The position numbers were made by a program, and so were the translations under genes. The notes beneath the pieces are model-generated. The model saw only the letters and a program-made list of their open reading frames with translations, did not search any database and had not been told where the DNA came from. This document shows positions 1 to 64,000 of a DNA stretch of 64,000 nt, piece after piece (position 1 is the stretch's first letter; the number at the start of each line of letters is the position of its first letter). The DNA comes from Candidatus Eiseniibacteriota bacterium (GTDB lineage Bacteria; Eisenbacteria; RBG-16-71-46; SZUA-252). The DNA is taken from assembly GCA_963724515.1 (NCBI GenBank), contig CAVRUU010000002.1, positions 2,942 to 66,941 of the forward strand, written 5' to 3'.

Positions 1-56
1 TCGGGCGGGAAGGATCGCGTTCCCGCCGAGCGTGATCACGGCGGATCGGGGGAGTG

Positions 57-1238
57 TCAGCGCGCGGCCCGGACCTGGCCCTGGACCGCCGCGCCGATGC
101 GACGGAGCGCCTCGCGGATATTCTCGATCGAGTTGGCATAGGAGAGCCGGATGTACCCTTCGCCGTGCGGCCCGAAGGCCGTGCCGGAGAGCACCGCGAC
201 CCCTGCCTCCTCGAGGAGCATCCGCTCGGCGTCGGCGCTCTTCATGTGGAGTGCCTGGATGTTCGGGAAGACGTAGAAGGCGCCGGCCGGCTCGAGACAG
301 CGGAGCCCGGGAATCGCGTTCAAGCCTTTCACGATCTCGTCCCGCCGCCGATGGAACTCGGCGATCATCGCGCGGATCGGCTCCTGCGAGCCTCCGAGCG
401 CCACGATGCCCGCCCGCTGCACGAATGAAGTGGCGCAGGAGTAGACATTGGTGGCGAGCCGCGCGACGTGTTTCGCGAGCGTGGGATTCATGACGCCGTA
501 GCCCAGCCGCCAGCCGGTCATCGCGTAGGTCTTCGAGAATCCGTCGAGGAGGATCGTCTTCTCTGCCATGCCGGGACGCGTTGCGATCGATTCGTGCACG
601 CCGTCGTAGAGGATCTTCGAGTAGATCTCGTCGGAGAGCACGAAGATCTCGCGGTCGCGGAGAAGCGTGGCGATCTCGTCGAGGTCCTTGGGGGTCAGAA
701 CCGATCCGGTGGGGTTGTGCGGCGAGTTGAGCACGACCATCTTCGTCTTCGGCGTGAGCAGCGCCTCGAGATCGGCCGCGCCGAAGCGGAATTCCTTGTC
801 CTCGCGCAGCACGAGCGGAACGGGCTTTGCGCCGATGAACCGGACGACCGACTCGTAGATCGGGAAGCCCGGGTCCGGCACGATGACCTCGTCGCCGGGA
901 TTCACGCACGCCATGATCGCGAACGTGAGAACCGGCTTTCCCCCGGGGGTCACGACCACCTGATCGGCCGTCGTCTTGAGCCCGCGATCCCTGGTGATGA
1001 AGGCAGCGATCGCCTCGCGCACCTCGGGGAGTCCCGCGGAGGGCCCGTAGTGGGTGAATCCTTCGTCCAAGGCTCGCGCCGCGGCAGCTCGGATCGGAGC
1101 CGGCGTGTCGAAGTCGGGCTCACCGATCTCGAGGTGCACGATGGAGCGGCCCTGCGCCTCCAGCGCGCGCGCCTTGGCCAGGACCTCGAACGCCGTCTCG
1201 GTGCCCAGCTGACTCATCCGGTCCGCGTATCGCATCAC
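57..1238 (-). CDS. Pyridoxal-phosphate-dependent class I/II aminotransferase (aspartate aminotransferase-like)
   Basis: 393-aa ORF. It carries the GEPDF motif, NSPHNPTG, and the PLP-lysine motif SKTYAMTGWRLGY. The start could instead be the internal Met at 1217 (MSQLGTETAF). Confidence 0.93.
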   Translation of the reverse strand: MMRYADRMSQLGTETAFEVLAKARALEAQGRSIVHLEIGEPDFDTPAPIRAAAARALDEGFTHYGPSAGLPEVREAIAAFITRDRGLKTTADQVVVTPGGKPVLTFAIMACVNPGDEVIVPDPGFPIYESVVRFIGAKPVPLVLREDKEFRFGAADLEALLTPKTKMVVLNSPHNPTGSVLTPKDLDEIATLLRDREIFVLSDEIYSKILYDGVHESIATRPGMAEKTILLDGFSKTYAMTGWRLGYGVMNPTLAKHVARLATNVYSCATSFVQRAGIVALGGSQEPIRAMIAEFHRRRDEIVKGLNAIPGLRCLEPAGAFYVFPNIQALHMKSADAERMLLEEAGVAVLSGTAFGPHGEGYIRLSYANSIENIREALRRIGAAVQGQVRAAR

Positions 1239-1251
1239 GTCTCCGTTCGGG

Positions 1252-2682
1252 TTAACGATCCAGCTTCAGCCACACGGTTCCGCTCCAGGGCCGCGGGCCC
1301 CCCGCGTCCTCCGAGCGCTCGAGCGCGTAGCCGAGGCGAAATCCGCGCGGGCCGAATGCCCCGCGCGCGGCGAGCCGCAATCCCGGTTTCGACCGGGCTC
1401 GCAGGACGGTCTCCCCGGAAGGGGTGAGATCCACGCCCCATGCGGTGGCCCCGCTCCGAAGCCGCGTCGCCTCGATGAGCATCGAATGCCCGCCGATCCA
1501 TCCCGCGCCCAGGTCGAGCCTCGCTCCCACGGTCGTGCTCGAAACCCGCGAGCCGCGGCTCGCGCGGCCCGAGGCTCGCCTCACGGCGTGGACGGCGAGG
1601 CTTCGTCCGCTGTCCCGCGAGAGGGTCGCGTCGATCATCCCATAGGCTTCGCGTGCCGGGGCGGGATTTCCGCCGCCCCCGAAGCCGACCGCTCCCAGGC
1701 GCACCCGCACCGGGGCAGATCCGCCGCGGCGCGACACCGCCGCTTCCAGCTCGAGGAGGCCATCGTCCGCGGCGGCATCACCGGACCAGGACCGCCACGT
1801 CAGGCGCGCCCGGGAATCGGAGCCGAGCGTTTCGGCGCTGATCTCCGCGGCCACACTTCTCGCGGTCCAGGATCGGTATCGCCACCGCGCACGGAGTATC
1901 ACGGCGTCGGCGCGCGAGGCCGCTTCCGCCAGAAACGCGCGCCCCTCGCTCGACCCCAGCGCCTCGAGCGCGATGCTCCCGCCGCGCTCCCGGCGAAGAA
2001 CCGTGATCGATCCGCACCGCGCGGGCCCCGCGGCGCCGGCCGAGGCCGAAACACGCGTTCCGCCGCGTCCCACGCCCATCCCGATGCCCGCGATCGGCTC
2101 ACGCGAGCCTCCGCGGATCCCGGCGAAGGACCAGGCGGACACGCCACGCTGCAAGACCACGGCGCCCCCGTCGATCGCGCCCGCGGACGCTCCCAGGGAC
2201 GGCGCCACCCGGATGACCCCCGCTCGAGGCGCCAAGACCCGCCGGGGGATTCGCGTGATCCGCATCGCTTCCGCGAAGAGTGGCGGCGCGAGGGAGACGC
2301 TCACGCGCCCGGCCGCGAGCACCGCGCCCCTGCCCCCGCCCGCAAGCCGGACTCCGGGTTTCAGGCGGGATTCCTCCGCGAGGAATCCCAGCTCCCACCG
2401 GATTCCGCCGTTCAAACCCACGAAACCGATCCGCCTCAACGCGAATCGTTCGCGAGCGATGGCGCCGCGAAAGTACGCGCCCGTGCGGGCTGAAGGCCGC
2501 TCCTCCTCCAGGGCCTCCACGCTCTCGAGGTCCTCTTCCGGGACGGGAAGCCACCGCTCGGCGCCTTCCATCGAATCCGGTTCCGCGGCGACCGGAGGCT
2601 CCGCGGCGGCTGCCGCGATCGCGGCGGCCAAACAGCTTCCTGCGACCAGCCCAAAACCCGCCAGCGGAATGAGACGGCGCAT
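1252..2682 (-). CDS. Hypothetical secreted protein, possibly an outer-membrane beta-barrel
   Basis: The track ORF is trimmed to the internal ATG at 2682, which gives a signal peptide (MRRLIPLAGFGLVAGSCLAAAIAAAAA). Beyond it lie long stretches of alternating Gly/Ala/Arg/Ser beta-strand-like sequence. I recognise no motif. Confidence 0.55.
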   Translation of the reverse strand: MRRLIPLAGFGLVAGSCLAAAIAAAAAEPPVAAEPDSMEGAERWLPVPEEDLESVEALEEERPSARTGAYFRGAIARERFALRRIGFVGLNGGIRWELGFLAEESRLKPGVRLAGGGRGAVLAAGRVSVSLAPPLFAEAMRITRIPRRVLAPRAGVIRVAPSLGASAGAIDGGAVVLQRGVSAWSFAGIRGGSREPIAGIGMGVGRGGTRVSASAGAAGPARCGSITVLRRERGGSIALEALGSSEGRAFLAEAASRADAVILRARWRYRSWTARSVAAEISAETLGSDSRARLTWRSWSGDAAADDGLLELEAAVSRRGGSAPVRVRLGAVGFGGGGNPAPAREAYGMIDATLSRDSGRSLAVHAVRRASGRASRGSRVSSTTVGARLDLGAGWIGGHSMLIEATRLRSGATAWGVDLTPSGETVLRARSKPGLRLAARGAFGPRGFRLGYALERSEDAGGPRPWSGTVWLKLDR

Positions 2683-2699
2683 GATACACGGGATTTCCC

Positions 2700-2728
2700 T
2701 GGAAACGACACGCGAAATCCGGTATAAT
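2700..2728 (+). promoter_or_regulatory. Candidate sigma70-type promoter (TGGAAA-17 nt-TATAAT) for the 948-aa CTD protein
   Basis: Perfect TATAAT at 2723-2728. A 4/6 match to the -35 hexamer lies at 2700-2705 with a 17-nt spacer. This implies a ~205-nt leader. An AGGAG ribosome-binding site (RBS) sits 7 nt before the ATG at 2939. Confidence 0.4.
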
Positions 2729-2938
2729 GTGCGATGCCGCTTCCAAGAAGGTCCTTTAGCGAGGCGGGTGTCGCAACTATCCAGCATGAGAGGTCTCCCC
2801 GAGGCGACATGCCCTGCCCCCTGCCGGCTTGTTCCGTGCGTTTTCCTCGCGCGCTGTTCTTCCTTCGCCTGACCTCGTTAGTCGCTTCGACGATTCCCCT
2901 GTCCTGTCCCGAGAAGTCCACGTGGAAGGAGCTCCCCC

Positions 2939-5785
2939 ATGCGACGTAGTGCGACCGCACTGCTCTCGACATTCCTCGCATCGGCTCTCTGCGCCGGTGT
3001 CGCCGTGGCCTCGTCCTACGTGGCGGCCCCGCCGGCAGCGCCGGTTCCGACGGGTGTTGCCCGAACGCAGATTCCCGACGGCTCGCCGATGTTCGGCGCC
3101 CCGGCCCGCGCGGGAAGATCCATGCGCACCGCGACCGTCGGAGAGACGGTCTGGGTCTTCGTGGACAGCCTCGAGACGCGGACGAGCCCGAACAACGAGG
3201 GTGGCTGGACGCACTACGACGCATCGGCAAAGCCGACCGCCTGGCACATCGACACGTTCCTCGGCTGCCAGAACCATTCCTGGTGGTGTGGAATGGTCGA
3301 CTCCTCCTGGACGTTCGACAGCAACCGCGCCGGCTACGACAACGACTGGACGCAGAATCTGCAGAACAAATTTCCCACCGCTTCCATCCCTCCGGGAACT
3401 CCCGTGACGCTCGGCTTCAAGCACCGCTTCAACGCGGAGCCCGCGTACGACTTCGGGTACGTGGAAGTGCTCGACCCCCACAGCGAGTGGATTGGCCTCG
3501 CCCAGTTCACAGGGCAAGTGCCGGCCGGCGCTTTTTGCGACACCTTCGTGGTCGCGATCCCCGACTCGATTGTGGCGGCCTGGCGCTCCGGCGCCGGAGA
3601 CTCCACCGCGACGCCCATCCCCGTGCCCTTCCGGTTCCGGTTCACGAGCGACGTGGGGTACTCCTCGGCGGACGGCCTCTACGACGGGGACGGCTGGATC
3701 ATCGACAACGTCACGGTGAGGGCGGGTGCAAGCGTCGTCTTCTTCGACAACGCGGAGGGCGGTCAGGGGACCTGGTTCCGAACCACTTCCCCGGGTGTGG
3801 GGGACTACTTCAGGCTCCAGCGGAACGTCCTCACCGAGGACTTCTGCACGACGAATCAATCCAACGTGTGGACCGATTGGAACCAGATCTTCCAATCGCT
3901 CGTGCAGAGGCTGGACAACTTCGTGGTGACCCCGCCGGTCTTCACCAACAAGGCAAGCTCGGTCTTCGTCAACTTCGATGTCTACCGGAACCTGCCTCTC
4001 AATTCCTGCTTCTACTACCATCTCAACTTCCGCACCAAGAACGCGGGTGACGCGAACTGGGGCAACTGGACCGACCCCACACTCTTCGTGTACTACGGGG
4101 GGAGCAAGGACTGGGCGCGCCAGCTCATCACGCTGGCCGGCGCGGGCGGCAAGGACTCGGTGCAGGTGGAGCTGGGACTTCGGGACTATTCGGAGACGTT
4201 CTGCGACGGGGTCTCCTCCCCGGCGAACACCTACGCGCTCTTCGACAACGTCGCGGTCGGCATCATCGGACAGACCGGGCCCGGATTCGTCGTGCGCGAC
4301 ATCGATTTGTTCAACGACACGTTCCAGACCACACCGTTCTTCCGGGACGACAATTTCAATTCGCCGATCGGGGACACCACGGTCGTGCAAGTCAGCGCGT
4401 CCCGCGGATACAAGAACGGGTTCATGTTCTACCGATTCAACGGGGGTTCGTTCAACTCGGTGCCGCTCCAGCGCTCCCATCCGGCGCTCCCCACGCATTA
4501 CTTCGCCGACGTTCCGCCCGGGAGCTATCCGGCCAACACGACCGTCGAGTACTACTTCGCGGCCACGGACAGCCAGAACGCGACCGCCTACTTCCCCGTG
4601 GATGCCATCACGAACCAGCGCTACCGCTCGGCTTCGATCCTGCCGGTGAAGACCGCGATCAACCTCCCGCTGGGATGCTCGGACAGCCTTGCCTCGATTC
4701 TCTTCGTGAACCACTTCGCGGGCCGCGAGACGCAGACCTACATGACGCAGACCCTGACTTCGCTCGGGTTCAAGTACGACACGTGGGAGGTGAACGGGCC
4801 CACGAGCGGAATCGGAAACTGCCTCGGGGGATCGGACCCGGGAGATATCCAGTACCACTGGCCGGTGACCGACGTCGGGAAGCTGCTCCAGTACTCCACG
4901 ATCATCTGGAACTCGGGGGATCTGTCCGCGTTCACGATCACGCCTCGAGACCAGCAGGTGATCCAGTCCTGGATCCAGCAGCCTGGGAAAAACCGGAACT
5001 TCTGGATCAGCGGCGATGACGTGGGCGCCGACCTGATGGCGAACAATCAGGCGAACAACTTCAACGGATTCGTCGGGTTCACGTGCGGCGCCCTGTGGCT
5101 CCGGAACCTCTGGGAGAATGTGCCCCAGGACTCGCTTCATCCGGCCGTAAAGGGAGTCAACGGTGGGCCCGCGGCCGGCAGGTTCATGCACCTGAACGGC
5201 GGGTGCCCGATCCTGAACACGTTCGACCTGGTGACACTCTCTTCGACCGGAAGCGCCGGCAAGTCCGGTCTCCTGCTCCAGTATCCGAACCTCTTCGGGG
5301 CGGCGACCCGCTACGCCACCGACTACAACACCTTCAGCACCACCGACAGCGCCCGCGTGGTGTTCTGCGGCTTCGGCTTCAACATCATCGAGGAAGGCGG
5401 GGAGCGGCTGAATCTGACGAAGCTGGTCGTCCAGAATTACTTCAAGGAGGCGAACTGCTACCTCGCGTCCGGAGTCGAAGAGGGAGGCACGTCGGAAGCG
5501 CCGCCGATCCGGAACACTCTCGGTCAGAACGCGCCGAACCCGTTCAACCCCGAAACCGCGATCCGCTATTCGGTTTCGCGCACCGGCCCGGTCGCGATCC
5601 GGATCTACAACGTGAGCGGGGCTCTGGTCCGCACCCTGGTGAACCGCGTGCAGGTCGCCGGGGAGCACCTCGAGCGCTGGAACGGTACGGACGACCACGG
5701 GCGCCCGCTGCCCAGCGGCGCCTACTTCTACCGGCTCGAGTCCGAGGGATTCGCCGATTCGAGGAAGCTCATCCTGCTGAAGTAG
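2939..5785 (+). CDS. Large secreted protein with an FlgD-Ig/T9SS-like C-terminal domain
   Basis: 948-aa ORF with signal peptide MRRSATALLSTFLASALCAGVAVASS. The C-terminus is NAPNPFNPETAIRYSV...IRIYNVSGALVRTL...WNGTDDHGRPLPSGAYFYRLE...KLILLK. The N-terminal jelly-roll-like region ends in GDGWIIDNVTV and is paralogous to the 39325..42954 protein. Confidence 0.9.
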   Translation: MRRSATALLSTFLASALCAGVAVASSYVAAPPAAPVPTGVARTQIPDGSPMFGAPARAGRSMRTATVGETVWVFVDSLETRTSPNNEGGWTHYDASAKPTAWHIDTFLGCQNHSWWCGMVDSSWTFDSNRAGYDNDWTQNLQNKFPTASIPPGTPVTLGFKHRFNAEPAYDFGYVEVLDPHSEWIGLAQFTGQVPAGAFCDTFVVAIPDSIVAAWRSGAGDSTATPIPVPFRFRFTSDVGYSSADGLYDGDGWIIDNVTVRAGASVVFFDNAEGGQGTWFRTTSPGVGDYFRLQRNVLTEDFCTTNQSNVWTDWNQIFQSLVQRLDNFVVTPPVFTNKASSVFVNFDVYRNLPLNSCFYYHLNFRTKNAGDANWGNWTDPTLFVYYGGSKDWARQLITLAGAGGKDSVQVELGLRDYSETFCDGVSSPANTYALFDNVAVGIIGQTGPGFVVRDIDLFNDTFQTTPFFRDDNFNSPIGDTTVVQVSASRGYKNGFMFYRFNGGSFNSVPLQRSHPALPTHYFADVPPGSYPANTTVEYYFAATDSQNATAYFPVDAITNQRYRSASILPVKTAINLPLGCSDSLASILFVNHFAGRETQTYMTQTLTSLGFKYDTWEVNGPTSGIGNCLGGSDPGDIQYHWPVTDVGKLLQYSTIIWNSGDLSAFTITPRDQQVIQSWIQQPGKNRNFWISGDDVGADLMANNQANNFNGFVGFTCGALWLRNLWENVPQDSLHPAVKGVNGGPAAGRFMHLNGGCPILNTFDLVTLSSTGSAGKSGLLLQYPNLFGAATRYATDYNTFSTTDSARVVFCGFGFNIIEEGGERLNLTKLVVQNYFKEANCYLASGVEEGGTSEAPPIRNTLGQNAPNPFNPETAIRYSVSRTGPVAIRIYNVSGALVRTLVNRVQVAGEHLERWNGTDDHGRPLPSGAYFYRLESEGFADSRKLILLK

Positions 5786-5820
5786 CGCGCTTCGCTTCGC
5801 ACGGCGCGTGACGGTTTCGA

Positions 5821-5854
5821 GGCGGCCCGCGTGTTCGGCGGGCCGCCTTTTTTG
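5821..5854 (+). terminator. Rho-independent terminator
   Basis: GGCGGCCCG-cgtgttc-GGCGGGCCGCC hairpin followed by TTTTTTG, starting 36 nt after the TAG at 5783-5785. Confidence 0.8.
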
Positions 5855-6634
5855 CCCGCGAACGAGCCCCAGACGCAGCGCGGTGATGGTTCCCCCGAAG
5901 GCGTAGTCGAGCCTCCCCCAAGAAACCTCCAGCCCCGCGACTCGGACCGAGAAGGCGATCCCGATCCTTCCGGGCGCCGTGCCTCGTCCGAGCCGGACCC
6001 GCGCCGCGTCCCCGAGGGGAAACTCGAGCGTCACGCGAGGGCTGTGCGTCGCGTCGGGTTCCCATCGGTCGAGGAACGCGAGCGCGGCGCCCCTCGCGCG
6101 AAACGCGGCGGCGAGCTCGAAGGCCGCCGGCACTCCGGCGCCCTCGAGCGTCCTCGTCCGGAGAATGCGATCCGCCGAGATCCAGACATCGGCGTGATCG
6201 TCCAGACTCCCGAGCGCGCGCCCGCCCAGCGCCCAACCTCCCCAGCGCTCCTCCCCGTCGGCGGAGAAGTCGAGGCGCTCAAGCTGTAGAACGAGGCGGA
6301 CGGATTTCAGGGCCCGCTCCCCGGCGGTGAGGCGCAGGGAAGCTTCCCGCGCCCCCGGCCCTGCCAGCGTGGCGTAGTTGAGCCCGATCTCACGGCCACT
6401 GGCCGAGAGCGAGAGGTCGAGCTGGGATTGAGCGAGCCCGTCGGCTCCGAACAACGAGGCGCAGCCCGCGCCCGCGCGCAGAAGCGAGACCTCTTCTCCA
6501 AATGGGAGCCAGGCTGCGTCCGTGGACACGGCTCCCAGGGCGGCGGGGCCGGCGTCTCGCAGCTCGAACGCGGCCCGCGCGGCGGCGGGCATGGCCAGAG
6601 CCCAGAGGAGCGCGATCGCGGCGGCCCTCACCAT
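5855..6634 (-). CDS. Hypothetical signal-peptide protein (beta-barrel-like); 3' end unresolved
   Basis: The ATG at 6634 overlaps the upstream stop (ATGGTGA). Signal peptide MVRAAAIALLWALAMPAAARA. This frame has no stop codon until 2777, because it runs on as the antisense shadow of 2939..5785. I therefore set the lower coordinate arbitrarily at the convergent terminator. Confidence 0.4.
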
Positions 6635-8370
6635 GGGCCCACCACGGTGAGCGCGAGGTTTCCGCTCCGCGCCGGCTCGTTGCCGTCGGGGATCGTCTCG
6701 ACCCGCACGACGTAGGTGCCGGCGGGAACCGGAGCGCCCACGTCGTCCCGGCCGTCCCAGACGAACGCCGCGTCGCCGAGCACGCGCTGGCCGTCCACGA
6801 GAAGACGCCGAGGACGGCCCAGGAGATCGTGGACGAGGACGCGGACCCGTTTTCCGCGCGATCCATCTCCGAAGGCGAACACGACGGAAGCGACAGGAGA
6901 GCCCGTGCGTCGGCGAACGACGCGGGTGCTCGCGAGGAGGAGCCCGCCGCCCGGGCCGCCCCCATGCCGCGGCGGGGCCGCGAGGGAGTTCGTCCGCCCG
7001 GGAGTGCCCGCGTGAGGATCGATCGACTCGGCCCAGGAATTCGGAGAGGCGCTTGGGAGGGCGGTCCCCAGCCGTTCGATCGACCCTCCACGCTCGGCGA
7101 AGCCGGAGCGGTACGGAACGGCGTCGCACGGCGCCCCGAGAGAGTCCACGACCCGCACGCGATCCGCGAACCCATCGTCCCGGTCGGTATCGTTCAGCGC
7201 CGGCCAGCCGCCGCGGCACCCGACGACGAGACTCTCGGGCAACGAGTAGGCGGCGCGCACGAGGTCGGGAGACTGCGCGACGACGAAGACAGAGCCGGCG
7301 CCCGCAGGCCGCGCCTCCGGTCCCCGATCGATCGGGAACGTGCGCCCTCCGGCGTCCGAGAGCGCATAGGCGCCGATGTCCAGCACCGGCTCGAGCGCGA
7401 TCAGCTCCACCCATTCCCCCGCCCCGCGATCGCGGAACGCGAACTCGTTCACGGCGAGCGGCGAGGCGGTCGATCGCGATCGGAAGAACGAAGTGTCCGC
7501 GATCGCGGAGGCGCCGTCATTCCCACCGTCCGCATCCGCCCCGGCGTCACGGAGCGCCACGCGAAGATCGAAGGGCCCGGCTGAGGGCGCCACGAACGCG
7601 CAGCGCACGCTCGCGCTCTCGCCGGGAGCGAGCGCGACTCCAGCGCACGCCGACGCCGCGGACCACTCCAGTTCCGACGCGCGGCGCATCGCGATCTCGG
7701 TCCGCCATCGGGCGGCGGGAACGCCCAGCCGGCCCCGATTCCTTACGTGCACCGAGAGGACCGCGTCCTCCCCCGGCCAGGGCACCTCCGGCTCCAACGC
7801 GGCGGTCCCGCGCGCGATCGAGAGCCCCACATCCGGACGATTCGCCCGTCCCGGCGTGGGGCCCGGGTCAGGGGCCCAGTCCGCGGTGTTCGAATCGGTA
7901 TCGCGACCATCATCGAGGCGGGCGAGGCTCGAACCCGAGGCGGCGTCCGCGGCCGGCGACCCTTCATAGAGGTCGGCCGACGCAAGCGCTCCGTAGCCCA
8001 CGAGGTCGAGCACGACCCCCGCGCGGCTCAGTCGCACGGCGTCCGGCCCGTTCTGGATCGCCGAGAGGAGCGCGCCCCCTGAGATGAGGAAGGCGTGGCG
8101 CGGCGGAATGGAGTCGCCCGCCGAGCCGGCGTAGAGGGTTTCCCAGACACCCGGACGGGCGCCATCACCCGACTCGACGAGGATTCCCGCGAGAGACACG
8201 GCGCTCGTGTCCGGATTCCACAGCTCCACGAACTCGGAGCCGTCGTCCGGACCCGCCGGGTCGTAGAGCACCTCGTTCAACAGGAGGTCGGCGCGGGCGA
8301 GGGCGGCCGGGAGGAAGAGGGCAAGGCAGATTGCGGTGAGCCACGGTGCGGCCACGAGAGCGCGGTGCAT
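6628..8370 (-). CDS. Secreted protein with two lamin-tail domains (LTD) and an FlgD-Ig-like C-terminus
   Basis: 580 aa with signal peptide MHRALVAAPWLTAICLALFLPAALARA. The LTD signature LLLNEVLYDPAGPDDGSEFVELWNP is followed by a second LTD-like segment (LAVNEFAFRDRGAGEWVELIA). The C-terminus reads VRVLVHDLLGRP...FVWDGRDDVGAPVPAGTYVVRVE. Confidence 0.85.
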   Translation of the reverse strand: MHRALVAAPWLTAICLALFLPAALARADLLLNEVLYDPAGPDDGSEFVELWNPDTSAVSLAGILVESGDGARPGVWETLYAGSAGDSIPPRHAFLISGGALLSAIQNGPDAVRLSRAGVVLDLVGYGALASADLYEGSPAADAASGSSLARLDDGRDTDSNTADWAPDPGPTPGRANRPDVGLSIARGTAALEPEVPWPGEDAVLSVHVRNRGRLGVPAARWRTEIAMRRASELEWSAASACAGVALAPGESASVRCAFVAPSAGPFDLRVALRDAGADADGGNDGASAIADTSFFRSRSTASPLAVNEFAFRDRGAGEWVELIALEPVLDIGAYALSDAGGRTFPIDRGPEARPAGAGSVFVVAQSPDLVRAAYSLPESLVVGCRGGWPALNDTDRDDGFADRVRVVDSLGAPCDAVPYRSGFAERGGSIERLGTALPSASPNSWAESIDPHAGTPGRTNSLAAPPRHGGGPGGGLLLASTRVVRRRTGSPVASVVFAFGDGSRGKRVRVLVHDLLGRPRRLLVDGQRVLGDAAFVWDGRDDVGAPVPAGTYVVRVETIPDGNEPARSGNLALTVVGPW

Positions 8371-8446
8371 GGATTCCCCCTTCTTGGGAGAGGCAAGGGG
8401 GAGAGAACGGAGACGGAAAGACGGGGCGTCTTCGAATGCGGGTCTT

Positions 8447-10612
8447 CTACAGCAAGTGGAACCTCTTTCTCAGAATCCACTCGCCGGTCGCGCCGAGCAC
8501 GAGCACGATGAAGAGCGCCGAGTTGTGGAAGAGATCCAGCTCGACCATCCGCGCCTTCGCGGTCTCGGGGGAGCGAAGCCTTGCGAGAACGGCGCCCGGC
8601 TGGTCGAGCGGGGCGGACTCGCCGCCCGATCGCGAGGCGAGCCGCTCGAGCACGGCCGGATCCGCGTTGAGCGATTCGAACTCCACGCCCTGCTCGCCCA
8701 CGGCTACACGAATGCTATCGACACCCACCAACCTTCCCGAGGCCTCCACCCGTCCCTGGAGCGAGTAGATCCCCTCGGGGAGCTGGACCAGGCCCGCGAA
8801 ATCGCTCTGGGTCGACGGTGTCATGACGGACGCGCCCGTAACACCGCGGCCGCCGATCCTACGCGCGGTCACCGTCGCGCGGGCGCCCCGCGCGAGCGAC
8901 GGGTTCGAGAGCGCGATCCGCACCGGGATCGGTCGCTCCGCCGGAGTCAGGTCGGGTGCTGAAATCCGGACCGGGCGCTCGTCCACGCTTTGCGCGAGCC
9001 ACGTCGCGAGACCGCCGAAGAACGAGGGCTCGATTCCGGAACCCCCCGAAAGACCGGAAGCCGTGAGCCCCCACCGGTACACTCCGCTCGCGGTCAACAC
9101 CGCCACGCGCCCCGCTCCGACCCTCCCCGCGAGAAGCAGCGGCGTCGGGTCCGGGCCGGTGCGGACCACGAGAAGCGGCGCCAGGGCTCCTCCACTCACT
9201 CCAAACGTCACGGGAACCTGGACGGGGGGGAGCGCGCGCCACGCGGCGGTCGCGCTCGCGGCGTCGCCGCCCAGAAGGGAGATCTCGTGCGCTCTGCCGG
9301 CAGGCGTGAGCTCGACGGCGGCTCCCAGCGCGGGGGCCCGACTCATCTCCCGCCATTCGAGCCCGAGCGCCTGCGTGAGGGGACTCGGGGCCGGCGGTCG
9401 GTTCAGCGGATCGGTCCAGAAGAGAACGCCGCCGCCACCTTCGAGAAAACGCAGGATCGCGGCACTCCGCTCGGGCGTGAGCGTGCGCGAATCATAGCGG
9501 ACCACAGCCACGTTCACGTCGAGCAACGCCTGCCCGAGCGACAGCGGATTCCCTCCAAGGGGCGCGACGGCCGACGGACCCGAGGGAACGAGCCGTTGCA
9601 CGGCCCAGGAGGTGTCCGACTCCACGCCGCGAGCGAGCGAGCGCAGATCCCAGTCCCACGCGTCTGCCAGCAGGGGCAGAACGCGCTTCGCGGGCCTCGC
9701 GGTGACGGCCACCAGACGTCTCTTGTTCTGGGTGATCCGGTCTCCGGGCAGGCTGTCCAGCCTGACCGTGAGGAAATGCTTTCCGCGCTCGCCGAGCGTG
9801 AACGGAATCACGACGCGCACCGTCGACGAGGGGTGGTCGAGCGCAAAGGACGCGCGACCCAGCTCCCGTCCACCATCGCCCAGACGGGCGACTCCGCGCG
9901 TGGCGGGGCGCGACCCGTGGCGGATGGTCACGGTGAGCACCGCGGGCTGCCCGATCACGACCTCGGCCGGAGCGTCGATTCCGCCGATTCCGGTCGTCGG
10001 GGGATCGCTCGCCACGCCCGTGACGAGCCCGAAGGCGGGCACCGCCGATTCCAGCACGCGCTCGGGATCCTCTCCCCGGTTCACGGCGCCGTCGCTCAGA
10101 ACGAGAACCGCCGCGAGCGAATCGGGATCGACGCGGTCGAGCGCCTCGCGGAGCGCATCCCCCAGCGCGGTCTCTCCGGCCCCGCGCGTGACCGTGGACT
10201 TCTTCCAAGCGCCCGGCGTCTCGATCGGCCCCAGCTTGACGTCGAACGGCGCCAGGCGCACGTCGTAGCGCCCCGAAAGCTCGCCGGCGATGGCAGCCGC
10301 CGCGCTGTCCGCGACCTCCCGGCGCGTGCGCCCCGAGCGATCCCCATCGCGCACCTCCATGCTCCCCGAGTGGTCCACGAGAATGAGGATCCGGTTTCGC
10401 TCGCGCGAGGCGGCCGAGTAGCGCAGAACGGGCGCGAGCGAGGCGAAGAGGAGCGCCAGGAGGGTGATCGTGCGCACGGCGACCAGGATCGCGCGGCGCC
10501 GCGGCGGGAGCACCGGATAGCGCGTGAGGTAGAGCGCCAGGCCGAGCGCCAAGGCTCCGAGGACGAGCACGAGCGCGATGAGATTGGGCGCGGACGACAG
10601 CGTGAAATTCAT
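8447..10612 (-). CDS. VWA-domain membrane protein (BatA-like double-TM N-terminus, C-terminal TM)
   Basis: 721 aa with two N-terminal TM helices. The VWA MIDAS-like motif is ILILVDHSGSM...VLVLSDGAVN. The C-terminal TM is FHNSALFIVLVLGATGEWILRKR. Confidence 0.85.
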   Translation of the reverse strand: MNFTLSSAPNLIALVLVLGALALGLALYLTRYPVLPPRRRAILVAVRTITLLALLFASLAPVLRYSAASRERNRILILVDHSGSMEVRDGDRSGRTRREVADSAAAAIAGELSGRYDVRLAPFDVKLGPIETPGAWKKSTVTRGAGETALGDALREALDRVDPDSLAAVLVLSDGAVNRGEDPERVLESAVPAFGLVTGVASDPPTTGIGGIDAPAEVVIGQPAVLTVTIRHGSRPATRGVARLGDGGRELGRASFALDHPSSTVRVVIPFTLGERGKHFLTVRLDSLPGDRITQNKRRLVAVTARPAKRVLPLLADAWDWDLRSLARGVESDTSWAVQRLVPSGPSAVAPLGGNPLSLGQALLDVNVAVVRYDSRTLTPERSAAILRFLEGGGGVLFWTDPLNRPPAPSPLTQALGLEWREMSRAPALGAAVELTPAGRAHEISLLGGDAASATAAWRALPPVQVPVTFGVSGGALAPLLVVRTGPDPTPLLLAGRVGAGRVAVLTASGVYRWGLTASGLSGGSGIEPSFFGGLATWLAQSVDERPVRISAPDLTPAERPIPVRIALSNPSLARGARATVTARRIGGRGVTGASVMTPSTQSDFAGLVQLPEGIYSLQGRVEASGRLVGVDSIRVAVGEQGVEFESLNADPAVLERLASRSGGESAPLDQPGAVLARLRSPETAKARMVELDLFHNSALFIVLVLGATGEWILRKRFHLL

Positions 10613-10737
10613 CGATCGGACCTCGTGCGAGAGAACACTCGCGAACGTGCTCGAATGGACGGGCGGGGACGTTTCACGGAGGCGGCTTCCAGGAGGACGC
10701 CGGGAGGTTACGGCGGCGGAACGAAACCGGTCAAGCC

Positions 10738-10775
10738 GGAAAATGAAACGCCCCGCCTCTTGGAACGAGGCGGGG
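10738..10775 (-). terminator. Rho-independent terminator after the STAS gene
   Basis: On the minus strand: CCCCGCCTC-gttccaa-GAGGCGGGG (a perfect 9-bp GC stem) followed by cgTTTCATTTTCC, beginning 24 nt after the stop at 10800. Confidence 0.7.
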
Positions 10776-10799
10776 CGCGATTCGGTTCCGTTTCGCTCG

Positions 10800-11474
10800 C
10801 TAGAATCTCGTCGTGCTTCCGGAGGCCGCGCTCGACTTGGAGTAGGCTTCGCGCCGCTCGCGCGTGTCCAGCTCGAGCTTCCGGAGGATCACGTAGAGCT
10901 GCACGGGATTCATCTCGCGGCCGCCCAGCTCGGGTCGGCGCAGCTCTTTCTGGATCCGCATGAGACCGTAGTCCGGGTGCTTGCGCGCGATTTCGCGAAC
11001 GAGGTCATCGTCCGACAGGATCGTCTCGCTCCGCCGCAGCCCGTCCTCACCCGAATCCGGGTTCGGCTGGTGCGCGGATGAGGAGGGTCCGGAGGACGGC
11101 GCCGGACTGGCGGGCACGATGGGTCCGAAAGAGGCGACGGCCAGGTCGGCGTCGGTATAGGACTGCAAGATGTTCTCGAACTCGAGCAGGTCGAAGACCT
11201 CACGCACGTCGGGCGCCATGCCCGCCAGCTTCAGGTCTCCACCATGCTCGCGGATTTCCCGGATCTCGCTGATGAAGATCCCCCATCCCGCGCTGGAGAT
11301 GTACTCGACCCGCGCAAGGTCCACCACCACGTGAAAACGCTTCTCACGGAGCAACGCCTGCAGGCGCCGTTCCAGATCCGGGCTGGTGGTGGTATCCACG
11401 TACCCGGAGACGCGCAGGATCGATACACCCCGGTTCTGTGCGGCCTCTTCGACGTAGACGTCGATACCCTTCAT
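10800..11474 (-). CDS. STAS-domain anti-sigma-factor antagonist (RsbV/SpoIIAA-like) with a ~100-aa C-terminal extension
   Basis: 224 aa. The STAS core (LRVSGYVDTTTSPDLERRL...VVVDLARVEYISSAGWG) includes the phosphorylatable Ser context. A Pro/Ser linker leads to a C-terminal segment (DDLVREIARKHPDYGLMRIQKELRR...VQLYVILRKLELDTRERR) that resembles IS3-type transposase HTH modules. The start overlaps the upstream stop (ATGA). Confidence 0.9.
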   Translation of the reverse strand: MKGIDVYVEEAAQNRGVSILRVSGYVDTTTSPDLERRLQALLREKRFHVVVDLARVEYISSAGWGIFISEIREIREHGGDLKLAGMAPDVREVFDLLEFENILQSYTDADLAVASFGPIVPASPAPSSGPSSSAHQPNPDSGEDGLRRSETILSDDDLVREIARKHPDYGLMRIQKELRRPELGGREMNPVQLYVILRKLELDTRERREAYSKSSAASGSTTRF

Positions 11475-13933
11475 TCTCCCCCTCCTTGTCCTTCTGGGGC
11501 ACGGTCGGCTCGGGCGGTCGAAGACAGCGCCTGCGCCAGCCTTGCCATACGTCTATCGGTCCCGTTTTGGGCGAACTCAAGCCTTTTTTCCCGCGTGTTA
11601 AGCCCGTTCTTCTTTAGAGTTAGGTAGACCGTGGCCGGGGTCAAACCAGGCCCCGCCTTGCGGGTCGCGATGAGCAGCTCCGCGACTCGCTTCGCGCCCA
11701 GAAGAGGCTCGGCTTTCACGACCGCCAGGATCGCGGCTTCCTCCTCGAGGCTCGCCCGCGCGAGCCCGGCCCGCGGCCGGAGGCTCTTCAGCCCCTCCTC
11801 GCCTCCAACCTCGGCGACGCGGCGGCGGTAGCGGTAGTAGGTCGACGGCGCGATCTGCAGCTGCTCGCATGCTTCCCCGACCGGCATTCCCTCCTGCTCG
11901 ACGAGCCGGAAGAGCTCGCGCCGCTTCGACTCGATCCTCACCTCCGGCTGCACCTTCTCCTTGATCGCCACGAGCGTGATGTCGTCGTTCTGGAGCGCGC
12001 CGGCGGTGAATTCGTGGATTTCCCGATCGAGCGCCTCGGTGAATTCCTGGGCGGTCAGGTGGCCGTACTTCTTGATCGCCGCGAGGAGCCTGCCCTCCCC
12101 GAACTGCTCCCGCGAGGGATTCATGGCCTCGGTGATGCCGTCCGTGTAGATGACGAGCATGTCCTCCTGCTTGAGCGTGAGCTTCTCGACCGAGATGGTG
12201 CGCCGGAAGAGATCGGCGTCCGGCGCGTCGATCCCGACCGGGATTCCCTTCGGCTTCAGGAAGTAGGTCGCGTCCGATTCCCCCCGATAGAGGATCATCG
12301 GATTGTGCCCCGCGCTCGCGTAGCTCACGACGCGGTTCACCGAGTCGAGCACGACGTAGAACATCGTCACGAACATCCCCTTTTTCATGTCCTCGGTGAC
12401 GAAGGTGTTCATCCGGGCCATCACGTCGGACGCGGAGCGGTTCCCGCGCGCCTCCATCCGGAGCGCGGTCCGGATCATCGTCATGACCAGGGAGCCGGGG
12501 ACGCCCTTGCCCGACACGTCCGCGACCACGACGCCGATCGTGCGCTCGTCGACCTGGACGAAGTCGTAGTAGTCCCCTCCCACTTCCTTGGCGGCACGGT
12601 AGAGCGCGCCGATCTCGTAGCCCTCCAGCTCGGGGACATTGCGCGGAAGGAGGCTCTGCTGGATCTCCTGCGCGACCTGCATCTCCTTCTGGAGCCGTTC
12701 CTGCTCGACCAGATTCCCCTGAGCCGCCCGGAACTTGGCCGTGATCTCGTTGAACGCGCGGGCGATCTCGTCGATCTCCTCGTTACCCGACCCGCCGACG
12801 TCGGCCATCATCGTTCCCTCGCCGATCGCCCGCACGCTGTCGGAGAGGACCTGGATCGGCCGCACGAAGATCCCGATGAGGATCATCGAGAGGACGCAGC
12901 CGAGGAACAGGATGAGGAGCGCGATCCCCGCCAGCTCGGCGCGCGCCGCCCCGATCCGCGCCCCGATCGCGTGCTCGCTGATCCCGATCTGCACATATCC
13001 GAGCACGGTGGCGAGGGCCTTTCCCATCGTGCCGGCCCGCACCGGCTCGACGATCGTCCCGACGCCGTTGCTCACAAGGTAGGCCGGGGGCGCCCACTGG
13101 CCGCCGAGACCCGCGCCCGATCCGGACTTGAGCCCGCTTCGCTCGGTGGTGAAGAGCTCCTCGAACCGGTTGCTGCCCCACACGCGGCCCGCGGTGTCGA
13201 GCACCCGCGCCGAGACGTAGTCCGGATTCGCCTTGAGCGCGGCGCGAATCGACTGGTTCAGGAGTGTCTGCTCGATCGACATCGGCTCGGGCCGCGAGAG
13301 AACGTCCGCCGCCGGAATCGCGAGCCCGCGCGCGACGCTCCGCGCATGCAACAGGGTCTCCGCCCGGATGCTCTGCATCTGGCGTGCGTGGATGGCCGTG
13401 AAGGCGACCGCCACGAGGAAGGTCATCGCGCCGAACGCCTGAAGGGTGTACGTGAAGCGGAGCGAGCGCGGCCGCGTGCTGCCGCCGGCCCGGCGGCGCC
13501 GCCGGCCGAGGCGCTTCGACATCGTGAGGGCGTTGCCGTCGGCGCTCCCCCGGTAGCGCACCTCGTCCATGAGCTGATTCATGAGGAAGACGCCGAGTCC
13601 GCCGCGCTTTCGGGTCTCGACGTACATCTTGAGGTCCGGGCTCTTGACGTTCCTGAGGTCGAAGCTCTCGCCCTGGTCCCGGATCTCGATCGAGAACTCG
13701 CGCTGGTTTCCGGTCACGACGACTTCGATGAAGCCGCTCCGCCCCTTGTAACCGTGCTTCACGACGTTCGTGCAGGCTTCGTCGACCGCCAGCTTCGTGT
13801 TGGCGAGAACCTTCCCCGGGATCTGGATCTTCTCGCCGACCTCCTGGATGAAGTCGCGGATCTCGGCGAGATGCCGGTCCTCGGCCGGAACGCGGAGCTG
13901 GAAGCGGCGGGTCGGTCCCGCCTTCCGGATCAT
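11471..13933 (-). CDS. Multidomain partner-switching regulator: RsbW/SpoIIAB-like kinase, 2 TM with an extracytoplasmic loop, HAMP, PP2C (SpoIIE) phosphatase and an HTH
   Basis: 820 aa.
- N-terminal HATPase_c_2-like region: LAVDEACTNVVKHGY...GGLGVFLMNQLMDEV.
- Two hydrophobic helices.
- HAMP: RPIQVLSDSVRAIGEG...IDEIARAFNEITAKF.
- PP2C: AQEIQQSLLP...GGDYYDF...DVSGKGVPGSLVM...YTDGITEA.
- C-terminal HTH: ACEQLQIAPSTYYRYRRR...GAKRVAELL...TVYLTLKKNGL. Confidence 0.9.
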   Translation of the reverse strand: MIRKAGPTRRFQLRVPAEDRHLAEIRDFIQEVGEKIQIPGKVLANTKLAVDEACTNVVKHGYKGRSGFIEVVVTGNQREFSIEIRDQGESFDLRNVKSPDLKMYVETRKRGGLGVFLMNQLMDEVRYRGSADGNALTMSKRLGRRRRRAGGSTRPRSLRFTYTLQAFGAMTFLVAVAFTAIHARQMQSIRAETLLHARSVARGLAIPAADVLSRPEPMSIEQTLLNQSIRAALKANPDYVSARVLDTAGRVWGSNRFEELFTTERSGLKSGSGAGLGGQWAPPAYLVSNGVGTIVEPVRAGTMGKALATVLGYVQIGISEHAIGARIGAARAELAGIALLILFLGCVLSMILIGIFVRPIQVLSDSVRAIGEGTMMADVGGSGNEEIDEIARAFNEITAKFRAAQGNLVEQERLQKEMQVAQEIQQSLLPRNVPELEGYEIGALYRAAKEVGGDYYDFVQVDERTIGVVVADVSGKGVPGSLVMTMIRTALRMEARGNRSASDVMARMNTFVTEDMKKGMFVTMFYVVLDSVNRVVSYASAGHNPMILYRGESDATYFLKPKGIPVGIDAPDADLFRRTISVEKLTLKQEDMLVIYTDGITEAMNPSREQFGEGRLLAAIKKYGHLTAQEFTEALDREIHEFTAGALQNDDITLVAIKEKVQPEVRIESKRRELFRLVEQEGMPVGEACEQLQIAPSTYYRYRRRVAEVGGEEGLKSLRPRAGLARASLEEEAAILAVVKAEPLLGAKRVAELLIATRKAGPGLTPATVYLTLKKNGLNTREKRLEFAQNGTDRRMARLAQALSSTARADRAPEGQGGGE

Positions 13934-13967
13934 GGGCGGACCTCGTAGGCGGTCTCGGCGTGGGCCC

Positions 13968-15911
13968 TCACCGGCGCGCCTCGGACTTCATGCGCTCACG
14001 CGCTTCGAGCACGTTCCGCCGCGCGCTCTCGTTCAGGGGATCGAGGACGAGGATCTGCTCCCAGTTCCGGAGCGCCTCGCGGTAGTCCCCCGCGCTGAAG
14101 GCTTCCATGCCCTTGATGTAGAGCTGCTTGATCCGCGCGTTCAGCTCGGGCTTGGGAGTGGAGAGCCTTCTCCCGATCCGGTCGCGCCAGTCCTTGGCTT
14201 CCGGGCTTCCGGGATCGAGCGCCAACGCGCGCTGCGCGGCGGCGCTCGCGTCGGCGTATCTACCCTCCGCGAACGCGCGCGCGACCTCGTTCAGGGCGGT
14301 GAGGGCCGCGAGCTTCTTGCCCAGGTTCTGCGCCTCGGCCGCCGTCTTCCCCAGGGTGGCCTCCATCTCGGCCCAGCGCGCCTGCGCCTTCGGGTCGTCG
14401 GGGCTGAGCCTCAGGGCGAGCGCGACCTGCCCGGCCGCGTCGATCACCCGGCTCTTCGACTGGAGCGAGTCCGCGCGGGCCAGCGCCCGGGCCGACGCTC
14501 GGTCGCGGGCCGCCGCCACGTCGCGCGCGAGCACCGCGAGCGTGTCGCGCGAGACGCCGCCTTGAGCCCCGGCGCTCTGGATCCCCCGCATGAGACCCGC
14601 GGCCTCCTCGGCGTCGCCACGGAGGAGCGCCTTCCGGGCCATGTCGGCCAGAGCGACGGCGAGCCTCTTGCCGCTCTCCACCTCGATCGCGGCCTTGGCG
14701 CTCCGCTCGATCTCGGCGCGCGCGCGCCCGGAGCGGGAGACATAGTCGCGCTGTCCGGGATCGGCGCGCTCGAGCACTTGCCACAGGATGAGCGCTGTCT
14801 CCCAGTCTTCGGATCTCTCGGCGGCCTCGGCCTTCGACCGATCGCGCGCGATGTCGCCCGCGTGCCGGGCGCGAAGCGAGTCCTCGGCGGCCCGGCGAAG
14901 CTCCTCGATCCGCTGCGCTTCGTAGCGGCTGATCGGAACGCCCCACGCGAGGCGGAACGCGAACTGCTGCGTGGCCTCGACTTTTCCACTCTGGTAGGCG
15001 TAGTCGAATCCGTAGCGGCGGAACTTGAGCCCCAGGCCGAATACCGGACCTCCGTCGGAGAATCCCGCGCGGATAGCGCCCAGCCCCGCGCGCGAGAACT
15101 CGGCCCCCACGCGCGGCTTCATGCCCTCCTTGCCGCGCGTGGCGAGGTCGAGAACGAGGCTTCCCACGGAGGACGCGTTCAGTCGCCACTCGGGGCTCCC
15201 CAGTCCGATCCGATAGGAGCGGTCGAGCGCGGGCGAGGTCCCGCCCAGATCGAGAGATCCCGCCACGACGTTCTGCGCCGACACGCCGATCCGGGCGCCG
15301 CGGAGCGCCGGCGGGCGGCAGAGCAGCCCCAGATCGAGCGCCGGGGCCGATGCGGAAAGGTCGCCGAGCGTCTGACCCAGGATCTTGAACGTGGCGCCGG
15401 CCCAGATCGGGCCGCGCACGCGGCGCGCGACGCTCGCGGCGGCCGCGGTCTCGCGGTAGTTCATCGAGCCCAGAGGACGATTCTGGGAGTCGTAACCCTC
15501 GATCCCTCCGGTTCCGATCCGCGCGAACCCGAGGCCGATCCCGCCGAGTCCCGGCACCGGATAGGAGACCGCGGCCAGGTCCCAGGTGGTCTCGAACTGG
15601 AGCATGCCGTGGTGCACGAGGAACGAGCGCTCGTCCTGGGTGGCAAGCCCCGCGGGGTTCATGTAGATCGCGAGCGGATCGAGGGCCATGCCCGTGAACC
15701 CGCTCACGGCCCCGGTGCTCGGCCAGCCGGCCGGCGTGGACATGAGGTTCGACGTGCCCGCGGTCTGCGCGGACGCGCGCGCGTGCGTGCTCAGGAACGC
15801 GGCGATCAGGAGCGAGGCTGCGAGGAGCGCCCGGACGAGGCGCTTCACCGGGACGCGCCGCAAGAAGCGGCGGCTCACGACGCACCGTCTGCGCAAACGG
15901 TTTCGCCTCAT
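13968..15911 (-). CDS. PorV/PorQ-like outer-membrane beta-barrel fused to a C-terminal coiled-coil/TPR region
   Basis: The track ORF is trimmed to the ATG at 15911, which overlaps the adhesin stop (ATGA). Signal peptide ...LLIAAFLSTHARASAQ. The barrel half has the PorV-family look (GFTGMALDPLAIYMNPAGLA, alternating strands, ...FAFRLAWG). The ~290-aa C-terminal half is Ala/Arg-rich helices with clear TPRs (FSAGDYREALRNWEQILVLDPLNESARRN). Confidence 0.8.
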   Translation of the reverse strand: MRRNRLRRRCVVSRRFLRRVPVKRLVRALLAASLLIAAFLSTHARASAQTAGTSNLMSTPAGWPSTGAVSGFTGMALDPLAIYMNPAGLATQDERSFLVHHGMLQFETTWDLAAVSYPVPGLGGIGLGFARIGTGGIEGYDSQNRPLGSMNYRETAAAASVARRVRGPIWAGATFKILGQTLGDLSASAPALDLGLLCRPPALRGARIGVSAQNVVAGSLDLGGTSPALDRSYRIGLGSPEWRLNASSVGSLVLDLATRGKEGMKPRVGAEFSRAGLGAIRAGFSDGGPVFGLGLKFRRYGFDYAYQSGKVEATQQFAFRLAWGVPISRYEAQRIEELRRAAEDSLRARHAGDIARDRSKAEAAERSEDWETALILWQVLERADPGQRDYVSRSGRARAEIERSAKAAIEVESGKRLAVALADMARKALLRGDAEEAAGLMRGIQSAGAQGGVSRDTLAVLARDVAAARDRASARALARADSLQSKSRVIDAAGQVALALRLSPDDPKAQARWAEMEATLGKTAAEAQNLGKKLAALTALNEVARAFAEGRYADASAAAQRALALDPGSPEAKDWRDRIGRRLSTPKPELNARIKQLYIKGMEAFSAGDYREALRNWEQILVLDPLNESARRNVLEARERMKSEARR

Positions 15912-18900
15912 CGCAGCACTCCCACCTTGATGCGCTCGCTCACGCCGGGTCCGTCGATTCGCGCGACGTAGACACCCGGCCGGACCAGTTCCCCGTTCCC
16001 GTTTCGCCCGTCCCAGGGAACCTCGTTCAGGCCGCTCGTCCCGCCGCGCCCTCCTGGGGCGAGCGACATCTCGCGCACGAGATCCCCGAGCAGCGTGTAG
16101 ATGGACACTTTCACGGCGGCGTCCTGACCCAGCACGTAGGAGAGCAAGCAGGCCTCGTTCCCCGCGTGGAACGGGTTCGGGTAGCCGTGGGGCCGCCCGA
16201 AAAACGTGATGTCGCGCGACGTCAGAACGCTGAAGGGAAGCCCGCCGCCGCCCACGACGGGGACGCTGCCTCCGGTGACAACATCGACGGCGAAGACGTC
16301 GGTCGCCTGCGCCAGCGCGAACGCGACGCGCTGCGCCGCCGTCCCCGCCCGGAACGTCGCCTCGACGAAGAGCGATTCCGGAGCGTTCCCCATGGCGAGC
16401 GGGGGGCTGACCGTGAGGACGACCGGATTGGGGGCGCCCGGAGCCGGCGCGCTCTGCGCGAGAAGGGTGCCCGCCGCGTCGCGTAGGGCGATCGAGGCGA
16501 TCGAAGAGGCGGGCGCCGTTCCGGCCGTGCCGTCCGAGAGGACGGTGACGGCGATCGACTGGAGAGAATCGCCGGTGGAGCTGCCGGCCACGGCCAGCGG
16601 CATCAGCTCGATCCCCCAGACCCGCACCGGCGCTCCCCCCGCCGCCACCTGCAACGGCGGGGACGTATCGATCGCGCGCACCTGGATCGCGGCGAGGGCT
16701 TGGAGCACGATGAACTCGCTGTCCGAGGAACCGACCGAGGCGCTTCCCGGAAGGCCCCACTCGGTTCCCTGGAGCGCGAGGTCCACGCGGTACGGCTGGC
16801 TCGCCATCGACGCGGGAATCGTCACGCCCGGGAAGCGGAGCGTGGCCGTGGCGCCCAGCCCCAGCGTGAAGGCGCCGCCCGTGCCGAGGCCGGTCATGAC
16901 GTCGACACCGTCGGTGAGGGTGAGCCTGGATGCGGACGGATCGAGCACGAACGGCGATCCGCCTCCGTTCCGCACGTCGAGCGTGACGTCGGTCGTCTGA
17001 CCGGGACGTGCCTGGCTCGGCGCGGTGGAGCGCGCCACGTACTGGAGCGCGGCCGGCTGCATCGCGTGGAGCGTGTCCGCGGTCAGGCTCTGCGCGCGCA
17101 CGACACCGTCCTCGAGCCCGAAGACATCGAGCGTGGCCGCGGCGTCTCCCGGCGAGGCCGGCGAGCCGAGCGCCCCGCCGGAGAAGCTCAGGACGAGCGA
17201 CTGGCCCGCGCCCACCGTGAGGGCCGCTCCCAGGGTCCGCGTGACGGCGACCGGCGGGCCGAGCTCGAGCGCCGTCGCCGGATCGAGGGCGAAGGACACA
17301 TCGCCCAGATTCTGAAGCGTTATCGAGAGGGGACGCGATTGCCCCGCGCTCACCGTTCCCGGGCTGAGCGAGCCGGCTGTCGCGGCGAGGAGCGCGGGAT
17401 CGAGGACGTCGACGCTGTCGGGCGCGAACGGGATCGTGTCGGTGAACGCCTGCCCTGCTTCGATTCCGTCGACGTACAGAAGCGCCGGGTATCGTCCCTT
17501 GGAGACGCTCCCCGGCACCGCGAGCGAATCGAACGCGAGGGTCGCCTGGTCGGACGCCGCGACCGCGGTGTTGGCCGAAAGCGCCGTGACGAGCGTGGTC
17601 CCGCCGAGATCGATGACGAGCCTCGTCGTTCCCCGCTGGAGCGTCGCGCTCGCGGCGCCCGTGTTCGCGACGCGCACCGTCGGGGCCGATGTCCTCCCGC
17701 GGAGGAATCGCTGCGGCGTGCCCGTGCCAGCGACCGCGACGATCGCCGCGCCCGAGACGACGCGGAAGCCGAGCGGCGTCACGCTGGACGCGACGACGGG
17801 GTTCCCACCGAACGTGACCGTCGCCTGAAGCGTCGCGTCGACGGTCGTCCCCGACGGGATCCCGCTCGACGGGACCTGCGCGGGGAACGTGAAGCGCGTG
17901 GTTGCCCCGGCGGGGATCGCGGTCCCGAGCGGCGGTGTCGGCGCCCCGGTGATGAAAGCGCCCGTCGAATACCCCACGCTCGCGCCCGAGAGATTCCCCG
18001 CGGTGCCGGAGATGTTCGAGACGTCGAACACGAGGGAGACCGTCTGGCCGAGCGAAACCGGATCGGGAGAGGCGCTCACGGCCGTCACGCCGATCCCGCC
18101 GACGCTCACCTGGGCTCCGGCGAGGCTCGGATAGAAATCGAACGAAGCGCCGGTCGCGTCGGTCCCGAAGGCGCGAAAGCTCGGTGCGTAGGAGCCTGGG
18201 GCGAGCGCGGCCGGAACCGTTGCCGCGGCGAACGCCAGGGTCGCGGTGGCCCCGGCTCCGATGGTGGCGGTCGAGGCGAGGGTCGCGGAGAACGCCGTCG
18301 CGCCGGCGCCGAATGAGAAGATCGAGCCCGCACCGACCTGGATCGTGCCCGTTCCCGTGTTTCGCGCCTGGAGCGAGAAGGCGGCGCTTCCACCAGGGAC
18401 GACCGCTCCCGGCGCAAGAGAACCCGCCACGTACGCGAGCGACGGAGGCGGCACGTACGTGAATGCGTGCGATCCGGCGCCACTGCCCGCGCGCGAGACG
18501 GCCAAGAGCGTGTCGAGACCCGCCGTGGAAGGCGCGATGAGAACGACCGAGGCTTTGCTGTCGGCTCCGGTCGCGAGATCGAGCCCCGGATAGGCGGCGC
18601 TCGCGTCGGAGGCGATGAGGGTCCCGGCTTGCGCGCTCACGCCGATGAGGATCCCGGCCCCGACGAGATTCCCGAACGTGTCCCTTACGGGACCGAGGGT
18701 GATCGTCGAGGCGCTTCGTCCATCCGCGGTCAGGCTGTCGCGCGTCGCGGAGGTCGCGATCGCGCCCCCGGGAGCCGCGGGGGTCACCGTCGCGTTCCCG
18801 CCCGCGCCGCTGCCTCCGCCCGCGCGGTCCGCGCCGATCGCCACCGACTCGACGAGCGTGTCGCGGCCCATCGTCACGAACGCTCCCGCCGAAAGGGCGC

Positions 18901-21900
18901 CCGAGACCGGCGTCCACGTGACGGCGCCCGAGGGGCGCATCGTCACCAATGCGGTGTCAGCCGTCACGAGGTTCCCGAACGCATCGACGGCCTGCACGCT
19001 GACGCTCTCCGGAACGCCCGCGGTCCACGCGAGCGAGGCGGCCGTCACCCGGAGCGCGGCCGTCGGCCCCGGGTACGTTGCCGCGCGGATTCCGACCGCG
19101 CTCAGCGATCCCCCGCTGACGAAGACCGAATCCGCCGCGGGCGCCGCGCTGGGGGCGCGGTAACGCACCGCGAGCCGGCCCGAGGAGTTCGTGATCCCAC
19201 TCTGCGATCCGGGCCCGCCCGACGTGCCGCCGATCGACTCGAGCGATCCCACGGCACTCGGCCCGCCCAGGTAGAACGTGATCGCGTGACCCTGGATCGG
19301 GTTCCCCTGCGGATCGAGCACCGTGACCGTCACGTTTCTCCCCTGCGTGGGCGTCAGGGAGAGCGAGTCGGGAGCGAGCGTCAGGCTCGCGGCGCCGGCC
19401 GGATTCACCGCGACCGGCCCGTAGGTGACCGTGGGGCGCGCGCCGTCGCTCACCTGGATCGTGAGGGGGCTCGCCTGGGTTGGGGTTACCGGGATCGGGG
19501 CGGTGCCTCCGCTCAACGCCACGGAGCCGGGCACGGTCGCGGCGCCGGACGTCACGGTGGGCGTGAGCAGCTCGCCGCTCTCGCCCGGAAGAGGGTTTCC
19601 GAACGAGTCGAACGCGTCGACGGTGAGCGTGACACCCGTGCCCGCCGTGAGGGGCCCCGCGGGACCTGAGATCGTGTAGTGGTCGATGGCGCCCGGCTGG
19701 TAGAGGATCGCGGGCTCGACCAAGAGCGGCACGCCGCTCGCGATCACGTGCACGACGCCGGTGTCGGCGACGGTCGCCGTCGCGCGGAAGTCGAGGCTGC
19801 CGCCGGCGTCCGTCGCGGATCCGAGCGCCGTCACGGTCGCCGAAACGCCGGCCACCGTGACCGCGATCGATGCAGCCGGAATGCCGGGCAGCGGATGATC
19901 CTGGCTGTCGCGGAGCGTGACCTGGACGATGCTGCCCGTGGCGCCGACCGGGGCCGGCGACCCCGCGCTGACACCGGAGCGCCCCGCGCTCACGCTCCCC
20001 GGGACGAGGCGGACGCTCACGGAGCCGGCCGAGGTGGTGTCGCGCACCGCCCGCGCGGTGACCACCGCCGTGGCCAGCACGTCGCCGCCGAAGAGCGTGC
20101 ACGTGATGGCTCCCCCCGACGCGGAGACCTGAACCCCGGGGGTCGATGGGTCGGCGTCGGCGGTCACGATCGAGCCGGCCGAGGCGGCGACCGTGTACTT
20201 CTCGCCGTTTTCGACCTGGTTTCCGTTCGCGTCGTGAAGGCCGCTCGCGCCGATCGTGAGCGTCGCGACGCTGTCGGCGGCGAGCGAATCGGCCGCGGCC
20301 CCGAGCGCGATCGATGCAGCCGGAATGCCGGCGAGGAGTCGGACCGCGGCCGTGGCGCTCGCCGGGCCGCCGCCTCCCACGCGCTCCGCCGTCACCGTGG
20401 CCGTTCCCGGGCCCGCCACGACGCCTGCGCGCACGCTGCCGCCGACGGCCCCCGTGGAATCCGCGAGGAGCTGCGCGCCAGGCGCGCCCGGATCCTGATC
20501 GGTGACCGGCGAGACGAGTGTCCCCGCCAGCGTGAACCGCTCGCCGGCCGCCACGGCGTTCCCGTATGCGTCGACCGCCGTCCCCGAGACGAGCACCGAA
20601 TCCACGGAGTTTGCGATCACGGTGTCGGGCGATGCGAACAGCACCATCAGGGCCGGCACGTTCGGGACCGTGTACACCGGCGCCCCTGCCGTGCCCAGGA
20701 AGGGCGACACGCCGTTCGCGTCGATCGCGCGGATGCGACCCTCCGACGTCGTGGTCCGGGTGTCGGTGAACTTGAAGCGCGCGGAATCGGCGCCCGCCGG
20801 GACCGTGATCTCGAAGATCGCGCTCGTGCCCGCGACGCTCCGGAACGTGCCGTTCGAACGGTCGGTCCACAAGGTCAGGGTCTCCGGAGCAAGGGCCGGC
20901 GCCGGGTTCCCGAAGGCGTCGAAGACCCGCACGGTGACCGTGTCCGGCACTCCCGCCGTGAGACGGAGCGTGTCGGGCGCGAGCACCATGTGATCGGGAC
21001 CGGCCGGAGAGACATCGAGGCGATGACGCCCGGACGTAAATCCCATGGCTGAGTCGCTTACGGCGAGCCAGAAGGCGCCCGCGCGGCGCGCCGTCAACGA
21101 CCCCGCGTACGTGCCGCCTGCGAGCGCGGCCAGGTCGCTGACGAGCTCCGGGTCGGCGGCCGCGGCGCCCACCGAGTCCGCGAACGCCACGAACCGCAAC
21201 GCCGCCACGGAGCCCGGCCCGTCCGTGATCGTGTTCCCGTCCGCGTCGCGCGAGCGCGCGGTGACCGCGAACGGAGCGCCCGCGGTCGCGGAGCCGGCGG
21301 CCGTCATCGCGAGCCCGGCGTACGCGCCGTGGAGGACCGTGATGACCCCCGTCGAGTCCGTCCACACGCCCGCGCTGTCCGCGTAGGCCTTGCCGGTGCC
21401 CGGAACGTCGAGCCGGAGGGCGGTGGCCGAGCCGTTCGCCGGCACGGGAGCGCCGATCCCACCCGACAGCGTCCAATCACAGCGAATCAGGAGGCCCGGG
21501 TTTCCGTAGGAGTCGTAGCCACGGAGGAAGAGCTGAGTCGTGTCCTGGTCGGTCGTGCGCGTGAGCGCGTCGACCGGCGCGCCCGAGCCGTCCACGAGAT
21601 CAACGGAGACCACGGCCCCTGCTTTGACGGCCAGCTGGACCGATGTGGAAACTTCCGCCGGCGACCCGGTGAATTGTGGGTCGCTCAGGACCTGGAACAC
21701 GACGGTGTCGGGCGCGATCGTCTGCACTCGCGCGGAAGCGGACCCGCCCCCCGCGCCGTAGACGATTCCGAACGAGTCCCCGCTCAGGAACCGCGTCGCG
21801 CTCGAGAAGTGAGGCGCCCCGCCGAGGTAGACGCGAACGGTCTGACCCGAGACCGAAATCGAATCGACCCTGACGTCGGTGGACGCGACGTACCCCGCCG

Positions 21901-22219
21901 CGGTGGAATCCGTGGTCTGCGGCGGACTCCATCCGGTCGGAATCACGGCCTCGATGAATCCGCCGGTCACGGCATCGAAGTCCTCTCCGGCGGTGTAGGT
22001 GATCGTCCACGTGCCGGGCGCGCCGGCCACCACGGTGTCGGGAGGCGTGATGAAAGCGGTCCCCGATCCCGCGCCCGCGAGAGCGGACGTTGCGAGCAGG
22101 CAGCAGGCGCACGCGACCCCGAGCGCGACGAGGATCGAGCGCCACGTCGCGCGCGCGCGCGAGCGCCCGCGCTTCGGGAACGCACGCGGCTTTCGGTTCC
22201 GGAGTGGTTGCTGCGGCAT
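15908..22219 (-). CDS. Giant surface adhesin-like protein (Big/invasin-type Ig repeats, CARDB-like repeats, FlgD-Ig/T9SS-like CTD)
   Basis: 2103 aa with a signal peptide (...LVALGVACACCLLATSALAGA).
- About 9 Ig-like modules with the recurring motif (V/A)xDA(F/Y)GNP/GNxV, e.g. VRVFDAFGNPAP, TAVDAYGNAVAAG, VDAFDSFGNPLPG, VLDPQGNPIQG, VQAVDAFGNLV.
- About 7 CARDB-like modules in the C-terminal half.
- CTD: GYPNPFHAGNEACLLSYVL...VKVSIYTLLGDLVREM...WDGRNGNGELVRPGVYVARI. Confidence 0.92.
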   Translation of the reverse strand: MPQQPLRNRKPRAFPKRGRSRARATWRSILVALGVACACCLLATSALAGAGSGTAFITPPDTVVAGAPGTWTITYTAGEDFDAVTGGFIEAVIPTGWSPPQTTDSTAAGYVASTDVRVDSISVSGQTVRVYLGGAPHFSSATRFLSGDSFGIVYGAGGGSASARVQTIAPDTVVFQVLSDPQFTGSPAEVSTSVQLAVKAGAVVSVDLVDGSGAPVDALTRTTDQDTTQLFLRGYDSYGNPGLLIRCDWTLSGGIGAPVPANGSATALRLDVPGTGKAYADSAGVWTDSTGVITVLHGAYAGLAMTAAGSATAGAPFAVTARSRDADGNTITDGPGSVAALRFVAFADSVGAAAADPELVSDLAALAGGTYAGSLTARRAGAFWLAVSDSAMGFTSGRHRLDVSPAGPDHMVLAPDTLRLTAGVPDTVTVRVFDAFGNPAPALAPETLTLWTDRSNGTFRSVAGTSAIFEITVPAGADSARFKFTDTRTTTSEGRIRAIDANGVSPFLGTAGAPVYTVPNVPALMVLFASPDTVIANSVDSVLVSGTAVDAYGNAVAAGERFTLAGTLVSPVTDQDPGAPGAQLLADSTGAVGGSVRAGVVAGPGTATVTAERVGGGGPASATAAVRLLAGIPAASIALGAAADSLAADSVATLTIGASGLHDANGNQVENGEKYTVAASAGSIVTADADPSTPGVQVSASGGAITCTLFGGDVLATAVVTARAVRDTTSAGSVSVRLVPGSVSAGRSGVSAGSPAPVGATGSIVQVTLRDSQDHPLPGIPAASIAVTVAGVSATVTALGSATDAGGSLDFRATATVADTGVVHVIASGVPLLVEPAILYQPGAIDHYTISGPAGPLTAGTGVTLTVDAFDSFGNPLPGESGELLTPTVTSGAATVPGSVALSGGTAPIPVTPTQASPLTIQVSDGARPTVTYGPVAVNPAGAASLTLAPDSLSLTPTQGRNVTVTVLDPQGNPIQGHAITFYLGGPSAVGSLESIGGTSGGPGSQSGITNSSGRLAVRYRAPSAAPAADSVFVSGGSLSAVGIRAATYPGPTAALRVTAASLAWTAGVPESVSVQAVDAFGNLVTADTALVTMRPSGAVTWTPVSGALSAGAFVTMGRDTLVESVAIGADRAGGGSGAGGNATVTPAAPGGAIATSATRDSLTADGRSASTITLGPVRDTFGNLVGAGILIGVSAQAGTLIASDASAAYPGLDLATGADSKASVVLIAPSTAGLDTLLAVSRAGSGAGSHAFTYVPPPSLAYVAGSLAPGAVVPGGSAAFSLQARNTGTGTIQVGAGSIFSFGAGATAFSATLASTATIGAGATATLAFAAATVPAALAPGSYAPSFRAFGTDATGASFDFYPSLAGAQVSVGGIGVTAVSASPDPVSLGQTVSLVFDVSNISGTAGNLSGASVGYSTGAFITGAPTPPLGTAIPAGATTRFTFPAQVPSSGIPSGTTVDATLQATVTFGGNPVVASSVTPLGFRVVSGAAIVAVAGTGTPQRFLRGRTSAPTVRVANTGAASATLQRGTTRLVIDLGGTTLVTALSANTAVAASDQATLAFDSLAVPGSVSKGRYPALLYVDGIEAGQAFTDTIPFAPDSVDVLDPALLAATAGSLSPGTVSAGQSRPLSITLQNLGDVSFALDPATALELGPPVAVTRTLGAALTVGAGQSLVLSFSGGALGSPASPGDAAATLDVFGLEDGVVRAQSLTADTLHAMQPAALQYVARSTAPSQARPGQTTDVTLDVRNGGGSPFVLDPSASRLTLTDGVDVMTGLGTGGAFTLGLGATATLRFPGVTIPASMASQPYRVDLALQGTEWGLPGSASVGSSDSEFIVLQALAAIQVRAIDTSPPLQVAAGGAPVRVWGIELMPLAVAGSSTGDSLQSIAVTVLSDGTAGTAPASSIASIALRDAAGTLLAQSAPAPGAPNPVVLTVSPPLAMGNAPESLFVEATFRAGTAAQRVAFALAQATDVFAVDVVTGGSVPVVGGGGLPFSVLTSRDITFFGRPHGYPNPFHAGNEACLLSYVLGQDAAVKVSIYTLLGDLVREMSLAPGGRGGTSGLNEVPWDGRNGNGELVRPGVYVARIDGPGVSERIKVGVLR

Positions 22220-22538
22220 GTGCCTCGGGTCGATGGGAGGTCTCGCTGCGCTCCTCCATTGAATCGCAGCGACTTAGCAGACATGCGGACCGCAAGAGGC
22301 ATGCCACGGAGCGCCGCCGGGCGGGCCTCGCGGCGCGCGAGGAAGCGGCTCGACGACACGACCTTGCAAACGCACGAAGAGCCGGGGGTTCCGGGGCGGC
22401 CGGAGGGGTGTCCGGAACCATGCAGAATGCAATTCGACGTCGAAAATGCGGTCCTGGAGCGGCTGGAATTGGGCGGGCGGCCGAGAGTTGGCCAGGGGGG
22501 GTCTGGGGGTGCTTACGTGGGGCCCAGCGTGGCTCGCG

Positions 22539-23474
22539 CTACCTTGGCCGGCGAATCTCTCCCACGACCTTGGCGGAAAGCTCCGGGCGCTCCGTCACCT
22601 CGACGATCTCCGGCCCATCGGTCCGGTTCGCGAGGCCGATGAACACCACCTGGATGATCGTTGCGAGTCCCATCACGGCGAGCCCGACGTCGAACACTTC
22701 CTTGAGGCTCTGCCGCGTCGCCTCGCTCCAGGACGAGAGCCCGAGGAGCAGGAGCCCCAGCAAGAGCGTCGTCAGGAACCCGGTCAGCTTCCCGAACAGG
22801 GTCGGCCGGATCCGCACGGGACCATGGAAGAAATAGAGGTACACCGTTCCGCCGACGAGCAGCGCGTAGCGCGCGAGCATGAGCGCCGTCACCCACCACG
22901 GCACGACGCGCGCCACGAGCAGTGCCACGAACACCGCCGAATTGAACGCGACGTCGGTCAGCGGATCGAGGAGCGCGCCGACGCGTGTCTCTGCGCGAAG
23001 CGCGCGGGCGAGGACGCCGTCCAGCACGTCGGTGAACGCGCTCGCGGCGAAGAGCCAGACGACCGCGGCCCAGCGCTCCTCGTGGATCAGGATCACGATC
23101 GCCGGGATCGAGACGAAGCGAAGCATCGTGATGGCGATCGGGAGCGGCATCCGGATCACGAGCTGCGCGTCCCGGGAGCCGAGCAGGAGCCCCACGTGCG
23201 TGAGCACCCAGAAGGAGAGGAACAGGAGCATCAGGCTCGACGCGAGGAGGTAGCTCGAGCCGGCCGAGCGACCCACGTGAACCGAGAGGAGGAGCGCCGC
23301 CATGAACTGGAGCGCGAACAATCCGAGCGCCAACGTCGCGATGAGACGCACCAGCTCCGGATGCTGGGGAAGGCCGCGCGAGACACGAACGGCGCTCACG
23401 CGCACGAACCGCCAGATCGCGCTCAGCGTGTATCCCTCTTGGCGGATCTCTTCGAACAGGTCCGGGCGCGGCAT
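22539..23474 (-). CDS. CDP-alcohol phosphatidyltransferase family membrane protein
   Basis: Trimmed to the ATG at 23474 (MPRPDLFEEI...), 311 aa, polytopic. The family motif D-x2-DG-x2-AR...G-x3-D-x3-D appears as FTDVLDGVLARALRAETRVGALLDPLTDV. Confidence 0.85.
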   Translation of the reverse strand: MPRPDLFEEIRQEGYTLSAIWRFVRVSAVRVSRGLPQHPELVRLIATLALGLFALQFMAALLLSVHVGRSAGSSYLLASSLMLLFLSFWVLTHVGLLLGSRDAQLVIRMPLPIAITMLRFVSIPAIVILIHEERWAAVVWLFAASAFTDVLDGVLARALRAETRVGALLDPLTDVAFNSAVFVALLVARVVPWWVTALMLARYALLVGGTVYLYFFHGPVRIRPTLFGKLTGFLTTLLLGLLLLGLSSWSEATRQSLKEVFDVGLAVMGLATIIQVVFIGLANRTDGPEIVEVTERPELSAKVVGEIRRPR

Positions 23475-23506
23475 GGCGCTACGGTAGGATTTTCGACCGC
23501 GGCTGT

Positions 23507-24727
23507 CTAGGGGTTCTGGATGGAGAGCGTCGCCTGCGCGACGCGCCGCTCCACGCCGTAGGTATCCTCGGAGAGGTTGTAGAACTGGATCGTTTCCGGG
23601 CGCGCGCGGCGGTGGAGAAGCTGGGCCTCGATTTTCACGGCTCCCTTGGCGTCGCCGATCGGAATCTCGAAGCTGGACTGCGCGCTCGCGCCGGCCTGGA
23701 TGCGACGGTCCGAGAGCACCTTGGTCGCGGTCCAGGTCTCGGCGGGGTAGGCCCCCAGGTCGTTCGCGAGGAGGATCCCGAACACGGAGTGGTTCCAGTC
23801 TTGAAATGGGTCGTTCTCCCACAGGACGTGCCCTTCCTGATCGGTCGCCCGCATGCGGATCAGGAGCAGGTGCTGGTCGTTTCCGGTGGGGATGGCATGT
23901 CCCGCGCCGACGTTCGTCACGGTCGCGACCACGTGAAGCTCGTCCTCATCGCGTTTCCCGAGCTTCAGCACGAGCGTCGCCGCGTCTTGAAGCGCGGGGT
24001 TCTTGTCGGAACCCTGGAACGAATGATCGGCCACGCGCGGGCGGGCCGGACCCAGCGAGGAGATCCGTCCCGGGCTGCCCGGCATGTGGCACGACTGGCA
24101 CGTGACTCCGGTCTTCGCGTACTTGGACCGCTTCCATTCCCCGAACGTGTCGCTGATCAGGATTCCATTCTGGTTCTCGTACTGGTGGCAGCTTCCACAG
24201 AAGTCCGACTTCGTGATGAACGCGCTGTACTTGGAGGTGTGATCCTTCACCGTCACGGCGTTGCGGATCGGGCCCAGGTAGGGACCCAGCTCGAGCGTCA
24301 CGGGCGGAACCGACCCCGGCGGACCCGGTCCGCTGATGGCGTGGCAATAGACGCACGTCACCCCTTCAACGCTCACCTCGCGGATCTTCTCGTAGTCGTT
24401 CGTGACGAACGACTCCGTCTCGTGGCACGGCCCGCACTTCAACATGGTCAGGCCGCGCGTCTCCTTCAACGACGTGAAATACATCCGTCCGAAGAGAGGG
24501 TTGTTCTTCTGGTCCGCATGGGCATGCGGCGAGCCCACCCACTGCCTGGTGATGTCCACATGGCAGGTGACGCAGGTTTGGGCCGATTGCGGGTTCAGGG
24601 TGTTGCGCAAGAGCGGTGGCGGCGTGTAGGCCGAGACCGCCAGGGCCACCAGCGCGAGAGCCGAAACGACGAAGGCAAAGCACCGGGGGGACGGAGGCAA
24701 ACGATAACGGGTCAAGGTGCCGTTCAT
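23507..24727 (-). CDS. Multihaem c-type cytochrome (five CxxCH motifs), membrane-anchored or secreted
   Basis: 406 aa with an N-terminal hydrophobic anchor. The CxxCH sites are CVTCH, CGPCH, CVYCH, CGSCH and CQSCH. The start overlaps the GT2 stop (ATGA). Confidence 0.9.
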   Translation of the reverse strand: MNGTLTRYRLPPSPRCFAFVVSALALVALAVSAYTPPPLLRNTLNPQSAQTCVTCHVDITRQWVGSPHAHADQKNNPLFGRMYFTSLKETRGLTMLKCGPCHETESFVTNDYEKIREVSVEGVTCVYCHAISGPGPPGSVPPVTLELGPYLGPIRNAVTVKDHTSKYSAFITKSDFCGSCHQYENQNGILISDTFGEWKRSKYAKTGVTCQSCHMPGSPGRISSLGPARPRVADHSFQGSDKNPALQDAATLVLKLGKRDEDELHVVATVTNVGAGHAIPTGNDQHLLLIRMRATDQEGHVLWENDPFQDWNHSVFGILLANDLGAYPAETWTATKVLSDRRIQAGASAQSSFEIPIGDAKGAVKIEAQLLHRRARPETIQFYNLSEDTYGVERRVAQATLSIQNP

Positions 24728-25464
24728 GGTACCCCGGTCCGAGAAGAGGGGTCAAGAAGGTGCGCGAAAACCGTGCTCAGGATCGTGACGCCGGCCCGGA
24801 CCGACCCCGCGACCGTGCCGGAGATCTTGGATCGGCCGACGCGGCGGCGGTAGCGCACCGGGACCTCGACGTGGCGCAGTCCGTGGCGCGCCGCCTTGAC
24901 CTGCATCTCGATGGTCCAGCCGAAATCCCGCTCCCTCATGCCGAGCGCCACGAGCGCGTCGTACCGGATCGCGCGGAAGGGCCCGAGATCCGTGTACCGG
25001 ACCCCGTAGAGCGCGGCGAGGAGCCGGGTCGCGATCCAGTTTCCAAACCGCGCGTGCGGCGTGAGGGCGCCGGGCTCCCGCTCGCCGAGCACCCGGGAGC
25101 CGATCACGAGGTCCGCCGCTCCGTCGAAGATCGGACGGAGCACCAGGACCGCCTCGGAGGGATCGTCGCTCAGGTCGGCGTCGAGGAAGAGCACGACGTC
25201 GGGAGGATCGGCGGCGAGCGCTTCGAGCGCCTTGAGGCAAGCGGCGCCGTAGCCGCGGCGCGGCTCGTGGACCACCGTGGCGCCTCGCTCGCGGGCGATG
25301 CGCGCGGTCGCGTCGGTCGAGCCGTTGTCGGCCACGATGACCCGGCGGACGGGAGGCGAAGGGAGCGCATCCAGGACGAGGCCGAGCGACTGGGCTTCGT
25401 CGAGGGCCGGGATGACGGCGTCGACGCGGAGCGGCGAGGCGCCCCGCGCTCCCGCGACCCTCAC
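24724..25464 (-). CDS. Family 2 glycosyltransferase
   Basis: The GTG start at 25464 overlaps the ppdK stop (GTGA), giving 246 aa. Motifs: DAVIPALDEAQSL, VIVADNGSTDAT, FLDADLSDDP. The upstream part of the 718-aa track ORF is a shadow of ppdK. Confidence 0.85.
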   Translation of the reverse strand: MRVAGARGASPLRVDAVIPALDEAQSLGLVLDALPSPPVRRVIVADNGSTDATARIARERGATVVHEPRRGYGAACLKALEALAADPPDVVLFLDADLSDDPSEAVLVLRPIFDGAADLVIGSRVLGEREPGALTPHARFGNWIATRLLAALYGVRYTDLGPFRAIRYDALVALGMRERDFGWTIEMQVKAARHGLRHVEVPVRYRRRVGRSKISGTVAGSVRAGVTILSTVFAHLLDPSSRTGVP

Positions 25465-28334
25465 TTCCGCTTCAGGGCGGCGCGGGCCGCCGCGAGGCGG
25501 GCGAGCGGAACGCGGAAGGGGCTGCACGAGACGTAGTCCAAGCCCACTTCCTCGAACAGCTCGATCGAGGCCGGATCGCCGCCGTGCTCTCCGCACACAC
25601 CGACCTTGAGGCCCGGTTTGGCCTTCCGACCCGCGAACGTGGCGCGTCGGACGAGCGCGCCCACGCCCGGAACGTCGATCGAGACGAAGGGATCGCACGG
25701 GAGAATCCCGGCGCGCACGTACTCCGGGAGGAAGCGGCCGGAATCGTCGCGCGAATAGCCGAACGTCATCTGCGTGAGGTCGTTCGTCCCGAACGAGAAG
25801 AAGTCGGCTTTTGCCGCGATCTCCCCCGCGAGCACGGCGGCGCGCGGCACCTCGATCATGGTCCCGACGGTGTACGGGATGCTCACCCCGAGACGATGCG
25901 TCACCTCCGCCGCGACCGCGTCCACGACGGCGCGCTGCCGGCTCAGCTCTTCCGGGTCCCCGACGAGCGGGATCATGATCTCGGGGATGACCTTCTTTCC
26001 TTCGGCGATCACGCTCGCCGCCGCCTCGAAGATGGCCTGCGCCTGCATCCGCGTGATCTCGGGGTGGAGGATTCCCAGCCGGCAGCCGCGGAAGCCGAGC
26101 ATCGGATTGAACTCGTGCAGCTCCTCGACGCGGCTGAGCGTCGCCGTGAGCAGCTTCCGCCGCGCCTCGGACCCTGCACCCCGCTTCAGCCCCTTCAAAT
26201 CCCGCATCAGCTGATCCCGTTTCGGGAGGAACTCGTGGAGCGGCGGGTCGAGCGTGCGGATCGTTACGGGGCAATCCTCCATCGCGAGGAAGAGCCCCCG
26301 AAAATCCGCCCGCTGGAGGGGAAGGAGCTTCCTGAGCGCGCCCTCGAACGCGCGGATCGGCTCCCGCCCCACGCGCTCCGCCTCCTTCAGCTCGCTTCGA
26401 ACCTTCGGCCGCTCCGAGCGCGAGGCGTCCTTCAGCTCCGCCGTGAGCCGCTCGATCTCGAGCTTCGCCTGGCGCGCTTCCTGGGCATTCAGGATCATGG
26501 TCACGACGTGCGGGATGCGCTCCTCGGCGAAGAACATGTGCTCGGTGCGGCAGAGCCCGATCCCCTCGGCGCCGAGCTGGCGGGCGAGCAGGGCGTCGCT
26601 CGGCACGTCGGCGTTCGCGCGCACCCGGAGCCGCCGCACCTCGTCGCACCACTGCGTGAGGCGCTGGAAGCACTGGTAGAGGGGCGAGCGTTCGGGACGG
26701 AGCCTTCCCGTCAGGACGCGCACGACCTCGGAGTCGGTGGTCGCCGCGTCTCCCAGGAACACCTCCCCGGTCGAGCCGTCCAGCGAGATGAAGGATCCCT
26801 CCCGGAGGGTCCGCCCGCCGACGCGCAGCACGCGCTTCTCCTCGTCGATCGAGAGCGCCGTGCAGCCCGCGACGCAGCACTTCCCCATGCCGCGCGCCAC
26901 GACCGCCGCGTGTGAGGTCATCCCTCCGGTGGCGGTGAGGATGCCGCGCGCGGAGCTCATCCCCGCGATGTCGTCGGGAGAGGTTTCGGCGCGCACGAGG
27001 ATGACCCGCTCCGCCCGCCCGCGCCGGACCGCCTCGTCGGAGGTGAATACGATCGCTCCCGCGGCGGCTCCCGGGGACGCGGGCAACCCACGAGCCAGAA
27101 GCTGGTGTCTCTTGCGCTCGACCGGATCGAGCACCGGGTGGAGCACCTGGTCCAGGTGATCAGGCTCGACGCGCTCGATCGCCTCTTTCGTGGTGAGGAG
27201 CCCTTCCTCGACCATCTCGACCGCGATCCGGAGTGCGGCCTGCCCGGTGCGGGCGGCGCGGCGCGTCTGCAGCATGAAGAGGCGCCCCTCTTCGATCGTG
27301 AACTCGAAGTCCTGGACGTCGCGGTAGTGGCGCTCGAGCCTCGAGGTGATCTCCCTGAGGGAGGCGTACGCCTCCGGAAGCTCCCGCTCCATCTCCTCGA
27401 TGGGAAGCGGCGTGCGGATGCCGGCGACCACGTCCTCGCCCTGGGCGTTCATGAGATATTCGCCGTAGAAGCGCGGCTCGCCGGTGGCCGGGTCGCGCGT
27501 GAAGCCGACGCCGGTGGCCGACCTCGATCCGAGGTTCCCGAAGACCATCGCCTGCACCGTGACCGCCGTGCCCAGGTGTTCCGGGATTCCGTTGAGCTGC
27601 CGGTAGTGCACGGCCCGCTCCGTATGCCACGAGCGAAAGACGGCGTCTCGCGCCCGGGCGAGCTGCTCCCGCGCGTCTTGCGGGAAATCCTCGCCGATCT
27701 CGCTCCGCACGAGCAGCTTCATCCGATCGACGATCGTCCGAAGCCGTGCTTCGTCCAGATCCGTGTCGTCCTTCACTCGCGCGCGCTTCTTCGCGAGCGT
27801 CAGCTCGTTCTCCAAGATCTCCCGGGGGACACCGAGCACCACGCCGGAGAACATCTGGATGAAACGCCGGTAGCTGTCGTAGGCGAAGCGCGCGCTCCGG
27901 CTCTTCCGGGCGATCCCATCGACTGTCCGGTCGTTGAGCCCGAGGTTCAGGACCGTGTCCATCATCCCCGGCATGGAGACCGGGGCTCCGGATCGGACCG
28001 AGACGAGGAGCGGATTCGCGGGATCTCCGAGACGGCGTCCCAGGAATTTCTCGAGCCTGCCCAGGGCCTGCTCCTCCGCCTTCACGATCGAGTCGAGAAG
28101 GCGGCCCCCTGCCTCGAAGAACTCCCGGCAAGCCTCGGTCGTGATCGTATAGCCCGGAGGGACGGGAATGCCGGCGTTCACCATCTCGGCGATCCCGGCG
28201 CCCTTTCCGCCGAGAAGGTCCCGCATGCGGGCGTTGCCCTCGGCGCGCCCGTCGCCGAAGAAATAGACCCAGCGGCGCCGCTCCGCCGCGGAGGACGTCC
28301 CCGGATCGCGGACCGTGGCGGCGTCCGTGCTCAC
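25461..28334 (-). CDS. ppdK: Pyruvate, phosphate dikinase
   Basis: RWVYFFGDG...LLGGKGAGIAEM, the phospho-His region GGMTSHAAVVARGMG, and the PEP-utilising C-terminus FFSFGTNDLTQ. I chose the GTG start at 28334, which overlaps the upstream stop (GTGA); there is no in-frame ATG upstream of the conserved N-terminus. Confidence 0.95.
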   Translation of the reverse strand: MSTDAATVRDPGTSSAAERRRWVYFFGDGRAEGNARMRDLLGGKGAGIAEMVNAGIPVPPGYTITTEACREFFEAGGRLLDSIVKAEEQALGRLEKFLGRRLGDPANPLLVSVRSGAPVSMPGMMDTVLNLGLNDRTVDGIARKSRSARFAYDSYRRFIQMFSGVVLGVPREILENELTLAKKRARVKDDTDLDEARLRTIVDRMKLLVRSEIGEDFPQDAREQLARARDAVFRSWHTERAVHYRQLNGIPEHLGTAVTVQAMVFGNLGSRSATGVGFTRDPATGEPRFYGEYLMNAQGEDVVAGIRTPLPIEEMERELPEAYASLREITSRLERHYRDVQDFEFTIEEGRLFMLQTRRAARTGQAALRIAVEMVEEGLLTTKEAIERVEPDHLDQVLHPVLDPVERKRHQLLARGLPASPGAAAGAIVFTSDEAVRRGRAERVILVRAETSPDDIAGMSSARGILTATGGMTSHAAVVARGMGKCCVAGCTALSIDEEKRVLRVGGRTLREGSFISLDGSTGEVFLGDAATTDSEVVRVLTGRLRPERSPLYQCFQRLTQWCDEVRRLRVRANADVPSDALLARQLGAEGIGLCRTEHMFFAEERIPHVVTMILNAQEARQAKLEIERLTAELKDASRSERPKVRSELKEAERVGREPIRAFEGALRKLLPLQRADFRGLFLAMEDCPVTIRTLDPPLHEFLPKRDQLMRDLKGLKRGAGSEARRKLLTATLSRVEELHEFNPMLGFRGCRLGILHPEITRMQAQAIFEAAASVIAEGKKVIPEIMIPLVGDPEELSRQRAVVDAVAAEVTHRLGVSIPYTVGTMIEVPRAAVLAGEIAAKADFFSFGTNDLTQMTFGYSRDDSGRFLPEYVRAGILPCDPFVSIDVPGVGALVRRATFAGRKAKPGLKVGVCGEHGGDPASIELFEEVGLDYVSCSPFRVPLARLAAARAALKRK

Positions 28335-29392
28335 CGGCCGACCCTCTGAAGCTCGAGCGCCGGGAGAACCTCCCCCACGGGGAGCCCTGAGTAGTTTCGC
28401 AGCACGCGCTCCTCCGGCGGCTCCAGTGTCTCCTTCTCCCCGGGGCCCAGGAGCCCGAGCTGATCCAGCGCGGCCAGAACAGCGGGCCTGAGCGCGCGGC
28501 GGCTTCCGTCCGCGATCTTGACCGCGATCCCGAGGCCTCGCGTGAGGCAGGCGGTGGCGTGCATTCCCTCGGCGCCCGCCTTCGAGACGACGGCCCCCTT
28601 CAGGGTGCGCATGAGGAGCGTATCGAGCCGCCCCTCGCCCGCCACGTGCTCGGGGTGCTCGGCCATCGCGTCCCGGATCTCGACCAGCGCGGGCACCGGC
28701 CGCCCTCGCGCATCCACGCCGCGCGCGAAGAGCGCGAACGCGCGCGCGAGGGTCGAGAGCTTCATCCGGGGCGTCGGTGCGCTGCAGCCGTCGATCGCGG
28801 GCGCCGGGTCCTCGAACGGGGTCCCCACCAGCTCCTCGAACCGCTCGAAGATGCGGCGCTGAACCGCGTGTGACGGGTCGATGTAATCTTCCAGCGGCTC
28901 CCCCATGGCGCGCGCCATGAGGAGCATCCCGGCGTGCTTTCCGGAGCAGTTGTGGCGGAGCGGCGTGGGCGTCTCCCCACGCGCGCGGAGCGAACGGGCC
29001 GTCGGCTCGTCGTAGGGCTCGTGGAAGCCGCATCGGAGCATGGCTGGATCCGCGCCCGCGGCCTCGAGGATCCGGAGCACGATCGCGACCTGCGCGTCCG
29101 TTCCGCCGTGCGACCCGGCGATCAGCGCGAGCGCGTCCCTCCCGAGCCCGGAACGCGCGAAGACTCCCGACTCCACCAGCGGAAGGGCCTGAAAGGGCTT
29201 GAACGCCGAGCGGGGAAAGACCGGAACGTGCGGCTCCCCCGCCCAGGCGAGAACCCTCCCGCGGGTGTCCACGGCCGCCACGTGACCGTAATGGATGCTC
29301 TCGGCGTGCCCTCCCCGCATGAACTGCACGAGCGGGGCGGGACCGGCCGGTGCCGCCACGTCACGATCCACGAGGGTCTTGGTCTCCGCCAT
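28331..29392 (-). CDS. Asparaginase family 2 protein (L-asparaginase II-like)
   Basis: Trimmed to the ATG at 29392 (MAETKTLV...), 353 aa. Motifs typical of this family: PRSAFKPFQALP, GSHGG, NCSGKHAGML, IDGCSAP, SKAGAEG. Confidence 0.85.
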   Translation of the reverse strand: MAETKTLVDRDVAAPAGPAPLVQFMRGGHAESIHYGHVAAVDTRGRVLAWAGEPHVPVFPRSAFKPFQALPLVESGVFARSGLGRDALALIAGSHGGTDAQVAIVLRILEAAGADPAMLRCGFHEPYDEPTARSLRARGETPTPLRHNCSGKHAGMLLMARAMGEPLEDYIDPSHAVQRRIFERFEELVGTPFEDPAPAIDGCSAPTPRMKLSTLARAFALFARGVDARGRPVPALVEIRDAMAEHPEHVAGEGRLDTLLMRTLKGAVVSKAGAEGMHATACLTRGLGIAVKIADGSRRALRPAVLAALDQLGLLGPGEKETLEPPEERVLRNYSGLPVGEVLPALELQRVGR

Positions 29393-29430
29393 GTTCGAGA
29401 CGAAGCGCGCCCCGGGGGGGGCGCGCTGCC

Positions 29431-30978
29431 TCACCGATCGATCTGGGCCTTTTGCAGGCGGCCGCTGTAGTCGATGTAGACCGATTTCCACTCGGTGAAG
29501 GCGTCGATGACCGTCGGTCCGCCCTCCCGATGGCCGTTTCCGGTCTCCTTCACGCCTCCGAACGGAAGTTGCACCTCCGCTCCGATGGTCGGGCCGTTGA
29601 CGTACGTGATCCCCGCCTCGATGTCCCGGATGGCGCGCATCGCGCGATTCACGTCCGTGGTGTAGATCGAGGAGCTGAGCCCGAAGGGGGTGCCGTTCAG
29701 GACCTGGATGGCTTCCTCCAGCGAGGAAACCGTGATCACGGAGAGCACGGGTCCGAAGATCTCCTCCTGCGCGATCCGCATCTTGGGCGTGACGCCGTCG
29801 AAGATCGTGGGCCTGTAGAACGCTCCCTCCGAAAGAGCGCCGTCTGTCGCGGGCGCCCCTCCGGTCACGAGCGTGGCGCCTTCGTGCTTGCCGATCTCTA
29901 CGTAGGAGTGAACGCGGTCGCGCTGGGCCCTGTTGACCAGGGGCCCCACTTCCGCCGCGGGATCGAGGCCGTCCCCCAGCTTGAGCTTGGAGGCACGGTC
30001 GGCCAGCCTCCGCACCAGCTCGTCGTGAACCTCCCTCATCACGATGAGCCGGCTCGTCGCGGTGCAGCGCTGTCCCGTGGTTCCGAACGCGCCCCAGAGG
30101 ACGCCTTCGAGCGCCAGATCGAGGTCGGCGTCCTCCATCACGATCTGCGCGTTCTTCCCGCCCAGCTCGAGGGAGACCCGCTTCAGCGTCTTGGCGGAGC
30201 GCTCCGCGATGACCTTGCCCACGTCGGAAGACCCCGTGAAGGAGATCATCTTCACGTCCGGATGCATGACGATCGGAGTCCCGACCGCGCTACCGCCGCC
30301 GTGCACGATGTTCACGACCCCTTCGGGGACCCCGGCCTCGACCAGGATCTCGATCAGGTGGTGCGCCGAGCCCGGCGTGTCGCTCGCGGGCTTCAGGACC
30401 ACCGTGTTTCCCGCCACCAGCGCCGGGAAGGTCTTCCACGAAGGGATCGCCATCGGGAAATTCCACGGCGTGATGAGCCCGCAGACGCCGAGCGGCTGCC
30501 GAATGGACATCGCGAACTTGTCCGGCAGCTCCGAGGGCACCGTCGCGCCGAAGAGCCTCCGGCCCTCGGCGGCGATGTAATAGGCCATGTCGATCGCTTC
30601 CTGGACGTCGCCCCGGGTCTCGGCGAGGACCTTCCCCATCTCGCGGGTCATGAGACGGGCCAGCTCTTCCTTCCGGTCGCGCAGGATCTCGGCGGCGCGG
30701 AAGATGAACTCAGCGCGGCGCGGGGCCGGGACGAGCCGCCAGGAAGAGAAGGCGCGCGCGGCGGCCTTGACGGCCTCGTCGACGTCCTCGGGGCCCGAGT
30801 CGGGGAACGTGCCGACGAGATCGGAGCCGCGGGCGGGGTTCCGATTCTCGAAGGTCTTGCCCGAGCGGGACGGAAGCCACTTCCCTCCGACCAGGTTGAG
30901 ATAATCGCGATGGGATGAATCCGAGGTGCGGGACCGGCCCTGAGAAAGCGTCGCCGGGGTTGCGGTGGGGGCGCTCAT
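29431..30978 (-). CDS. NAD(P)-dependent aldehyde dehydrogenase
   Basis: 515 aa. Motifs: ITPWNFP, FTGS, the catalytic Glu in LELGGKN and the Cys in GQRCTA. A GGAGG RBS lies 5 nt before the ATG. Confidence 0.95.
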   Translation of the reverse strand: MSAPTATPATLSQGRSRTSDSSHRDYLNLVGGKWLPSRSGKTFENRNPARGSDLVGTFPDSGPEDVDEAVKAAARAFSSWRLVPAPRRAEFIFRAAEILRDRKEELARLMTREMGKVLAETRGDVQEAIDMAYYIAAEGRRLFGATVPSELPDKFAMSIRQPLGVCGLITPWNFPMAIPSWKTFPALVAGNTVVLKPASDTPGSAHHLIEILVEAGVPEGVVNIVHGGGSAVGTPIVMHPDVKMISFTGSSDVGKVIAERSAKTLKRVSLELGGKNAQIVMEDADLDLALEGVLWGAFGTTGQRCTATSRLIVMREVHDELVRRLADRASKLKLGDGLDPAAEVGPLVNRAQRDRVHSYVEIGKHEGATLVTGGAPATDGALSEGAFYRPTIFDGVTPKMRIAQEEIFGPVLSVITVSSLEEAIQVLNGTPFGLSSSIYTTDVNRAMRAIRDIEAGITYVNGPTIGAEVQLPFGGVKETGNGHREGGPTVIDAFTEWKSVYIDYSGRLQKAQIDR

Positions 30979-31015
30979 GAATTCCTCCGAGCCGCCCGAC
31001 GTGCGGAACGGCCTT

Positions 31016-31933
31016 CTAGCGAATGACGACGAAGTGTCCCTTGATGTGGCGACCTTGGGGCGATTCTACCTGATAAATGTAGATTCCCGAGACCACCTTT
31101 CGGCCGTCCGCGTTCTTCAAGTCCCACTCGAGGTCCCCGGTCACTCCGCCGGGATTGGCGTTCGGGTTCTGGACCAGGACCCGGACCAGTTCGGCGTTGG
31201 CGGTGAAGATCCTGACCGTCGAGCCGGCCGGGAGGTGGATGAAATGAACGCGGTTCTCGCCCGGAAATGGGTCCCACTCCGCGGAGCCCCGGAACGGGTT
31301 CGGCACGACGCCCACCCGCTCGAGATTGTCGGCGGGCGGCGTGGAGGGCTGGACCGTGACGATCTCGCTCGAGTCGATGGCGCTTTCCGTGAAGTCGTTA
31401 TTGGTCGCGTGAATGGTGTCGATCGAGGTCACCGCGTACATCGAGGTAAACCCCGCGAGGTTCGCCCGATCGGCGAATACCCAGCAGCTGTCGCAGTTGT
31501 CAACCGGCGCGCCGGGAGGGTAGTCGAGGAGGTATCTGCCGCCCGAGAAGTTGTTCCGGAACCCCTTGAAGAAGATCCCGGTGCCGTAGAAGACGAAGTG
31601 GCTCGGGTCGCATGGCTCCCCGGTCGAAATGCAGGCTTCGGTGACCGTGTTCCTGGACTTGTGCTGTCCGATCAGCTCGAAGGGTGTGGGGGTGATCCCC
31701 TTGATCGTGCGGCGGACCCGGTACCCGGTCCAGACGCTGTCCGTCTCCACCTGCGCACCGGTCCAGATGAGGATGACCGTGTTTCCACCCGTGAGGCGAA
31801 AGAAGGCCCGGACTGTGTTCGGGCTCCTCGGAGGCGGAATTTGGGCGCCCGCGGGAGAGGTGACCGAGAAAAGGGCGCCTGCGACCAGCAGTATTCGGAG
31901 CGCAACCGCTGAACTCTTTGCTGAGAAAGGCAT
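31016..31933 (-). CDS. Secreted protein with an FlgD-Ig/T9SS-like C-terminal domain
   Basis: Trimmed to the ATG at 31933, 305 aa, signal peptide MPFSAKSSAVALRILLVAGALFSVTSPAGAQ. CTD: VVPNPFRGSAEW...VRIFTANAELVRVL...LEWDLKNADGRKVVSGIYIYQVE. Confidence 0.8.
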   Translation of the reverse strand: MPFSAKSSAVALRILLVAGALFSVTSPAGAQIPPPRSPNTVRAFFRLTGGNTVILIWTGAQVETDSVWTGYRVRRTIKGITPTPFELIGQHKSRNTVTEACISTGEPCDPSHFVFYGTGIFFKGFRNNFSGGRYLLDYPPGAPVDNCDSCWVFADRANLAGFTSMYAVTSIDTIHATNNDFTESAIDSSEIVTVQPSTPPADNLERVGVVPNPFRGSAEWDPFPGENRVHFIHLPAGSTVRIFTANAELVRVLVQNPNANPGGVTGDLEWDLKNADGRKVVSGIYIYQVESPQGRHIKGHFVVIR

Positions 31934-32157
31934 TAACGATCCCTTCGTACGCAAGTCTGCCCCGGCGGCACGGTACCGATTCAAATTGGCTAATTGGGGG
32001 GGAAGAGCTATGTTCCAGCCCGTTGGGAAAGCCCGGCTGGGCGGACCCGGCGCCCGCCTCCCTGCCCAGGTCCCATCGCGGGCCAGACTAGGTCGGCGTA
32101 GAGCCCAGGTCAAGGCAATTTTAAACCACGCAAACGGCCGTAAGTTCCAAAAATCGC

Positions 32158-32187
32158 TTGACACTGCGGGCCTCGGTCCCGTATACT
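32158..32187 (+). promoter_or_regulatory. Near-consensus sigma70 promoter (TTGACA-18 nt-TATACT)
   Basis: TTGACA at 32158-32163 and TATACT at 32182-32187. It drives a ~165-nt, visibly AT-richer leader before the ATG at 32358. Confidence 0.55.
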
Positions 32188-32357
32188 CTATCAAGTAATT
32201 TGATGACGTTCACTCTTCCCATTGTGAGACCACACTTCAATTTAGCTCGGCCAGAATCACGATGACTAAGGAGGTGATCGGGCTCGGAGTATTGTGATCC
32301 TTATCCTCTTGAGGGTGTCTTCTCGCTTTTACCTGCGTTAGAGAGGAGATGAATGGA

Positions 32358-34325
32358 ATGAAGAGATTACTAAGCATTGTCGCGATCCTGTTCCTGGCGA
32401 CTTCGATGCTGCCAGCGAAGGGGCATGCCCTGCTCCGAGGCGCGTTCGACTTCATCAGTGGCACAGGGTCCGATCCTTTCGTCAGAGGGAAGTTCGGCCC
32501 AGTGCTCAGGGGCGGGATCGTGACCGGGACCGGAACCGCCGCGAGCCCGATAAGGGAGCGGTGGGTGACATTCGTCACGCTGAGCTCGGCCGTGGGGAGC
32601 GAGAGCGTCGGCGAGATCTACCTGCTCAGAAACCAGGACCAATCGTTCGCCAGGGGCAACCCCGCCGAGCCGTTGGAAGTGGACCTGACGGGCGCGGTTT
32701 CTTACATCGATCCGGCCTGGTCCAAAGACGGCAAGTGGCTCGCCTACGTTCAGACGGACAACAACGTCAGCGAGGCGAGCATCTACGTACAGCAGTTCGA
32801 TACCGGCACCGCGACCGGTGCTGTGCCCTTGGGAAGCCCGATCCTCATCGCCGATGGCAGCGGCGGCCTTCACCACCGGCACCCGGCGTTCAACGGCGCC
32901 GCCACGCAGATTGCATACGACTCCGACGCGAGCGGTCCCTCGATCGACCTTTGGACCGTGGGCGTCTCGCTGGACGCGACGGCGCATACGGGGACGGTCA
33001 ATGAGGCTTCGCGCGTCCGCCACCAGGTTGGGCTCGATGCCGATAACAACCTGCTCAACGCGAAGGCTGAATTCAAGCCTGCCTTCAGCCCCGACGGCAC
33101 GAAGATCGCGTACGTGACGAATCGGTTCGGATCGTTCCAGATTCAGATCGCGACCATCACGGCCGACGGCTCCGGCGAAACCAACACGGGCGCCGAAGTG
33201 AATCCCGCGCTCGTGACCCACGACAATCCGTCCTGGTCGCCCAACGGCCTCGAGCTCTACTACGACGCGCCGGCGAACGAAGACCCGGCGAATCCTCAGG
33301 ACATCTGGAGAATCACCCTCGCGACTGGACAGAAGTGCAACATCTTCATCGATCTCGCGGGTGACGTCGATCCGGACGTCTCTCAGTACACCAACGTCAC
33401 GCGTGACGGTCTGCCCTACAACTTCTTCACGTTCATCTCTCAGGCGAACGGGCTCGGAGTCCAGGTGTGGCTGGCCGAGGCCATTCAGAACTGCGTGCCG
33501 GCGTTGGCCGTGCAGGTCCAGGCCAACCCGAGTCAGATCGACATCGATCAGGGCACCGACACGGACCTGATCAAGACGACCATCTCCTTCCCGCTCTCCA
33601 TCAGGTCGCTTGGCTACGCGTGCCGGGCGTCCAACACCGGCGGTGAAGGAATCAGGACGCGGAGAACCATCATTCCCAGCCCGACGCTGATGGGACTGAG
33701 GATGCCAAGCACGCCCGACGACGATTCCGACTGCACCAGCATGGCATTCGATGCTTTTGGTGTCGCGGACTCGACGACCTGCTCCAGCATCATCCATGAC
33801 TTCGTCGGTGACGGCAGTTTTGGATGGTGGTCTTTCGTCGATGACACGACGGTCGTCACGCCGCCCACGACGAAGAACACCAAGCTGATCTTCAACTGGA
33901 ATCGGCGGACCATCCAGGCCCAAATCGTGGCTCTCGGACTGGTGAACAAGTACGTTCCCTTGACGTATCGCGCCTACACGAACACCACGGGCCGTCAGCT
34001 CCTGGGCTTCGCGTACGTCAAGCTGGCCAAGGCTAATTACCAGGCCGGCAGCATCGTGTTGGAGCAGAACTTCCCGAACCCGTTCAACCCCGTGACGAAC
34101 ATCAAGTTCGCGGTGGATAAACCGGGTAATGTCGAAGTCCGGGTCTTCAACGTGCGCGGCGAGCTGGTGCGCACCGTCGCCAACGGGTGGTACCCGCAGG
34201 GTCTGCACGCCGTCACTTGGGATGGCAAGACCAGGAGCGGTGGCCAGGCTCCCTCGGGTGTCTACTACATCCGGGCGAAGTCGATTGGTGGCAGCGACGT
34301 GATCAAGGCGGTACTCGCGAAGTAG
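32358..34325 (+). CDS. Secreted TolB-like (PD40 beta-propeller) protein with an FlgD-Ig/T9SS-like CTD
   Basis: I prefer the second ATG (32358) because the GAGGAG RBS is 9 nt upstream of it but abuts the first ATG (32349). Signal peptide [26 protein letters not shown]40-type repeats: [39 protein letters not shown]: [16 protein letters not shown]...[14 protein letters not shown]...[20 protein letters not shown]. Spot GC counts are 55-60%, against about 70% elsewhere. Confidence 0.88.
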
Positions 34326-34350
34326 TCCATTCGCGAATCGAAGCGGCAAG

Positions 34351-34388
34351 GGCCGCGGGGCGAAAGCCTCGCGGCCTTTTGCGTTTTC
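34351..34388 (+). terminator. Rho-independent terminator
   Basis: GGCCGCGGGGC-gaaa-GCCTCGCGGCC hairpin (one G-U pair) followed by TTTTGCGTTTTC, starting 26 nt after the stop. Confidence 0.75.
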
Positions 34389-34453
34389 TCCTGGCTCGAA
34401 ATGAGCGGGGTTCCCTGGGGGCTGCGCCAATCCGAGTCGGATCGCCAAGGTCC

Positions 34454-34639
34454 GACCTGTTCGAGGCGGGCGTGGTGGATCCGACCAAGGTGACGCGGTC
34501 GGCTCTCCAGAACGCCACGTCGGCTGCTTCCTTGCTGCTCCCGACGGAAGCGCTGGTCGTCGAGATCCCCGAGAAGAGGAAGGCGGCTCCCGCGGGCCCG
34601 CACGGCGGCGGCGGTGGCGGCGGCTACGAGGACATGTAT
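34454..34639 (+). pseudogene. groEL: Orphan 3'-terminal fragment of chaperonin groEL (last ~62 codons only)
   Basis: Translates to [62 protein letters not shown]. This matches the near-invariant GroEL C-terminus (..[32 protein letters not shown]..) and its Gly-rich tail. There is no GroEL-like sequence upstream of 34454. A hairpin plus CTTTT at 34653-34685 looks like the original terminator. Confidence 0.8.
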
Positions 34640-34754
34640 TTGTTGGCGAACCCCCCGAGCGGGTCAACCCTGCGGCGGGGCTTTTCGCAGTGCGGCGTCA
34701 GGATGTTGCGCCTGCCCCGGCATGGGTGGGCGCAGCGTTAGGCTCGAGCGCCCG

Positions 34755-35213
34755 CTACCGCTTCTTCTTCAGAACGGCAATCTGCCCCGCGTGGTAGAGG
34801 TCGTGCTGGATGACGCCGTGCAGGAGCTGGTAGCGGGTCGAGTACTTTCCGGTGGGCGATGCGTCCAGCTGCTCATCCCGGACGCCGGCGGCGGTCTCGC
34901 GGAGCTTCATGTGCCCCGCGCGGAGCGCGGACAGCGCGCGTTCCCAGGCCGCCTTGGTCTTGTCCTTGACGGGGGGCCAGTTCTCCTTCGACGTGATATC
35001 CGGGCTCTCCCCGAGCAGCCGCCGCCGTACGACGTCTTCCCACGTCGTGATGTGGAGAACCAGCTCCCAGATGCTGTGAGCCCCCGGAATCGGCTTCTTG
35101 AGCGCGCGCTGGTAGGTCACGCCCGCGAGCACTTCCAGAACGGAGGGCCCGTGCCACGCCTCTCCTTCGAAAGCCTTCGTGAGCTGATCCAGGATCCGAT
35201 CGCGCTCGGACAT
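34755..35213 (-). CDS. DinB-family protein
   Basis: 152 aa. It has the DinB_2-type four-helix pattern with conserved His residues (AWHGPSVLEVL, SIWELVLHITTWEDV, LLHGVIQHDLYHAGQI). Its ATG overlaps the upstream stop by 1 nt (TGATG). Confidence 0.85.
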   Translation of the reverse strand: MSERDRILDQLTKAFEGEAWHGPSVLEVLAGVTYQRALKKPIPGAHSIWELVLHITTWEDVVRRRLLGESPDITSKENWPPVKDKTKAAWERALSALRAGHMKLRETAAGVRDEQLDASPTGKYSTRYQLLHGVIQHDLYHAGQIAVLKKKR

Positions 35214-37534
35214 CAGGGCAGCGTCGGCGACGCGTTCACGTACTCGAACGATCTCCTCATGATGTTGACGGCGTCCGCGTCCTTCAGGAAATAGAGCGGG
35301 AACGTGAAGATCGCGTAGCGGCCAAGCGCGGCGCTTGGCACGTAGCCCTGGTTCGGGCTGGCTCCGAGGTCATGCGACTGGCCGAGGAGCCCGCACGCAA
35401 GCCCCTCACGGGGTGATGGTCCGCCGTCCTGGTCGGCGCCAACTCTCACACCATGGTACGTGTAGAGCACCTGGATGATCGGGTCCGCCGGGTTCTCGAA
35501 ATTGAAATTCTGGATGGGCCGGCATCCGAAGTTCTGGGCCATTACCCAGCCCTCGATACCCGCCAATCCGGGGAAGGTCCGCTGGTCCCGGGAATTGAGA
35601 TCGGCCACAAAGGGATAGTGGTTGGTGTTCCACTTGAACGACACCTGGCCGGGCCCTGGGGTAGCCGGATACTGGACTCCGGTCCCCGTGTTCCCCGTAT
35701 CCACCCGCGCCGTGTCGAACCCTAAGCCGATCGCGGTCGCGGTGGGTATCCCCCGCACGAAGTCGAAGGCCCCCGCCGCTCTTCGGCCCTCGCGGCTCTG
35801 GACCGACCGGTCGATGCCCATGTACATGCGTGGGAAGATCGTCTGGTTGAACTGCGGCGTGCCGGGCGGATAGGTAGTGCAAATCCCCCCGGGAACCCCG
35901 TCGTACGTCTGGTTGCCGGGGAGCCCCGTCGTCGCTTGAGCGACGCTCCAACCGGTCAGGATCAGGGTGCCCCCCGCCCGCAGGTAGCCTTGAAGCTCGC
36001 TGTAGTCCCCTCCCGCGACCGACCGGAACAGGCCCGTCGCGAGACTTCCCCCGTTCTCGGCGTCCGTGGTCCACACCACGGTCGTGTACTCCGCGAGGTT
36101 CCTGGCCTCCGGCTGCTTTCGCCTGTCGATGCCTCCGGCGGCCTCGGCGATCGTGTCCCACTCCGTGTACGGGATCCCGTATAGATCGAAGATGGTGATC
36201 AGAGGACCCTGACCCGTGTCATTCCGTTCCGTCCACCACCGGGACTCCAGATCGTCCGTTGGACGACTCCCGTTTCCAAGGGTGGGATCCGAGTCGTCCA
36301 CGAACAGGATCTTCCGCGGCGCGCCCGGATCCTTGAACGACGGATGCACGATGAGAAGCGGCACGGTGATGTTCGTCGTGAGCCCGCCGTCGTCCACCAC
36401 CCGCACATAGAGGAAATGATTTCCCGGAGGAAGCTGACTGGGCTGGTACGTGGCGCCGGTCGATCGAATGTCGATCCCCGGGAACGAGCTGGTATCGTCC
36501 ATCGCATACGTGAACCCGACGATCTCTCCACCGTAGGACTCCGCGTTCGCCGTCCAGGAGAAGCTCACGGTCTCCCCCTCGAAGATCTGGAGTTGCTTCC
36601 TCGCGTAGTCGTCGGGGCCGATGGCGGGATCCAGGCACCGGTTCAGGATACTGCTGCAGACGTTGAGCACAGGTCCCGCGTTTCGACTCGTGACCGTGAA
36701 ATGCCGGATATTGCGGACAAAGACCAGGTCCTTCTCCGTGGCTCCCGCGATGTCCACCGCGCGCTCCGCGAACACGTATTCGCCTGGGGTCACGTTCCGG
36801 AAGCGGGTCTTGAGCGCGCGGATGCCCTGCCATTTCCAGTCGCCATTGGGCGCCGGCAAGCTGTCGCTGACGGCCGCGCGGATCATGTCCACGTACACGT
36901 TCGGACTGAAATGGGGCAGCGGTGGATGCGTGGGAGGGGTGGCGAGGTCCGCGGTCCCGTCGACGCGCAGAAGCAGATACTGGAACGAATCGACCGGCAC
37001 CCTTCCGCCCGTTTCTCCGCCGTCGGGGTCGAGTCCGGACCACTCATACGTGAAATTGGGGCCGACGACCGGATTGAACGCCGCGGGACCCTTCTCGATC
37101 CTCGAGTTCGGCGGAAGCGTTTTCGCGGAGAAGGCCCTCGAGGCGGGCGACCTGTCGATCCTGCCGTCGTTGTCCTCGGCCGCGACCTTGAAGACGTGAA
37201 CCTTCAGCTCCCGGACGGGGTCCACCAGGAAAAGGAGGATCGTGTCCTTGGATACCGTCGTCCTCCACTCGTTTGACGGACGCAGGGTATCGTCGTCGAC
37301 CGCGTAGTGGAACCGCATGACCTCGCCGTCGTCATCGTAGCCGCTCCAGTAGAAGTGAACGCGGAACGTGGTCGTGTCGTACTGGACGGGCGCGTAGGTG
37401 AGCTCGGTCTCGGGATAGAGCTTATCGGGCGTTGGAGGGACGACGGGGCCCTTGGAGCAGCTCGTGCCGTTGTAGATCGCCACGAGCGCGAGGAAGATCA
37501 ACCCGAAGTGCCGGATACGAAATGGAGGCTTCAA
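35213..37534 (-). CDS. Large lipoprotein of unknown function (repeated W-x-G-x-D-x-DG beta-sandwich modules plus a C-terminal alpha/beta domain)
   Basis: The TTG start at 37534 has an AAGGAG RBS 8 nt upstream, giving 773 aa. Lipobox: LVAIYNGTS-C. Repeated motifs: FRVHFYWSGYDDDGEVMRFHY, FTYEWSGLDPDGGE, VSFSWTANAESYGGEIVGFTY. The C-terminal segment is KILFVDDSDPTLG...YTTVVWTTDAENG...GGTLILTGW. Confidence 0.85.
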   Translation of the reverse strand: MKPPFRIRHFGLIFLALVAIYNGTSCSKGPVVPPTPDKLYPETELTYAPVQYDTTTFRVHFYWSGYDDDGEVMRFHYAVDDDTLRPSNEWRTTVSKDTILLFLVDPVRELKVHVFKVAAEDNDGRIDRSPASRAFSAKTLPPNSRIEKGPAAFNPVVGPNFTYEWSGLDPDGGETGGRVPVDSFQYLLLRVDGTADLATPPTHPPLPHFSPNVYVDMIRAAVSDSLPAPNGDWKWQGIRALKTRFRNVTPGEYVFAERAVDIAGATEKDLVFVRNIRHFTVTSRNAGPVLNVCSSILNRCLDPAIGPDDYARKQLQIFEGETVSFSWTANAESYGGEIVGFTYAMDDTSSFPGIDIRSTGATYQPSQLPPGNHFLYVRVVDDGGLTTNITVPLLIVHPSFKDPGAPRKILFVDDSDPTLGNGSRPTDDLESRWWTERNDTGQGPLITIFDLYGIPYTEWDTIAEAAGGIDRRKQPEARNLAEYTTVVWTTDAENGGSLATGLFRSVAGGDYSELQGYLRAGGTLILTGWSVAQATTGLPGNQTYDGVPGGICTTYPPGTPQFNQTIFPRMYMGIDRSVQSREGRRAAGAFDFVRGIPTATAIGLGFDTARVDTGNTGTGVQYPATPGPGQVSFKWNTNHYPFVADLNSRDQRTFPGLAGIEGWVMAQNFGCRPIQNFNFENPADPIIQVLYTYHGVRVGADQDGGPSPREGLACGLLGQSHDLGASPNQGYVPSAALGRYAIFTFPLYFLKDADAVNIMRRSFEYVNASPTLP

Positions 37535-37547
37535 TGCACTCGCTCCT

Positions 37548-39149
37548 TCACGGTCGGCGTGTCGGTCGGCTTGTGGGGGACACGAGATCAAAATAGAAGA
37601 TTTTCGAGCTGTCGGACACGAACTCGGCCCGGTCGATGGCCCAGACCTCCACCGAGTGGGGGTTGCCCGGCGCCAGGTTGGCAAAGGTAGAGTCGGGAAT
37701 GAAAACGCTCGTCGGGGGATCGCCCGTGAACACGACGTTGCGGGTTTGAGTCGCGTCGAGCTTGATTCGAGCGTTCTTCACCACGCCATCCTCCACATCG
37801 TGGGCGTACCAGGTGATGAGCCTGCCTGGTTCGAACGGGAAAACGGGTCCGACACTCTCTTCCACGCTCAACGAATCGATGAACGGCCGGTAGTTGCAAT
37901 TGAACCGAAATGCCGCCTTCGTCCCGTCTCCGCGGTTCGAGCAATCCCGTGACGCCGCGAGCATGTACATGTTGAAGCCGGCATCGAGCGAATCCAGCAC
38001 GAGATTGCTGAATCCCCTCTGCCGGAGGGAATTGGGCTCGTTCGTCTTGAAGGGGATGGGCGGGCTCCCGGGTATCTCGTTGAGGAATCCGATGACGTAA
38101 GGCTCACCGAGGTTGCGGGTGCCTCCCCGCAGCTCGAGGGAGTACCCGTTGATGCAATTGGACTCGGGCAGCGGATTGTTCACCCTCCCGGGTCTCCCCA
38201 GATCCTCGCCATCCCAGGCGAACCAGACCGTGGACCTGTAGGGCACGGTGTCCCCCTCGCCGAACGGGACGACCACCGATTCGTCCACGAGGTCCCCGCC
38301 CAGGAAGGGTGGATGGTAGAAGCCGTTGGGTCCGCCCTTCGGCGTGAACCAAGTCTCGGGATCGTGGTTCACGACGAAGAAGAGGTTCGTCTTCCCGACC
38401 GCCAGCGCGTTGTCCACGGCGGTGATGGTGAGATTGTAGACCCCGCTCGCGAGGCCCACGGAGTTGACGTCGGTCGTGTCGTTGAATACGGCGAACGTGT
38501 CGGCCATCAACGGGCTCGAGACCGTCCCCACGTCGAACTTGTAACGGATCACGACGCCGTCGGAGTCGTCACCGGTCCAGGAGACCCTGAAGGGCTGGCC
38601 GTCCGACAGGGTGTCGATCACGTAGCCAAGCCGTGCGCTATCGCTGGGTAGGGTGCCGGTGAACTGCACCCGGGGCCGGATCGTTTCAGCCTTGAACGTC
38701 GTCCGATTGAAGATCGCGGAGCTCGGATCATGTTTGCCCAGGTTGTCCACCGCCCTGATGTAGAACGTGTGATACCGGGTGAATCCGATGATGGTGGACC
38801 CGCCGGTGATGTCAGTGGAATCGTTCACGGTCAGGTCGAAGATGCTGTCCGTCTTCGTCGTGAAGTGGAAGTGCCCCGCGCTCGAATCGTCGAACGCCCA
38901 CAGGTAGCCGGCCACGTATCCATCCGGATCCTCCCCGCGCCAGTAGAGGTGAACGCGGTAGGAATAGCTTACCCCGGTAGCCGTCGGGTGGGCGACGGTG
39001 CTGTCGAGGGGGGCCGCGACCAGGAACGTGCGCGGCGGCCGGTTCCGGTCGACGCGAAGCGGGTCCTTGGCGCAGCCGGCGAGCATCGCGAGCGCGGCCA
39101 CGGGCACGGCAATGCATGCCAGAGACAACGCGGTTCTCCGCAATGGCAT
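37548..39149 (-). CDS. Lipoprotein of unknown function, paralogous at its N-terminus to 35213..37534
   Basis: Trimmed to the ATG at 39149 (GGAGAG RBS), 533 aa. Signal and lipobox: MPLRRTALSLACIAVPVAALAMLAG-C. Motifs: YRVHLYWRGEDPDGYVAGYLW, FRVSWTGDDSDGVVIRYKF, VWFAWDGEDLG, ITWYAHDVEDGVV. Confidence 0.85.
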   Translation of the reverse strand: MPLRRTALSLACIAVPVAALAMLAGCAKDPLRVDRNRPPRTFLVAAPLDSTVAHPTATGVSYSYRVHLYWRGEDPDGYVAGYLWAFDDSSAGHFHFTTKTDSIFDLTVNDSTDITGGSTIIGFTRYHTFYIRAVDNLGKHDPSSAIFNRTTFKAETIRPRVQFTGTLPSDSARLGYVIDTLSDGQPFRVSWTGDDSDGVVIRYKFDVGTVSSPLMADTFAVFNDTTDVNSVGLASGVYNLTITAVDNALAVGKTNLFFVVNHDPETWFTPKGGPNGFYHPPFLGGDLVDESVVVPFGEGDTVPYRSTVWFAWDGEDLGRPGRVNNPLPESNCINGYSLELRGGTRNLGEPYVIGFLNEIPGSPPIPFKTNEPNSLRQRGFSNLVLDSLDAGFNMYMLAASRDCSNRGDGTKAAFRFNCNYRPFIDSLSVEESVGPVFPFEPGRLITWYAHDVEDGVVKNARIKLDATQTRNVVFTGDPPTSVFIPDSTFANLAPGNPHSVEVWAIDRAEFVSDSSKIFYFDLVSPTSRPTRRP

Positions 39150-39217
39150 TCTGCTCTCTCCGAGGAGATGGTGACGCCGGCAGGTCATCTCGGGCACGGG
39201 GTCTTGGGGACCCGCTG

Positions 39218-39246
39218 AAACTAGCAACCCCGCCAGGGGCTGTCAA
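39218..39246 (-). promoter_or_regulatory. Candidate sigma70 promoter (TTGACA-17 nt-TAGTTT) for the lipoprotein operon
   Basis: On the minus strand: a perfect -35 TTGACA (39246-39241), a 17-nt spacer, then TAGTTT (39223-39218). It sits ~65 nt upstream of the ATG at 39149. Confidence 0.45.
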
Positions 39247-39254
39247 CGAATTTT

Positions 39255-39300
39255 GTAGGGAAACGAGAAGGGCCGCCGGGGTTCCGGCGGCCCTTGTCTC
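39255..39300 (-). terminator. Rho-independent terminator after the 1209-aa gene
   Basis: A 10-bp all-GC stem (GGGCCGCCGG / CCGGCGGCCC) with a 4-nt loop at 39270-39293 and flanking A-T extension. On the minus strand it is followed by CTTCTCGTTTCCC. Confidence 0.65.
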
Positions 39301-39324
39301 GTTGAAACTCTACGGCTGGATCGA

Positions 39325-42300
39325 CTACCGAACGATAGCGATCTTGAGACCGTTCAGGCTCTCGCTGCCATCGCCGTACTTCACCTTCACGAAGTACACG
39401 CCGCTGGCCAGGTTTCTGCCATCGCTCGACTTGCCGTTCCAGTGAACCTCGTTCACACCCTGCGTGGCGTTCTTCGTAATCGTCTGCACGAGACGGCCAG
39501 CGACGTCGAAGATGCGCACGTCAGCACGGCCGTTCTTCGCCGAAAGGAAGCGAATGACCGTGCTCGGGTTGAACGGGTTCGGGAAGCTTCTGTCCAGTCT
39601 GTTGGCAACCGGCGGAGCTCCCGCGACATCCACCGCCGACAGGACCTTGGTCGCATCCTGGAGCGGATAGAGCGGACCGTACGTGCCCGTGCTGAAGCCC
39701 GTAAGGGTAGCCCAGTTGCCGTACTTGTTGGCATCCGTCGGGCACGGCCAGCAGGAAGCCGTATCCGCTGTCGTCCTCGGTCCACGGCAGCTCGTCAGGA
39801 ACTTGTAGAGCACCTGAGCGCGCGTGTCGATCAGGTTCTGGCCACCCTGGCGAATGAACTGGATCGAGAAGCCGTAGCCCAAAGCCTTGTTCCGGTCGTG
39901 ATCGTTCAACACGTCACGCTCGGTCGAATAGGAGACGCCCGCGACGTTCGTCACAGAGGCGAACGTCGGGTAGGTCGCGGCATTCGAAGCATCGCCGCTT
40001 CCAACCTTGGTCAGTGCGTCAAACCGGTTCGGCGCCGGGCAGGTCCCATCTACGAAGTAGGTGTACCCACCGGTGAGCGCGGGACCCGACGCAGGATTCG
40101 CGAACAGATCCGTGACGAGCGGGAGCTGGACCGACGTGTTGCCGTTCCAGGCATTCGGAGCCGCTGCGACACCAAACACGGAACTCGACAGTAGATTTTC
40201 GTTCGGATGAGGCACGCCGCTCACCGTCAACAGTGAGCTGAAGAAATCGTCGCCCGAACCGAAGATGCACCGGTCTCCGCCGTCGGTACCCGGGGTGGGA
40301 GCTTCCCACCACAGCTTGATGAGCTTCGCGTCGGACTCTTCATCGACAACCGTCGTCGAGGTGTGCGAAGACTCGATCATGAGGCGGTACCAGATGGCCA
40401 GCGAGTCCTTGATGCTGTACTCGTCCATATTCGGGAAGTAGTTGCTCAACCGGCCGGCGCGGGTTCCTGCGAACTCGTGCCCACCGATGTGACCGCCCTC
40501 TTCCAGACCCTGCAGCGTACGGTAGCGGTCGGAGCGGACACCCAGCGCGCGCAGTGCCTGCACGGTCGCGTGGCTTCCGAAATTCCACCGCGTGTAGCTG
40601 CCGTCCAGATCGAGGAGCGGCGTATTGGTTCTGCCTGCCAGTTGGGTTCCGCCGGCGCCAGCTGCGTACACGCCCGGCAGAACGTTGAACTGGATGATAT
40701 CCGGGGCAACGATCGAGCTGCCCGGAAGCGTCGGAAGATCCTCAACCTCGCGGGCCAAACCGTCCGTCGAGAATTGATAAGAGGTTCCGCCGTTGATATC
40801 GACACCCTTCCAGTAGTACTGGACCCGGGTTCCGCGAGGCAGGAAGGCCAACTGGCTGTAAAGCGTCTTCCCGTTCACGCTGAAGCCACCCGGAAGTGAC
40901 GTGCCGGCCTTGTCGCGCGGCGGCCAGTTCACCCGGTATTCACTGTCGATCAGAGTGGTGTCGCCGGCGTTGATCCCGACCGCGTTCGCGTCGAGCTCGC
41001 TCGAGTCGAACGGGCTCCAGGTCTTGCTCGCCGGATCGAATATGCGGTAGATGATGCGCGGCTTGTCAAAGGCCGCCACGAAGTTCGGATTCGTGTGCGC
41101 GATGGTCAGACCAAAGTTCACACTCTTGTCGAACCCGTGGTGCCAGTTGACGCCCTTACCGTTCTTCCGGAGTCCCGTCGCGACGGCCAAAGTGATCGAG
41201 TCGCCGAGCGGGCTGTTGAAGTTGTCATGCACGGCGCCGTTAGCCGCGCCGGTGTCGCTGCCTCGCAGGCCGGGCCAGCACGTACCCGCTGTCACCGTGC
41301 CCGCGTTGCAACCGACGCCTGCCAACGTCCCGTCCACGAACATCGACTGAGCGACCGCGCCGACGAACACGCCGAAGATCGGCGCCGGCACGCCCGTCAC
41401 GATCTCGAGACGGAAGTTGTCGTACAGAATCCCGTAGATGACGTCGCCGCAGTTCAGATGGTCGGCGGCGAAGAACGGGATACACTGCAAGATGTAGCGG
41501 ATCTGGATCGAGTCGGCCTGGGTCGCCGCGGCCAAGTCGCCGAACTGCGTGCCCCAGGACTGCCTCGCGCCCGTGTTCACACCGCCACCCGCGTCCGTGT
41601 CGTTCCAGTTACCCCAGCTTCCGAGGGCGAAGATCCGGTACTCGGCCTGCTGGACGTATCCCTGGTTTCTCGGCAAGTCGAAATAATCATCCCACAACGC
41701 CAGCACGGAAGCCGTTCCGGCCGGAATCGGGAACGAACAGGTCACCACCGAGTTGTACTGGTTCGGCACCGTGTGGAAGTTCGCCGCGTTTCCTCCCTCG
41801 AAAATGAGGTCGGAGGAGGCGCTCTTCGGCACGCAAACGTCAGGAGTCGGCAGGAGGTTTCCGGAGACGAGCTGCCAGAGACTTCCTACTCCGGGCGCCA
41901 CGCGGGCAGAAACGATCGGAGCTCCTGCCGTACCGACGAGAACCTTGCCCCCAAACGCGTCGGTGAAGGCCGTGGCCGCTTGGTCGGTGTAGATCGCACC
42001 GTTGTCGCTGCTGGCAACGTTGTCGATCATCGCACCATGACCTTCGGGCCAGAGACCGTCTTCAGACGAATAGAGGCAGTCGGCCTTGAACACTATGTAG
42101 AGTGCCCTGTCGGCCGCCAAGAACGAGAACGAGGCGCCGGTCACCGTGACCGGTCCCGTACCCGGGTTGCTGGAGATGTTGAACGGCGCCCCAGCAACTT
42201 GTCCGGTGCCGGTCGCACCCACCGTGGCCGGGGTGATGCTGCCAGTCCACTGAATCAGATATGCCCCAGCTCCGATGATCCCGTCCAACACGCTTCTGGA

Positions 42301-42954
42301 GTTTCCGATCGGGTCGGCACCGCCGCCGCCGCCGCCGATCACCCAGACGTAGTCGTAGTTGAACTCGGCGCTGAAGTTGTAGTTGAGGGTCAAATTGTAG
42401 TTGCCGCCGTGAGCACCTGTGTCGATGTAGAGAATCTGGTAGGTGATGTTCGGATATCCGTACTTGTTCACCCAGTTGCCGTCGTACTTACCGCACCAGA
42501 TCATCCTGGTCCCGTTTAGCGCGGGAGGGCAGAGGTTCGTGCCGGTTCCTGTGGTGTTGCAAGTCGCGTTGTCCGACACATGCCACAGAGCCTCGCTCAG
42601 CGAATTGTCGCCGACGGTATACGGTCCGACTGTTCCGGCCGTGTAGGTGTCGAGCGAATCCGCCTGCGGAGAGGTCCTGGGGACCCACGTACTGGCCGCA
42701 CGTTCAGCGCACGCGCCAGGATAGAGGAACCAGGTGGTCGTCGCCTGGGACTGCTTGATCAGGTTGCCGCTCAGCGTCCCCTGATAGTTGCCGCCTGTCC
42801 GGCTCTGCCAGACTCCCGCGTGATTCTCCAGCGAGATCGGCTCCGAAGCCTTGGGCGGATCCTTCAGCGGGTCATTCGAAACCGCGGCCAGAGTGGGCAT
42901 CGCCCACAGGCCGAGTGCCACGAGACCCAACATGGCAAATAGGGTTTTCCGCAT
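39325..42954 (-). CDS. Very large secreted protein with an FlgD-Ig/T9SS-like CTD (paralogue of 2939..5785)
   Basis: I prefer the ATG at 42954 (AAGGAGG RBS 8 nt upstream) over the GTG at 42960, giving 1209 aa. Signal peptide MRKTLFAMLGLVALGLWAMPTLAA. Motifs shared with the 948-aa protein: WH(V/I)..., (I/W)WCG, FSAEFNYDY / FNAEPAYDF, YSSEDGLWPEGHGAMIDNV / YSSADGLYDGDGWIIDNV. CTD: SFPNPFNPSTVIRFLS...VRIFDVAGRLVQTI...WNGKSSDGRNLASGVYFVKV. Confidence 0.9.
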   Translation of the reverse strand: MRKTLFAMLGLVALGLWAMPTLAAVSNDPLKDPPKASEPISLENHAGVWQSRTGGNYQGTLSGNLIKQSQATTTWFLYPGACAERAASTWVPRTSPQADSLDTYTAGTVGPYTVGDNSLSEALWHVSDNATCNTTGTGTNLCPPALNGTRMIWCGKYDGNWVNKYGYPNITYQILYIDTGAHGGNYNLTLNYNFSAEFNYDYVWVIGGGGGGADPIGNSRSVLDGIIGAGAYLIQWTGSITPATVGATGTGQVAGAPFNISSNPGTGPVTVTGASFSFLAADRALYIVFKADCLYSSEDGLWPEGHGAMIDNVASSDNGAIYTDQAATAFTDAFGGKVLVGTAGAPIVSARVAPGVGSLWQLVSGNLLPTPDVCVPKSASSDLIFEGGNAANFHTVPNQYNSVVTCSFPIPAGTASVLALWDDYFDLPRNQGYVQQAEYRIFALGSWGNWNDTDAGGGVNTGARQSWGTQFGDLAAATQADSIQIRYILQCIPFFAADHLNCGDVIYGILYDNFRLEIVTGVPAPIFGVFVGAVAQSMFVDGTLAGVGCNAGTVTAGTCWPGLRGSDTGAANGAVHDNFNSPLGDSITLAVATGLRKNGKGVNWHHGFDKSVNFGLTIAHTNPNFVAAFDKPRIIYRIFDPASKTWSPFDSSELDANAVGINAGDTTLIDSEYRVNWPPRDKAGTSLPGGFSVNGKTLYSQLAFLPRGTRVQYYWKGVDINGGTSYQFSTDGLAREVEDLPTLPGSSIVAPDIIQFNVLPGVYAAGAGGTQLAGRTNTPLLDLDGSYTRWNFGSHATVQALRALGVRSDRYRTLQGLEEGGHIGGHEFAGTRAGRLSNYFPNMDEYSIKDSLAIWYRLMIESSHTSTTVVDEESDAKLIKLWWEAPTPGTDGGDRCIFGSGDDFFSSLLTVSGVPHPNENLLSSSVFGVAAAPNAWNGNTSVQLPLVTDLFANPASGPALTGGYTYFVDGTCPAPNRFDALTKVGSGDASNAATYPTFASVTNVAGVSYSTERDVLNDHDRNKALGYGFSIQFIRQGGQNLIDTRAQVLYKFLTSCRGPRTTADTASCWPCPTDANKYGNWATLTGFSTGTYGPLYPLQDATKVLSAVDVAGAPPVANRLDRSFPNPFNPSTVIRFLSAKNGRADVRIFDVAGRLVQTITKNATQGVNEVHWNGKSSDGRNLASGVYFVKVKYGDGSESLNGLKIAIVR

Positions 42955-42981
42955 TTTCACATCCTCCTTAGCGTTTCCTAA

Positions 42982-43125
42982 CTAGGAGTCCAATATCGGG
43001 AGGACAGTAGCTGGAACTTCAAAACACGGGATTCGGTACAACGAGTTGAGTCTGGAGTTGAACACTGAGGGCACCCACTCGACGGGACAGTTCTCGAGGG
43101 TTGCTGGGCGTCCTCCTTCCAACAT
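42982..43125 (-). CDS. Possible 47-aa upstream small ORF in the leader of the 1209-aa gene
   Basis: Not in the track because it is under 60 aa. AAAGGAGGT lies 7 nt before the ATG at 43125. Translation: MLEGGRPATLENCPVEWVPSVFNSRLNSLYRIPCFEVPATVLPILDS. The stop at 42982-42984 is 27 nt before the main ATG. No homology is recognisable, so it may simply be untranslated leader. Confidence 0.25.
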   Translation of the reverse strand: MLEGGRPATLENCPVEWVPSVFNSRLNSLYRIPCFEVPATVLPILDS

Positions 43126-43161
43126 TCACCTACCTCCTTTCCTCGTGTATTTGTATTGGGT

Positions 43162-43185
43162 GTTCTGATTTACGTTCTGATTTAC
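43162..43185. repeat. Perfect tandem duplication of a 12-nt unit (GTTCTGATTTAC x2)
   Basis: Read directly from the sequence: 43162-43173 equals 43174-43185. It lies in a 60-nt line with ~40% GC, ~35 nt upstream (minus-strand sense) of the small ORF's RBS. Confidence 0.9.
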
Positions 43186-43370
43186 AAGGCTGAAACGAGA
43201 ATCTGCTGTATGCGTCGGAGTCTCTCTCACCCCCTTTGTAGCGTCGTTCTCTCCAAGCGAGATTGGCTGTAACGTATTTTAGGGCATAAACAAAGAACGC
43301 CGCCCCGTCAGGCAGATGTCAGCTTCGCATTCGCTGTTGTTTCAGTTGCTTGGGACGGTAGCGGCTGTGT

Positions 43371-43392
43371 GGAAGCAAGTTATTTTGCTTCC
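43371..43392 (-). promoter_or_regulatory. 5'-proximal stem-loop of the predicted leader transcript
   Basis: Perfect 8-bp inverted repeat GGAAGCAA-6 nt-TTGCTTCC, placed a few nt downstream of the predicted transcription start. No T-run follows on either strand, so I do not call it a terminator. Confidence 0.5.
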
Positions 43393-43404
43393 ATGTACTC
43401 GGCT

Positions 43405-43432
43405 AGTATACCAAAAAAGCCGCTAATGTCAA
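43405..43432 (-). promoter_or_regulatory. Near-consensus sigma70 promoter (TTGACA-16 nt-TATACT) for the 1209-aa gene
   Basis: On the minus strand: TTGACA (43432-43427, overlapping the glyS stop codon), a 16-nt spacer, then TATACT (43410-43405). This implies a ~440-nt leader. Confidence 0.6.
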
Positions 43433-54457: not shown

Positions 54458-55749
54458 CGGGCGGAGTCCACGAGCTCCCGCCGCTCGAGAAGCCAGCGTT
54501 TGAGAACATCGGCCGAGGGCTGCCGCGGCTCGTCCTTCCCGGCCGCCATGTCCCTCACCGCGTAGCCTCCATCCCCCATCGGGACGAAGACGGCCCACCG
54601 CGCGCCGACCTTGGAAGCCCACTTCATCTGCGAATTGGCGCTCCGGCCGAGGACGTCCACCACGGCGCGCAGCGACAGGCGCCCCTCCGGCGCCTCCGAC
54701 CGGCCCCGGAGCGCGTTCGCGAGCACCTGAGCTTCGATCCCGGCGCCGGGCTCGAGCGCGATCACGCAGACGTCGGGCTTCGAAGGCTGAGGGGCCGCCT
54801 CCTCGCCCGCGGCGAGGAGCAGACGCTCCATTCCGATCGAGAATCCGATCGCGGGCGTGTCGGGTCCGCCGAAATCCTTCACGAGCTTGTCGTAGCGGCC
54901 GCCTCCTCCCACCGCGTTCTGCGCCCCGAGGCCCGCCGCGTGGATCTCGAACACCGTGCGCGTGTAGTAGTCCAGCCCGCGCACGAGCCTGGGCGCCACC
55001 TCGAACGGAATGCCGAGCCCCGTGAGCGAACGCTTCACCGCCTCGAAGTGCTCCGCGCACTCCGGGCAGAGCGAATCGAGCACGCTCGGGGCTCCGGCGA
55101 TCACGGGGGCGCAGGAGGGCACCTTGCAGTCCAGGATGCGCAGGGGGTTCGTCTCGAGCCGTTCCACGCAATCGCCGCAGAGCTTGTCCTCGTGCTGCTT
55201 GAAGTACGCGTGGATCGCCTCGCGGTACCGGGGCCGGCACGCCGCGTCGCCGAGGGAGTTCAGGAGCACGGTCGTGTCGCGCAGACCCACGTCCCCCAGG
55301 ATTGCCCGGAATAGATCGACCATCTCGGCGTCCGCCTCGGGCCGTGCCGAGCCAAGAAGCTCCGCGCCGATCTGCCAGAACTGGCGGTAGCGCCCCGCCT
55401 GCGGGCGCTCGTAGCGGAACATCGGTCCCATGTAGTAGAGGCGGGTGGGCGATTCCGCGCGGAGGGGCGGATTCTCGAGATACGCGCGCACGATCGGTGC
55501 CGTGCCCTCTGGCCGAAGGGTGAGCGAGCGGCCCTTCCGATCCTGGAAGGTGTAGAGCTCCTTCCGCACGATGTCGGTCGACTCGCCGACGCTGCGCACG
55601 AAAAGATCGGTAGCCTCGAACATCGGCGTGCGCACCTCGCGGTAACCATAGAGCGCCATCACTCCCCGCGTGCGCTCCTCGAGCCATTGCCAGCGCTCGA
55701 CCTCGCCGGGCAGGATGTCGCGCGTGCCCCGCGGAACCTGGTAGCTCAC
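54454..55749 (-). CDS. hisS: Histidine--tRNA ligase
   Basis: The GTG start at 55749 overlaps the upstream stop (GTGA), giving 431 aa. Motifs: PRGTRDILP, YREVRTPMFE, LTLRPEGTAP, FRYERPQAGRYRQFWQ, GGGRYD. Confidence 0.95.
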   Translation of the reverse strand: MSYQVPRGTRDILPGEVERWQWLEERTRGVMALYGYREVRTPMFEATDLFVRSVGESTDIVRKELYTFQDRKGRSLTLRPEGTAPIVRAYLENPPLRAESPTRLYYMGPMFRYERPQAGRYRQFWQIGAELLGSARPEADAEMVDLFRAILGDVGLRDTTVLLNSLGDAACRPRYREAIHAYFKQHEDKLCGDCVERLETNPLRILDCKVPSCAPVIAGAPSVLDSLCPECAEHFEAVKRSLTGLGIPFEVAPRLVRGLDYYTRTVFEIHAAGLGAQNAVGGGGRYDKLVKDFGGPDTPAIGFSIGMERLLLAAGEEAAPQPSKPDVCVIALEPGAGIEAQVLANALRGRSEAPEGRLSLRAVVDVLGRSANSQMKWASKVGARWAVFVPMGDGGYAVRDMAAGKDEPRQPSADVLKRWLLERRELVDSAR

Positions 55750-56135
55750 GGCTTCCCCTTCTCGGCCGCCGCCCCCGACTCGGGATCGCGCCGGCGTCGG
55801 ATCGGGTGGATCCGGATGTACTGCGTGAACAGGACCGCGAGTGTGACCGCGGCCACGTCCATGGCCCAATCGCGCACGTCGCTGACCCTCCCCGGGGTGA
55901 GTCGCTGGTAGAGCTCGTCCATGCCGCCCACGAGCCCGCCGAAGACGACGGTCGCGAGCGACCAGAACTTACCGCGCTGTCCCCCGATCGTGAAGCGGAA
56001 CGCGCGGCCGAGAAGGAGGCCGAAGAGCGCGTATTCGGCCAGGTGCTCGAGCTTGTCCGAATAGGGAAAGAGGGTCGGGATGTCGCGGCCGGGGATCGAG
56101 GACACGCCGAAGATCATCGTGACGTACAGAATCAC
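55746..56135 (-). CDS. VanZ-like family membrane protein
   Basis: 129 aa from the GTG at 56135. It has the IFGVSSIPG...DKLEHLAEYALFG pattern. The frame stays open upstream (…ALFLWYWLPV) with no canonical start codon, so the N-terminus may be longer. Confidence 0.7.
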   Translation of the reverse strand: MILYVTMIFGVSSIPGRDIPTLFPYSDKLEHLAEYALFGLLLGRAFRFTIGGQRGKFWSLATVVFGGLVGGMDELYQRLTPGRVSDVRDWAMDVAAVTLAVLFTQYIRIHPIRRRRDPESGAAAEKGKP

Positions 56136-56239
56136 GGGCAGCCAGTACCAGAGAAAGAGCGCGGTGCGGCTCCCCCCTCTGCCTGGTTCATGCGGACACG
56201 CGGGAGATCCGCGCTCGTGGCGGACCTCCCGCGCCGGAT

Positions 56240-57586
56240 CTACGGCCGGTCAATCCGGCTCACGCTCCAGATATTCACTCCGCGCCGCTCGGTATTGTAG
56301 AAGCCGTTCGCGCCGTACCCGTCGGCCCGATTCGACATGAAGAAAACCGTGGAGTCGTTGGAGAAGCGCGGATGGTACTCGTCGGCGGGCCCGTAGGTCA
56401 CGCGCACGGCCGCCGCCGGATCCGAGGCGCCCGCGTTGATGATCCAGATGTCGCGATCGACCCGGCCCGGTGACGGTTTGGCGAACACGATGTGCAGCCC
56501 GTTCGGAGACCAGTCCGGCTCCGAGGCCGCGGGATCGCTGAGCCACACGGAAAACGGTTCGGGGTTGGTCGGGGGATTGATCGGAGGAGTTCCGACCGCC
56601 AGGAACTTGTAGAAACCCCGGCGAGTCTGGAAAGACGACCCGAAGGAGGAAAATGACTCCACCACGACCGAATCTCCGGTCCAGGCAGGGTTCCAATAGG
56701 TATTCACGACTTCCGGGCTTCCCGACACCGTCGTCGTCGACATGATCGGGACCGGTTGCACGTTCAGGTTCGCAGCGTCACGCGACCAGAGTTTCGGCCG
56801 GGAGAAGTTGAAGGTGGTCGTGTCGCTCGAGTAAGCCAGGGTCGAGCCCGAGCGCGCGAATCGCGGCGGTCCGATGAGATGATTCGTGTTCGAGCCGAAG
56901 CGGACGAGGCCCGTCGCGTCCGTCGTGTCCCCGCCCGTCGCCGATGGGACCTGCCAGATGGAAGCGCCGCCATCGTTCGAGTGCACCTTGCCGAGAAAGG
57001 CTACTTGCGAGCCGTCCGACTGCACCGTTGGCGCGGTCGCCTGCCAGAAATGCCGTGTGATCTGCTGCGGCGAACCCATCGGCGCGTCAAGCGCCCACAC
57101 GTCCGATTCCCCCGTCGCGGAGTTGCGGATCTCCGTGTAGTAAATCCTTCCCCCCGTCGGCGGAACGACGTCGGACTCGACGGCGATGGTCCGCGTCCAG
57201 CGGACGAACTCGTTATCGACGTAAAGCTGGAATGTCCGCGTCTTGAAGAAGTCCACGTTGTTGTCGGGATCGTGGGCCACGATCGAGACGGTGACCGGAT
57301 AGATCCCGATCGAAGGCGGGGCGGTCCAGTGGACCGTCGCGGAAGTGGAATCGGTCAGCGTGCCCGCGGGCGCGCTCCAGTGGTATTGAATCGGGTACCC
57401 TCGCGGATTCGACACCTGGGCGGTGAGCACGTTGACGTCCCCACGCACGGGGGGCTCGCGATCCGCGCTCACGTTCACGATCACGGGAGTGTAGGCGCCC
57501 TCCACGTTGAGCGTCTTGTTCTTCGAGCAGCCGGAAAGGACCAAGAGCACAAGGGTCCCCACCCGGAGCCCACGTTGGAAATTCAT
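56240..57586 (-). CDS. Lipoprotein with an Ig-like N-domain and a TolB-like (PD40) beta-propeller
   Basis: Trimmed to the ATG at 57586, 448 aa. Lipobox: LVLLVLSG-C. PD40-type motifs: PDWSPNGLHIVF, YHPRFSNDSTVFFMSNR. Confidence 0.8.
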   Translation of the reverse strand: MNFQRGLRVGTLVLLVLSGCSKNKTLNVEGAYTPVIVNVSADREPPVRGDVNVLTAQVSNPRGYPIQYHWSAPAGTLTDSTSATVHWTAPPSIGIYPVTVSIVAHDPDNNVDFFKTRTFQLYVDNEFVRWTRTIAVESDVVPPTGGRIYYTEIRNSATGESDVWALDAPMGSPQQITRHFWQATAPTVQSDGSQVAFLGKVHSNDGGASIWQVPSATGGDTTDATGLVRFGSNTNHLIGPPRFARSGSTLAYSSDTTTFNFSRPKLWSRDAANLNVQPVPIMSTTTVSGSPEVVNTYWNPAWTGDSVVVESFSSFGSSFQTRRGFYKFLAVGTPPINPPTNPEPFSVWLSDPAASEPDWSPNGLHIVFAKPSPGRVDRDIWIINAGASDPAAAVRVTYGPADEYHPRFSNDSTVFFMSNRADGYGANGFYNTERRGVNIWSVSRIDRP

Positions 57587-57658
57587 GGAAGGGAAATGCT
57601 CCTTTCTGGGGGACACGGCAGTGTGTCTTGGAACCCTATCAGGAGCGGGGGGCTTCCG

Positions 57659-58156
57659 TCAACCCGGCGGCTGGGGGGAGTATGGCTCCGCGCGGAGGTG
57701 CTGCGCCTCCGCTTCGCGCAGGGTGGCGAGGAACCCGGCCGGGGTCTCGCTCGATCGAAGGGAATCCCGGACCGATTCTTCTTTTAGGAGGCGCGAGACG
57801 TTGGCCAGCGCCTTCACGTGGGGACCCCGGAGGCTCTCGGGGGAGACGAGCAGGATGAAGAGCGTGGCGGGCTCCCCGTCCATCGAATCGAAATCGATCC
57901 CGGGATTCGAGACGCCGCACGCGGCCACGAGCTGGTCCAGGAGCCTCGTCTTGCCGTGGGGGATCGCGACGCCGTTTCCGATCCCGGTCGACATCATGGA
58001 CTCGCGCTGGAGGACCTTGCTCAGAATCTCCCCCTTCGTGTCCACGCGGTGCGCGGACTCGAGGAGCTGCACCAGCTCTTTGATGGAGGATTCCTTGTCG
58101 CGGGCCTTGAGCGAAAGCGTGATCGCGTCTTCGTTCAGCAATTCGGACAGTTGCAT
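57659..58156 (-). CDS. ptsN: PTS EIIA-2 domain protein (nitrogen-regulatory PtsN-like)
   Basis: 165 aa. Motifs: RESMMSTGIGNGVAIPHGK (active-site His) and ATLFILLVSPE. Confidence 0.85.
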   Translation of the reverse strand: MQLSELLNEDAITLSLKARDKESSIKELVQLLESAHRVDTKGEILSKVLQRESMMSTGIGNGVAIPHGKTRLLDQLVAACGVSNPGIDFDSMDGEPATLFILLVSPESLRGPHVKALANVSRLLKEESVRDSLRSSETPAGFLATLREAEAQHLRAEPYSPQPPG

Positions 58157-58255
58157 CGGCTCTCCGGCTGGTCCGAGGCAATCTCGGCGGGATCGGGCGG
58201 GCGTGACCTCACGCTAAGCGCGTGCCGCCACGCTACCTGCGTCCGCAACGGAGCG

Positions 58256-60871
<2,616 letters not shown>

Positions 60872-60936
60872 TCGGCGAGTATAGACCCACGCCGGCCTTG
60901 ATCATGTAGCAGTTCGACGCATAGAGTCGTGAGCCT

Positions 60937-61680
60937 ATGACCCACGCCCCTTCCTACCAGCAACCCGATCTCGTCGACGTCTGGGACAAGGTTTCCGAGC
61001 GCTACCGGAGCATCGACCTCGAAGCCCCCGACCATCGGGCCGCCATGGCGCGCTTCCTGGAGCTGGTCGGCCCGCCGGCCGGGCGCTCCTTCTGCGAGGT
61101 GGGATCCGGATCAGGCACGACCAGCGGGGCGCTTGCGGGCATGGGCGCGAAGGTCACCCTCGTGGACATCTCGCCGAAGTCGTTGGCGTTCGCGCGGCGG
61201 CACTTCGAGGGGAAAGGGCTTCGCGCGGCCTACGCGATCCAGGACGGCCTTCGGCTCGGATTTCGCGACGGGTCTTTCGACGTGGTCTGGAACGGGGGCG
61301 TCATCGAGCACTTCACCGACGACGGCAAGATCGCCCTGATCCGGGAAATGTATCGGGTCACGCGCCCGGGCGGGCTCCTGCTCATCGTGGTCCCGAACGC
61401 GATCGGCCTGCCGTTTCGCCTCGGGAAGTGGATCGCGGAGCGACGCGGGAAATGGATCTTCGGCTTCGAGGACGATCTATCGGAGAGCCGCTTCAGGAAG
61501 CTCGCGGCGCGGGCCGGGCTTTCGAAGGTGGAGTTCTCGGCGCACAATCCGATCGTCGGGTGGTGGTTCTTGCCCTACGGACGGTGGCTGACCGACCGGC
61601 TGGGGCTCAACACTCCGCGGTGGCACGCGAAGCGGACGCGCTTCGGGCACGCGCTGGCCCTCGCGGCGAGGAAGCCCTAG
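60937..61680 (+). CDS. Class I SAM-dependent methyltransferase
   Basis: 247 aa. Motif I: CEVGSGSGTTSGALA. Also VTLVDISP, FDVVWNGGVIEHF and LKPGGLL-like RPGGLLLIVVPN. Confidence 0.88.
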   Translation: MTHAPSYQQPDLVDVWDKVSERYRSIDLEAPDHRAAMARFLELVGPPAGRSFCEVGSGSGTTSGALAGMGAKVTLVDISPKSLAFARRHFEGKGLRAAYAIQDGLRLGFRDGSFDVVWNGGVIEHFTDDGKIALIREMYRVTRPGGLLLIVVPNAIGLPFRLGKWIAERRGKWIFGFEDDLSESRFRKLAARAGLSKVEFSAHNPIVGWWFLPYGRWLTDRLGLNTPRWHAKRTRFGHALALAARKP

Positions 61681-61737
61681 CGGCTCCGCTTCGGGGTCCG
61701 GGTCGGCTGTGCGTGCCGGCGGGAGTGCCGGCTGGCC

Positions 61738-62535
61738 CTAGGGCCCGCCACTTTTCTGGGCGAGGCGCTCGCGCGCCATGCGCGCCTCCTCGCTCTTCGG
61801 GTAGCGCTGGATCACGAGCTGGAAATACCTCTTCGCGGCGGGGGCGTCGTCGATCCTCCCCGATGCGATTCCCGCCTTCAGGAGCGCCGCCGCGTGCTTG
61901 TCCCCTTTCGGGTAGTTCTCAACGACCTTCCGGTACGCCTCGATCGCCCCGCTGAAATCCCCCGTGTTGTAGGCGCACTCGCCGATCAGGAACTGGGCAT
62001 TGTCGGAGACCCCGGTGTCCGGATACCGGCGCAGGTACTCGCTGAACGCCTGTCTCGCGAGGGAGTAGCGGCCCGCGGAGTAGTCCGAGAGCGCGGCCTG
62101 ATAGGCCTCCTCGGGATCCAGGAACATGGTCGAATCCCGCGTGCGGCCGGTGGCGCGCGCGCTGTCCGCGGCGACCATTCTCTGCTTCACCCCTTCGACC
62201 CTCTGCGCGACCTGGGTCAGGCGCGCGCCCGATTCCTCGAGCTTTCCCTGGAGCATGTCCATCCGCTGGCCCAGCTCGGTCAGGCGCGAGTCGGAGCTGG
62301 CGCGGGTTGCCTGGACGTTTTCCCTCGTGCTCGAAACCTCGCGCTCCAGCGCCGTGAGACGTTTGTTCACCTGGGCGTTCACGGCCAGGAGGCTGTCGAG
62401 CGAGCTGCTCGTGGACCGGTAATAGCCCGACGGCGCGCATCCTGCCGCCGCGAGGGCGAACGCGGCGGCGCCGAGGACCGCGGCCCGCATGGCGGGCCGA
62501 AGTGCCTTACGCGGGAAGGCCCGCGGTCCCTTCAT
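61738..62535 (-). CDS. cpoB: Tol-Pal system protein CpoB/YbgF (coiled coil plus TPR)
   Basis: 265 aa with a lipoprotein-type signal (FALAAAG-C), an N-terminal coiled coil and C-terminal TPRs (YQAALSDYSAGRYSLARQAFSEYLRRYP, AQFLIGECAY). The ATG overlaps the pal stop (ATGA). Confidence 0.85.
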   Translation of the reverse strand: MKGPRAFPRKALRPAMRAAVLGAAAFALAAAGCAPSGYYRSTSSSLDSLLAVNAQVNKRLTALEREVSSTRENVQATRASSDSRLTELGQRMDMLQGKLEESGARLTQVAQRVEGVKQRMVAADSARATGRTRDSTMFLDPEEAYQAALSDYSAGRYSLARQAFSEYLRRYPDTGVSDNAQFLIGECAYNTGDFSGAIEAYRKVVENYPKGDKHAAALLKAGIASGRIDDAPAAKRYFQLVIQRYPKSEEARMARERLAQKSGGP

Positions 62536-63059
62536 TTCGATACGACGTGGGCCCGGCGATTCTTGGCCCAGGCGTCTTCGCTGTGCCCAGGATCGAATGG
62601 ACGCTCCTTGCCGTAGGAGATCGTCGTGAGACGGTTGTTCGGAATGCCGTAGCTCACCAGATAATCCTTGGCCGCGCGCGCGCGCTTCTCGCCGAGCGCC
62701 AGGTTGTATTCGACCGATCCACGTTCGTCGCAGTGCCCCTCGATCACGACCCTCGCGCCGGTATTCTTCTGGAGATACTTCCCGTCATTCTCGAGAGCGG
62801 ACTTGGCGTCCTGGCGAAGGGCGAAATCGTCGAAATCAAAAAACGCGTCCTCGAGCGAGAGCCTGTCGGTCGTCGTTTCGGTGCTCGGCTTTTCGGTCTC
62901 CTCCGTGGCGGGCGGGGCGGGAACGGTCGTCTCTGTCGTTGGCTCGGGGATGTTCGCTTCCGGGGTGACTTTCTTTCTGCTGGAGCACCCCGGTGCAAGG
63001 GCGAGCACGATAGCCAGCCCGATTAACGTAGCGGAAGCGATCCGTGGCGTTAGTCGCAT
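62532..63059 (-). CDS. pal: Peptidoglycan-associated lipoprotein Pal (OmpA family)
   Basis: Trimmed to the ATG at 63059 (GGGAG RBS 9 nt upstream), 175 aa. Lipobox: LALAPG-C. OmpA-like core: FDFDDFALRQDA...IEGHCDERGSVEYNLALGEKRA...SYGKERP. Confidence 0.93.
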   Translation of the reverse strand: MRLTPRIASATLIGLAIVLALAPGCSSRKKVTPEANIPEPTTETTVPAPPATEETEKPSTETTTDRLSLEDAFFDFDDFALRQDAKSALENDGKYLQKNTGARVVIEGHCDERGSVEYNLALGEKRARAAKDYLVSYGIPNNRLTTISYGKERPFDPGHSEDAWAKNRRAHVVSK

Positions 63060-63184
63060 AGCGGTGTCTCCCATCCGGTTCAGGTAATTGGACCACAACA
63101 ACTTCCGTAGTTTTCGCAACCTAGCACAGCCCACCTTGAAGCGTCAACCCTACCCCTCCTTATCGGCCTCTTCTCGCCAATTTC

Positions 63185-64000
63185 TTACCCCCCGGAGCCG
63201 GTTCGGGCGCCGCCCTTCGACGATTCCCCCTTGCCGGCGAGCCGGCTCTTCGGCCTCGGTCCCCACGAGGGGTTGAAGCAATCCCCGTCGCTCGTGAGCC
63301 GCACCACGTCGCTCCCGTCGGAGCTCATCATGAAGATCTGGCGCTTTCCCTCCCGGCTCGAGCTGAAGACGATCTTCCGGCCGTCCGCGGACCAGTGCGG
63401 GTTCTCGTTGTGCCCCGAGCCGGACGTGATCTGGACCGGATTGCTCCCGTTCGCGTCCATGACGATCACGTCGAAGATCCCGTCGTGGCGCCCCGCGTAG
63501 CAGATCTTGTCTCCCTTGGGGGACCACTGCGGTGAGTCGTTGTAGCTGCCCTCGATCGTGAGGAGCCGCTGGTTCAGTCCGTCCACGTCCATCACGAATA
63601 CTTGTGGCGAGCCGGTGCGGTTCGACGTGAATACCACCTCGTGCCCTCCCGGGCTGAACGAGGGGGAGGTGTCGATGACGGTGTTGCGGGTGAGGCGCTT
63701 CGCGGTCTGGGCGTCGCGGCTGATGAGGTAGACCTCCGCGTTCCCGTCGCGGGAGAGCGTGCACGCGACCCATTTCCCATCCGGCGAATAGTCGGGCGCC
63801 GTATTGAGGCCCGGCCGCGTCGAGAAGGGGTACGAAGCGCCGCGAGTGAGATCGAAGAGGTAGAGATCCGGGTTCCCGCGCTTGAAGGTGGTGAACGCGA
63901 TCTCGCTTCCCCACGGCGCCCACGTCGGGGAAAGCGCCAGGCTCCGGTCGTGCGTGACCTGGCGACCGTTTTCCCCGTCGTAGTCCATGACCCAGACTTC
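63185..64000 (-). CDS. tolB: Tol-Pal system beta-propeller protein TolB (5' end beyond the window)
   Basis: PD40 repeats: PTWAPWGSEIAF, PDYSPDGKWVAC, PSFSPGGHEVVFTSNRTG, PQWSPKGDKICY, PHWSADGRKIVFSS. The frame stays open to the window edge. Confidence 0.93.
   Translation of the reverse strand, partial: EVWVMDYDGENGRQVTHDRSLALSPTWAPWGSEIAFTTFKRGNPDLYLFDLTRGASYPFSTRPGLNTAPDYSPDGKWVACTLSRDGNAEVYLISRDAQTAKRLTRNTVIDTSPSFSPGGHEVVFTSNRTGSPQVFVMDVDGLNQRLLTIEGSYNDSPQWSPKGDKICYAGRHDGIFDVIVMDANGSNPVQITSGSGHNENPHWSADGRKIVFSSSREGKRQIFMMSSDGSDVVRLTSDGDCFNPSWGPRPKSRLAGKGESSKGGARTGSGG

Follow-up and report, generated by a model that had tools for sequence, protein, structure and literature searches.

Results

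The window analysed here, that is the whole 64-kb stretch of DNA (64,000 nt), belongs to a Candidatus Eisenbacteria-like bacterium and carries, within positions 5855-22219, seven minus-strand genes designated A to G; the features described below lie on this strand unless stated otherwise. The open reading frames of A to F and the start of G were confirmed. A sequence-only reading of this DNA had proposed tight same-strand junctions, and all four were found again: an ATGA overlap between A and B (15908-15911), a 34-nt gap between B and C (13934-13967), an ATGA overlap between C and D (11471-11474) and ATGGTGA between F and G (6628-6634), a 7-nt overlap of the G start with the F stop.

Gene A (15908-22219) is an open reading frame for 2103 aa with a signal-peptide-like N-terminus, hydrophobic at residues 29-47, Big_1 Ig-like repeats and a C-terminal sorting domain (CTD). 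Big_1 matched four stretches (36.7 bits) and passes its threshold only when the N-terminal 1000 aa are scanned alone. In the earlier description of A as an Ig/CARDB-repeat protein, the Ig half thus holds, whereas the CARDB half does not, the CARDB HMM search of A having given no match. On distant homologues of A, CARDB appears only as faint precomputed matches. The CTD, of T9SS/FlgD_ig type (15911-16180, from YPNPFHAGNE to KVGVLR), scores under the curated cut-offs (TIGR04183, 19.3 against 23 bits; FlgD_ig, 21.9-23.2 against 27 bits) but can be aligned with threshold-passing CTDs of other proteins in the window.

Gene B (13968-15911) encodes a 647-aa protein made of a PorV/PorQ-family outer-membrane (OM) barrel with the PorV fold (residues ~95-323, nt 14943-15629) and, after it, a helical/TPR tail of ~320 aa (nt 13971-14931). 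Against NCBIfam PorV_fam it gave E = 2.5e-14, yet its 53.6 bits remain below the cut-off of 90; the PorV-like call, lost at the HMM level, is supported at the level of the fold, as the two best PDB matches of the AlphaFold model (pLDDT 79) are the PorV chains 8gl6_F and 6h3i_F. TPR_2 passes its curated threshold (27.5 bits), and a PorP/SprF match was sought for B and not found. A family member 29% identical to B carries the NCBI name "PorV/PorQ family protein", and the barrel-plus-tail architecture occurs in about half of the best 149 relatives of B, whose most conserved region is the TPR end. Most Eisenbacteria-level loci have an A/B overlap of 4 nt (median -4, 33 loci), and the B/C junction ranges from -4 to +43 nt across loci.

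Gene C (11471-13933) encodes an 820-aa membrane sensor comprising, in order, an RsbW-type serine kinase (residues 15-140), a transmembrane (TM) segment (163-181), an extracytoplasmic domain, a second TM segment (339-357), a HAMP domain, a PP2C phosphatase (463-658) and a transposase-type HTH (668-795). SpoIIE (169 bits), HATPase_c_2 (108) and HAMP (25.8) pass curated thresholds; NCBIfam RsbW scores 80 bits, and NCBIfam SiaA matches residues 334-657, spanning TM-HAMP-PP2C. The catalytic motifs are invariant among homologues, and the extracytoplasmic loop, which has a weak sCache_3_2 match, is the least conserved region of a protein whose full-length identity is 38-52% in about 60 metagenome loci. 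Gene D (10800-11474) encodes a 224-aa STAS protein of the anti-sigma-antagonist type (STAS, 68 bits, passing; TIGR00377, 63 bits). It carries the serine motif YISSAGWG and ends in an HTH_21-like domain, which shares homology with the C-terminal region of C. Of 33 loci, 32 have a C/D overlap of 4 nt and one has an overlap of 14 nt. The kinase/phosphatase-STAS module proposed earlier is therefore present, with the precision that its "kinase" is an RsbW-type serine kinase joined to PP2C, as in partner switching. Reading C as a histidine-kinase sensor was rejected, since the HMMs give an RsbW-type serine kinase fused to PP2C. Neither a sigma factor nor another obvious target of D is encoded near the cassette. 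Because some relatives lack the HTH tails (the D of locus L122; L124), the output cannot be DNA binding in every case.

Gene E (8447-10612) encodes a membrane protein of 721 aa: two TM segments at the N-terminus precede a VWA-like domain that contains a MIDAS motif, and a further TM segment lies at the C-terminus. Its VWA_2 score (19.5 bits) is under the threshold of 27, but 53 homologues keep the MIDAS residues D80, S82, S84, T148 and D174 without exception, which supports the VWA call, and some homologues match VWA_2, VWA_CoxE or DUF4350. The earlier label "BatA-like VWA membrane protein" is thus retained for the VWA domain and TM segments and dropped for "BatA-like": neither the BatA N-terminal family nor any NCBIfam model matched E. 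No PDB relative was found by sequence, nor any MoxR or DUF58 partner near E. Gene F (6628-8370) encodes a 580-aa secreted protein with a lamin-tail domain (LTD) at residues 25-127 and a divergent FlgD_ig-type CTD (25.6 bits, cut-off 27) that lacks PNPF in the CTD alignment. Two lamin-tail domains had been announced: the first scores 42.4 bits, above the curated threshold, and makes LTD the only call to pass among the PorV-like, VWA and LTD assignments; the second gave no match at E <= 1, and a Pfam scan of residues 290-450 gave none either.

The conserved part of gene G (5861-6634) encodes a signal peptide and a predicted 14-strand OM barrel (pLDDT 65), with its best TM-scores to OmpG, in agreement with the earlier view of a signal-peptide barrel-like protein. 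On the other hand, G does not end at 5855 as had been stated: the codon there is GGG, with no in-frame stop, and the frame stays open through the hairpin GGCGGCCCGC-N7-GCGGGCCGCC (5847-5821) and antisense across the convergent gene, down to 2777. The coding signal (GC3) of G dwindles near 5860. By its sequence, the 5821-5847 hairpin, with its T run on the plus strand, is the predicted terminator of the convergent gene at 2939-5785. This arrangement of G frame and hairpin, always in frame, recurs in 10 of 10 related loci and in 3 metagenome loci.

Promoter-like elements precede both A and E. A sigma-54-type -24/-12 promoter, TGGCATGCCTCTTGC (22292-22306), lies 72 nt 5' of the A start codon; it is the sole match in the 64-kb window, where 0.12 would be expected by chance, and, of 13 Eisenbacteria spacers that separate A from the gene before it, 12 keep this site. 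A relaxed version occurs 5' of the A-like gene in 7 of the 11 loci with a complete A, distant loci included. About 115 nt further 5' stands a conserved element, TTGCATTCTGCA (22421-22432), and 12 other Eisenbacteria loci have an element of this TTGCA..TGCA(A) type at the matching relative position of their spacers; it is possibly an enhancer-binding-protein site. After D comes an intrinsic-terminator-like hairpin (10738-10778) with a T-rich tail TTCATTTTCC and a stem (10778-10748) of 12 pairs, 10 of them G-C. It is followed by a sigma-70-like promoter of E-F-G (10705-10734; TTGACC, N18, TAACCT), which a strict consensus promoter scan did not pick up; a TTGAC + TAnC(G)T-like element is retained in 28 of 29 D-E spacers, 108-170 nt 5' of E. 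Most D-E spacers contain a strong hairpin, which in some lineages sits 3' of the -35 box instead of preceding it. The proposal that a terminator splits the region into two units is supported by this hairpin and by the separate promoter-like site of E-F-G.

The order A-G is kept in every related Eisenbacteria contig or locus long enough to display all seven genes, in line with the earlier reading of the genes as a cluster, and A-D are co-inherited much further. Distant loci were collected around C (51 metagenome contigs with C less than 46% identical; denominators vary by gene). In these, B adjoins C in 48/49 loci, an A-type CTD lies directly 5' of B in 29/29 and D is found within 3 kb of C in 32/34; A homologues of 1400 to >2800 aa sit 5' of B. 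E was found in 0/32 and F in 0/27, and both occur only at Eisenbacteria level and in nearer relatives. Co-inheritance of A-D persists even where B is 24-33% and C 38-44% identical. Look-ups anchored on B placed a giant protein 5' of it in 5/7, i.e. in every contig reaching far enough upstream (P0248 has a truncated CTD-bearing protein there, and P0306 was uninformative), and a C-like gene after it in each of the four contigs that were long enough for this. A-D is thus a conserved four-gene cassette of many uncultivated bacteria, far beyond Eisenbacteria. The notion of one seven-gene module survives for A-D but not for E-F-G, which are absent from distant loci. In locus L124, the phosphatase (sCache-HAMP-PP2C) stands alone as a protein of its own, and STAS and the kinase share one chain; this other fusion order argues that the kinase, phosphatase and STAS domains work together. 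In L040 and L090, D is followed by a GGDEF protein and Wzz-type genes, and a Wza-type export gene is present in L040 as well.

Discussion

Set beside the observed gene structure, folds, domain content, promoter-like elements and co-inheritance, the explanation that we consider probable as a whole is that the 16 kb hold two neighbouring operons, A-B-C-D and E-F-G, the former being a self-contained cassette that combines a T9SS-like pair of cargo and barrel with a partner switch resembling SypE/SypA, and the latter a separate unit. A would be exported by Sec and reach the cell surface by means of its T9SS-type CTD; there, barrel B, with its PorV fold and presumably translationally coupled to A, might receive and hold it, the long helical/TPR tail of B lying in the periplasm. 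C would act as a sensor in the inner membrane; its Cache-like domain and HAMP would determine which of its two activities, kinase or PP2C, prevails, and the conserved serine of D would be the substrate of both enzymes. The phosphorylation state of D may then set a cytoplasmic output, probably through the transposase-derived HTH-like tails common to C and D in the Eisenbacteria lineage, and probably through the neighbouring diguanylate cyclase and polysaccharide-export genes in some relatives. The terms "adhesin" for A and "feedback regulation", used in the earlier reading, are putative in the same way.

A cargo with its own OM barrel is an established T9SS principle, and so not new. In T9SS, the partner of type A cargo is PorV, that of PorZ is PorQ and that of type B cargo is PorP/SprF. 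Cargo proteins with their own OM shuttle or anchor barrel include SprB/SprF and PG1035/PorP (PMC9143113, PMC12618676), cognate cargo shuttles have been described (PMC12618676), and the PorE-PorP-PG1035 complex brings a cargo together with a barrel and a TPR-containing protein of the periplasm (PMC9143113). As in T9SS cargo-barrel pairs (SprB/SprF; PorV, 6H3I, 8GL6), the gene for a giant CTD protein lies directly 5' of the barrel gene in A-B. PorV structures are the best structural matches of the B model, but PorV lacks the 320-aa helical/TPR tail, and the CTD of A is closer to type A/FlgD_ig than to type B cargo. Moreover, A-B is always linked to a partner-switching module, and its host lies outside Bacteroidota; a T9SS core is putative there, and a T9SS route is assumed because the window holds many CTD-bearing proteins.

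For C and D, the nearest parallel is SypE of Vibrio fischeri, which unites an RsbW-like serine kinase and a PP2C in one protein and acts on the STAS protein SypA (PMC3610818, PMC4517449). The fused enzymes are alike, and single-domain SypA controls a surface/biofilm trait (PMC3610818, PMC4517449, PMC10120452). However, SypE lies in the cytoplasm and has a receiver domain at its centre, whereas C is membrane-embedded, carries an extracytoplasmic domain plus HAMP at the corresponding place and ends in an HTH module, and D has an additional HTH_21-like tail. SiaABCD of Pseudomonas aeruginosa shares with C a TM-HAMP-PP2C phosphatase, and with the cassette a kinase as partner, a switch protein that is phosphorylated and, in L040 and L090, the GGDEF protein (PMC7647112); no diguanylate cyclase was found within the 64-kb window. 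Kinase and phosphatase are fused in C, unlike in SiaABCD, and SiaC is not a canonical STAS protein. The RsbU/RsbV/RsbW and SpoIIE/SpoIIAA/SpoIIAB systems use the same three domain families and a conserved phosphorylatable serine, but the cassette encodes no sigma factor and the kinase of C is membrane-tethered, in the same chain as the phosphatase. In agreement with the earlier claim of an unfamiliar combination, no paper describing A-B-C-D together was found in the literature.

Alternatively, A and B might not be a cargo on display and the barrel that anchors it, but the outer part of a trans-envelope sensor: whether the giant protein is bound, pulled, cleaved or missing would be signalled by way of the barrel and its TPR tail to C, which would pass the signal on to D. 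The inheritance of A-D as one block in very distant lineages, the tight B/C junctions, the extracytoplasmic domain and HAMP of C, and a long periplasmic tail that B always has, with a strongly conserved end, would all suit such a relay. It depends on a putative B-C contact, and a simple one between B tail and C loop is not favoured because the loop is the least and the TPR end the most conserved region; distant C proteins also carry a similar TPR module at their cytoplasmic end, so the motif may bind something besides the C loop. We therefore regard outside-in sensing as unlikely, although better placed than the idea that B is a general PorV-type shuttle for all CTD proteins, with A an attachment-complex component as in porU-porV operons and the regulator just adjacent. 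The good conservation of B, at least five CTD-bearing proteins in the window and a Calditrichaceae locus (L038), where a C25-peptidase PorU2-like protein precedes an overlapping PorV2-like barrel, speak for this. Nevertheless, HMM searches of A for Peptidase_C25 and the PorU N-terminus gave no match, canonical PNPFNP is present in just 2/46 CTDs of the variant form that adjoins B in distant loci, B stays below the PorV-family cut-off with its extra tail, and known porU-porV loci are not tightly linked to C and D; a core-machinery role thus appears quite improbable.

That the seven genes are adjacent merely through preserved lineage gene order, without shared function, seems very improbable for the region as a whole. 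Flanking genes do keep their order in Eisenbacteria loci, both upstream (glycosyltransferase, multihaem cytochrome, CDP-alcohol phosphatidyltransferase) and downstream (convergent CTD protein or aminotransferase). For A-D, this reading is excluded by co-inheritance at 24-44% identity, on contigs of 36-61% GC and amid otherwise unrelated neighbours, and by the reshuffled domain fusions in L124. As an account of how A-D and E-F-G are linked it is still fair, E-F-G having its own promoter and being missing from distant cassettes. In the probable two-operon explanation, E-F-G forms a second, lineage-restricted envelope unit with its own promoter, made of a VWA membrane protein and a CTD-bearing lamin-tail protein F that may be translationally coupled to the small barrel G. 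E resembles the Bat (Bacteroides aerotolerance) VWA membrane proteins only loosely; these likewise have a MIDAS-containing VWA domain behind two membrane segments at the N-terminus.

Gene organization and transcription units

Long spurious open reading frames are plentiful in the window, which has a G+C content of about 68%; genes A to G are genuine open reading frames, with the third-position G+C bias expected for coding sequence. All lie on the minus strand, in the order A (15908-22219, 2103 aa), B (13968-15911, 647 aa), C (11471-13933, 820 aa), D (10800-11474, 224 aa), E (8447-10612, 721 aa), F (6628-8370, 580 aa) and G, which starts at 6634. The sequence-only reading of this DNA had described seven consecutive same-strand genes with tight junctions, and this arrangement was recovered: A overlaps B and C overlaps D by 4 nt, B and C are separated by 34 nt, and F overlaps G by 7 nt. 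The end assigned to G at 5855 had to be given up, as there is no in-frame stop codon at that position. In the related loci of the Eisenbacteria level, the A/B junction has a median of -4, the C/D junction is -4 in 32 of 33 and the F/G junction is mostly -4.

The terminator that had been proposed to split the cluster was found as a 12-pair hairpin with a T-rich tail at 10778-10748 (minus strand), and a spacer between D and E (median 166 nt) is present in every related locus. In this spacer, the hairpin is followed by TTGACC, about 18 nt and a TAnC(G)T element. The TTGACC...TAnC(G)T element occurs 108-170 nt upstream of E in 28 of the 29 loci compared; it is visible by locus comparison alone, and a scan with a strict sigma-70 consensus returned no promoter. 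Hairpin and element point to two transcription units, A to D and E to G.

Upstream of A, we predicted a sigma-54 -24/-12 element, TGGCATGCCTCTTGC, at 22292-22306 (minus strand), 72 nt from the gene. This is the textbook form of such an element, and it is the single match of its type in the 64 kb, where 0.12 would be expected. The element has the form TGGCAC-N5-TTGC, at a fixed site upstream of the first gene, and is kept in 12 of 13 Eisenbacteria spacers; a relaxed version of it precedes the A-like gene in 7 of the 11 loci where A is complete, some of them very distant. Further upstream of the sigma-54 site, conserved TTGCA..TGCA and GCGTTTGCAA elements (window 22361-22432, minus strand) may be sites for an enhancer-binding protein. 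No activator gene for the sigma-54 promoter is present nearby, and an Rfam scan of 2500-25000 matched no RNA family.

Conservation of the cluster in Eisenbacteria and beyond

Homologues of B and E form more than 130 clusters at 50-86% identity, and the named ones are mostly metagenome-assembled genomes (MAGs) of Candidatus Eisenbacteria. From a scan of one genome per species came 35 loci, of which 34 are orthologous to B. As far as the contigs extend, gene order is constant: glycosyltransferase, multihaem cytochrome and CDP-alcohol phosphatidyltransferase come first, followed by A to G in sequence. In the window, genes for a CDP-alcohol phosphatidyltransferase, a multihaem c-type cytochrome, a family-2 glycosyltransferase and a pyruvate phosphate dikinase are located upstream of A (22542-25470 and 25464-29033, minus strand), and the first three hold their place across Eisenbacteria. 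Since unrelated flanking genes are equally syntenic, local synteny alone is no proof of shared function. In L039 and L122, two of the related loci, pyruvate phosphate dikinase directly or almost directly adjoins the giant gene.

The cluster had been suggested to be a self-contained surface module with its own signaling device. Distant relatives bear this out in part, for A to D, which are inherited together, whereas E to G fall away. A metagenome scan anchored on C gave 80 loci with full-length matches to C (38-91% identity), and 51 of these, with a C less than 46% identical, make up a distant set (contigs of 36-61% G+C) whose neighboring genes were called with HMMs built for this analysis. 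In this set, B directly precedes C in 48 of 49 loci, B is itself directly preceded by a C-terminal sorting domain (CTD) of the A type in 29 of 29, and D is at most 3 kb from C in 32 of 34; E was seen in none of 32 loci and F in none of 27. These two genes reappear only where C is at least 47% identical, and in L122. With B as the anchor, every contig that reaches far enough upstream (L039, L040, L041, L122, L123 and L124) has a giant protein before B, 1400 to more than 2800 aa long, its gene usually overlapping B by 4 nt; all contigs that extend past B have a C-like gene next. Among the homologous B proteins, P0248 is preceded by a truncated CTD-bearing protein and P0306 was uninformative. The linkage was found in every informative case, in dozens of uncultivated lineages from soils, sediments and other habitats, on contigs of 36-72% G+C.

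The fusion pattern of the signaling genes can also vary. In L124 (8173-10842), sCache, HAMP and PP2C domains form one protein, the next protein joins an RsbW-like kinase to STAS, and these rearranged switch genes directly follow the giant protein and the barrel-TPR protein. That the domains are kept while their fusion pattern changes is a classical sign of domains working together. Downstream of D, we did not find an output gene shared by the distant loci, where the neighbors are mostly unrelated housekeeping genes; the products encoded there include aconitase, GltX, Obg, DprA, ThiI, DUF456 with DUF4159, and a patatin-Omp85 protein. In a group formed by L040 (14624-21827), L088 and L090, a gene for a ParA/MinD-like ATPase separates C from D, and next to D come genes for a GGDEF diguanylate cyclase and for Wzz-type chain-length/tyrosine-kinase-like proteins, to which L040 adds a Wza-type polysaccharide-export gene. 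The ParA/GGDEF/Wzz layout of this group recalls SiaABCD and syp-type regulation.

The giant protein A and the barrel protein B

A Big_1 domain was detected in A at 36.7 bits (cut-off 34.9), only when the N-terminal half was scanned alone. The CARDB repeats previously ascribed to A found no HMM support, as there was no CARDB match in A itself and faint precomputed CARDB matches were seen on distant homologues only. The sorting domain was assessed with the T9SS type A models TIGR04183, PF18962 and FlgD_ig (PF13860), and the CTD of A stays below the curated cut-offs (19.3 bits against 23 for TIGR04183; 21.9-23.2 against 27 for FlgD_ig). It aligns with three CTDs of the window that do pass, with PNPF, a W-x-G motif and a K-x-x-x-x-[KR] end in common. 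The three passing CTDs (FlgD_ig/Por_Secre_tail thresholds) belong to large secreted proteins encoded at 2939-5785 (+), 32355-34322 (+) and 39328-42957 (-); therefore, CTD-dependent export seems to be heavily used by this organism. None of the T9SS core genes was found within the 64-kb window. We also considered A as a PorU-like sortase and rejected this, since A has no Peptidase_C25 or PorU N-terminal match and only its CTD aligns to the PorU model. By contrast with A-B, a locus of a Calditrichaceae MAG (L038:4884-10885) is a canonical sortase-shuttle pair: it encodes a 1664-aa PorU2-like protein with Peptidase_C25 at 288 bits, whose gene is overlapped by that of a 336-aa PorV2-like barrel, followed by an SLBB polysaccharide-export-like gene.

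B had been called PorV-like, a likeness that misses the curated HMM cut-off and yet emerges from the predicted structure. Against PorV_fam (NF033709), B scores 53.6 bits, short of the curated cut-off of 90 (E = 2.5e-14; profile positions 21-180 of 326), and on this score we do not count it as a member of the PorV family in the strict sense. The AlphaFold model (pLDDT 79) has strands at residues 95-323, in keeping with a FadL-like outer-membrane barrel of roughly 14 strands, and then a tail of about 320 residues made up of long helices and TPR-like hairpins. In the PDB, it is most similar to 8gl6_F and 6h3i_F (E = 9e-9 and 2e-7; TM 0.53-0.57 on target), chain F being PorV in SprA-PorV complexes, and these PorV chains outrank FadL and OmpG. 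A sequence-profile search of solved structures with B returned TPR matches only.

An exhaustive search with the barrel of B gave 2576 cluster representatives at E <= 0.001. About half (roughly 70) of the best 149 relatives of B are proteins of 540-720 aa with an N-terminal barrel and a TPR-ended tail, and the family shares the tail motif Y..G...F..G.Y..AI..W..VL...P.N. One member of this barrel-TPR family, P0255 (29% identical), bears the NCBI name "PorV/PorQ family protein"; the barrel-plus-TPR relatives that carry a source name are annotated only "TPR repeat protein". Most of the CTDs adjoining B are without the canonical PNPFNP, which is present in 2 of 46, and such a CTD variant next to B fits a cognate A-B pairing.

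The partner-switch proteins C and D

The domains of C and D were detected above threshold: a HATPase_c_2 kinase (108.3 bits), a SpoIIE-type PP2C phosphatase (169.4 bits) and STAS (68.4 bits). C further carries HAMP and transposase-type HTH domains, and its two membrane segments flank a loop of 157 residues with a weak single-Cache match. D scores 63.2 bits against TIGR00377, the anti-sigma-factor-antagonist superfamily (cut-off 53.45), and has a weak HTH_21-like tail. The kinase and phosphatase motifs are invariant among C orthologues 40-72% identical to the window protein, and D shares the serine motif YISSAGWGIF with its homologues in L039 and L040. From a comparison by eye, we take its serine to be the phosphorylatable serine of the SpoIIAA/RsbV motif. 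No sigma factor gene is present in the cluster or in its conserved flanks.

The C-terminal region of C (about residues 735-795; window 11549-11729) is homologous to the tail of D (about residues 150-215; 10830-11024), and both tails resemble the N-terminal DNA-binding region of IS481/IS3/IS630 transposases. On this resemblance, they look like a domesticated transposase HTH put to use in a signaling pair, and the occurrence of homologous transposase-derived HTH-like tails in both proteins suggests DNA binding or a contact between the tails. The HTH-like tail is missing from the D of L122 and from L124. Distant C homologues (L074, L076, L079-L084, L091, L108, L109, L112, L114, L115, L118 and L119) reach 1100-1350 aa; in them, the HTH region is followed by an extended acidic linker of low complexity, and a TPR module forms the C-terminal end. 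The loop is the least conserved part of C, and the tail end is the most conserved part of B. The TPR motif at the cytoplasmic end of the distant C proteins resembles the conserved TPR end of B, and therefore the TPR may bind a partner other than the loop of C.

A separate envelope unit, E-F-G

E had been read as a BatA-like VWA membrane protein. Its VWA scores are below the Pfam cut-offs (19.5 against 27 for VWA_2; 21.4 against 26.4 for VWA_CoxE), but the MIDAS motif (D-x-S-x-S ... T ... D), formed by D80, S82, S84, T148 and D174, is invariant in 53 sequences, which argues for the VWA assignment. An assignment to BatA was not supported: E has no BatA N-terminal Pfam or NCBIfam match and no MoxR, DUF58 or BatB-E context, its neighbors being F and G. 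Of the two lamin-tail domains expected in F, the first is above cut-off (PF00932, 42.4 bits against 34.3, residues 25-127), whereas residues 290-450, scanned alone for the second, gave no match at E <= 1. An LTD-like NEF..EWVEL motif is visible in these residues. The CTD of F scores 25.6 against the FlgD_ig cut-off of 27.

The description of G as a signal-peptide barrel agrees with a signal-like N-terminus, with a conserved A-x-A before AFELRD, in 17 homologues and with a model of a 14-strand barrel, which is of moderate confidence (pLDDT 64.6, pTM 0.64) and was built from only 7 sequences. OmpG is its closest structural match (TM 0.57-0.62). The idea that G might be a small PorV-like paralogue of B was not supported, with a profile-profile probability of 0.3% and PorV outside the top 50 structural matches. 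For E and G, sequence-profile comparison with solved structures gave no match. In L067 (18391-18747), where C is 52% identical, the open reading frame after the F homologue matches the barrel part of the B profile (positions 171-299) and not the G profile.

The CTD protein F is translationally coupled to the barrel G, which echoes the logic of A-B, though G is a generic barrel. E-F-G is a separate envelope unit, limited to the Eisenbacteria lineage and its nearer relatives.

Discussion

Our results show a four-gene cassette that encodes a giant secreted Ig-repeat protein with a CTD of the T9SS type, a PorV-fold barrel with a periplasmic helical/TPR tail, a membrane sensor that combines a serine kinase with a PP2C phosphatase, and its putative STAS substrate, which has the conserved serine motif. 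A probably reaches the cell surface by a T9SS-like route, and B would receive or hold it through the CTD of A, as PorV does with type A cargo and as PorP/SprF-like barrels do with the type B cargo cognate to them (PMC9143113, PMC12618676). C would read an envelope signal and set the phosphorylation state of D, in a switch similar to that of SypE/SypA (PMC3610818, PMC4517449) or SiaABC (PMC7647112).

A more ambitious reading, which we regard as rather unlikely, is that A-B-C-D constitute an undescribed trans-envelope surface-sensing pathway of uncultivated bacteria, running from A as antenna through B, C and D to an output. The giant surface protein, seated in the PorV-like barrel, would be the antenna; the periplasmic TPR tail of the barrel would relay its state to the Cache/HAMP sensor, which would flip the serine phospho-switch on the STAS protein. 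The output might then be transcription via the domesticated transposase HTH, or c-di-GMP and polysaccharide in other lineages. If this were true, surface display of the T9SS type would be joined directly to partner-switching signaling.

T9SS cargo with a cognate barrel and fused kinase-phosphatase partner switches are established knowledge, and each of these systems has been well studied. A literature search on Eisenbacteria T9SS, on partner switching with T9SS and on PorV/TPR/STAS/PP2C returned nothing relevant, and the two systems are not reported there as one inherited unit. As far as we searched, it is new that a cargo-barrel pair and a partner switch are obligatorily linked in a single sigma-54-driven cassette and that a barrel of this kind is fused to TPRs; the membrane-embedded kinase/HAMP/PP2C/HTH architecture and the STAS-HTH protein are likewise new. 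If the linkage is functional, the cassette is a candidate for coupling a giant surface protein to intracellular signaling outside Bacteroidota. In that case, A to D would also be four markers by which the system can be traced in metagenomes.

The missing stop codon of G also deserves attention, as a small puzzle on translation termination at convergent genes in high-GC genomes. The coding signal of G fades near 5860, and its frame, which has no stop in a hairpin at 5847-5821 either, runs on antisense to the convergent gene 2939-5785 (+), down to 2777. G likewise has no stop codon, and its frame crosses the terminator hairpin, in 3 metagenome loci and in all 10 related genome loci that have the convergent CTD gene (together L006, L007, L010, L011, L015, L016, L018, L021, L023, L037, L049, L053 and L063). 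The conserved GRLD motif is 126, 132, 135 or 141 nt away from the stop of the convergent gene, always a multiple of three, and the stop-less G is always in codon phase with the antisense gene. An assembly error was rejected as the cause, since the frame is open in 10 other genome and 3 metagenome loci and the spacers are multiples of three. Behind the open frame may be a non-stop message or a translated tail, or it may be due to chance, as the genome is poor in stops. The protein database has hardly any G, with only 6 matches, and gene callers probably skip it. Most loci that lack the convergent gene have a stop for G 6-10 codons past the last barrel strand; in L027, G continues in frame into the next gene and is fused with the downstream protein. 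Loci without the convergent gene encode, after G, a protein of 465-500 aa with no Pfam match (L001:20121-21626, L003:20325-21722, L027:19049-21382).

Follow-up and report, generated by a model that had tools for sequence, protein, structure and literature searches.

What does a membrane-bound kinase/phosphatase protein and its STAS partner control when both are encoded in an adhesin operon that has no sigma factor gene nearby? We analyzed this question for a locus within a 64-kb stretch of Eisenbacteria DNA (here called the window; all features given below as start..end lie on its minus strand).

Fusion protein and STAS partner

The locus encodes an 820-aa fusion protein (11471..13933) that was resolved into an RsbW-like kinase domain, a first transmembrane segment (TM1), a Cache-like loop, a second transmembrane segment (TM2), a HAMP domain, a PP2C domain, and two helix-turn-helix modules (HTH1 and HTH2). 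The open reading frame with its kinase, HAMP, and PP2C domains had been named in the original prediction, and each domain was supported by Pfam in the place expected. The HATPase_c_2 Ser-kinase domain (residues 15 to 140; 13514..13891; E = 3.6e-31) has intact N- and G-boxes and was aligned to RsbW (6M36) at an E value of 4.3e-15, across the EACTNxxxH, DxGxxFD, and GGLGxxLM motifs. Hydropathy placed TM1 at residues 163 to 182 (13388..13447) and TM2 at about residues 333 to 356 (12866..12937), in agreement with the two membrane crossings predicted, and the loop between them (residues 183 to 332; 12938..13387) is about 150 aa long rather than ~170 aa as first proposed. The 21 residues preceding TM1 contain 10 Arg/Lys, so by the positive-inside rule the N terminus is predicted to be cytoplasmic and the loop extracytoplasmic. 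This loop matched the Pfam family sCache_3_2 weakly (E = 0.029), and the same family scored above its cut-off in a 49%-identical relative, L036 (29.0 versus 28.4 bits). The HAMP domain (residues 352 to 396; 12746..12880; 25.8 bits, cut-off 25) lies just upstream of the PP2C/SpoIIE phosphatase domain (residues 463 to 658; 11960..12547; E = 1.1e-49). The latter matched RssB (3ES2), Rv1364c (3KE6; E = 7e-14), and SiaA (6K4E), and its Asp-containing motifs were invariant among the 14 diverse orthologues compared. These results indicate that, in a single polypeptide, a Cache-like sensor and HAMP domain are flanked by a Ser kinase of the RsbW type and a phosphatase of the PP2C type, each predicted to be cytoplasmic.

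The open reading frame of the 224-aa STAS partner (10800..11474) overlaps that of the fusion by 4 nt. Its STAS domain occupies residues 1 to 118 (11121..11474; Pfam STAS at 11 to 107, E = 5.2e-19). When this protein was compared to the SpoIIAA chain 1TH8_B (E = 2.3e-10), Ser61 (codon at 11292..11294), located in the sequence YISSAGWG, was aligned with the first Ser of DSSG; the phospho-serine of SpoIIAA is Ser58 in the labelling of PDB 1TID used in the CapS paper (PMC13373217). The phosphorylatable serine expected for this overlapping gene is thus predicted to be Ser61, as the canonical phospho-acceptor, and the catalytic motifs of the kinase and PP2C domains, like the acceptor serine, appear intact.

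The kinase, STAS, and PP2C domains are homologous to those of the RsbW/RsbV/RsbU and SpoIIAB/SpoIIAA/SpoIIE systems, with conserved catalytic and acceptor motifs. Unlike in those systems, the kinase and phosphatase here are fused in a membrane protein, HTH modules have been added, and the neighborhood encodes no sigma70-family target. PP2C, RsbW-like kinase, and STAS-like substrate domains are also fused or wired in unusual ways, with nonclassical outputs, in Rv1364c of Mycobacterium tuberculosis and in HsbR/HsbA and SiaABCD of Pseudomonas. The domain order of the fusion differs from those of Rv1364c (sensor-PP2C-kinase-STAS) and HsbR (REC-PP2C-kinase), and all three of these systems lack transposase-type HTH modules and the gene context described here. 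More than 100 full-length orthologues (67 to 91% identity) retain the whole architecture and relatives are encoded at 300 loci in species-representative genomes, demonstrating that these features are not due to chance.

C-terminal HTH modules

HTH1 (residues 668 to 722; 11768..11932) is of the HTH_23/HTH_28 type and scored above the Pfam cut-offs of both families, with 33.3 bits for HTH_23 over residues 668 to 716 (cut-off 24.6) and 28.6 bits for HTH_28 (cut-off 25). Helices were predicted at residues 685 to 692 and 696 to 709. The module is conserved from Eisenbacteria to FCPU426, and its helix STYYRYRRRV is invariant. HTH2 (residues 729 to 792; 11558..11749) is of the HTH_32/IS481-N-terminus type, and the HTH_32 match itself, over residues 698 to 771, was below the Pfam cut-off. 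Together, residues 670 to 786 matched the first 114 positions of the NCBIfam IS481 transposase model with an E value of 5.9e-15, and the NCBIfam matches to IS630 and IS3 were weaker. The earlier assignment of this C terminus to transposase-type HTH domains is therefore well supported.

Both these matches and the JGI label "transposase" on C-terminus fragments would be expected if the HTH regions were functionless, either as relics of an inserted IS481/IS3 element or as products of chimeric assembly. Like the N termini of IS481, IS630, and IS3 transposases and the Pax paired domain, the fusion C terminus is a bipartite HTH-HTH. Unlike in transposases, no DDE or rve catalytic domain was found. 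Nor were any terminal inverted repeats convincing: the top-scoring pairs were 70 to 77% complementary, GC rich, and probably due to chance. The modules are in frame, single copy, and attached to signaling or envelope proteins; they hold the same syntenic position in orthologues from several phyla, and both C termini are under strong purifying selection. A word-based search with the C terminus alone returned only orthologue fragments and no transposases. A transposase remnant or artefact is effectively refuted by this conservation across phyla. The fusion HTH pair was found in Eisenbacteria, Krumholzibacteriota, Latescibacterota, KSB1, and FCPU426 and, from these comparisons, is best described as a bipartite paired/transposase-type module that is ancestral to the whole clade.

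The STAS protein ends in a conserved, three-helix, HTH-like tail (residues 148 to 213; 10836..11033). This tail had been predicted to be of the HTH_21 type, and the HTH_21 match proved to be below the Pfam threshold (E = 0.0018; 18.9 versus 28.1 bits), but profile-profile comparison (hhalign) with HTH2 gave a 96% probability and an E value of 2.5e-9, identifying the tail as a paralogue of the second HTH module of the fusion. An AF2 model of an 85-aa construct contained helices at 16 to 26, 32 to 39, 51 to 60, and 66 to 77, with block-mean pLDDT values of 78 to 90 in the core. Across 120 orthologues, the tail is near-invariant and the adjoining linker variable. Its assignment as an HTH, which these data support indirectly, is the softest point of the domain reading. 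The claim that both partners end in HTH modules holds for Eisenbacteria, to which the tail is limited, but not for other phyla, in which 33 loci have three STAS domains fused after the HTH pair and 7 have a plain STAS partner. Since the tail is absent there, a STAS-HTH repressor cannot be the ancestral output.

Structure prediction yielded helical HTH folds whose best Foldseek neighbors were DNA-binding proteins: the Pax paired domain (Pax5/6) and the DNA-binding domains of TnsB, SETMAR, Tc3, and Mos1 for the fusion HTH region and PadR, Pax, and FapR for the STAS tail. None of these neighbors was significant (the best E value was 0.096 with the fusion, and all exceeded 1 with the tail), and searches of PDB sequences with the C termini gave nothing significant. 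DNA binding by the HTH modules of either C terminus is a plausible prediction.

Adhesin operon and its promoter

The fusion and STAS genes are the last two of a four-gene unit. Its first gene (15908..22219) encodes a giant Ig-repeat surface protein of 2,103 aa with Big_1 and FlgD_ig matches and a FlgD_ig/T9SS-type C-terminal sorting domain, for which Por_Secre_tail and PorU-C-terminus matches were weak. The second (13968..15911) encodes a 647-aa PorV/PorQ-family outer membrane barrel with TPR repeats, based on matches to TPR and to the NCBIfam model PorV_fam (E = 3.6e-15, under the curated full-length cut-off), and an ATGA overlap links its start codon to the stop codon of the adhesin gene. 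Genes encoding vWA and LTD proteins lie beyond the STAS gene. The adhesin and PorV/TPR genes are syntenic in nearly all loci, and the order adhesin, PorV/TPR, fusion, STAS, vWA, LTD is kept unchanged in Eisenbacteria, Krumholzibacteriota, Latescibacterota, UBP1, and FCPU426. The two-gene architecture is thus conserved beside giant adhesins in related genomes, and, because of this synteny across several candidate phyla and the start/stop codon overlaps, there is a strong case for the functional tie to the adjoining surface-protein genes that the original prediction had put forward. A GC-rich hairpin (12-bp stem with 10 GC pairs) with a T-rich tail (10748..10778) lies about 20 nt past the STAS stop codon and is likely a terminator that closes the unit; most Eisenbacteria loci likewise have a hairpin behind the STAS gene (-20 to -39 kcal/mol), with stems that differ in sequence.

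A sigma54-type -24/-12 promoter element, TGGCATGCCTCTTGC (22292..22306), precedes the ATG of the adhesin gene (22219) by ~73 nt; nowhere else in the window is TGGCAY-N5-TTGC matched exactly. Such an element is present at the equivalent place in all 16 of the Eisenbacteria loci that include the intergenic region, in surrounding sequence that aligns poorly. Further upstream is a palindrome-like site, TTGCATTCTGCA (22421..22432), a possible operator or enhancer site that is the only match to TTGCR-N3-TGCA in the window (0.09 expected) and is conserved in related loci about 115 to 130 nt upstream of the -24/-12 element. A second block, GCGTTTGCAAGG, at about 22363-22374, is conserved in closer relatives. 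A sigma54 promoter requires an AAA+ enhancer-binding protein, and none was found to be encoded nearby with a validated probe. The location of the palindromes suits such a protein, and they may belong to an unlinked activator instead of to the HTH modules described here.

A search for sigma70-family genes came up empty in the window and, among 82 related loci from at least five candidate phyla, in the surrounding ~10 kb of 81. The predicted lack of a nearby sigma factor thus holds for the sigma70 family but does not make the operon sigma independent in the wider sense, its promoter apparently being of the sigma54 type. The trio of kinase, STAS, and PP2C defines the RsbW/RsbV/RsbU paradigm, and the kinase could in principle be an anti-sigma factor for a remote sigma70-family protein, with the HTH modules as accessories, given that the inspected sequence amounted to the 64-kb window here and about 10 kb per side in other genomes. 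We consider this highly improbable: cognate sigma factors are normally co-operonic, so their absence nearby counts against it, and sigma54 is not known to be under RsbW-type anti-sigma control. In addition, SypE, a fused analogue discussed below, has the STAS protein as its output in place of a sigma factor. Because a membrane kinase/phosphatase is encoded in an adhesin operon and both proteins bear DNA-binding-type modules, the switch itself is probably a sigma-factor-free signaling module.

Output of the switch

We tentatively propose, at slightly less than an even chance, that the locus is a self-contained, membrane-anchored phospho-switch that controls its own surface-adhesin operon. If it works like SypE/SypA, the loop and HAMP domain would sense a signal from the envelope or from outside and shift the kinase/phosphatase balance, which would set the phosphorylation of Ser61, with the STAS protein rather than a sigma factor as the output. 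By analogy with CapS, the STAS-HTH protein of Eisenbacteria would bind DNA with its C-terminal module while unphosphorylated, and a phosphate on Ser61 would alter either how it oligomerizes or how tightly it holds DNA. The conserved palindrome-like elements upstream of the sigma54-type promoter would be the likely target sites, and the result would be feedback control of adhesin, PorV-like, fusion, and STAS gene transcription. In the least certain step, the fusion HTH pair would probably either co-bind that DNA region at the membrane or dock the paralogous STAS tail.

Vibrio fischeri SypE has an N-terminal Ser kinase, a REC domain at the center, and a PP2C domain at the C terminus and acts on the STAS protein SypA (PMC10120452). 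SypA is the downstream effector, and SypG, a sigma54-dependent regulator, switches on the syp locus (PMC10120452, PMC4517449). The kinase-sensor-phosphatase order, part of what was first proposed as an undescribed variant, therefore already exists in SypE. In both systems an N-terminal RsbW-like kinase and a C-terminal PP2C flank a central input and act antagonistically on one STAS serine, with the STAS protein, presumably also in Eisenbacteria, being the effector without a sigma factor. Both loci concern the cell surface (biofilm formation in syp, adhesion here) and are sigma54 dependent, as shown for syp via SypG and suggested here by the -24/-12 element. The input is a two-TM Cache-like sensor with HAMP in the fusion versus a cytoplasmic REC domain in SypE; neither SypE nor SypA (105 aa) has the HTH modules or HTH-like tail; the cargo is a T9SS-type adhesin and PorV-like protein here versus a polysaccharide pathway in syp; and no orthology was detectable past the shared domains.

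A SypA-like, nontranscriptional output is possible, if rather unlikely. The STAS protein would contact envelope machinery (PorV-like/TPR, vWA, or T9SS-related proteins), and the HTH-like modules would serve in docking or dimerization, with the STAS tail paired with HTH2 and held at the membrane. Their paralogy suits such homotypic pairing, and the net charge of the HTH modules is small (+2 each). At the 40 surveyed loci with tail-less or fused STAS, the constant feature is STAS close to the fusion and not a free STAS-HTH protein. The same HTH modules, without a transposase domain, also sit on integral-membrane GT2 glycosyltransferases/synthases and a GspC-like (T2SS-C/PDZ) protein, so a role other than that of a transcription factor fits them at least equally well. 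SypA itself works below the level of transcription by a mechanism that is unexplained (PMC4517449). Conversely, HTH1 passes the cut-offs of DNA-binding HTH families, STYYRYRRR, the putative recognition helix of this module, is basic and hardly varies between phyla, the nearest structural neighbors are all DNA-binding domains, and CapS provides a precedent for a STAS-HTH protein as a true repressor.

CapS is a STAS-wHTH repressor that binds promoter palindromes and leaves DNA once its STAS serine has been phosphorylated by CapK, a SpoIIAB/RsbW-like kinase (Chambers et al., EMBO J 2026, PMC13373217). Direct DNA binding by a kinase/STAS pair that works without a sigma factor, which had been suggested to be undescribed, therefore already has a precedent. 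CapS resembles the Eisenbacteria STAS partner in that its STAS domain, which bears a conserved phospho-serine, is N-terminal and is followed by a (w)HTH at the C terminus, CapK resembles the fusion in joining a kinase and an HTH in one polypeptide, and both systems lack a sigma factor and regulate, in our case putatively, an adjacent operon. However, CapK (HTH-STAS-GHKL) is a cytoplasmic, ssDNA-activated protein that lacks a phosphatase and a membrane sensor, both of which the fusion has. The CapS wHTH is MarR-like, whereas the tail here is of the transposase type (HTH_21/HTH_32) and paralogous to HTH2, and CapK/CapS are found in anti-phage or stress operons rather than beside adhesin genes. 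When PDB sequences were searched with the STAS-HTH profile, no match at an E value up to 1 carried the name CapS.

The kinase and HTH pair form one polypeptide in all phyla, even where STAS is plain, and CapK too joins these domains (PMC13373217). This would be consistent with a partner switch in cis, in which the fusion is a membrane-tethered transcription factor whose RsbW-like domain retains the ancestral anti-sigma logic but sequesters its own or its dimer mate's HTH pair instead of a sigma factor, unphosphorylated STAS frees that pair for DNA, and PP2C and the sensor reset STAS. The lack of a nearby sigma factor and a weak match of HTH1 to Sigma70_r4_2 (E = 3.4e-4) point the same way, but that similarity is generic to HTH domains and under the cut-off, two membrane passes and about 500 residues separate the kinase from the HTH modules, and the scheme is purely inferential; we regard it as improbable.

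Taken together, the fusion/STAS pair is an uncharacterized system whose interpretation is only partly new: a kinase-sensor-PP2C order with a STAS output is known from SypE/SypA, and a sigma-less STAS-wHTH repressor is known from CapK/CapS.

Domains of the fusion protein and its STAS partner

The 820-aa fusion protein (11471..13933(-)) and its 224-aa STAS partner (10800..11474(-)) are encoded by ORFs that overlap by 4 nt. Pfam placed a HATPase_c_2 kinase domain at residues 15-140 of the fusion (E 3.6e-31), HAMP at residues 352-396, and SpoIIE/PP2C at residues 463-658 (E 1.1e-49), and HTH_23 (33.3 bits; cut-off, 24.6), HTH_28 (28.6; cut-off, 25), and HTH_32 all matched within residues 668-771. 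Residues 670-786 aligned with positions 1-114 of the NCBIfam IS481 transposase model (E 5.9e-15), and the IS630 and IS3 models matched the C terminus more weakly. The kinase domain, in which the N-box and G-boxes are conserved, aligned with RsbW (6M36) from end to end (E 4.3e-15), and the residues of these boxes were invariant in 14 diverse orthologues; the structures matched by the PP2C domain were RssB, Rv1364c, and SiaA. Hydropathy analysis gave two transmembrane segments, at residues 163-182 and ~333-356. Because ten Arg/Lys residues lie ahead of the first, the kinase, HAMP, PP2C, and HTH regions are predicted to be cytoplasmic and residues 183-332 to be outside. This outward loop was weakly sCache_3_2-like, and the loop of a 49%-identical relative passed the Pfam cut-off. 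No Response_reg match, and hence no REC input, was found in the fusion by Pfam; its centre consists of the two transmembrane segments, the Cache-like loop between them, and HAMP. Pfam, NCBIfam, and hydropathy agreed with the kinase, two transmembrane segments, HAMP, PP2C, and HTH of the original prediction, and its external loop does lie between the two segments, with a length of about 150 aa and not about 170. By its sequence, then, a single membrane protein joins a predicted kinase and a predicted phosphatase for one STAS serine around an extracytoplasmic sensor and HAMP.

The STAS protein comprises a STAS domain (residues 1-118; Pfam E 5.2e-19) and a helical tail (residues 148-213). Its Ser61, which was invariant among orthologues, aligned with the first of the two serines in the SpoIIAA motif DSSG, labelled Ser58 in the SpoIIAA comparison of the CapS paper (PMC13373217), and the phosphorylatable serine context that had been proposed was therefore upheld. 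Among 120 orthologues of at least 78% identity, residues 148-212 were nearly invariant and the linker at residues 123-147 was freely variable. The HTH_21 match in the tail (residues 157-204) was sub-threshold in Pfam (E 0.0018). Profile-profile alignment with hhalign found the tail to be homologous to the second HTH unit of the fusion (HTH2, ~729-792) with 96% probability and an E value of 2.5e-9, so that both partners bear paralogous modules and the first unit (HTH1) is an extra in the fusion. At two related loci, L002 and L032 (~12403-13179; chromosome OY969801.1), the STAS domain (a 235-aa ORF) and the HTH tail (an ORF of its own) were in different frames. The fusion protein of these loci is identical (P0064) to that of a third, L001, in which the STAS-tail gene is intact (220 aa), and the frame split is probably an assembly indel, not a real split.

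The AF2 model of the fusion C terminus (mean pLDDT, 75.9) contained two helical HTH units and two C-terminal helices, and that of the STAS tail (mean pLDDT, 73.2; core block means, 78-90) was a small helical unit. When both models were compared to the PDB with Foldseek, no match reached E 0.001. The top neighbours, at non-significant E values, were the bipartite HTH domains of the Pax5/6 paired domain, TnsB, SETMAR, Tc3, and Mos1 for the fusion and PadR, Pax, FapR, and other small HTH/wHTH domains for the tail. These thematically uniform neighbours of the predicted structures are consistent with an HTH fold, not proof of it. Profiles of both C termini matched nothing significantly in PDB sequences, with the best E values being 0.078 (a TetR-like protein) and 0.087 (PadR). 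Taken together, an HTH fold is well supported for the fusion C terminus and reasonably supported for the STAS tail. The transposase-type HTH modules that had been assigned to both C termini stood in the fusion, which scored above the Pfam cut-offs, and less firmly in the tail, with its sub-threshold HTH_21 and non-significant Foldseek matches.

No rve/DDE domain was detected in the fusion, the STAS protein, or nine representative relatives, and a search for terminal inverted repeats gave only weak GC-rich inverted matches, none of them convincing. A word-based search with the fusion C terminus alone returned only orthologue fragments, several of which were annotated by JGI as 'transposase', and no real transposases; IS elements are thus distant kin, recognised at the profile level only. 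The fusion shares the N-terminal HTH region of IS481/IS3/IS630 transposases, whereas DDE catalysis and mobility are theirs alone. A transposase remnant was ruled out by the conservation of the region, the lack of a DDE domain and of convincing inverted repeats, and a position that is fixed across phyla, and it is extremely improbable that the C-terminal region is an artefact or remnant of any kind.

HTH_23/28/32 modules without a transposase catalytic domain were also present in other proteins, including one at locus L083 (9418-12840). Three family-2 glycosyltransferase (GT2) fusions (P0333, P0338, and P0325), of which one belongs to an exopolysaccharide cluster, had two tandem HTH units at the N terminus; P0327 had four HTH_32/HTH_21 units followed by a T2SS-C/PDZ (GspC-like) protein; and in P0294, P0379, and P0307 HTH modules were joined to TPR repeats. 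The HTH_23/28/32 modules may constitute a family of HTHs that has been domesticated on proteins of envelope biogenesis.

Distribution and gene order

More than 100 full-length homologues of the fusion (67-91% identity) were found, the named ones mostly from Candidatus Eisenbacteria MAGs, and their only annotations were 'SpoIIE family protein phosphatase' or 'HAMP domain-containing protein'. The window's own protein was not on record by exact look-up, and neighbourhoods were taken from orthologues and a scan of species-representative genomes. The scan gave 300 loci, 80 of which were kept: Eisenbacteria at 66-90% identity; Krumholzibacteriota, Latescibacterota, UBP1, and unclassified MAGs at 46-50%; and FCPU426 at 40-41%. 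A KSB1 member was among the representatives from an exhaustive profile search. With HMMs built from the modules, HTH1 and HTH2 were found after PP2C in essentially all of the kept relatives.

Three layouts were distinguished. Type A, in Eisenbacteria, pairs the fusion with a STAS protein that has an HTH tail; in Type B (33 loci), the fusion is ~1400 aa long, three STAS domains are joined to it behind the HTH pair, and two separate, tail-less STAS proteins accompany it; and Type C (7 loci) has a ~830-aa fusion and a plain STAS protein. Type B, verified by Pfam in L036 (fusion, 9965-14227(+)), occurred there and in 32 more loci (e.g., L035, L037, L043, and L052), with Krumholzibacteriota, Latescibacterota, and UBP1-type relatives as hosts. 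Its fusion gene is followed by an ORF for a ParA-like fragment, a gene for a TPR protein, and the two separate STAS genes, neither of which encodes an HTH tail. The kinase was still N-terminal in the Krumholzibacteria-type relatives with three STAS domains behind the HTH pair, and TPR repeats form the end of some relatives instead. The presence of the HTH pair after PP2C across these layouts indicates that the pair is ancestral and invariant and that the STAS tail is an Eisenbacteria-specific addition. The original prediction that both partners end in HTH modules consequently holds in Eisenbacteria but not elsewhere, where the STAS partners (Types B and C) are tail-less.

In every locus with enough flank, the genes followed one order on one strand: a giant Ig-repeat adhesin with a FlgD_ig/T9SS-type C-terminal domain, a barrel-TPR protein, the fusion, the STAS protein, a vWA-like protein, and an LTD plus FlgD_ig protein. 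This synteny with adhesin, PorV-like, vWA, and LTD genes was kept across phyla, as expected if the architecture belongs beside giant adhesins. The barrel-plus-TPR protein was 610-650 aa long across loci, and the membrane protein encoded after the STAS gene was ~720 aa long with weak vWA matches. In the window, the adhesin (15908..22219(-)) matched a T9SS type A sorting domain weakly at its C terminus. The next gene (13968-15911(-)) encodes an N-terminal barrel of the PorV/PorQ family (NCBIfam E 3.6e-15), a domain that had no match in Pfam, and its ATG overlaps the adhesin stop codon, giving a start/stop overlap like that between the fusion and STAS genes. These features suggest that the adhesin and the PorV-like protein are cargo and shuttle of the T9SS type, dedicated to each other, in a phylum other than Bacteroidota. 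Right behind the STAS stop codon is a strong GC-rich hairpin that runs into a T-rich tail (10778..10748(-)), and similar hairpins with other stem sequences were present 3' of the STAS gene in most Eisenbacteria loci; the hairpin is likely a terminator or attenuator ahead of the vWA-like gene.

Several other genes of the window encode proteins of related kinds. On the opposite strand (2939-5785(+)), between the LTD gene and a gene for a 511-aa protein and in a stretch of lower G+C (0.64-0.67), lies a gene for a 948-aa protein whose C-terminal domain is of the FlgD_ig/CHU_C (T9SS) type; in the more distant Eisenbacteria loci L001 and L084, short same-strand genes take its place. More predicted surface or T9SS-type cargo proteins are encoded at 32349-34325(+), with PD40 plus FlgD_ig/Por_Secre_tail domains, and at 6628-8370(-), with LTD plus FlgD_ig, and a multihaem c-type cytochrome at 23507-24727(-). 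Spurious overlapping ORFs are typical at ~70% G+C, and long ones lay over real genes on other frames or strands (e.g., 13968-18917(-), 12014-13948(+), and 8990-10963(+)); the first of these, of 1649 aa, is genuine only from the ATG at 15911.

Promoter region and sigma factors

Upstream of the first gene, we looked for TGGCAC-N5-TTGC with invariant GG (-24) and GC (-12). The sequence TGGCATGCCTCTTGC (22306..22292(-)), ~73 nt 5' of the adhesin gene, is a perfect sigma54 -24/-12 element. Each of the 16 Eisenbacteria loci that extend over this region, where the surrounding intergenic sequence aligns poorly, had it at the corresponding position, and it was the sole plus-strand match in ~20 kb in 15 of them. 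Outside Eisenbacteria, the strict pattern did not occur at a comparable position, with the 10-kb flank falling short of the adhesin start in most loci. The promoter element, the codon overlaps, and the hairpin together make it likely that the sigma54 promoter, adhesin, PorV/TPR, fusion, and STAS-HTH genes, and terminator form one unit. Two further blocks lie upstream of the -24/-12 element: the conserved palindrome-like TTGCATTCTGCA (TTGCR-N3-TGCA; 22432..22421(-)), ~115-130 nt away, for which 0.09 occurrences were expected by chance in the window, and a conserved TTTGCAA block, GCGTTTGCAAGG (~22363-22374(-)), ~60-70 nt away. Both could be operator or enhancer sites. The sequence TTGCATTTTGCA was considered as an operator in non-Eisenbacteria loci and rejected; in L036, the locus that was checked, it falls within the conserved TPR gene that directly precedes the separate STAS genes, and its recurrence is probably coding conservation. 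Elsewhere in the window, a sigma54-like sequence with one mismatch, TGGCTCGTGGGTTGC (27083-27097(-)), which is no more than chance would give (3.2 expected), is located ~200 nt upstream of a GT2 gene (24724..26880) that heads an array of GT2, multihaem cytochrome, and CDP-alcohol phosphatidyltransferase genes.

In classical partner switching, the kinase sequesters a sigma factor or other target that is usually co-encoded. We searched the window and the related loci with sigma-factor, NtrC, and RpoN probe sequences. Using phmmer with RpoE, SigF, SigB, and SigW probes, no sigma70-family ORF was found in the window or, within ~10 kb flanks, in 81 of the 82 related loci, as the original prediction of a switch lacking a sigma factor had held. 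The sole exception, the outlier L076, encodes an ECF sigma factor, whose detection doubles as a positive for these probes. Likewise, neither an enhancer-binding protein nor rpoN was detected in the window or ~10 kb to each side in the 82 loci, with an NtrC probe validated by Pfam (Sigma54_activat, 2e-66) and an RpoN probe that had no positive control. The kinase, STAS, and PP2C components of classical RsbW/RsbV/RsbU systems are all matched here, and the sigma-factor target is absent from the inspected DNA; a sigma factor encoded remotely as the target of the kinase is improbable.

Comparison with known systems and proposed output

Two described systems resemble this locus. SypE is a kinase-REC-PP2C protein with SypA as its effector, and the syp locus is activated by the sigma54-dependent SypG (PMC10120452, PMC4517449). 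SypE and the fusion share the order of an N-terminal RsbW-like kinase, a central input, and a C-terminal PP2C, but the input of SypE is a REC domain, which the fusion lacks. In both cases the regulator and its STAS substrate, a putative one here, lie inside a surface or biofilm locus, here by synteny. CapS, first described in 2026, is a repressor built of STAS and wHTH. Its dimer binds palindromes in promoters and leaves the DNA once the STAS serine is phosphorylated by the SpoIIAB-like CapK, which also bears an HTH (PMC13373217). The layout of CapS, an N-terminal STAS and a C-terminal (w)HTH, may be matched by the STAS domain and putative HTH tail found here in Eisenbacteria only. CapK, in contrast, is an ssDNA-activated HTH-STAS-GHKL protein, whereas the kinase of the fusion is N-terminal and followed by TM-HAMP-PP2C-HTH-HTH, and the HTH type of CapK/CapS differs from that here. 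A profile of 21 STAS-HTH orthologues, run against PDB sequences with E values up to 1, listed SpoIIAA, RsbV, and RsfB and no CapS-named entry, in a set whose inclusion of CapS is uncertain. The locus therefore resembles SypE/SypA and CapK/CapS in its working and is a member of neither family, given the lack of REC, the other kinase layout, the other HTH type, and the lack of a detected sequence link to CapS. Our literature searches turned up no account of this architecture, and a review of STAS-only proteins did not mention DNA-binding or HTH fusions. The output principle had been put forward as undescribed, a claim that is weakened by CapK/CapS.

On the analysis as a whole, we tentatively favour a mechanism in which the sensor would set the balance of kinase and phosphatase activities and the STAS protein would be the output, on the model of SypE/SypA. 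In Eisenbacteria, phosphorylation would govern DNA binding by the STAS-HTH protein at the operon's own regulatory region, for which CapS is a precedent, and the HTH pair of the fusion would co-bind DNA or dock the paralogous STAS tail. In the main rival reading, which we regard as possible, the output would be made through protein-protein contacts, like that of SypA, and the HTH modules would serve for docking. This reading draws on the absence of the STAS tail in other phyla, on the paralogy of the tail and HTH2, and on the occurrence of the same modules on GT2 polysaccharide synthases and the T2SS-C/PDZ protein, which are membrane proteins and not obvious transcription factors. With a sigma factor lacking at the locus, the RsbW-like domain might instead sequester its own HTH pair in cis in place of one, which is quite unlikely. 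It is also unlikely that a domesticated, transposase-derived family of cytoplasmic regulatory HTH modules on membrane proteins of envelope biogenesis and a sigma-less in-cis switch in the fusion, with the HTH pair set against STAS, both hold. If they did, HTH_23/28/32 modules would be carried by the kinase/PP2C fusion, the GT2 synthases, and the GspC-like protein in FCB-related candidate phyla, and the fusion would be a self-contained membrane-tethered switch conveying an extracytoplasmic signal directly to the DNA of an adhesin operon that depends on sigma54.

Few signalling devices of bacteria are as widespread as partner-switching modules, and their non-sigma outputs are poorly understood. 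The system described here is uncharacterised; several candidate phyla have conserved it, and it is linked to an operon for a T9SS-type adhesin. It unites a bifunctional, membrane-sensor-driven kinase/phosphatase with HTH modules on both partners in one conserved system, and its three variants (STAS-HTH tail, three fused STAS domains, and plain STAS) are a natural experiment on the coupling of STAS phosphorylation to the HTH. The presence of the HTH modules on glycosyltransferases and the GspC-like protein hints that transposase DNA-binding domains are used more broadly, in ways not yet described. The system always has genes for a giant T9SS-type adhesin and its dedicated PorV-like partner as neighbours. 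It probably governs a major cell-surface structure of these common soil and sediment bacteria, and it offers a first regulatory handle on uncultured phyla, namely Eisenbacteria, Krumholzibacteriota, Latescibacterota, KSB1, and FCPU426.

Follow-up and report, generated by a model that had tools for sequence, protein, structure and literature searches.

What is known of type IX secretion (T9SS) rests almost wholly on two models from the Bacteroidota. In these, PorV is to our knowledge a free shuttle, and the only cargo-specific barrels that we are aware of are those of the PorP/SprF kind. In the attachment complex of P. gingivalis, PorQ with PorZ and PorV with PorU form pairs in which a protein with its CTD still attached is held permanently by a barrel; we know of no periplasmic arm and of no sensor neighbour for either PorQ or PorV. 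The genes porU and porV are adjacent in Bacteroidota. The TonB-dependent transducer FecA, together with FecR and FecI, reports a surface event through a periplasmic extension in contact with a regulator of the inner membrane.

Barrels of the PorP/SprF kind are the cognate shuttles of type B CTD cargo (PMC12618676), and in P. gingivalis the PorP barrel is found in a complex with PorE, a TPR protein, and with PG1035, a CTD protein of type B (PMC9143113). A CTD may also be read as a signal: in the PorA-PorY-PorX-SigP system of the same species it is the ligand of the histidine kinase PorY (PMC12152298). In the SypE-SypA pair of Vibrio fischeri, an RsbW-like kinase and a PP2C phosphatase are combined in one protein that acts on a STAS protein (PMC10120452).

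The window analysed here, a stretch of 64,000 nucleotides from a Candidatus Eiseniibacteriota bacterium, contains a PorV-like barrel gene with a long helical extension (hereafter the tailed barrel), situated between the gene of a giant CTD protein and that of a membrane sensor. Its features, with positions in the window, are as follows:

15908-22219, minus strand: giant surface protein of 2103 aa with a signal peptide, Ig-like repeats and a T9SS-type CTD (residues about 2010-2103)
13968-15911, minus strand: tailed PorV-like barrel gene, 647 aa
15768-15911, minus strand: start codon of the barrel protein together with its signal peptide (aa 1-48; hydrophobic residues 22-45; likely cleavage between ASA and Q)
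14940-15749, minus strand: N-terminal plug motif (ALDPLAIYMNPAGLA) and 14-strand beta-barrel of the PorV/PorQ family, aa 55-324
13971-14933, minus strand: all-helical, TPR-like C-terminal tail, aa 327-647, putatively periplasmic
11471-13933, minus strand: inner-membrane sensor, 820 aa, as predicted from Pfam, hydropathy and AlphaFold2 (AF2)
10800-11474, minus strand: STAS-domain protein with a C-terminal extension, its gene overlapping the sensor gene by ATGA
10748-10778, minus strand: terminator-like hairpin of 12 pairs (10 of them G-C) with a T-rich tail, 22 nt past the STAS stop codon

The ATG of the tailed barrel (15909-15911) overlaps the TGA of the 2103-aa reading frame (15908-15910) and is preceded, 7 nt 5', by GGAG. 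The resulting ATGA junction (15908-15911), pointed out in the original prediction, is the same in all 11 loci from the same genus; such an overlap gives no ground, however, for the stoichiometric co-production of cargo and barrel that had been read from it. The 133 homologues of the tailed barrel are nearly all 620-700 aa in length, with full-length coverage, and both barrel and tail are present in 119 of 149 representatives (clusters at 50 % identity). A frameshift, which had been named beforehand as a possible source of the tail, was looked for and is absent, and an artefact of frameshift or gene fusion is ruled out by the single frame kept in more than 130 homologues and in these 119 representatives. 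Barrel and tail are thus, as read from the sequence, one reading frame and one protein.

Concerning the barrel half, the NCBIfam model PorV_fam (NF033709) matches with 53.6 bits (E 2.5e-14; 45.8 bits in a six-frame search of the genome), over residues 73-215 and only over positions 21-180 of the 326 of the model, and this score lies below the curated whole-protein cut-off of 90 bits. Eight NCBIfam families are matched at E up to 1; PorV, PorQ and PorV2 are found among them, and no PorP/SprF model. The family profile aligns by hhalign with the canonical PorV of the same genome along the whole barrel (278 columns, residues 43-323 of the tailed barrel versus 22-323 of PorV; 99.8 %, E 8e-28) and reaches the PorV of known structure, 6h3i_F, at the sequence level with E 1.2e-19. 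The AF2 model (mean pLDDT 81.5, mostly 80-92, and 85-92 across the junction, residues 300-350) exhibits 14 strands between residues 95 and 323. In a Foldseek search of the PDB with this model, PorV ranks first with its chains 8gl6_F (E 9e-9) and 6h3i_F (E 6e-7), both at a TM-score of 0.56-0.59 when normalised by target length, and FadL and TodX come next. Conservation within the family is highest in the N-terminal plug. The modelling confirms the barrel half as a predicted 14-strand outer-membrane barrel of the FadL type and of the PorV/PorQ family, in agreement with what had first been supposed for this half; since the predicted barrel is smaller than solved PorV and scores below the PorV_fam cut-off, CTD binding by it is extrapolated from PorV.

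The tail of about 320 aa consists in the AF2 model of 12 helices between residues 327 and 646, arranged in pairs throughout. Pfam places TPR_2 and TPR_1 at residues 595-627 and TPR_11 at 547-572, the first just over its gathering score (27.5 vs 27 bits) and the other two slightly under theirs (27.3 vs 27.8 and 23.3 vs 26.8 bits). Along the entire tail, the family profile aligns with consensus TPR proteins, with the TPR of BamD also among its matches, and nearly all matches of a distant-homologue profile search are generic TPR proteins. In the subfamily to which the window's protein belongs, much of the tail is made up of helices longer than those of the classical TPR. The last TPR pair (aa 588-647, positions 13971-14150) is the most conserved part, and Y598, G601, W617, D624, P625 and N627 are invariant in the family alignment. 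The helical C-terminal half with TPR units is therefore borne out by Pfam, profile and model. Such tails are not rare; they define a family of at least 119 clusters (50 % identity) that spans several phyla.

The tailed barrel is thus homologous to PorV (LptO; 6H3I and 8GL6, chain F; PorV of P. gingivalis), the carrier of type A cargo, with which it shares the FadL-type fold, an N-terminal motif of the ...YWNPAGL type, the link with a CTD protein and the presence of SprA and PorU in the genome. Despite this similarity, it differs from PorV in its shorter barrel (about 270 aa), in the 320-aa tail, in its score below the family cut-off and in its position beside one particular cargo and a sensor instead of beside PorU. 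A canonical PorV is encoded separately, beside PorU, on another contig (C6:168137-169108); in a profile search of the genome SprA, PorU and this PorV score 503, 492 and 213 bits. More than 30 CTD proteins are present. A search for GldK and GldM, which mark the ring and the motor of the T9SS, was run without a positive control and gave no usable match in the genome, which is 69 % complete. The four other PorV-family paralogues of the genome score 95-215 bits on NF033709. Three tail-less paralogues are followed by genes for an LD-carboxypeptidase, a GWxTD protein and an M6-like peptidase, whereas both tailed ones are followed by sensors, i.e., the one in the window and a CHASE2 Ser/Thr kinase behind the second tailed barrel (C3:776413-779151).

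The giant protein upstream is matched by the Pfam families Big_1 and FlgD_ig, both under cut-off (FlgD_ig 21.9 vs 27), and at its end by TIGR04183 (E 8e-4, 19.3 bits vs a cut-off of 23) and by the CTD region of the PorU model (E 4e-4). Compared by BLAST with the other CTDs of the genome, its nearest relative is the CTD of PorU (35 % identity, E 1.6e-13). Because it is homologous to these CTDs, with a BLAST E of 1e-13, though below the model cut-off, it is read from sequence comparison as a divergent CTD of the type A kind, and the description of the 2103-aa neighbour as a CTD protein holds. The affinity to the CTD of PorU fits with a CTD that would be retained. A PorU-like sortase was considered as well and is ruled out: only the last 80 aa match the PorU model, namely its own CTD, and the real PorU and PorV are situated on contig C6.

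Downstream of the tail follows the sensor, in which an RsbW-like HATPase_c_2 domain (residues 15-140), a first transmembrane segment (about 163-183), a predicted periplasmic sCache-like domain (about 185-330, positions 12944-13381), a second transmembrane segment, HAMP, a PP2C/SpoIIE domain (463-658) and an HTH tail are arranged in this order. The model sCache_3_2 (PF17203) is covered in full by the window's sensor at a score below its cut-off (E 0.006, 17.1 vs 28.4 bits), and scores above cut-off in relatives that align with this sensor end to end. The AF2 model of this domain (pLDDT 78) has its best fold matches in the extracellular domains of WalK, KinD and DctB, the WalK Cache domain foremost. 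That the tail goes with this neighbouring sensor gene, and with its predicted Cache-like domain, had been missed by the original prediction. The STAS gene follows at the same position in related loci, where Pfam recognises the domain and to which the window copy aligns. The hairpin behind it likely marks the end of a four-gene operon, its position being suggestive only, as terminator-like sites in the region are no more frequent than in shuffled sequence. Gene adjacency by itself is also compatible with mere co-regulation.

The conserved unit consists of four genes, first that of the giant CTD protein and then those of the tailed barrel, the membrane sensor and the STAS protein, and this order persists from 79 % down to about 25 % barrel identity, amid unrelated flanks and in several phyla. 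A survey of 112 loci from many uncultured phyla (52 with tailed and 60 with tail-less barrels), scored by script and corrected by hand for tail and sensor, found a membrane sensor in the cassette of 50 of the 52 tailed barrels versus none of the 47 tail-less barrels with enough flank, a raw contrast that rests on few independent events, since the tailed barrels fall mostly into one clade (47 of 53). In 48 tailed loci the sensor lies directly downstream (46 by script; L045 and L047 by hand), in L127 it is found 1.7 kb downstream and in L109 upstream; no sensor was recognised in the remaining two, L125 and L137. The phylogenetically corrected test of tail versus sensor is not significant (2 well-supported contrasts, sign test p = 0.5; 6 contrasts on all branches). 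Within these few independent events, the survey shows the predicted sensor to go with the tail and not with the barrel alone, and since the tail tracks with the neighbouring sensor gene, the sensor is the most likely partner of the arm.

The output of the sensors is HATPase_c_2 with SpoIIE in loci from Eisenbacteria, Ignavibacteria and Zixibacteria, HisKA with HATPase_c in Endomicrobiales and Elusimicrobia, and Guanylate_cyc in one locus labelled Spirochaetia. In each of the eight sensors tested, HAMP stands ahead of the output, and sCache_3_2 was detected in five of them. By their domain assignments, the predicted cytoplasmic output is thus shown to vary by lineage, while the periplasmic input and the gene position persist. 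The private shuttle or anchor first suggested for the giant protein gains from the conserved pairing of cargo and barrel (in 47 of the 52 tailed loci, the gene immediately upstream encodes a CTD protein) and from the CTD subclass of the cassettes described below; it is incomplete, as the unit comprises four genes and not two.

Very probably, the gene product is a PorV-type barrel dedicated to one cargo and provided with a periplasmic arm. The reading as a whole, in which this barrel anchors the giant CTD protein and its arm signals to the sensor, we hold to be probable, if only modestly so; for the coupling of arm and sensor taken separately, the balance is close to even, with at most a slight leaning in its favour. 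The giant protein would cross the outer membrane by way of the SprA translocon, and the tailed barrel would then take over its CTD and keep it on the surface, in the manner of PorV with PorU, PorQ with PorZ, or PorP/SprF barrels with type B cargo. As outer-membrane barrels have their C-terminus facing the periplasm, the tail would hang into it and may touch the Cache-like domain of the sensor, most likely by its last and conserved TPR pair, although Cache domains usually have small molecules as ligands. When the surface protein is loaded, lost or put under strain, this would alter signalling through HAMP and shift the balance between the PP2C phosphatase and the RsbW-like kinase on the STAS protein, with altered gene expression or another cytoplasmic output as the consequence.

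Each of the described systems shares some of these traits and differs in others. As in PorQ-PorZ and PorV-PorU, there would be one barrel per partner protein; the partner, however, is a 2103-aa protein with Ig repeats and neither a sortase nor PorZ. As in the PorP/SprF systems, in which the cargo is anchored at the surface, the cargo gene adjoins that of a dedicated barrel, and the complex of PorP, PorE and PG1035 has the same three-layer layout in separate chains; here, the barrel is of the PorV/PorQ family, the CTD is type A-like, the TPR part is fused and a sensor is added, whereas an OmpA_C-like peptidoglycan-binding domain is lacking. FecA resembles the proposed module in outline (barrel, periplasmic extension, inner-membrane regulator) and differs in its unrelated 22-strand barrel, its N-terminal extension, its ligand uptake and its anti-sigma/sigma output. 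Concerning the sensor and its STAS partner, one protein is predicted to combine, as in SypE-SypA, a kinase and a phosphatase domain that oppose each other on a STAS substrate, whereas the sensor is membrane-bound, possesses a periplasmic Cache-like domain and HAMP in place of the receiver domain, and is encoded with its STAS partner in a T9SS cargo-barrel operon.

Among the other explanations, the one that survives best, though we consider it unlikely, is that of a private shuttle or anchor only, the arm of which would dock it to T9SS components in the periplasm or to the peptidoglycan, or would take care of the very long passenger ahead of export. The arm would then be a built-in version of SprE/PorW or of PorE, and sensor and STAS protein would regulate the operon on an unrelated signal. 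There is precedent for such an arm in SprE, which together with SkpA touches PorV at its periplasmic base within the extended translocon (PMC10994853), and in PorE as a TPR protein bound to a barrel (PMC9143113), and the similarity to the TPR of BamD points the same way. The pairing of cargo and barrel is general even without tails (a CTD gene directly upstream in 44 of 60 tail-less loci); the cargo of tail-less barrels, however, is likewise 1000-3000 aa in length, such that an arm is not called for by cargo size alone. Moreover, both the confinement of sensors to tailed barrels and the retention of the sensor in the cassette while its output domain is swapped are left unexplained.

A monitor of secretion load is distinctly improbable. 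Here the Cache-like domain would itself bind the CTD of the cargo, or unexported cargo, in the periplasm, and the tail would merely keep the sensor near the export site or compete for the CTD. This finds a parallel in the CTD of PorA, which activates PorY from the periplasm (PMC12152298). The CTDs of the cassettes cluster together and are unusually conserved, with 53 % identity across loci where the barrels are about 25 % identical, which supports a subclass of their own, as judged from these alignments. CTD proteins are, however, also paired with tail-less barrels that have no sensor, so the tail remains the predictor of the sensor. The preferred coupling of arm and sensor would, if it holds, still resemble PorA-PorY in that an element of T9SS cargo is read by the periplasmic part of a sensor and display is linked to regulation; it differs in the tailed barrel, which PorA-PorY does not possess and the tail of which here predicts the sensor, and in the output, a partner-switching pair of PP2C and RsbW-like kinase with STAS.

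Very improbable is an uptake channel of the FadL kind, in which a hydrophobic small molecule would be imported and sensed by the Cache domain, the link with a CTD being incidental. FadL and TodX are indeed the next-best fold matches of the barrel, and Cache domains usually bind small molecules and not proteins, with DctB, KinD and CitA among the fold matches of the sensor domain. Against this stand the profile, which is specifically of the PorV/PorQ kind (99.8 % versus the genome's own PorV), and the CTD gene that immediately precedes the barrel in 47 of 52 tailed loci, its stop codon often overlapping the start codon of the barrel; an uptake channel would furthermore have no role for the 320-aa arm. 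That an undetected frameshift joins two genes, or that the frame is a chance product of G+C-rich DNA (about 72 %) in which spurious frames run long (this one stays open upstream over 1649 codons), is practically negligible, as more than 130 homologues and 119 of the 149 distant representatives have the frame in common and the AF2 model is confident across the junction.

More tentatively, and possible rather than probable in our estimation, tailed PorV-like barrels may in general be the outer-membrane half of an undescribed trans-envelope signalling route. The anchor barrel of the T9SS would signal whether one giant surface protein is present, has been lost or bears a mechanical load, and this signal would pass by the periplasmic TPR arm to the extracytoplasmic domain of the sensor, sCache-like here and CHASE2 in the second module of the genome. 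No description of such a module was found in the literature on PorV with partner switching, on Eisenbacteria with type IX secretion, or on T9SS with STAS/PP2C.

The conserved cassette suggests, by its gene content and order, a link that has not been described between a displayed surface protein and cell signalling. Outside the Bacteroidota models, PorV-family barrels are routinely encoded one-to-one with their cargo, and a large subfamily of them has gained a putatively periplasmic arm. The genome context links this arm with membrane sensors, the outputs of which are interchangeable. If the arm contacts the sensor, this would constitute a new bacterial means of monitoring a displayed adhesin, and a protein would serve as ligand of input domains of the Cache and CHASE2 kinds, for which the signal is in many cases not known and which are usually assumed to bind small molecules. 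Several uncultured phyla would then possess a sense of surface contact or surface integrity built onto type IX secretion.

The tailed barrel, a PorV/PorQ-type barrel with a helical, TPR-like tail, is encoded within the window as follows, its residues falling into three parts:

13968-15911, minus strand: tailed-barrel gene, 647 aa
Residues 1-48: signal peptide, hydrophobic core at 22-45, likely cleavage between ASA and Q
Residues 55-324: barrel, from PorV/PorQ profiles, AlphaFold2 and Foldseek
Residues 327-646: tail of twelve helices

Since the DNA of the window has a G+C content of about 72% and spurious long frames are abundant in it, an open frame by itself is weak evidence for this gene, and its support is conservation. 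As originally predicted, its ATG shares bases with the TGA of the 2103-aa open reading frame (15908-22219), and this ATGA junction between cargo and tailed barrel is present in 11 of the 11 same-genus loci fetched; a GGAG motif is situated 7 nt 5' of the ATG. The gene at 13968-15911 is real.

Concerning the protein, the N-terminal half had been proposed to be PorV-like, and in the HMM check the NCBIfam model PorV_fam matches with an E-value of 2.5e-14, yet with 53.6 bits against a cut-off of 90 and only over model positions 21-180, and the NCBIfam PorQ model matches with 1.2e-8. When the profile of the tailed-barrel family is aligned by hhalign to the canonical PorV of the same genome, the entire barrel is covered (99.8%, E 8e-28, 278 columns), and the profile also finds the Flavobacterium johnsoniae PorV sequence in the PDB (E 1.2e-19). 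The AlphaFold2 model, built on an alignment of 53 sequences (mean pLDDT 81.5), exhibits 14 strands within residues 95-323, preceded by short plug-like helices, and Foldseek ranks the PorV chains 8gl6_F and 6h3i_F first, followed by FadL and TodX. The TPR units claimed for the C-terminal half are placed by Pfam at 547-572 and 595-627, and consensus TPR proteins are matched by the family profile along the whole tail, the best conserved part of which is the last TPR pair (588-647; mean column identity 0.45 versus 0.31-0.35 in mid-tail). The protein can be described as a divergent member of the PorV/PorQ barrel family to which a TPR-like arm, presumably periplasmic, is attached.

An artefactual fusion was rejected, as full-length homologues are common. 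At E ≤ 0.001, 133 homologues were found, nearly all of 620-700 aa and aligning end to end, those with names being mostly labelled Candidatus Eisenbacteria, and an exhaustive HMMER scan yielded 770 proteins at E ≤ 1e-10; both barrel and tail are present in 119 of the 149 best representatives at 50% identity. The architecture is not rare. Within the phylum sample, each of the 32 genomes from the family of the window has an orthologue; more distant copies turn up in other families, and several genomes possess two or more. Among species-representative genomes, full-length tailed copies are also found in contigs labelled by their submitters as Krumholzibacteriia, Ignavibacteria, Zixibacteria, GN15, Elusimicrobia/Endomicrobiales, and Spirochaetia.

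The tailed barrel is part of a unit of four genes, in the order giant CTD protein (CTD, the C-terminal domain of type IX secretion system, T9SS, cargo), tailed barrel, membrane sensor, and STAS protein. The sensor gene starts 34 nt downstream of the barrel gene, and the STAS gene follows it directly, again ATGA-coupled:

Sensor, 820 aa, predicted topology: RsbW-like HATPase_c_2 (15-140), TM (about 163-183), periplasmic stretch of about 145 aa, TM, HAMP, PP2C/SpoIIE (463-658), HTH tail
10748-10778: strong hairpin with T-rich tail, 3' of the STAS gene

The periplasmic stretch of the sensor matches sCache_3_2 weakly but over its full length (E 0.006) and aligns end to end with relatives above the Pfam cut-off; for its AlphaFold2 model (pLDDT 78), the extracellular Cache domain of WalK is the best match, followed by KinD and DctB. 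The HTH tail is homeodomain-like, of the transposase type (HTH_23/28/29/32), and orthologues end likewise. The STAS protein is extended at its C-terminus by about 100 aa, and no sigma factor gene adjoins the sensor and STAS genes (10800-13933).

The four-gene order recurs amid differing flanking genes, both at 57% barrel identity and at about 25-30%; it exists in 15 of 16 further loci of the phylum, the lone exception being without a tail, and in loci of other phyla. In Krumholzibacteria-type loci the sensor frames are longer, around 1440-1500 aa (L069 10788-15278, L074 2003-6316, L076 10801-15138, L085 2083-6513), and comprise HATPase_c_2, HAMP, SpoIIE, and three STAS stretches, with small STAS genes downstream.

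For the relation between tail and sensor, 112 loci were scored with custom HMMs for barrel, tail, CTD, RsbW-like part, periplasmic-plus-HAMP part, PP2C, and STAS. By script, a sensor-type gene lies immediately 3' of 46 of the 52 tailed barrels; in two further loci (L045, L047) a sensor missed owing to overlapping open frames is present too, L127 possesses a histidine kinase 1.7 kb downstream, in L109 the cargo gene is preceded by a HAMP cyclase, and in L125 and L137 no sensor was recognisable. Beside the tail-less barrels with sufficient flank, none was found (0/47). A CTD gene is situated directly upstream of 47/52 tailed and 44/60 tail-less barrels, so that the pairing of one cargo with one barrel is general in this family outside Bacteroidia. 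The input side of the sensor is retained and its output is variable: HAMP precedes the output domain in all eight sensors tested, with sCache_3_2 detected by Pfam in five. The output of the Ignavibacteria and Zixibacteria loci is, like that of Eisenbacteria, HATPase_c_2 and SpoIIE; three loci from Endomicrobiales or Elusimicrobia have HisKA and HATPase_c, and a single locus has an adenylate/guanylate cyclase domain.

A tree of 117 barrels unites 47 of the 53 tailed members in a single clade (SH-aLRT 89) and scatters the others; its well-supported branches require four changes or more. The sensor goes with the tail in the independent contrasts (two well-supported, six on all branches), which are too few for a sign test to reach significance; the association thus counts as ancient and stable, not as repeatedly proven. 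Stronger arguments for a functional tie are the exchange of outputs and a separate module in the same genome:

C3:771230-782004, contig of the same genome, outside the window: second tailed module with a 1393-aa CTD protein, a 912-aa barrel protein, and a CHASE2-TM-Ser/Thr protein kinase

The 912-aa protein (C3:776413-779151) combines a PorV-like barrel, a transglutaminase-like middle part (Cys/His/Asp motif, by eye), and TPRs; its barrel groups in the tree with a Gemmatimonadetes-labelled 1066-aa protein (L137), and the next gene is the CHASE2 Ser/Thr kinase. The tail-sensor rule holds inside this genome as well.

The genome (1.96 Mb, 69% complete) encodes SprA (503 bits), PorU (492 bits), and, directly downstream of PorU, a canonical PorV (213 bits), besides more than 30 CTD-ended frames. 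No match to the ring and motor markers GldK and GldM was found at this completeness with Bacteroidota-derived models and no positive control, which may mean either that they escaped detection or that the system is reduced. Of its five PorV-family barrels (canonical PorV, two tail-less ones, the 912-aa protein with its different long tail, and the window's tailed barrel), the last is the most divergent. The two tail-less barrels each come after a CTD-type protein of 914-1112 aa; the genes following the three barrels without tail encode an LD-carboxypeptidase, a GWxTD protein, and an M6-like peptidase. At C6:164761-173409, porU-porV is followed after 5 nt by the gene of a 1123-aa protein with M6-like HExxH motif, FG-GAP repeats, and CTD, possibly another component of the attachment complex or another cargo.

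In the 2103-aa cargo protein, a signal peptide and Ig-like repeats are accompanied by a T9SS type A-related CTD that scores below the curated thresholds. Cassette CTDs are 40-53% identical where the barrels share only about 25%, and they cluster together (support 96/90 for three, 81/80 with a fourth). Their nearest relative in the genome is the CTD of PorU (35%). As PorV holds the PorU of Porphyromonas gingivalis, which is not stripped of its CTD, this likeness hints that the giant cargo might be permanently anchored and not shuttled, though no more than hints, since orthologous cargo would cluster regardless.

Oddly, some Eisenbacteria barrels that lack the tail and measure about 440 aa, each after a CTD protein of 1000-1270 aa, bear a weak CTD-like match of their own right behind the barrel (E 1e-5 to 1e-8):

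L051 8621-9919; L058 8850-10226; L063 8914-10236; L064 4986-6323: tail-less barrels with CTD-like match

Pairs of a CTD-protein gene and, at once, a tail-less PorV-family barrel gene (L096-L147) are common across many phyla, i.e., in contigs labelled Zixibacteria, Elusimicrobia, Cloacimonadota, Caldithrix, FCPU426, WOR-3, and Aerophobetes, and also Nitrospira, Clostridia, and Bacillota, the last three labels being possible binning errors.

Among the known systems nearest to the tailed barrel, PorV-PorU and PorQ-PorZ are anchoring pairs. PorV itself (PMC5562754, PMC10994853) is another of these systems; PorP/SprF barrels pair with cognate type B cargo, and in the PorP-PorE-PG1035 complex a TPR protein lies beneath the barrel (PMC9143113, PMC12618676), and in PorA-to-PorY signalling a sensor kinase reads a CTD (PMC12152298). 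All of these lack both a barrel-fused tail and a sensor wired to such a tail or barrel; literature searches did not find such a module described, and it is apparently new to print. The TPR arm might alternatively be a built-in handling platform, a reading kept alive by the TPR lipoprotein SprE, which adjoins PorV in the extended translocon (PMC10994853).

The original prediction, a private shuttle or anchor of the start-stop-coupled cargo, stands in part, as regards the PorV-type barrel, the TPR-like tail, and the CTD-protein neighbour; the barrel/cargo pair is replaced by the four-gene unit. The CTD of the giant protein would be taken up and retained by the tailed barrel, and, since the C-terminus of outer-membrane barrels faces the periplasm, that of the tailed barrel would face inward and the tail lie in the periplasm, where it may contact the Cache-like domain of the sensor. 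The state of the surface protein would then set the balance of PP2C phosphatase versus RsbW-like kinase acting on the STAS protein, the outside-in direction being an assumption based on how Cache-HAMP sensors usually work. For the tailed barrel, the most likely role is that of an anchor dedicated to the giant surface protein encoded beside it; probably it also forms, at the outer membrane, one end of a signalling link whose other end is the neighbouring Cache-HAMP sensor.

Follow-up and report, generated by a model that had tools for sequence, protein, structure and literature searches.

How did the tail of a chaperonin gene come to lie between two genes that are unrelated to groEL, and is it a real part of the genome at all? 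The question is raised by a stretch of 64,000 nucleotides from a Candidatus Eiseniibacteriota bacterium (hereafter, the window), which is part of contig C2 in a 69%-complete genome bin (G000) with 9 contigs and 1.96 Mb in all. Here, a 188-base piece of a groEL tail stands between a PD40/CTD gene and a DinB gene (Table 1). The analysis described below leads us to read the piece, with a probability of about 0.8, as a real ectopic copy, without function, of the 3' end of a second groEL paralogue, groEL2, which would have entered an unstable PD40-DinB spacer by insertion at the DNA level.

Table 1. Features of the PD40-DinB spacer and its two flanking genes, numbered from the first letter of the window
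Feature	Position	Strand	Basis
PD40 beta-propeller protein with FlgD_ig/T9SS-type C-terminal domain, secreted, 658 aa	32349..34325	+	Pfam PD40 E 2e-13, FlgD_ig E 6e-11
Intrinsic terminator of the PD40 gene: 14-bp stem, GAAA loop, T-run	34348..34389	+	Terminator scan; fold
Left spacer part, not groEL-derived	34390..34453		No match to relatives' groESL loci or own genome
groEL2 relic, last 62 codons (D...YEDMY)	34454..34638	+	Nucleotide identity; codon alignment with 14 orthologues
Former stop codon, now TTG	34639..34641	+	TAG in 14/14 orthologues (alignment)
Possible decayed groEL2 3' UTR	34642..34719	+	Imperfect hairpin 34653-34685 and weak terminator match 34688-34719
Right spacer part, adjoining the DinB stop codon	34720..34754		Spacer-size comparison
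DinB_2 family protein, 152 aa, last gene of lipoprotein operon	34755..35213	-	Pfam DinB_2 E 2.6e-15

The extent of the relic was defined by profile and nucleotide comparisons. The Pfam Cpn60_TCP1 profile matches it at profile positions 418-488 of 490 (E 1.2e-6, 28 bits), a score that falls under the 34.3-bit Pfam cut-off because the piece is so short; the groEL genes of relatives match at profile positions 1-488 with about 270 bits. When the spacer was compared by blastn with 40 genomes from the same family, each genome gave one strong match (E down to 1e-64), nearly always covering exactly 34454-34638, with three distant same-family matches beginning 7-9 nt later. As nearly all groEL2 matches begin at 34454, the left breakpoint is sharp (34453/34454). 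An alignment of groEL2 3' ends places the same border within the coding sequence: all 14 relatives read EKFE directly followed by DLFEAG, whereas the window is unrelated to them before GAC CTG. At the other end, the gene closes with TAC TAG in all 14 relatives and with TAT TTG in the window. The relic thereby shows the partial homology and sharp breakpoint of a gene remnant.

These results uphold most of what the initial annotation had read from the letters alone. Only the last ~62 groEL codons are left, as the in-frame match at 34454-34638 in both Cpn60_TCP1 and blastn comparisons shows, and nothing GroEL-like precedes them; about 90% of the gene is gone and about 11% remains. The canonical stop is also missing, and past the TTG the frame stays open up to 34741. 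The verdict that this copy is dead likewise stands, given the truncation, the missing stop codon and replacements at invariant sites. Functional GroEL/Cpn60 proteins (PF00118) have ~540-560 aa, the three domains equatorial, intermediate and apical, a score above the gathering threshold and an intact frame with start and stop, and the relic falls short in both length and frame. No ATG, GTG or TTG occurs in its frame from the upstream terminator to 34454. The relic frame lies within one of two long mechanical ORFs, 34187-34741 (+, 184 aa) and 32370-34667 (-, 765 aa), which overlap the PD40 gene and the relic; both are typical high-GC artefacts that should not be annotated as genes.

The source of the piece can be traced to one of the two groEL paralogues found in relatives, namely groEL2, the one ending in YEDMY and a stop codon. 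Nucleotide identity of the relic to same-genus groEL2 3' ends is 79-89%, versus 70-79% to groEL1 (blastn), in agreement with the earlier suggestion of a second groEL copy, and protein identity to same-genus groEL2 reaches 86-90% over the 62 C-terminal codons, Gly-rich tail included. Judged by these identities, the relic is an ectopic copy of the groEL2 3' end. Among the orthologues, that of G007 is closest (89%), nine others follow at 82-86%, and that of G010 is the most distant (79%); this ranking roughly parallels that of the neighbouring PD40 orthologues, which argues for an origin within this lineage and against a foreign donor.

In relatives, groEL2 lies on other contigs, among conserved neighbours of its own. 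G011, for example, carries groEL2 on contig C14 and the PD40-DinB spacer on C35, and the genes downstream of groEL2 are common to G002, G007 and G010 and do not include DinB. The initial annotation had proposed locating the intact groES-groEL of the same genome. This search came back empty: the relic is the only Cpn60 match, and no Cpn10 is present, anywhere in the 69%-complete bin. The bin also contains no orthologue of any gene within 10 kb of either G011 groESL locus, which places both true groESL neighbourhoods in the unassembled third of the genome.

Chaperonin genes are also fragmented in other assemblies of this family. In its short-read MAGs, groEL is often truncated at contig ends (G001:C23, G002:C56, G007:C60, G010:C77, G017:C176), presumably through tangles that the two paralogues cause in the assembly graph, and such truncations look like orphan fragments in a Pfam scan. 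Candidates for conserved orphan groEL C-terminal fragments in relatives were rejected, as all of them were contig-end truncations of this kind. In two further cases, G009:C24:8859-10254 and G030:C2:123286-124792, the Pfam scan matched one groEL copy as two adjacent pieces, which suggests a frameshift or sequencing error in that copy.

The flanks of the relic belong together in related genomes. In 10 genomes of the genus, an orthologue of the PD40 gene (58-66% identity) is found at this position. DinB orthologues (70-73% identity) follow the orthologue of an 823-aa gene, big823, in G002, G003, G006 and G011; in G008, the DinB-PD40 adjacency alone was seen, with no big823 match there. The window has the order aldehyde dehydrogenase (-), 392-aa protein (-), PD40/FlgD_ig CTD protein (+), terminator, DinB_2 (-), 823-aa protein (-) and 559-aa protein (-), the last two (big823 and p559) being encoded by two large lipoprotein genes. 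Within the genus, this order and orientation are found again in G005, G009 and G011, and partly in G007 and G008. Because the genes on either side of the relic are adjacent and arranged alike in other genomes of the genus, the contig does not combine two loci or genomes. Composition leads to the same result. In tetranucleotide usage, the distance from the genome mean falls at the 6th percentile for the 10-kb block to the left and at the 92nd for that to the right, and the distance between the two blocks is at the 86th percentile of pairs of adjacent sequence windows, so that the compositional discontinuity for which the initial annotation had suggested looking on both sides of the junction did not appear, and its chimeric junction is not borne out.

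The size of the spacer defines the event further. It measures 429 bp in the window versus about 135-170 bp in G011 and G008, where it contains the same terminator hairpin and no groEL sequence (blastn). The location of groEL2 elsewhere in relatives, together with these groEL-free spacers, points to a small lineage-specific insertion of about 190-270 bp, and speaks against the large rearrangement, or the decay of a resident groEL gene at this site, that had also been considered. The piece has the lineage-specific distribution of a gene remnant: it is missing from the corresponding site of G011 and G008, and no other ectopic groEL piece was found by blastn in 40 family genomes. Nor did any of 80 metagenome loci with a gene for a DinB relative contain one. 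Closer relatives were sought through DinB in metagenomes and GTDB genomes, where the best match was 73% identical and none carried a groEL piece. The exact DinB protein has no record in public assemblies and the exact junction pattern had no match among metagenome contigs, two collections that may omit this genome itself; literature searches returned no directly relevant paper.

Among the competing explanations, the least improbable is an assembly artefact, in which a groEL read or graph path was mis-threaded into the spacer, or two loci or genomes were joined inside groEL. It draws on the fact that groEL breaks many short-read assemblies of relatives (contig-end fragments in G001, G002, G007, G010 and G017) and that the bin is incomplete, with both groESL loci missing. 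Against it stand the syntenic flanks and the unbroken composition, and two false junctions, spaced by about 190-270 bp, would be required. The copy, moreover, is not clean: its stop is lost and three invariant sites are replaced, with no indels. We therefore consider an artefact very unlikely.

The state of this copy was assessed by counting private states over the 62 codons and the stop codon, in the window and in 11 same-genus orthologues; as the assembly has no parent groEL2, how old the copy is and which way each private state changed were judged from relatives only. Private nucleotide states number 7 in the window, 4 of them at codon positions 1-2, versus a total of 19 (4 at positions 1-2) in the 11 orthologues. 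At the level of residues and stop codons, the window has 4 private changes and the 11 orthologues together have 1. The four changes are A to T, V to A, T to P and stop to Leu, and the residue sites are invariant in 14/14 orthologues; two further private states of the relic are extra Gly codons only, and alignment to groEL2 orthologues revealed no indels. Binomial tests, which are crude in that they assume equal terminal branch lengths, gave P = 2e-4 for residues and P = 4e-3 for nucleotides, and the bias toward codon positions 1-2 is not significant alone (Fisher P = 0.10). With 4 versus 1 residue or stop changes and 7/26 of the private nucleotide states, the relic shows the relaxed constraint of a gene remnant. 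These counts support the view that it is a real, somewhat aged and decaying pseudogene. A working gene that had been mis-threaded as a clean copy would not show a lost stop and replacements at invariant sites.

The remaining parts of the spacer differ in how firmly their origin can be assigned. The terminator that the initial annotation had placed 65 nt upstream of the fragment is real by both scan and fold: its hairpin (34348-34379, followed by the T-run) has a ΔG of -35.6 and a z-score of -4.0, and it ends about 64 nt before the relic. The same hairpin follows the PD40 orthologue in G002, G003, G005, G006, G007, G008, G009 and G011 (blastn). An Rfam search of the spacer returned only a chance match on this terminator (IRES_Bip, E 0.2). 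The part between terminator and relic is probably ancestral spacer. About 6/10 positions in its last ten nucleotides or so (34444-34453) are similar to groEL2 just ahead of the breakpoint (manual count on the alignment), a similarity that could be microhomology or chance. The spacer parts other than the relic gave only noise against the own genome and both G011 groESL loci.

The right border of the insert is less certain than the left one. The initial annotation had taken the hairpin and T-run at 34653-34685 for the gene's own terminator. This identification is not confirmed: the hairpin is imperfect and folds weakly (ΔG -23.9 kcal/mol, z -1.5, with 17/200 shuffled sequences folding equally well), it is absent from the output of the terminator scan, and it lacks homology to the terminator that is conserved at groEL2. 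The latter is a perfect hairpin, GGGCGGGACC-GNRA-GGTTCCGCCC, with a T-run, which lies 25-100 nt past the stop codon in 14/14 relatives. Its stem of 10-14 bp and GNRA-type loop are conserved across two or more genera (e.g., L018:255-285), and in G007 it reaches a ΔG of -37.7 and a z-score of -4.1. The 25-100 nt from stop codon to terminator hairpin are free to vary among groEL2 loci. The window does not contain this conserved hairpin. A weak match to it was found at 34688-34719, where the best weight-matrix score and the MAFFT alignment coincide, and its empirical P of about 0.05 against random 113-nt genome segments is marginal. Beyond the PD40 terminator, the spacer is too diverged from those of G011 and G008 for an alignment to fix the right border of the insert, which we infer to lie somewhere between 34641 and about 34720. 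If the insert were 34454-34719, a leftover spacer of about 100 nt would remain, similar to the about 83-115 nt that follow the terminator in G011 and G008; by this comparison of sizes, the right spacer part is probably ancestral.

Comparison across the genus also characterizes the site of insertion. The PD40-DinB spacer is minimal in G011 and G008, contains a SARP/BTAD-like regulator gene in G006 (L035 3595-4589) and an extra 460-aa CTD protein in G009 (C98:65117-66837), and measures 0.8-0.9 kb with no convincing ORF in G003 and G005; in G007 (C27), no DinB is present at the site. On these sequence comparisons, the spacer is a local indel hotspot in the genus that differs in nearly every species.

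An ectopic duplication at the DNA level followed by neutral decay is the most economical reading of these observations. The 3' end of groEL2 would have been duplicated, as DNA, into the convergent spacer between the PD40/CTD gene and DinB. Either about 190-270 bp were captured in one step, by repair or illegitimate recombination, or a larger duplicate entered first and deletions then shortened it. After insertion, the copy would have drifted without selection, losing its stop codon and acquiring replacements at invariant sites. Neither flank of the spacer recurs elsewhere in the genome bin, where dispersed repeats are few and small duplicates of a comparable kind are absent. The assembled 69% yielded no Ku gene, so that capture by end joining is without identified machinery here. 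The only near-identical dispersed repeats in the bin, G000:C5:91305-92492/106899-108086 and C4:10365-11113/12306-13054, are 0.75-1.2 kb long and 99.6-99.7% identical, and may be insertion sequences or recent duplications.

A copy made through RNA would be a different route to the same piece. The 3' end of the abundant groEL2 mRNA would have been reverse-transcribed from the terminator and integrated as a 5'-truncated retrocopy that runs from the coding tail to the end of the transcript; in a variant of this idea, the piece, as the 3' tail of the DinB operon transcript, would now act as a groEL2 antisense RNA. The piece is indeed the 3'-terminal part of groEL2, its 5' cut falls at an arbitrary internal position, and it possibly reaches to a decayed groEL2 terminator at 34688-34719 (empirical P about 0.05). 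That terminator match is marginal, though, no reverse transcriptase (RVT_1) was found in the assembled 69%, inspection of the sequence revealed no target-site duplications, and, to our knowledge, mRNA retrocopies are not an established process in bacteria. We regard such an origin, and its antisense variant, as highly improbable. If it were true, it would hint that reverse transcription or RNA-templated repair occasionally copies abundant mRNAs into bacterial spacers.

The least probable reading is a functional element, either an antisense RNA to the groEL2 mRNA 3' end, made by minus-strand read-through from the DinB operon and conceivable because no terminator-like site lies on that strand from the DinB stop codon to the piece, or a small protein translated from an in-frame GTG at 34472 that is preceded by GAGG inside the piece; this GAGG-GTG belongs to the conserved coding sequence of groEL, invariant residues are changed and the stop codon is lost, and the absence of a start, the strong upstream terminator, the lack of a promoter-like site or an Rfam match, and the absence of the piece from all 40 family genomes searched, which leaves conservation unsupported, make a function unlikely.

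The DNA-level copy favoured here has consequences for the use of this contig. As the junction at 34454 is not chimeric, the surrounding operons can be interpreted as those of one genome. For annotation, the 184-codon ORF 34187..34741 should be treated as spurious, and the sole chaperonin match of the bin as a relic, both true groESL loci being missing from the assembly. In itself, the locus is a further case in which an essential gene has left a short ectopic relic in a spacer prone to indels; broader weight would come only if many such cases had a common, possibly RNA-templated, mechanism.

Among known systems, the relic is related by descent to Group I chaperonins (GroEL/Cpn60, PF00118), with whose second paralogue, ending in YEDMY and a stop codon, it shares the 62 C-terminal codons including the Gly-rich tail. 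It has no ATP-binding, apical or intermediate domain and, with ~11% of the gene, it is not a chaperonin. In its proposed mode of insertion, it can be compared to the templated "filler" insertions that arise at repaired double-strand breaks. As in these, a few hundred bp from an unlinked locus lie in a non-coding site with no repeats or mobile-element features; unlike for these, no Ku-type repair machinery was identified, microhomology at the junction amounts to about 6/10 nt at best, and the mechanism is proposed from the product. Bacterial genomes also contain gene remnants and partial-duplicate pseudogenes in intergenic spacers, which are accounted for by a general model of pseudogene formation and deletional bias. 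Unlike remnants that decayed in place, the relic is ectopic and derives from an unlinked locus, that of a chaperonin paralogue which is essential and highly conserved; the parent copy itself is absent from this incomplete assembly. In all other respects that we compared, it matches these remnants: it is truncated with a sharp break, has no start, is disabled, is lineage-specific and lies in a variable spacer. The groEL2 relic is an ordinary gene remnant.

Follow-up and report, generated by a model that had tools for sequence, protein, structure and literature searches.

With which of its neighbours does a pair of large paralogous lipoprotein genes in an uncultured bacterium belong, and what might the two proteins do at the cell envelope? 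Eisenbacteria are common, uncultured soil bacteria that encode many T9SS-tailed proteins, and the pair lies in a 64,000-nt stretch of Candidatus Eiseniibacteriota DNA (assembly GCA_963724515.1, contig CAVRUU010000002.1), the whole of which is referred to here as the window, with positions 34755-39246 as the focus. A preliminary description presented this region as an operon of two lipoproteins, built from a repeated module and coupled to a DinB-family gene. The features that bear on the question are as follows.

39325..42960, minus strand: P0004, secreted, 1211 aa, carrying a C-terminal sorting domain (CTD) of T9SS type A; the cargo of the text below (TIGR04183, FlgD_ig)
39261..39293, minus strand: GC-rich hairpin, probable terminator 3' of P0004 (sequence reading)
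39218..39246, minus strand: promoter candidate TTGACA-17-TAGTTT (sequence reading)
37548..39149, minus strand: lipoprotein 1 (P1, or P0001), 533 aa (ORF, lipobox LAGC, AF2 model)
35213..37534, minus strand: lipoprotein 2 (P2, or P0002), 773 aa, TTG start (ORF)
37457..37534, minus strand: N-terminus of P2 with its TTG start, its signal peptide and Cys26 of the lipobox (sequence, conservation)
36338..37417, minus strand: P2 residues 40-399, three FN3/Ig-like beta-sandwiches (AF2, hhalign, Foldseek)
35216..36337, minus strand: P2 residues 400-773, lineage-specific alpha/beta domain (AF2 secondary-structure order)
34755..35213, minus strand: DinB_2-family gene encoding 152 aa without a signal peptide (Pfam DinB_2)
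32349..34325, plus strand: convergent PD40-propeller CTD gene with PD40 and FlgD_ig domains (domain matches)
31016..32194, minus strand: small 392-aa protein with a CTD-like tail (own CTD HMM, tblastn)
2939..5785: 948-aa CTD protein, full-length paralogue of P0004 (hhalign)

Read directly in the sequence, the lipoprotein genes are as described, encoding 533 and 773 aa and separated by 13 nt. The ribosome-binding site, said to lie within the end of the upstream gene, instead abuts its stop codon (AGGAG, 8 nt 5' of the P2 start), and the ATG of the DinB gene does share one base with the TGA of P2 (TGATG, 35215..35211). The promoter candidate is also present: its -35 box (TTGACA, 39246..39241) is followed, after a 17-nt spacer, by a weak -10 box (TAGTTT, 39223..39218) that agrees with TATAAT at only three of six positions, which is why a consensus promoter scan omits the site. 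The -35 box and its flanks (CGTTGACAGCCC) are invariant in all four aligned loci, whose encoded proteins are 50-70% identical, and the -10 box varies among them (TAGTTT, TAGCTT, TTGTCC). Between this promoter and the cargo gene, the hairpin GGGCCGCCGG-AACC-CCGGCGGCCC at 39261..39293, followed by a T-rich tail and not flagged by an automated pattern scan, keeps its stem in an alignment of four loci and probably separates the cargo transcript from that of the lipoproteins. The conservation of both elements, hairpin and -35 box, suggests that the cargo and lipoprotein units are separate but adjacent, and the invariant -35 box supports the view that the two lipoprotein genes form one transcription unit behind a promoter candidate of their own.

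The DinB gene is an ordinary member of its superfamily, small and without a signal peptide, with a full-length match to DinB_2 (PF12867; 57.4 bits against a cut-off of 24.8, residues 25-145 of 152), and what is unusual is solely where it stands, behind genes for exported lipoproteins. That the enzyme is functionally coupled to them, for instance through a thiol- or metal-dependent modification connected with them, is suggested by the TGATG overlap, which recurs in the closest metagenomic relative (L001), and by adjacency to the P2 gene at five of the seven other same-genus loci with downstream flank, besides this genome. Nevertheless, DinB is absent at the remaining two of these seven and at all loci examined in the other three genera and in other families, and it adjoins P2 at none of about 20 loci from other genera; the gap between the genes varies from an overlap to ~80 nt; in the closed relative G055 the orthologue and the lipoprotein locus are ~1.4 Mb apart, G042 and G017 carry nothing closer than paralogues of 28-30% identity, and a second copy in the present genome, 70% identical, sits among unrelated genes. 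Together with the missing signal peptide, these observations make coupling very improbable. The preliminary description had itself held that coupling would fall if the adjacency were not conserved, and it is confined to part of one genus. As the comparisons have it, the DinB gene joined the unit recently, at genus level, at its variable 3' junction, and the co-transcription of the gene is accidental, so that a cytoplasmic DinB beside exported lipoproteins, as a local accident, is removed as a false lead.

On the other side of the pair, P0004 is a T9SS type A cargo by its CTD (TIGR04183, 47.6 bits against a cut-off of 23, residues 1126-1201; FlgD_ig, 40.2 bits), and the genome encodes a PorU sortase (NF033707, 492 bits against a cut-off of 420; G000:C6:169219-172569), so the CTD proteins are real T9SS cargo. 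It is a full-length paralogue of the 948-aa family (hhalign E=8.8e-63). As a partner of the lipoproteins, this upstream 1211-aa gene had been overlooked in the preliminary description.

Judged by gene order, the conserved partner of the lipoprotein pair is this upstream cargo gene and not DinB. An orthologue of P0004 lies directly 5' of the pair in at least 17 genomes, representing all four genera of the family, and of 29 further loci in the family, 27 have a P1 homologue directly 5' of a P2 homologue, the other two beginning at a contig end. Among 25 loci fetched around P2-like matches in other families, 15 have the order P1 to P2; 13 of these 15 pairs have, upstream on the same strand, a gene for a CTD protein of 1100 aa or more (contig ends truncate the remaining two loci), and at 14 a CTD-tailed gene stands 3' of P2. 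The order of large CTD gene, P1 and P2 survives at ~30% protein identity, where the upstream neighbour glyS is not kept. A housekeeping-type aldehyde dehydrogenase lies downstream in six distant loci and, since synteny reaches that far, the adjacency may partly reflect an inherited block. The small CTD gene found after P2 elsewhere is matched in position here by the 392-aa gene, with DinB and the convergent PD40 gene intervening; its product has no Pfam match at E<0.01, matches our CTD HMM at E=2.9e-9, has a tail (residues ~240-392) similar to those small CTD proteins, and matches small CTD genes at 15 distant loci in tblastn.

Both P1 and P2 read by eye as lipoproteins, with a charged n-region and a hydrophobic h-region before a lipobox (pattern [LVI][ASTVI][GAS]C). 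The N-terminus of P1, MPLRRTALSLACIAVPVAALAMLAGC, has the canonical lipobox LAGC, whose Cys26 is invariant among 45 homologues, and P1 also has a strongly conserved tether, CAKDPLxVDRNRPPRTF. The signal of P2 ends in LIFLALVAIYNGTSC, with Cys26 in GTSC, an atypical lipobox with Gly at -3; this Cys is kept in at least 90% of 45 homologues, whose consensus is GCSK. The two proteins also fit exported proteins because further cysteines are conserved (C552 and C671 invariant in P2; C418 of P1 in at least 90% of homologues).

The paralogy proposed for the pair holds over ~300 N-terminal residues, where sequence comparison makes P1 and P2 true paralogues (BLASTP E=6e-9; hhalign of their profiles, probability 99.4%, E=4.7e-21, 295 columns), the first two beta domains of P2 being paralogous to their P1 counterparts. 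The W-x-G-x-D-x-DG module has two strict copies in each protein, and two or more occur in none of 20,000 shuffles; the three or four repeats originally counted are reached only by including the one or two degenerate copies that follow. AF2 models form tandem FN3/Ig-like beta-sandwiches, four in the all-beta P1 (residues ~40-157, 158-263, 264-421 and 422-525; pLDDT 76.7) and three in P2 (~40-140, 141-285 and 286-399; pLDDT mostly >85). Foldseek returned only tandem FN3/Ig arrays for P1 and, for the beta part of P2, RTX-adhesin, SiiE and FN3 arrays at probability 1.0; such matches, in PDB and BFVD, include adhesins and S-layer proteins at probability 1.0, and they are generic arrays of Ig/FN3 type whose TM-scores are low (0.1-0.3). 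Of the "PKD/Ig-like" label, the Ig half is thus retained and the PKD half is not: no PKD family is among Pfam matches at E<=1, phmmer against PKD-containing PDB chains gave only sub-threshold values (E=0.07-0.9), and the motif is not the PKD signature WDFGDG. The proteins also fall in no named family, as had been stated, with nothing above threshold in Pfam or NCBIfam. Pfam fn3 (PF00041) gives P1 12.5 bits, below its cut-off of 25, and does not match P2, and it is passed by a distant P1-like homologue (L082, 30.5 bits); all 195 P1 homologues are unnamed or "hypothetical", and full-text literature searches found no description of the module.

The C-terminal part of P2 is an alpha/beta domain of ~370 residues (400-773; large lineage-specific insertion) with the core motifs L-x-VDD, WD, TVxWxxD, YxRAGGxLxLxG, VDxG, KW and GFPxYYL, and in close relatives P2 ends in an invariant SPTLP. 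Whole-model Foldseek lists were filled by Ig/FN3 matches and the strand-helix order was taken from DSSP; on that order, the domain may be ThuA/flavodoxin-like. At the C-terminal edge of the parallel sheet, the usual ligand or metal site in flavodoxin-like folds, AF2 places the invariant Asp and Trp residues of the domain: VDD follows strand 1, WD follows strand 2 and W..D follows strand 3. Sequence searches, the profile included, found no match in Pfam or PDB: the profile has none among PDB sequences at E<=10, and 13 domain sequences match no ThuA- or class I glutamine amidotransferase-related Pfam family at E<=10. Distant members of the domain family are P0265, a lipoprotein, and P0266, which bears a T9SS CTD, a fusion that argues for action outside the cytoplasm, alongside T9SS export. 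The idea that the segment recurs in the 948-aa, VWA and 1211-aa proteins did not survive comparison. The HMM finds only P2 itself among all ORFs of the genome; hhalign against the three proteins as single sequences gave E=0.19 for VWA and E=0.25 and 0.11 for the other two, and against family profiles E=0.23, 0.042 (948-aa family) and 0.019, with probabilities of at most 2.4%. The best of these values, for a sub-region of the merged 948- and 1211-aa families (2.4%), is not significant, and the weak alignment to the 948-aa family falls in the register that had been proposed.

The reading we prefer, to which we give an even chance, is that the region represents, in this genome, an old Eisenbacteria envelope gene block of phylum-wide distribution, in which P1 and P2 are a scaffold for T9SS cargo. 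P0004 would be a large protein exported by the T9SS from a gene with its own promoter, leader and terminator, and the second transcription unit would yield paralogous P1 (533 aa) and P2 (773 aa) as outer-membrane lipoproteins, lipid-anchored stalks of FN3/Ig-like domains with acidic W-x-G-x-D-x-DG loops. Such a non-enzymatic scaffold may hold, organise or help assemble the neighbouring cargo on the cell surface, with the alpha/beta domain of P2 presumably binding a ligand; DinB_2 would be the gene of a cytoplasmic enzyme that landed at the 3' junction in one genus. In Porphyromonas, T9SS cargo is attached through anionic LPS. A bolder version, which we put forward tentatively and consider rather unlikely, has P1 and P2 as a phylum-specific, cargo-dedicated platform that tethers large and small CTD proteins by protein contacts, instead of or besides such attachment, and has the C-terminal part of P2 as a flavodoxin-like domain not described before, situated outside the cytoplasm, whose invariant acidic cluster binds a metal or a glycan of the envelope.

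Several observations count against a scaffold. P0004 has three further paralogues in the genome and its 948-aa relative one more, none of them with a lipoprotein pair; of the P2-like genes at the 25 distant loci, 10 have no P1 partner; the lipobox of P2 is atypical; and invariant polar residues in close relatives (H694, S707, E710, H721 and others) would also fit an enzyme. The missing P1 neighbours also speak for P1 and P2 as free-standing surface adhesins or polymer-binding lipoproteins, SusE/SusF-like and independent of cargo, the gene order being inherited "surface proteome" synteny. Lipid-anchored tandem beta-sandwiches do resemble surface glycan-binding proteins (SGBPs), one of which, SGBP-B of Bacteroides ovatus (6e57), is matched by P1 at E=4.8e-5; the conserved order reaches past the module, as far as the aldehyde dehydrogenase; and some genera have tandem arrays of P2 genes (three consecutive in G019:C9), as is typical of diversifying binding proteins. 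Yet the adjacent genes are glyS, CTD protein genes and the aldehyde dehydrogenase, with no SusC/SusD-type or other uptake gene among them; the order of large CTD gene, P1 and P2 outlasts glyS at ~30% identity; and the structural matches are generic, with the low TM-scores given above. We hold this reading to be doubtful.

A less probable alternative still, and one we think distinctly unlikely, makes the alpha/beta domain an extracytoplasmic enzyme that the stalk only positions, for example a hydrolase or amidase whose substrate is the cargo, the cargo's lipid or glycan anchor, or a polymer outside the cell. It would account for the residues invariant in 45 orthologues (D413, D414, E430, D460, R472, D491, R519, R569, E680, H694, S707, H721, R739) and for the conservation of acidic and aromatic side chains at the C-terminal ends of strands 1-3. 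However, the domain has no sequence match in NCBIfam either; the His, Ser and Glu candidates fall in a segment (~660-720) deleted in P0265 and P0266, where only structural core motifs persist; and no Cys is conserved at the nucleophile position of glutamine amidotransferases (LILTGW).

A lipoprotein pair kept beside a major cargo throughout a phylum is a specific candidate for the holding or assembly of secreted proteins at the surface; should the scaffold reading hold, cargo-specific T9SS partners would extend past the Bacteroidota and past beta-barrels. Dedicated outer-membrane partners in Bacteroidota are SprF for SprB, PorP-like proteins for type B CTD cargo and, in the attachment complex, PorU with PorV and PorZ with PorQ. 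The locus resembles these in having a T9SS-tailed gene beside its partner genes, here with a presumed outer-membrane location, and in the presence of PorU; it differs in that those partners are beta-barrels, whereas the candidate partners here are two FN3/Ig-like lipoproteins, one with a new alpha/beta domain, and in that the CTD of the cargo, which is FlgD_ig-like, belongs to type A and not to type B as in PorP-like systems. A PorP/SprF-type partner was considered and rejected, P1 and P2 being modelled without barrels and matching no PorP/SprF family. With the SusE/SusF SGBPs the lipoproteins share a lipid-anchored string of beta-sandwiches, 6e57 being among the Foldseek matches of P1, but they lack a SusC/SusD neighbourhood and any detectable sequence relation, and P2 carries the alpha/beta domain, which is absent from SGBPs. 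That domain shares with ThuA (PF06283), GldG-type ABC_transp_aux and DUF4159 the beta-alpha-beta order, a hydrophobic strand with acidic residues at its end and GG-x-L-x-L-x-G before the fourth strand, and differs from ThuA- and glutamine amidotransferase-like proteins in its ~370 residues, its lack of a catalytic Cys and the absence of an HMM match at E<=10. By the sequence searches, the newly defined domain is new and narrowly distributed, forming only 24 clusters (50% identity) among 1.84 billion representative proteins.

The two lipoprotein genes of the window, P1 (533 aa) and P2 (773 aa), encode paralogous lipoproteins of FN3 type that are conserved but uncharacterised, P2 with a new alpha/beta domain; throughout a phylum that has the type IX secretion system (T9SS), the two genes stand directly behind that of a large T9SS cargo protein. 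Every gene concerned lies on the minus strand, beginning with the 1211-aa cargo P0004, whose TAG stop ends at 39325, and continuing through P1 and P2 to a 152-aa DinB gene.

Features between P0004 and P2
39293..39270, minus strand, GC hairpin of 10 bp with a T-rich tail, 3' of P0004, read in the sequence
39246..39241 (TTGACA) and 39223..39218 (TAGTTT), 17-nt spacer, minus strand, promoter candidate, read in the sequence
39149 (ATG) to 37550..37548 (TGA), minus strand, P1 open reading frame, 533 aa, product N-terminus MPLRRTALSLACIAVPVAALAMLAGC
37534 (TTG start, 13 nt past the P1 stop), minus strand, P2 open reading frame, 773 aa, product N-terminus LKPPFRIRHFGLIFLALVAIYNGTSC

The coordinates and junctions reported for the pair and the DinB gene in the preliminary description were correct on re-reading, with only two small corrections. 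The P2 stop and the DinB ATG have one base in common (TGATG, 35215..35211), and the ribosome-binding site, which had been put inside the end of the upstream gene, is instead an AGGAG directly after the P1 stop (TGA, 37550..37548). The TTGACA-17-TAGTTT promoter is present as described, but its -10 hexamer agrees with TATAAT at only three of six positions, which is why a consensus promoter scan omits it. When the P0004-P1 intergenic region was aligned with those of three metagenomic relatives (L001-L003), whose proteins are 50-70% identical, the hairpin was kept, CGTTGACAGCCC was invariant, and so, in all four loci, was the palindromic TCTCCTCGGAGA (39150..39175, minus strand) immediately 5' of the P1 start codon. 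Conservation of these three elements marks the cargo gene and P1-P2 as two separate, tightly adjacent predicted transcription units. The palindrome includes GGAG, the Shine-Dalgarno sequence, and could self-pair.

Paralogy of the two lipoproteins, proposed earlier from shared modules, is borne out by BLASTP (27% identity over 194 residues, E=6e-9) and by hhalign with 45 homologues aligned for each (probability 99.4%, E=4.7e-21, 295 columns), the hhalign alignment taking in the signal peptide and the two or three domains that follow it. Each lipoprotein has two matches to the strict motif W.G.D.DG (at W70 and W191 in P1, at W63 and W165 in P2), a count reached in none of 20,000 shuffles, and only four ORFs genome-wide carry the motif; degenerate copies follow at W312 and W447 in P1 and at W327 in P2. 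The structure model of P2 (pLDDT 84.5) has beta-sandwiches at about 40-140, 141-285 and 286-399 and then the alpha/beta domain (400-773), and that of P1 (pLDDT 76.7) is all-beta with four domains, the first poorly modelled. Neither protein reached the threshold of any Pfam or NCBIfam family or matched PDB sequences, as single proteins or as profiles, and Foldseek searches of the whole models against PDB and viral models (BFVD) returned only generic tandem FN3/Ig arrays (probability 1.0, low TM-scores): RTX-adhesin repeats, SiiE, the Deinococcus HPI S-layer protein, fibronectin and phage fibre decorations. The initial wording, PKD/Ig-like and of no named family, was fair, and FN3-like is the closest label for the module, one distant P1-like homologue passing the Pfam fn3 threshold. 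Homologues returned (195 for P1, 242 for P2) are all unnamed or "hypothetical", those with taxonomic labels being mostly Candidatus Eisenbacteria MAGs; the labels Dormibacteraeota, Bacteroidota and Planctomycetaceae on close ones (52-67% identity) are more likely a binning or labelling artefact than true spread. A full-text literature search found no paper on the module.

The alpha/beta domain of P2 is new. Exhaustive phmmer with residues 400-773 as the query brought up no more than 24 clusters among 1.84 billion cluster representatives; the domain's profile had no match among PDB sequences at E<=10, and 13 isolated domain sequences had no related family in Pfam. Two distant members, the 628-aa lipoprotein P0265 with the architecture of P2, and P0266, in which the domain precedes a FlgD_ig/T9SS C-terminal sorting domain (CTD), have in common with P2 the core L-x-VDD, WD, R..P....L....TV.W..D, Y.RAGG.L.L.G, F.R..MG, VD.G, KW, PG and GFP.YYL. 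The match to the 7139-aa P0261 was rejected because its score adds up from eleven repeat matches, each worth 4-6 bits. In the model, the order of strands and helices would fit a flavodoxin-like three-layer fold, as would the acidic residues with which strands 1-3 end C-terminally; the domain was not visible among the top 50 Foldseek matches of the whole models, lists filled by Ig hits, and ThuA, to which it had been likened, was found in one of 61 genomes of the phylum. The segment had also been thought to recur in P0004, a 948-aa CTD protein (2939..5785) and a VWA protein. Searched against all ORFs of the 1.96-Mb genome, the domain's HMM recovered none besides P2, whether or not the distant members were included, and its profile gave E=0.25, 0.11 and 0.19 against P0004, the 948-aa and the VWA protein, respectively. 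Between profiles, E was 0.23 with the P0004 family (24 sequences), 0.042 with the 948-aa family (25 sequences) and 0.019 (probability 2.4%) with a merged sub-region of both. The 948-aa family aligns in the very register proposed (ILFVDD to ILFVN, TEWDT to DTWEV, TTVVW to STIIW), which makes a common fold with the P2 domain possible, but homology is not demonstrated at a best E of 0.019.

Of 40 genomes in the family, 32 have a full-length P2 orthologue; elsewhere in the phylum, P2-like proteins are 30-35% identical across the Ig part and the beginning of the alpha/beta domain. The window's genome has one copy of each gene; some genera of the family have two or three P2 copies in tandem, P1 remaining single.

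Tandem P2 copies
G019:C9:4321-11193
G148:C19
G055:C1:572094-576678
L002 8001-12613

The P2 homologue is directly preceded by a P1 homologue at 27 of 29 further loci of the family, the two exceptions beginning at a contig end. Compared by coordinates, at least 17 genomes, which between them cover all four genera, have a P0004 orthologue upstream in the same contig and on the same strand, and the P0004-P1-P2 order is found on the three long metagenomic contigs as well. Among 25 loci fetched around P2-like matches in other families, 15 have P1 then P2; of these pairs, 13 have upstream on the same strand a large CTD protein (1100-1830 aa, as stop-to-stop ORF lengths), the other two being cut by contig ends, and 14 are followed by a CTD-tailed gene. 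The latter, where scanned, encode 350-620 aa with a WD40-type propeller, a Big_5 domain or no known domain. As a synteny control, conservation of the upstream neighbour glyS does not reach beyond the family. At six distant loci the small CTD gene is followed by an aldehyde dehydrogenase gene, and so it is in the window (29431..30978), where the small CTD gene (31016..32194; CTD HMM E=2.9e-9) resembles the distant ones in its CTD tail. From this synteny, the ancestral order is large CTD, P1, P2, small CTD, aldehyde dehydrogenase, with a convergent PD40-propeller CTD gene inserted after P2 in the window's family and, in part of the genus, DinB too.

A beta-propeller with a T9SS tail recurs beside P2, as a co-directional WD40-type in three distant families (L086, L099, L105) and as the convergent PD40/Tricorn-type (32349..34325, plus strand) in the window's family. 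The surface-protein block at 32000..44000 has a G+C of 0.60-0.63 against 0.67-0.73 around it, which, in an anciently syntenic block, suggests an effect of composition or expression and not a recent transfer. The window's glyS (43429..45548, minus strand) is split into overlapping ORFs (44070..45548 and 43429..44169), both matching tRNA_synt_2f, whereas L001-L003 have an intact glyS of 705-706 aa at this position, which suggests a frameshift or assembly error.

The CTD proteins of this genome are real T9SS cargo, since a genuine PorU sortase is encoded elsewhere in it (NF033707, 492 bits against a cut-off of 420; G000:C6:169219-172569, minus strand); matches over this cut-off occur in 12 of the 16 family genomes searched. 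P0004 itself was rejected as a sortase, only its CTD matching the PorU model. Homology between P0004 and the 948-aa protein extends over nearly the full length of both (hhalign E=8.8e-63, 829 columns), and their superfamily has at least six members in the 1.96-Mb, 69%-complete genome.

Members of the CTD superfamily
window 2939..5785, plus strand
window 39325..42960, minus strand
G000:C3:644463-647897
G000:C3:269168-271807
G000:C3:772820-775396
G000:C3:177728-180424

For the superfamily body, Pfam and PDB gave no family beyond the weak signal of a MAM-like jelly roll at the N-terminus, and the cargo matched PDB sequences by the CTD alone. Pfam/NCBIfam scans of the lipoproteins, isolated domains, distant homologues and 20 cargo-family members yielded only CTD, one fn3 and one weak InhA-like MAM.

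In Bacteroidota, T9SS cargo is paired with dedicated outer-membrane partners (SprB/SprF, PorP-like proteins, PorU-PorV, PorZ-PorQ), and these partners are beta-barrels. This is the nearest known arrangement to P0004 with P1 and P2, which differ in being Ig-type lipoproteins and whose pairing with the cargo is one of gene order. We give an even chance to a reading in which P1 and P2 would reside in the outer membrane and give the secreted proteins encoded beside them a structural scaffold or an anchor, and in which a metal or an envelope component would bind in the acidic pocket of the alpha/beta domain. That they are instead free-standing binding lipoproteins, their gene order merely inherited, is rather unlikely; in its favour, synteny reaches as far as the aldehyde dehydrogenase, and solitary P2-like genes exist. 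Less probable again is an enzymatic alpha/beta domain: the segment of about 60 residues in which close relatives have invariant His, Ser and Glu is absent from both P0265 and P0266.

A real functional link between the two lipoproteins and DinB, suggested at the outset by the overlapping junction, is very improbable. The DinB protein is a normal DinB_2 member (57.4 bits) without a signal peptide, and its gene comes after P2 only in the window and at five loci of the same genus, the two genes overlapping or standing up to about 80 nt apart; two other same-genus loci with downstream flank lack it there, as do all loci of other genera. In G055, a closed genome, about 1.4 Mb separates the orthologue (47% identical) from the lipoprotein locus; G042 and G017 contain paralogues only (28-30% identity), and a second, 70% identical DinB_2 copy in the window's genome (G000:C9:97432-98106, minus strand) is on another contig, among unrelated genes. 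With adjacency not conserved beyond part of the genus, the coupling to the lipoproteins falls away, and the position of DinB next to P2 is a local accident, the junction being a variable one. Squeezed in between DinB and the PD40-CTD gene is an orphan groEL fragment, an ORF (34187..34741, plus strand) that ends as GroEL typically does but is preceded by no GroEL body, a sign that the junction has been rearranged.
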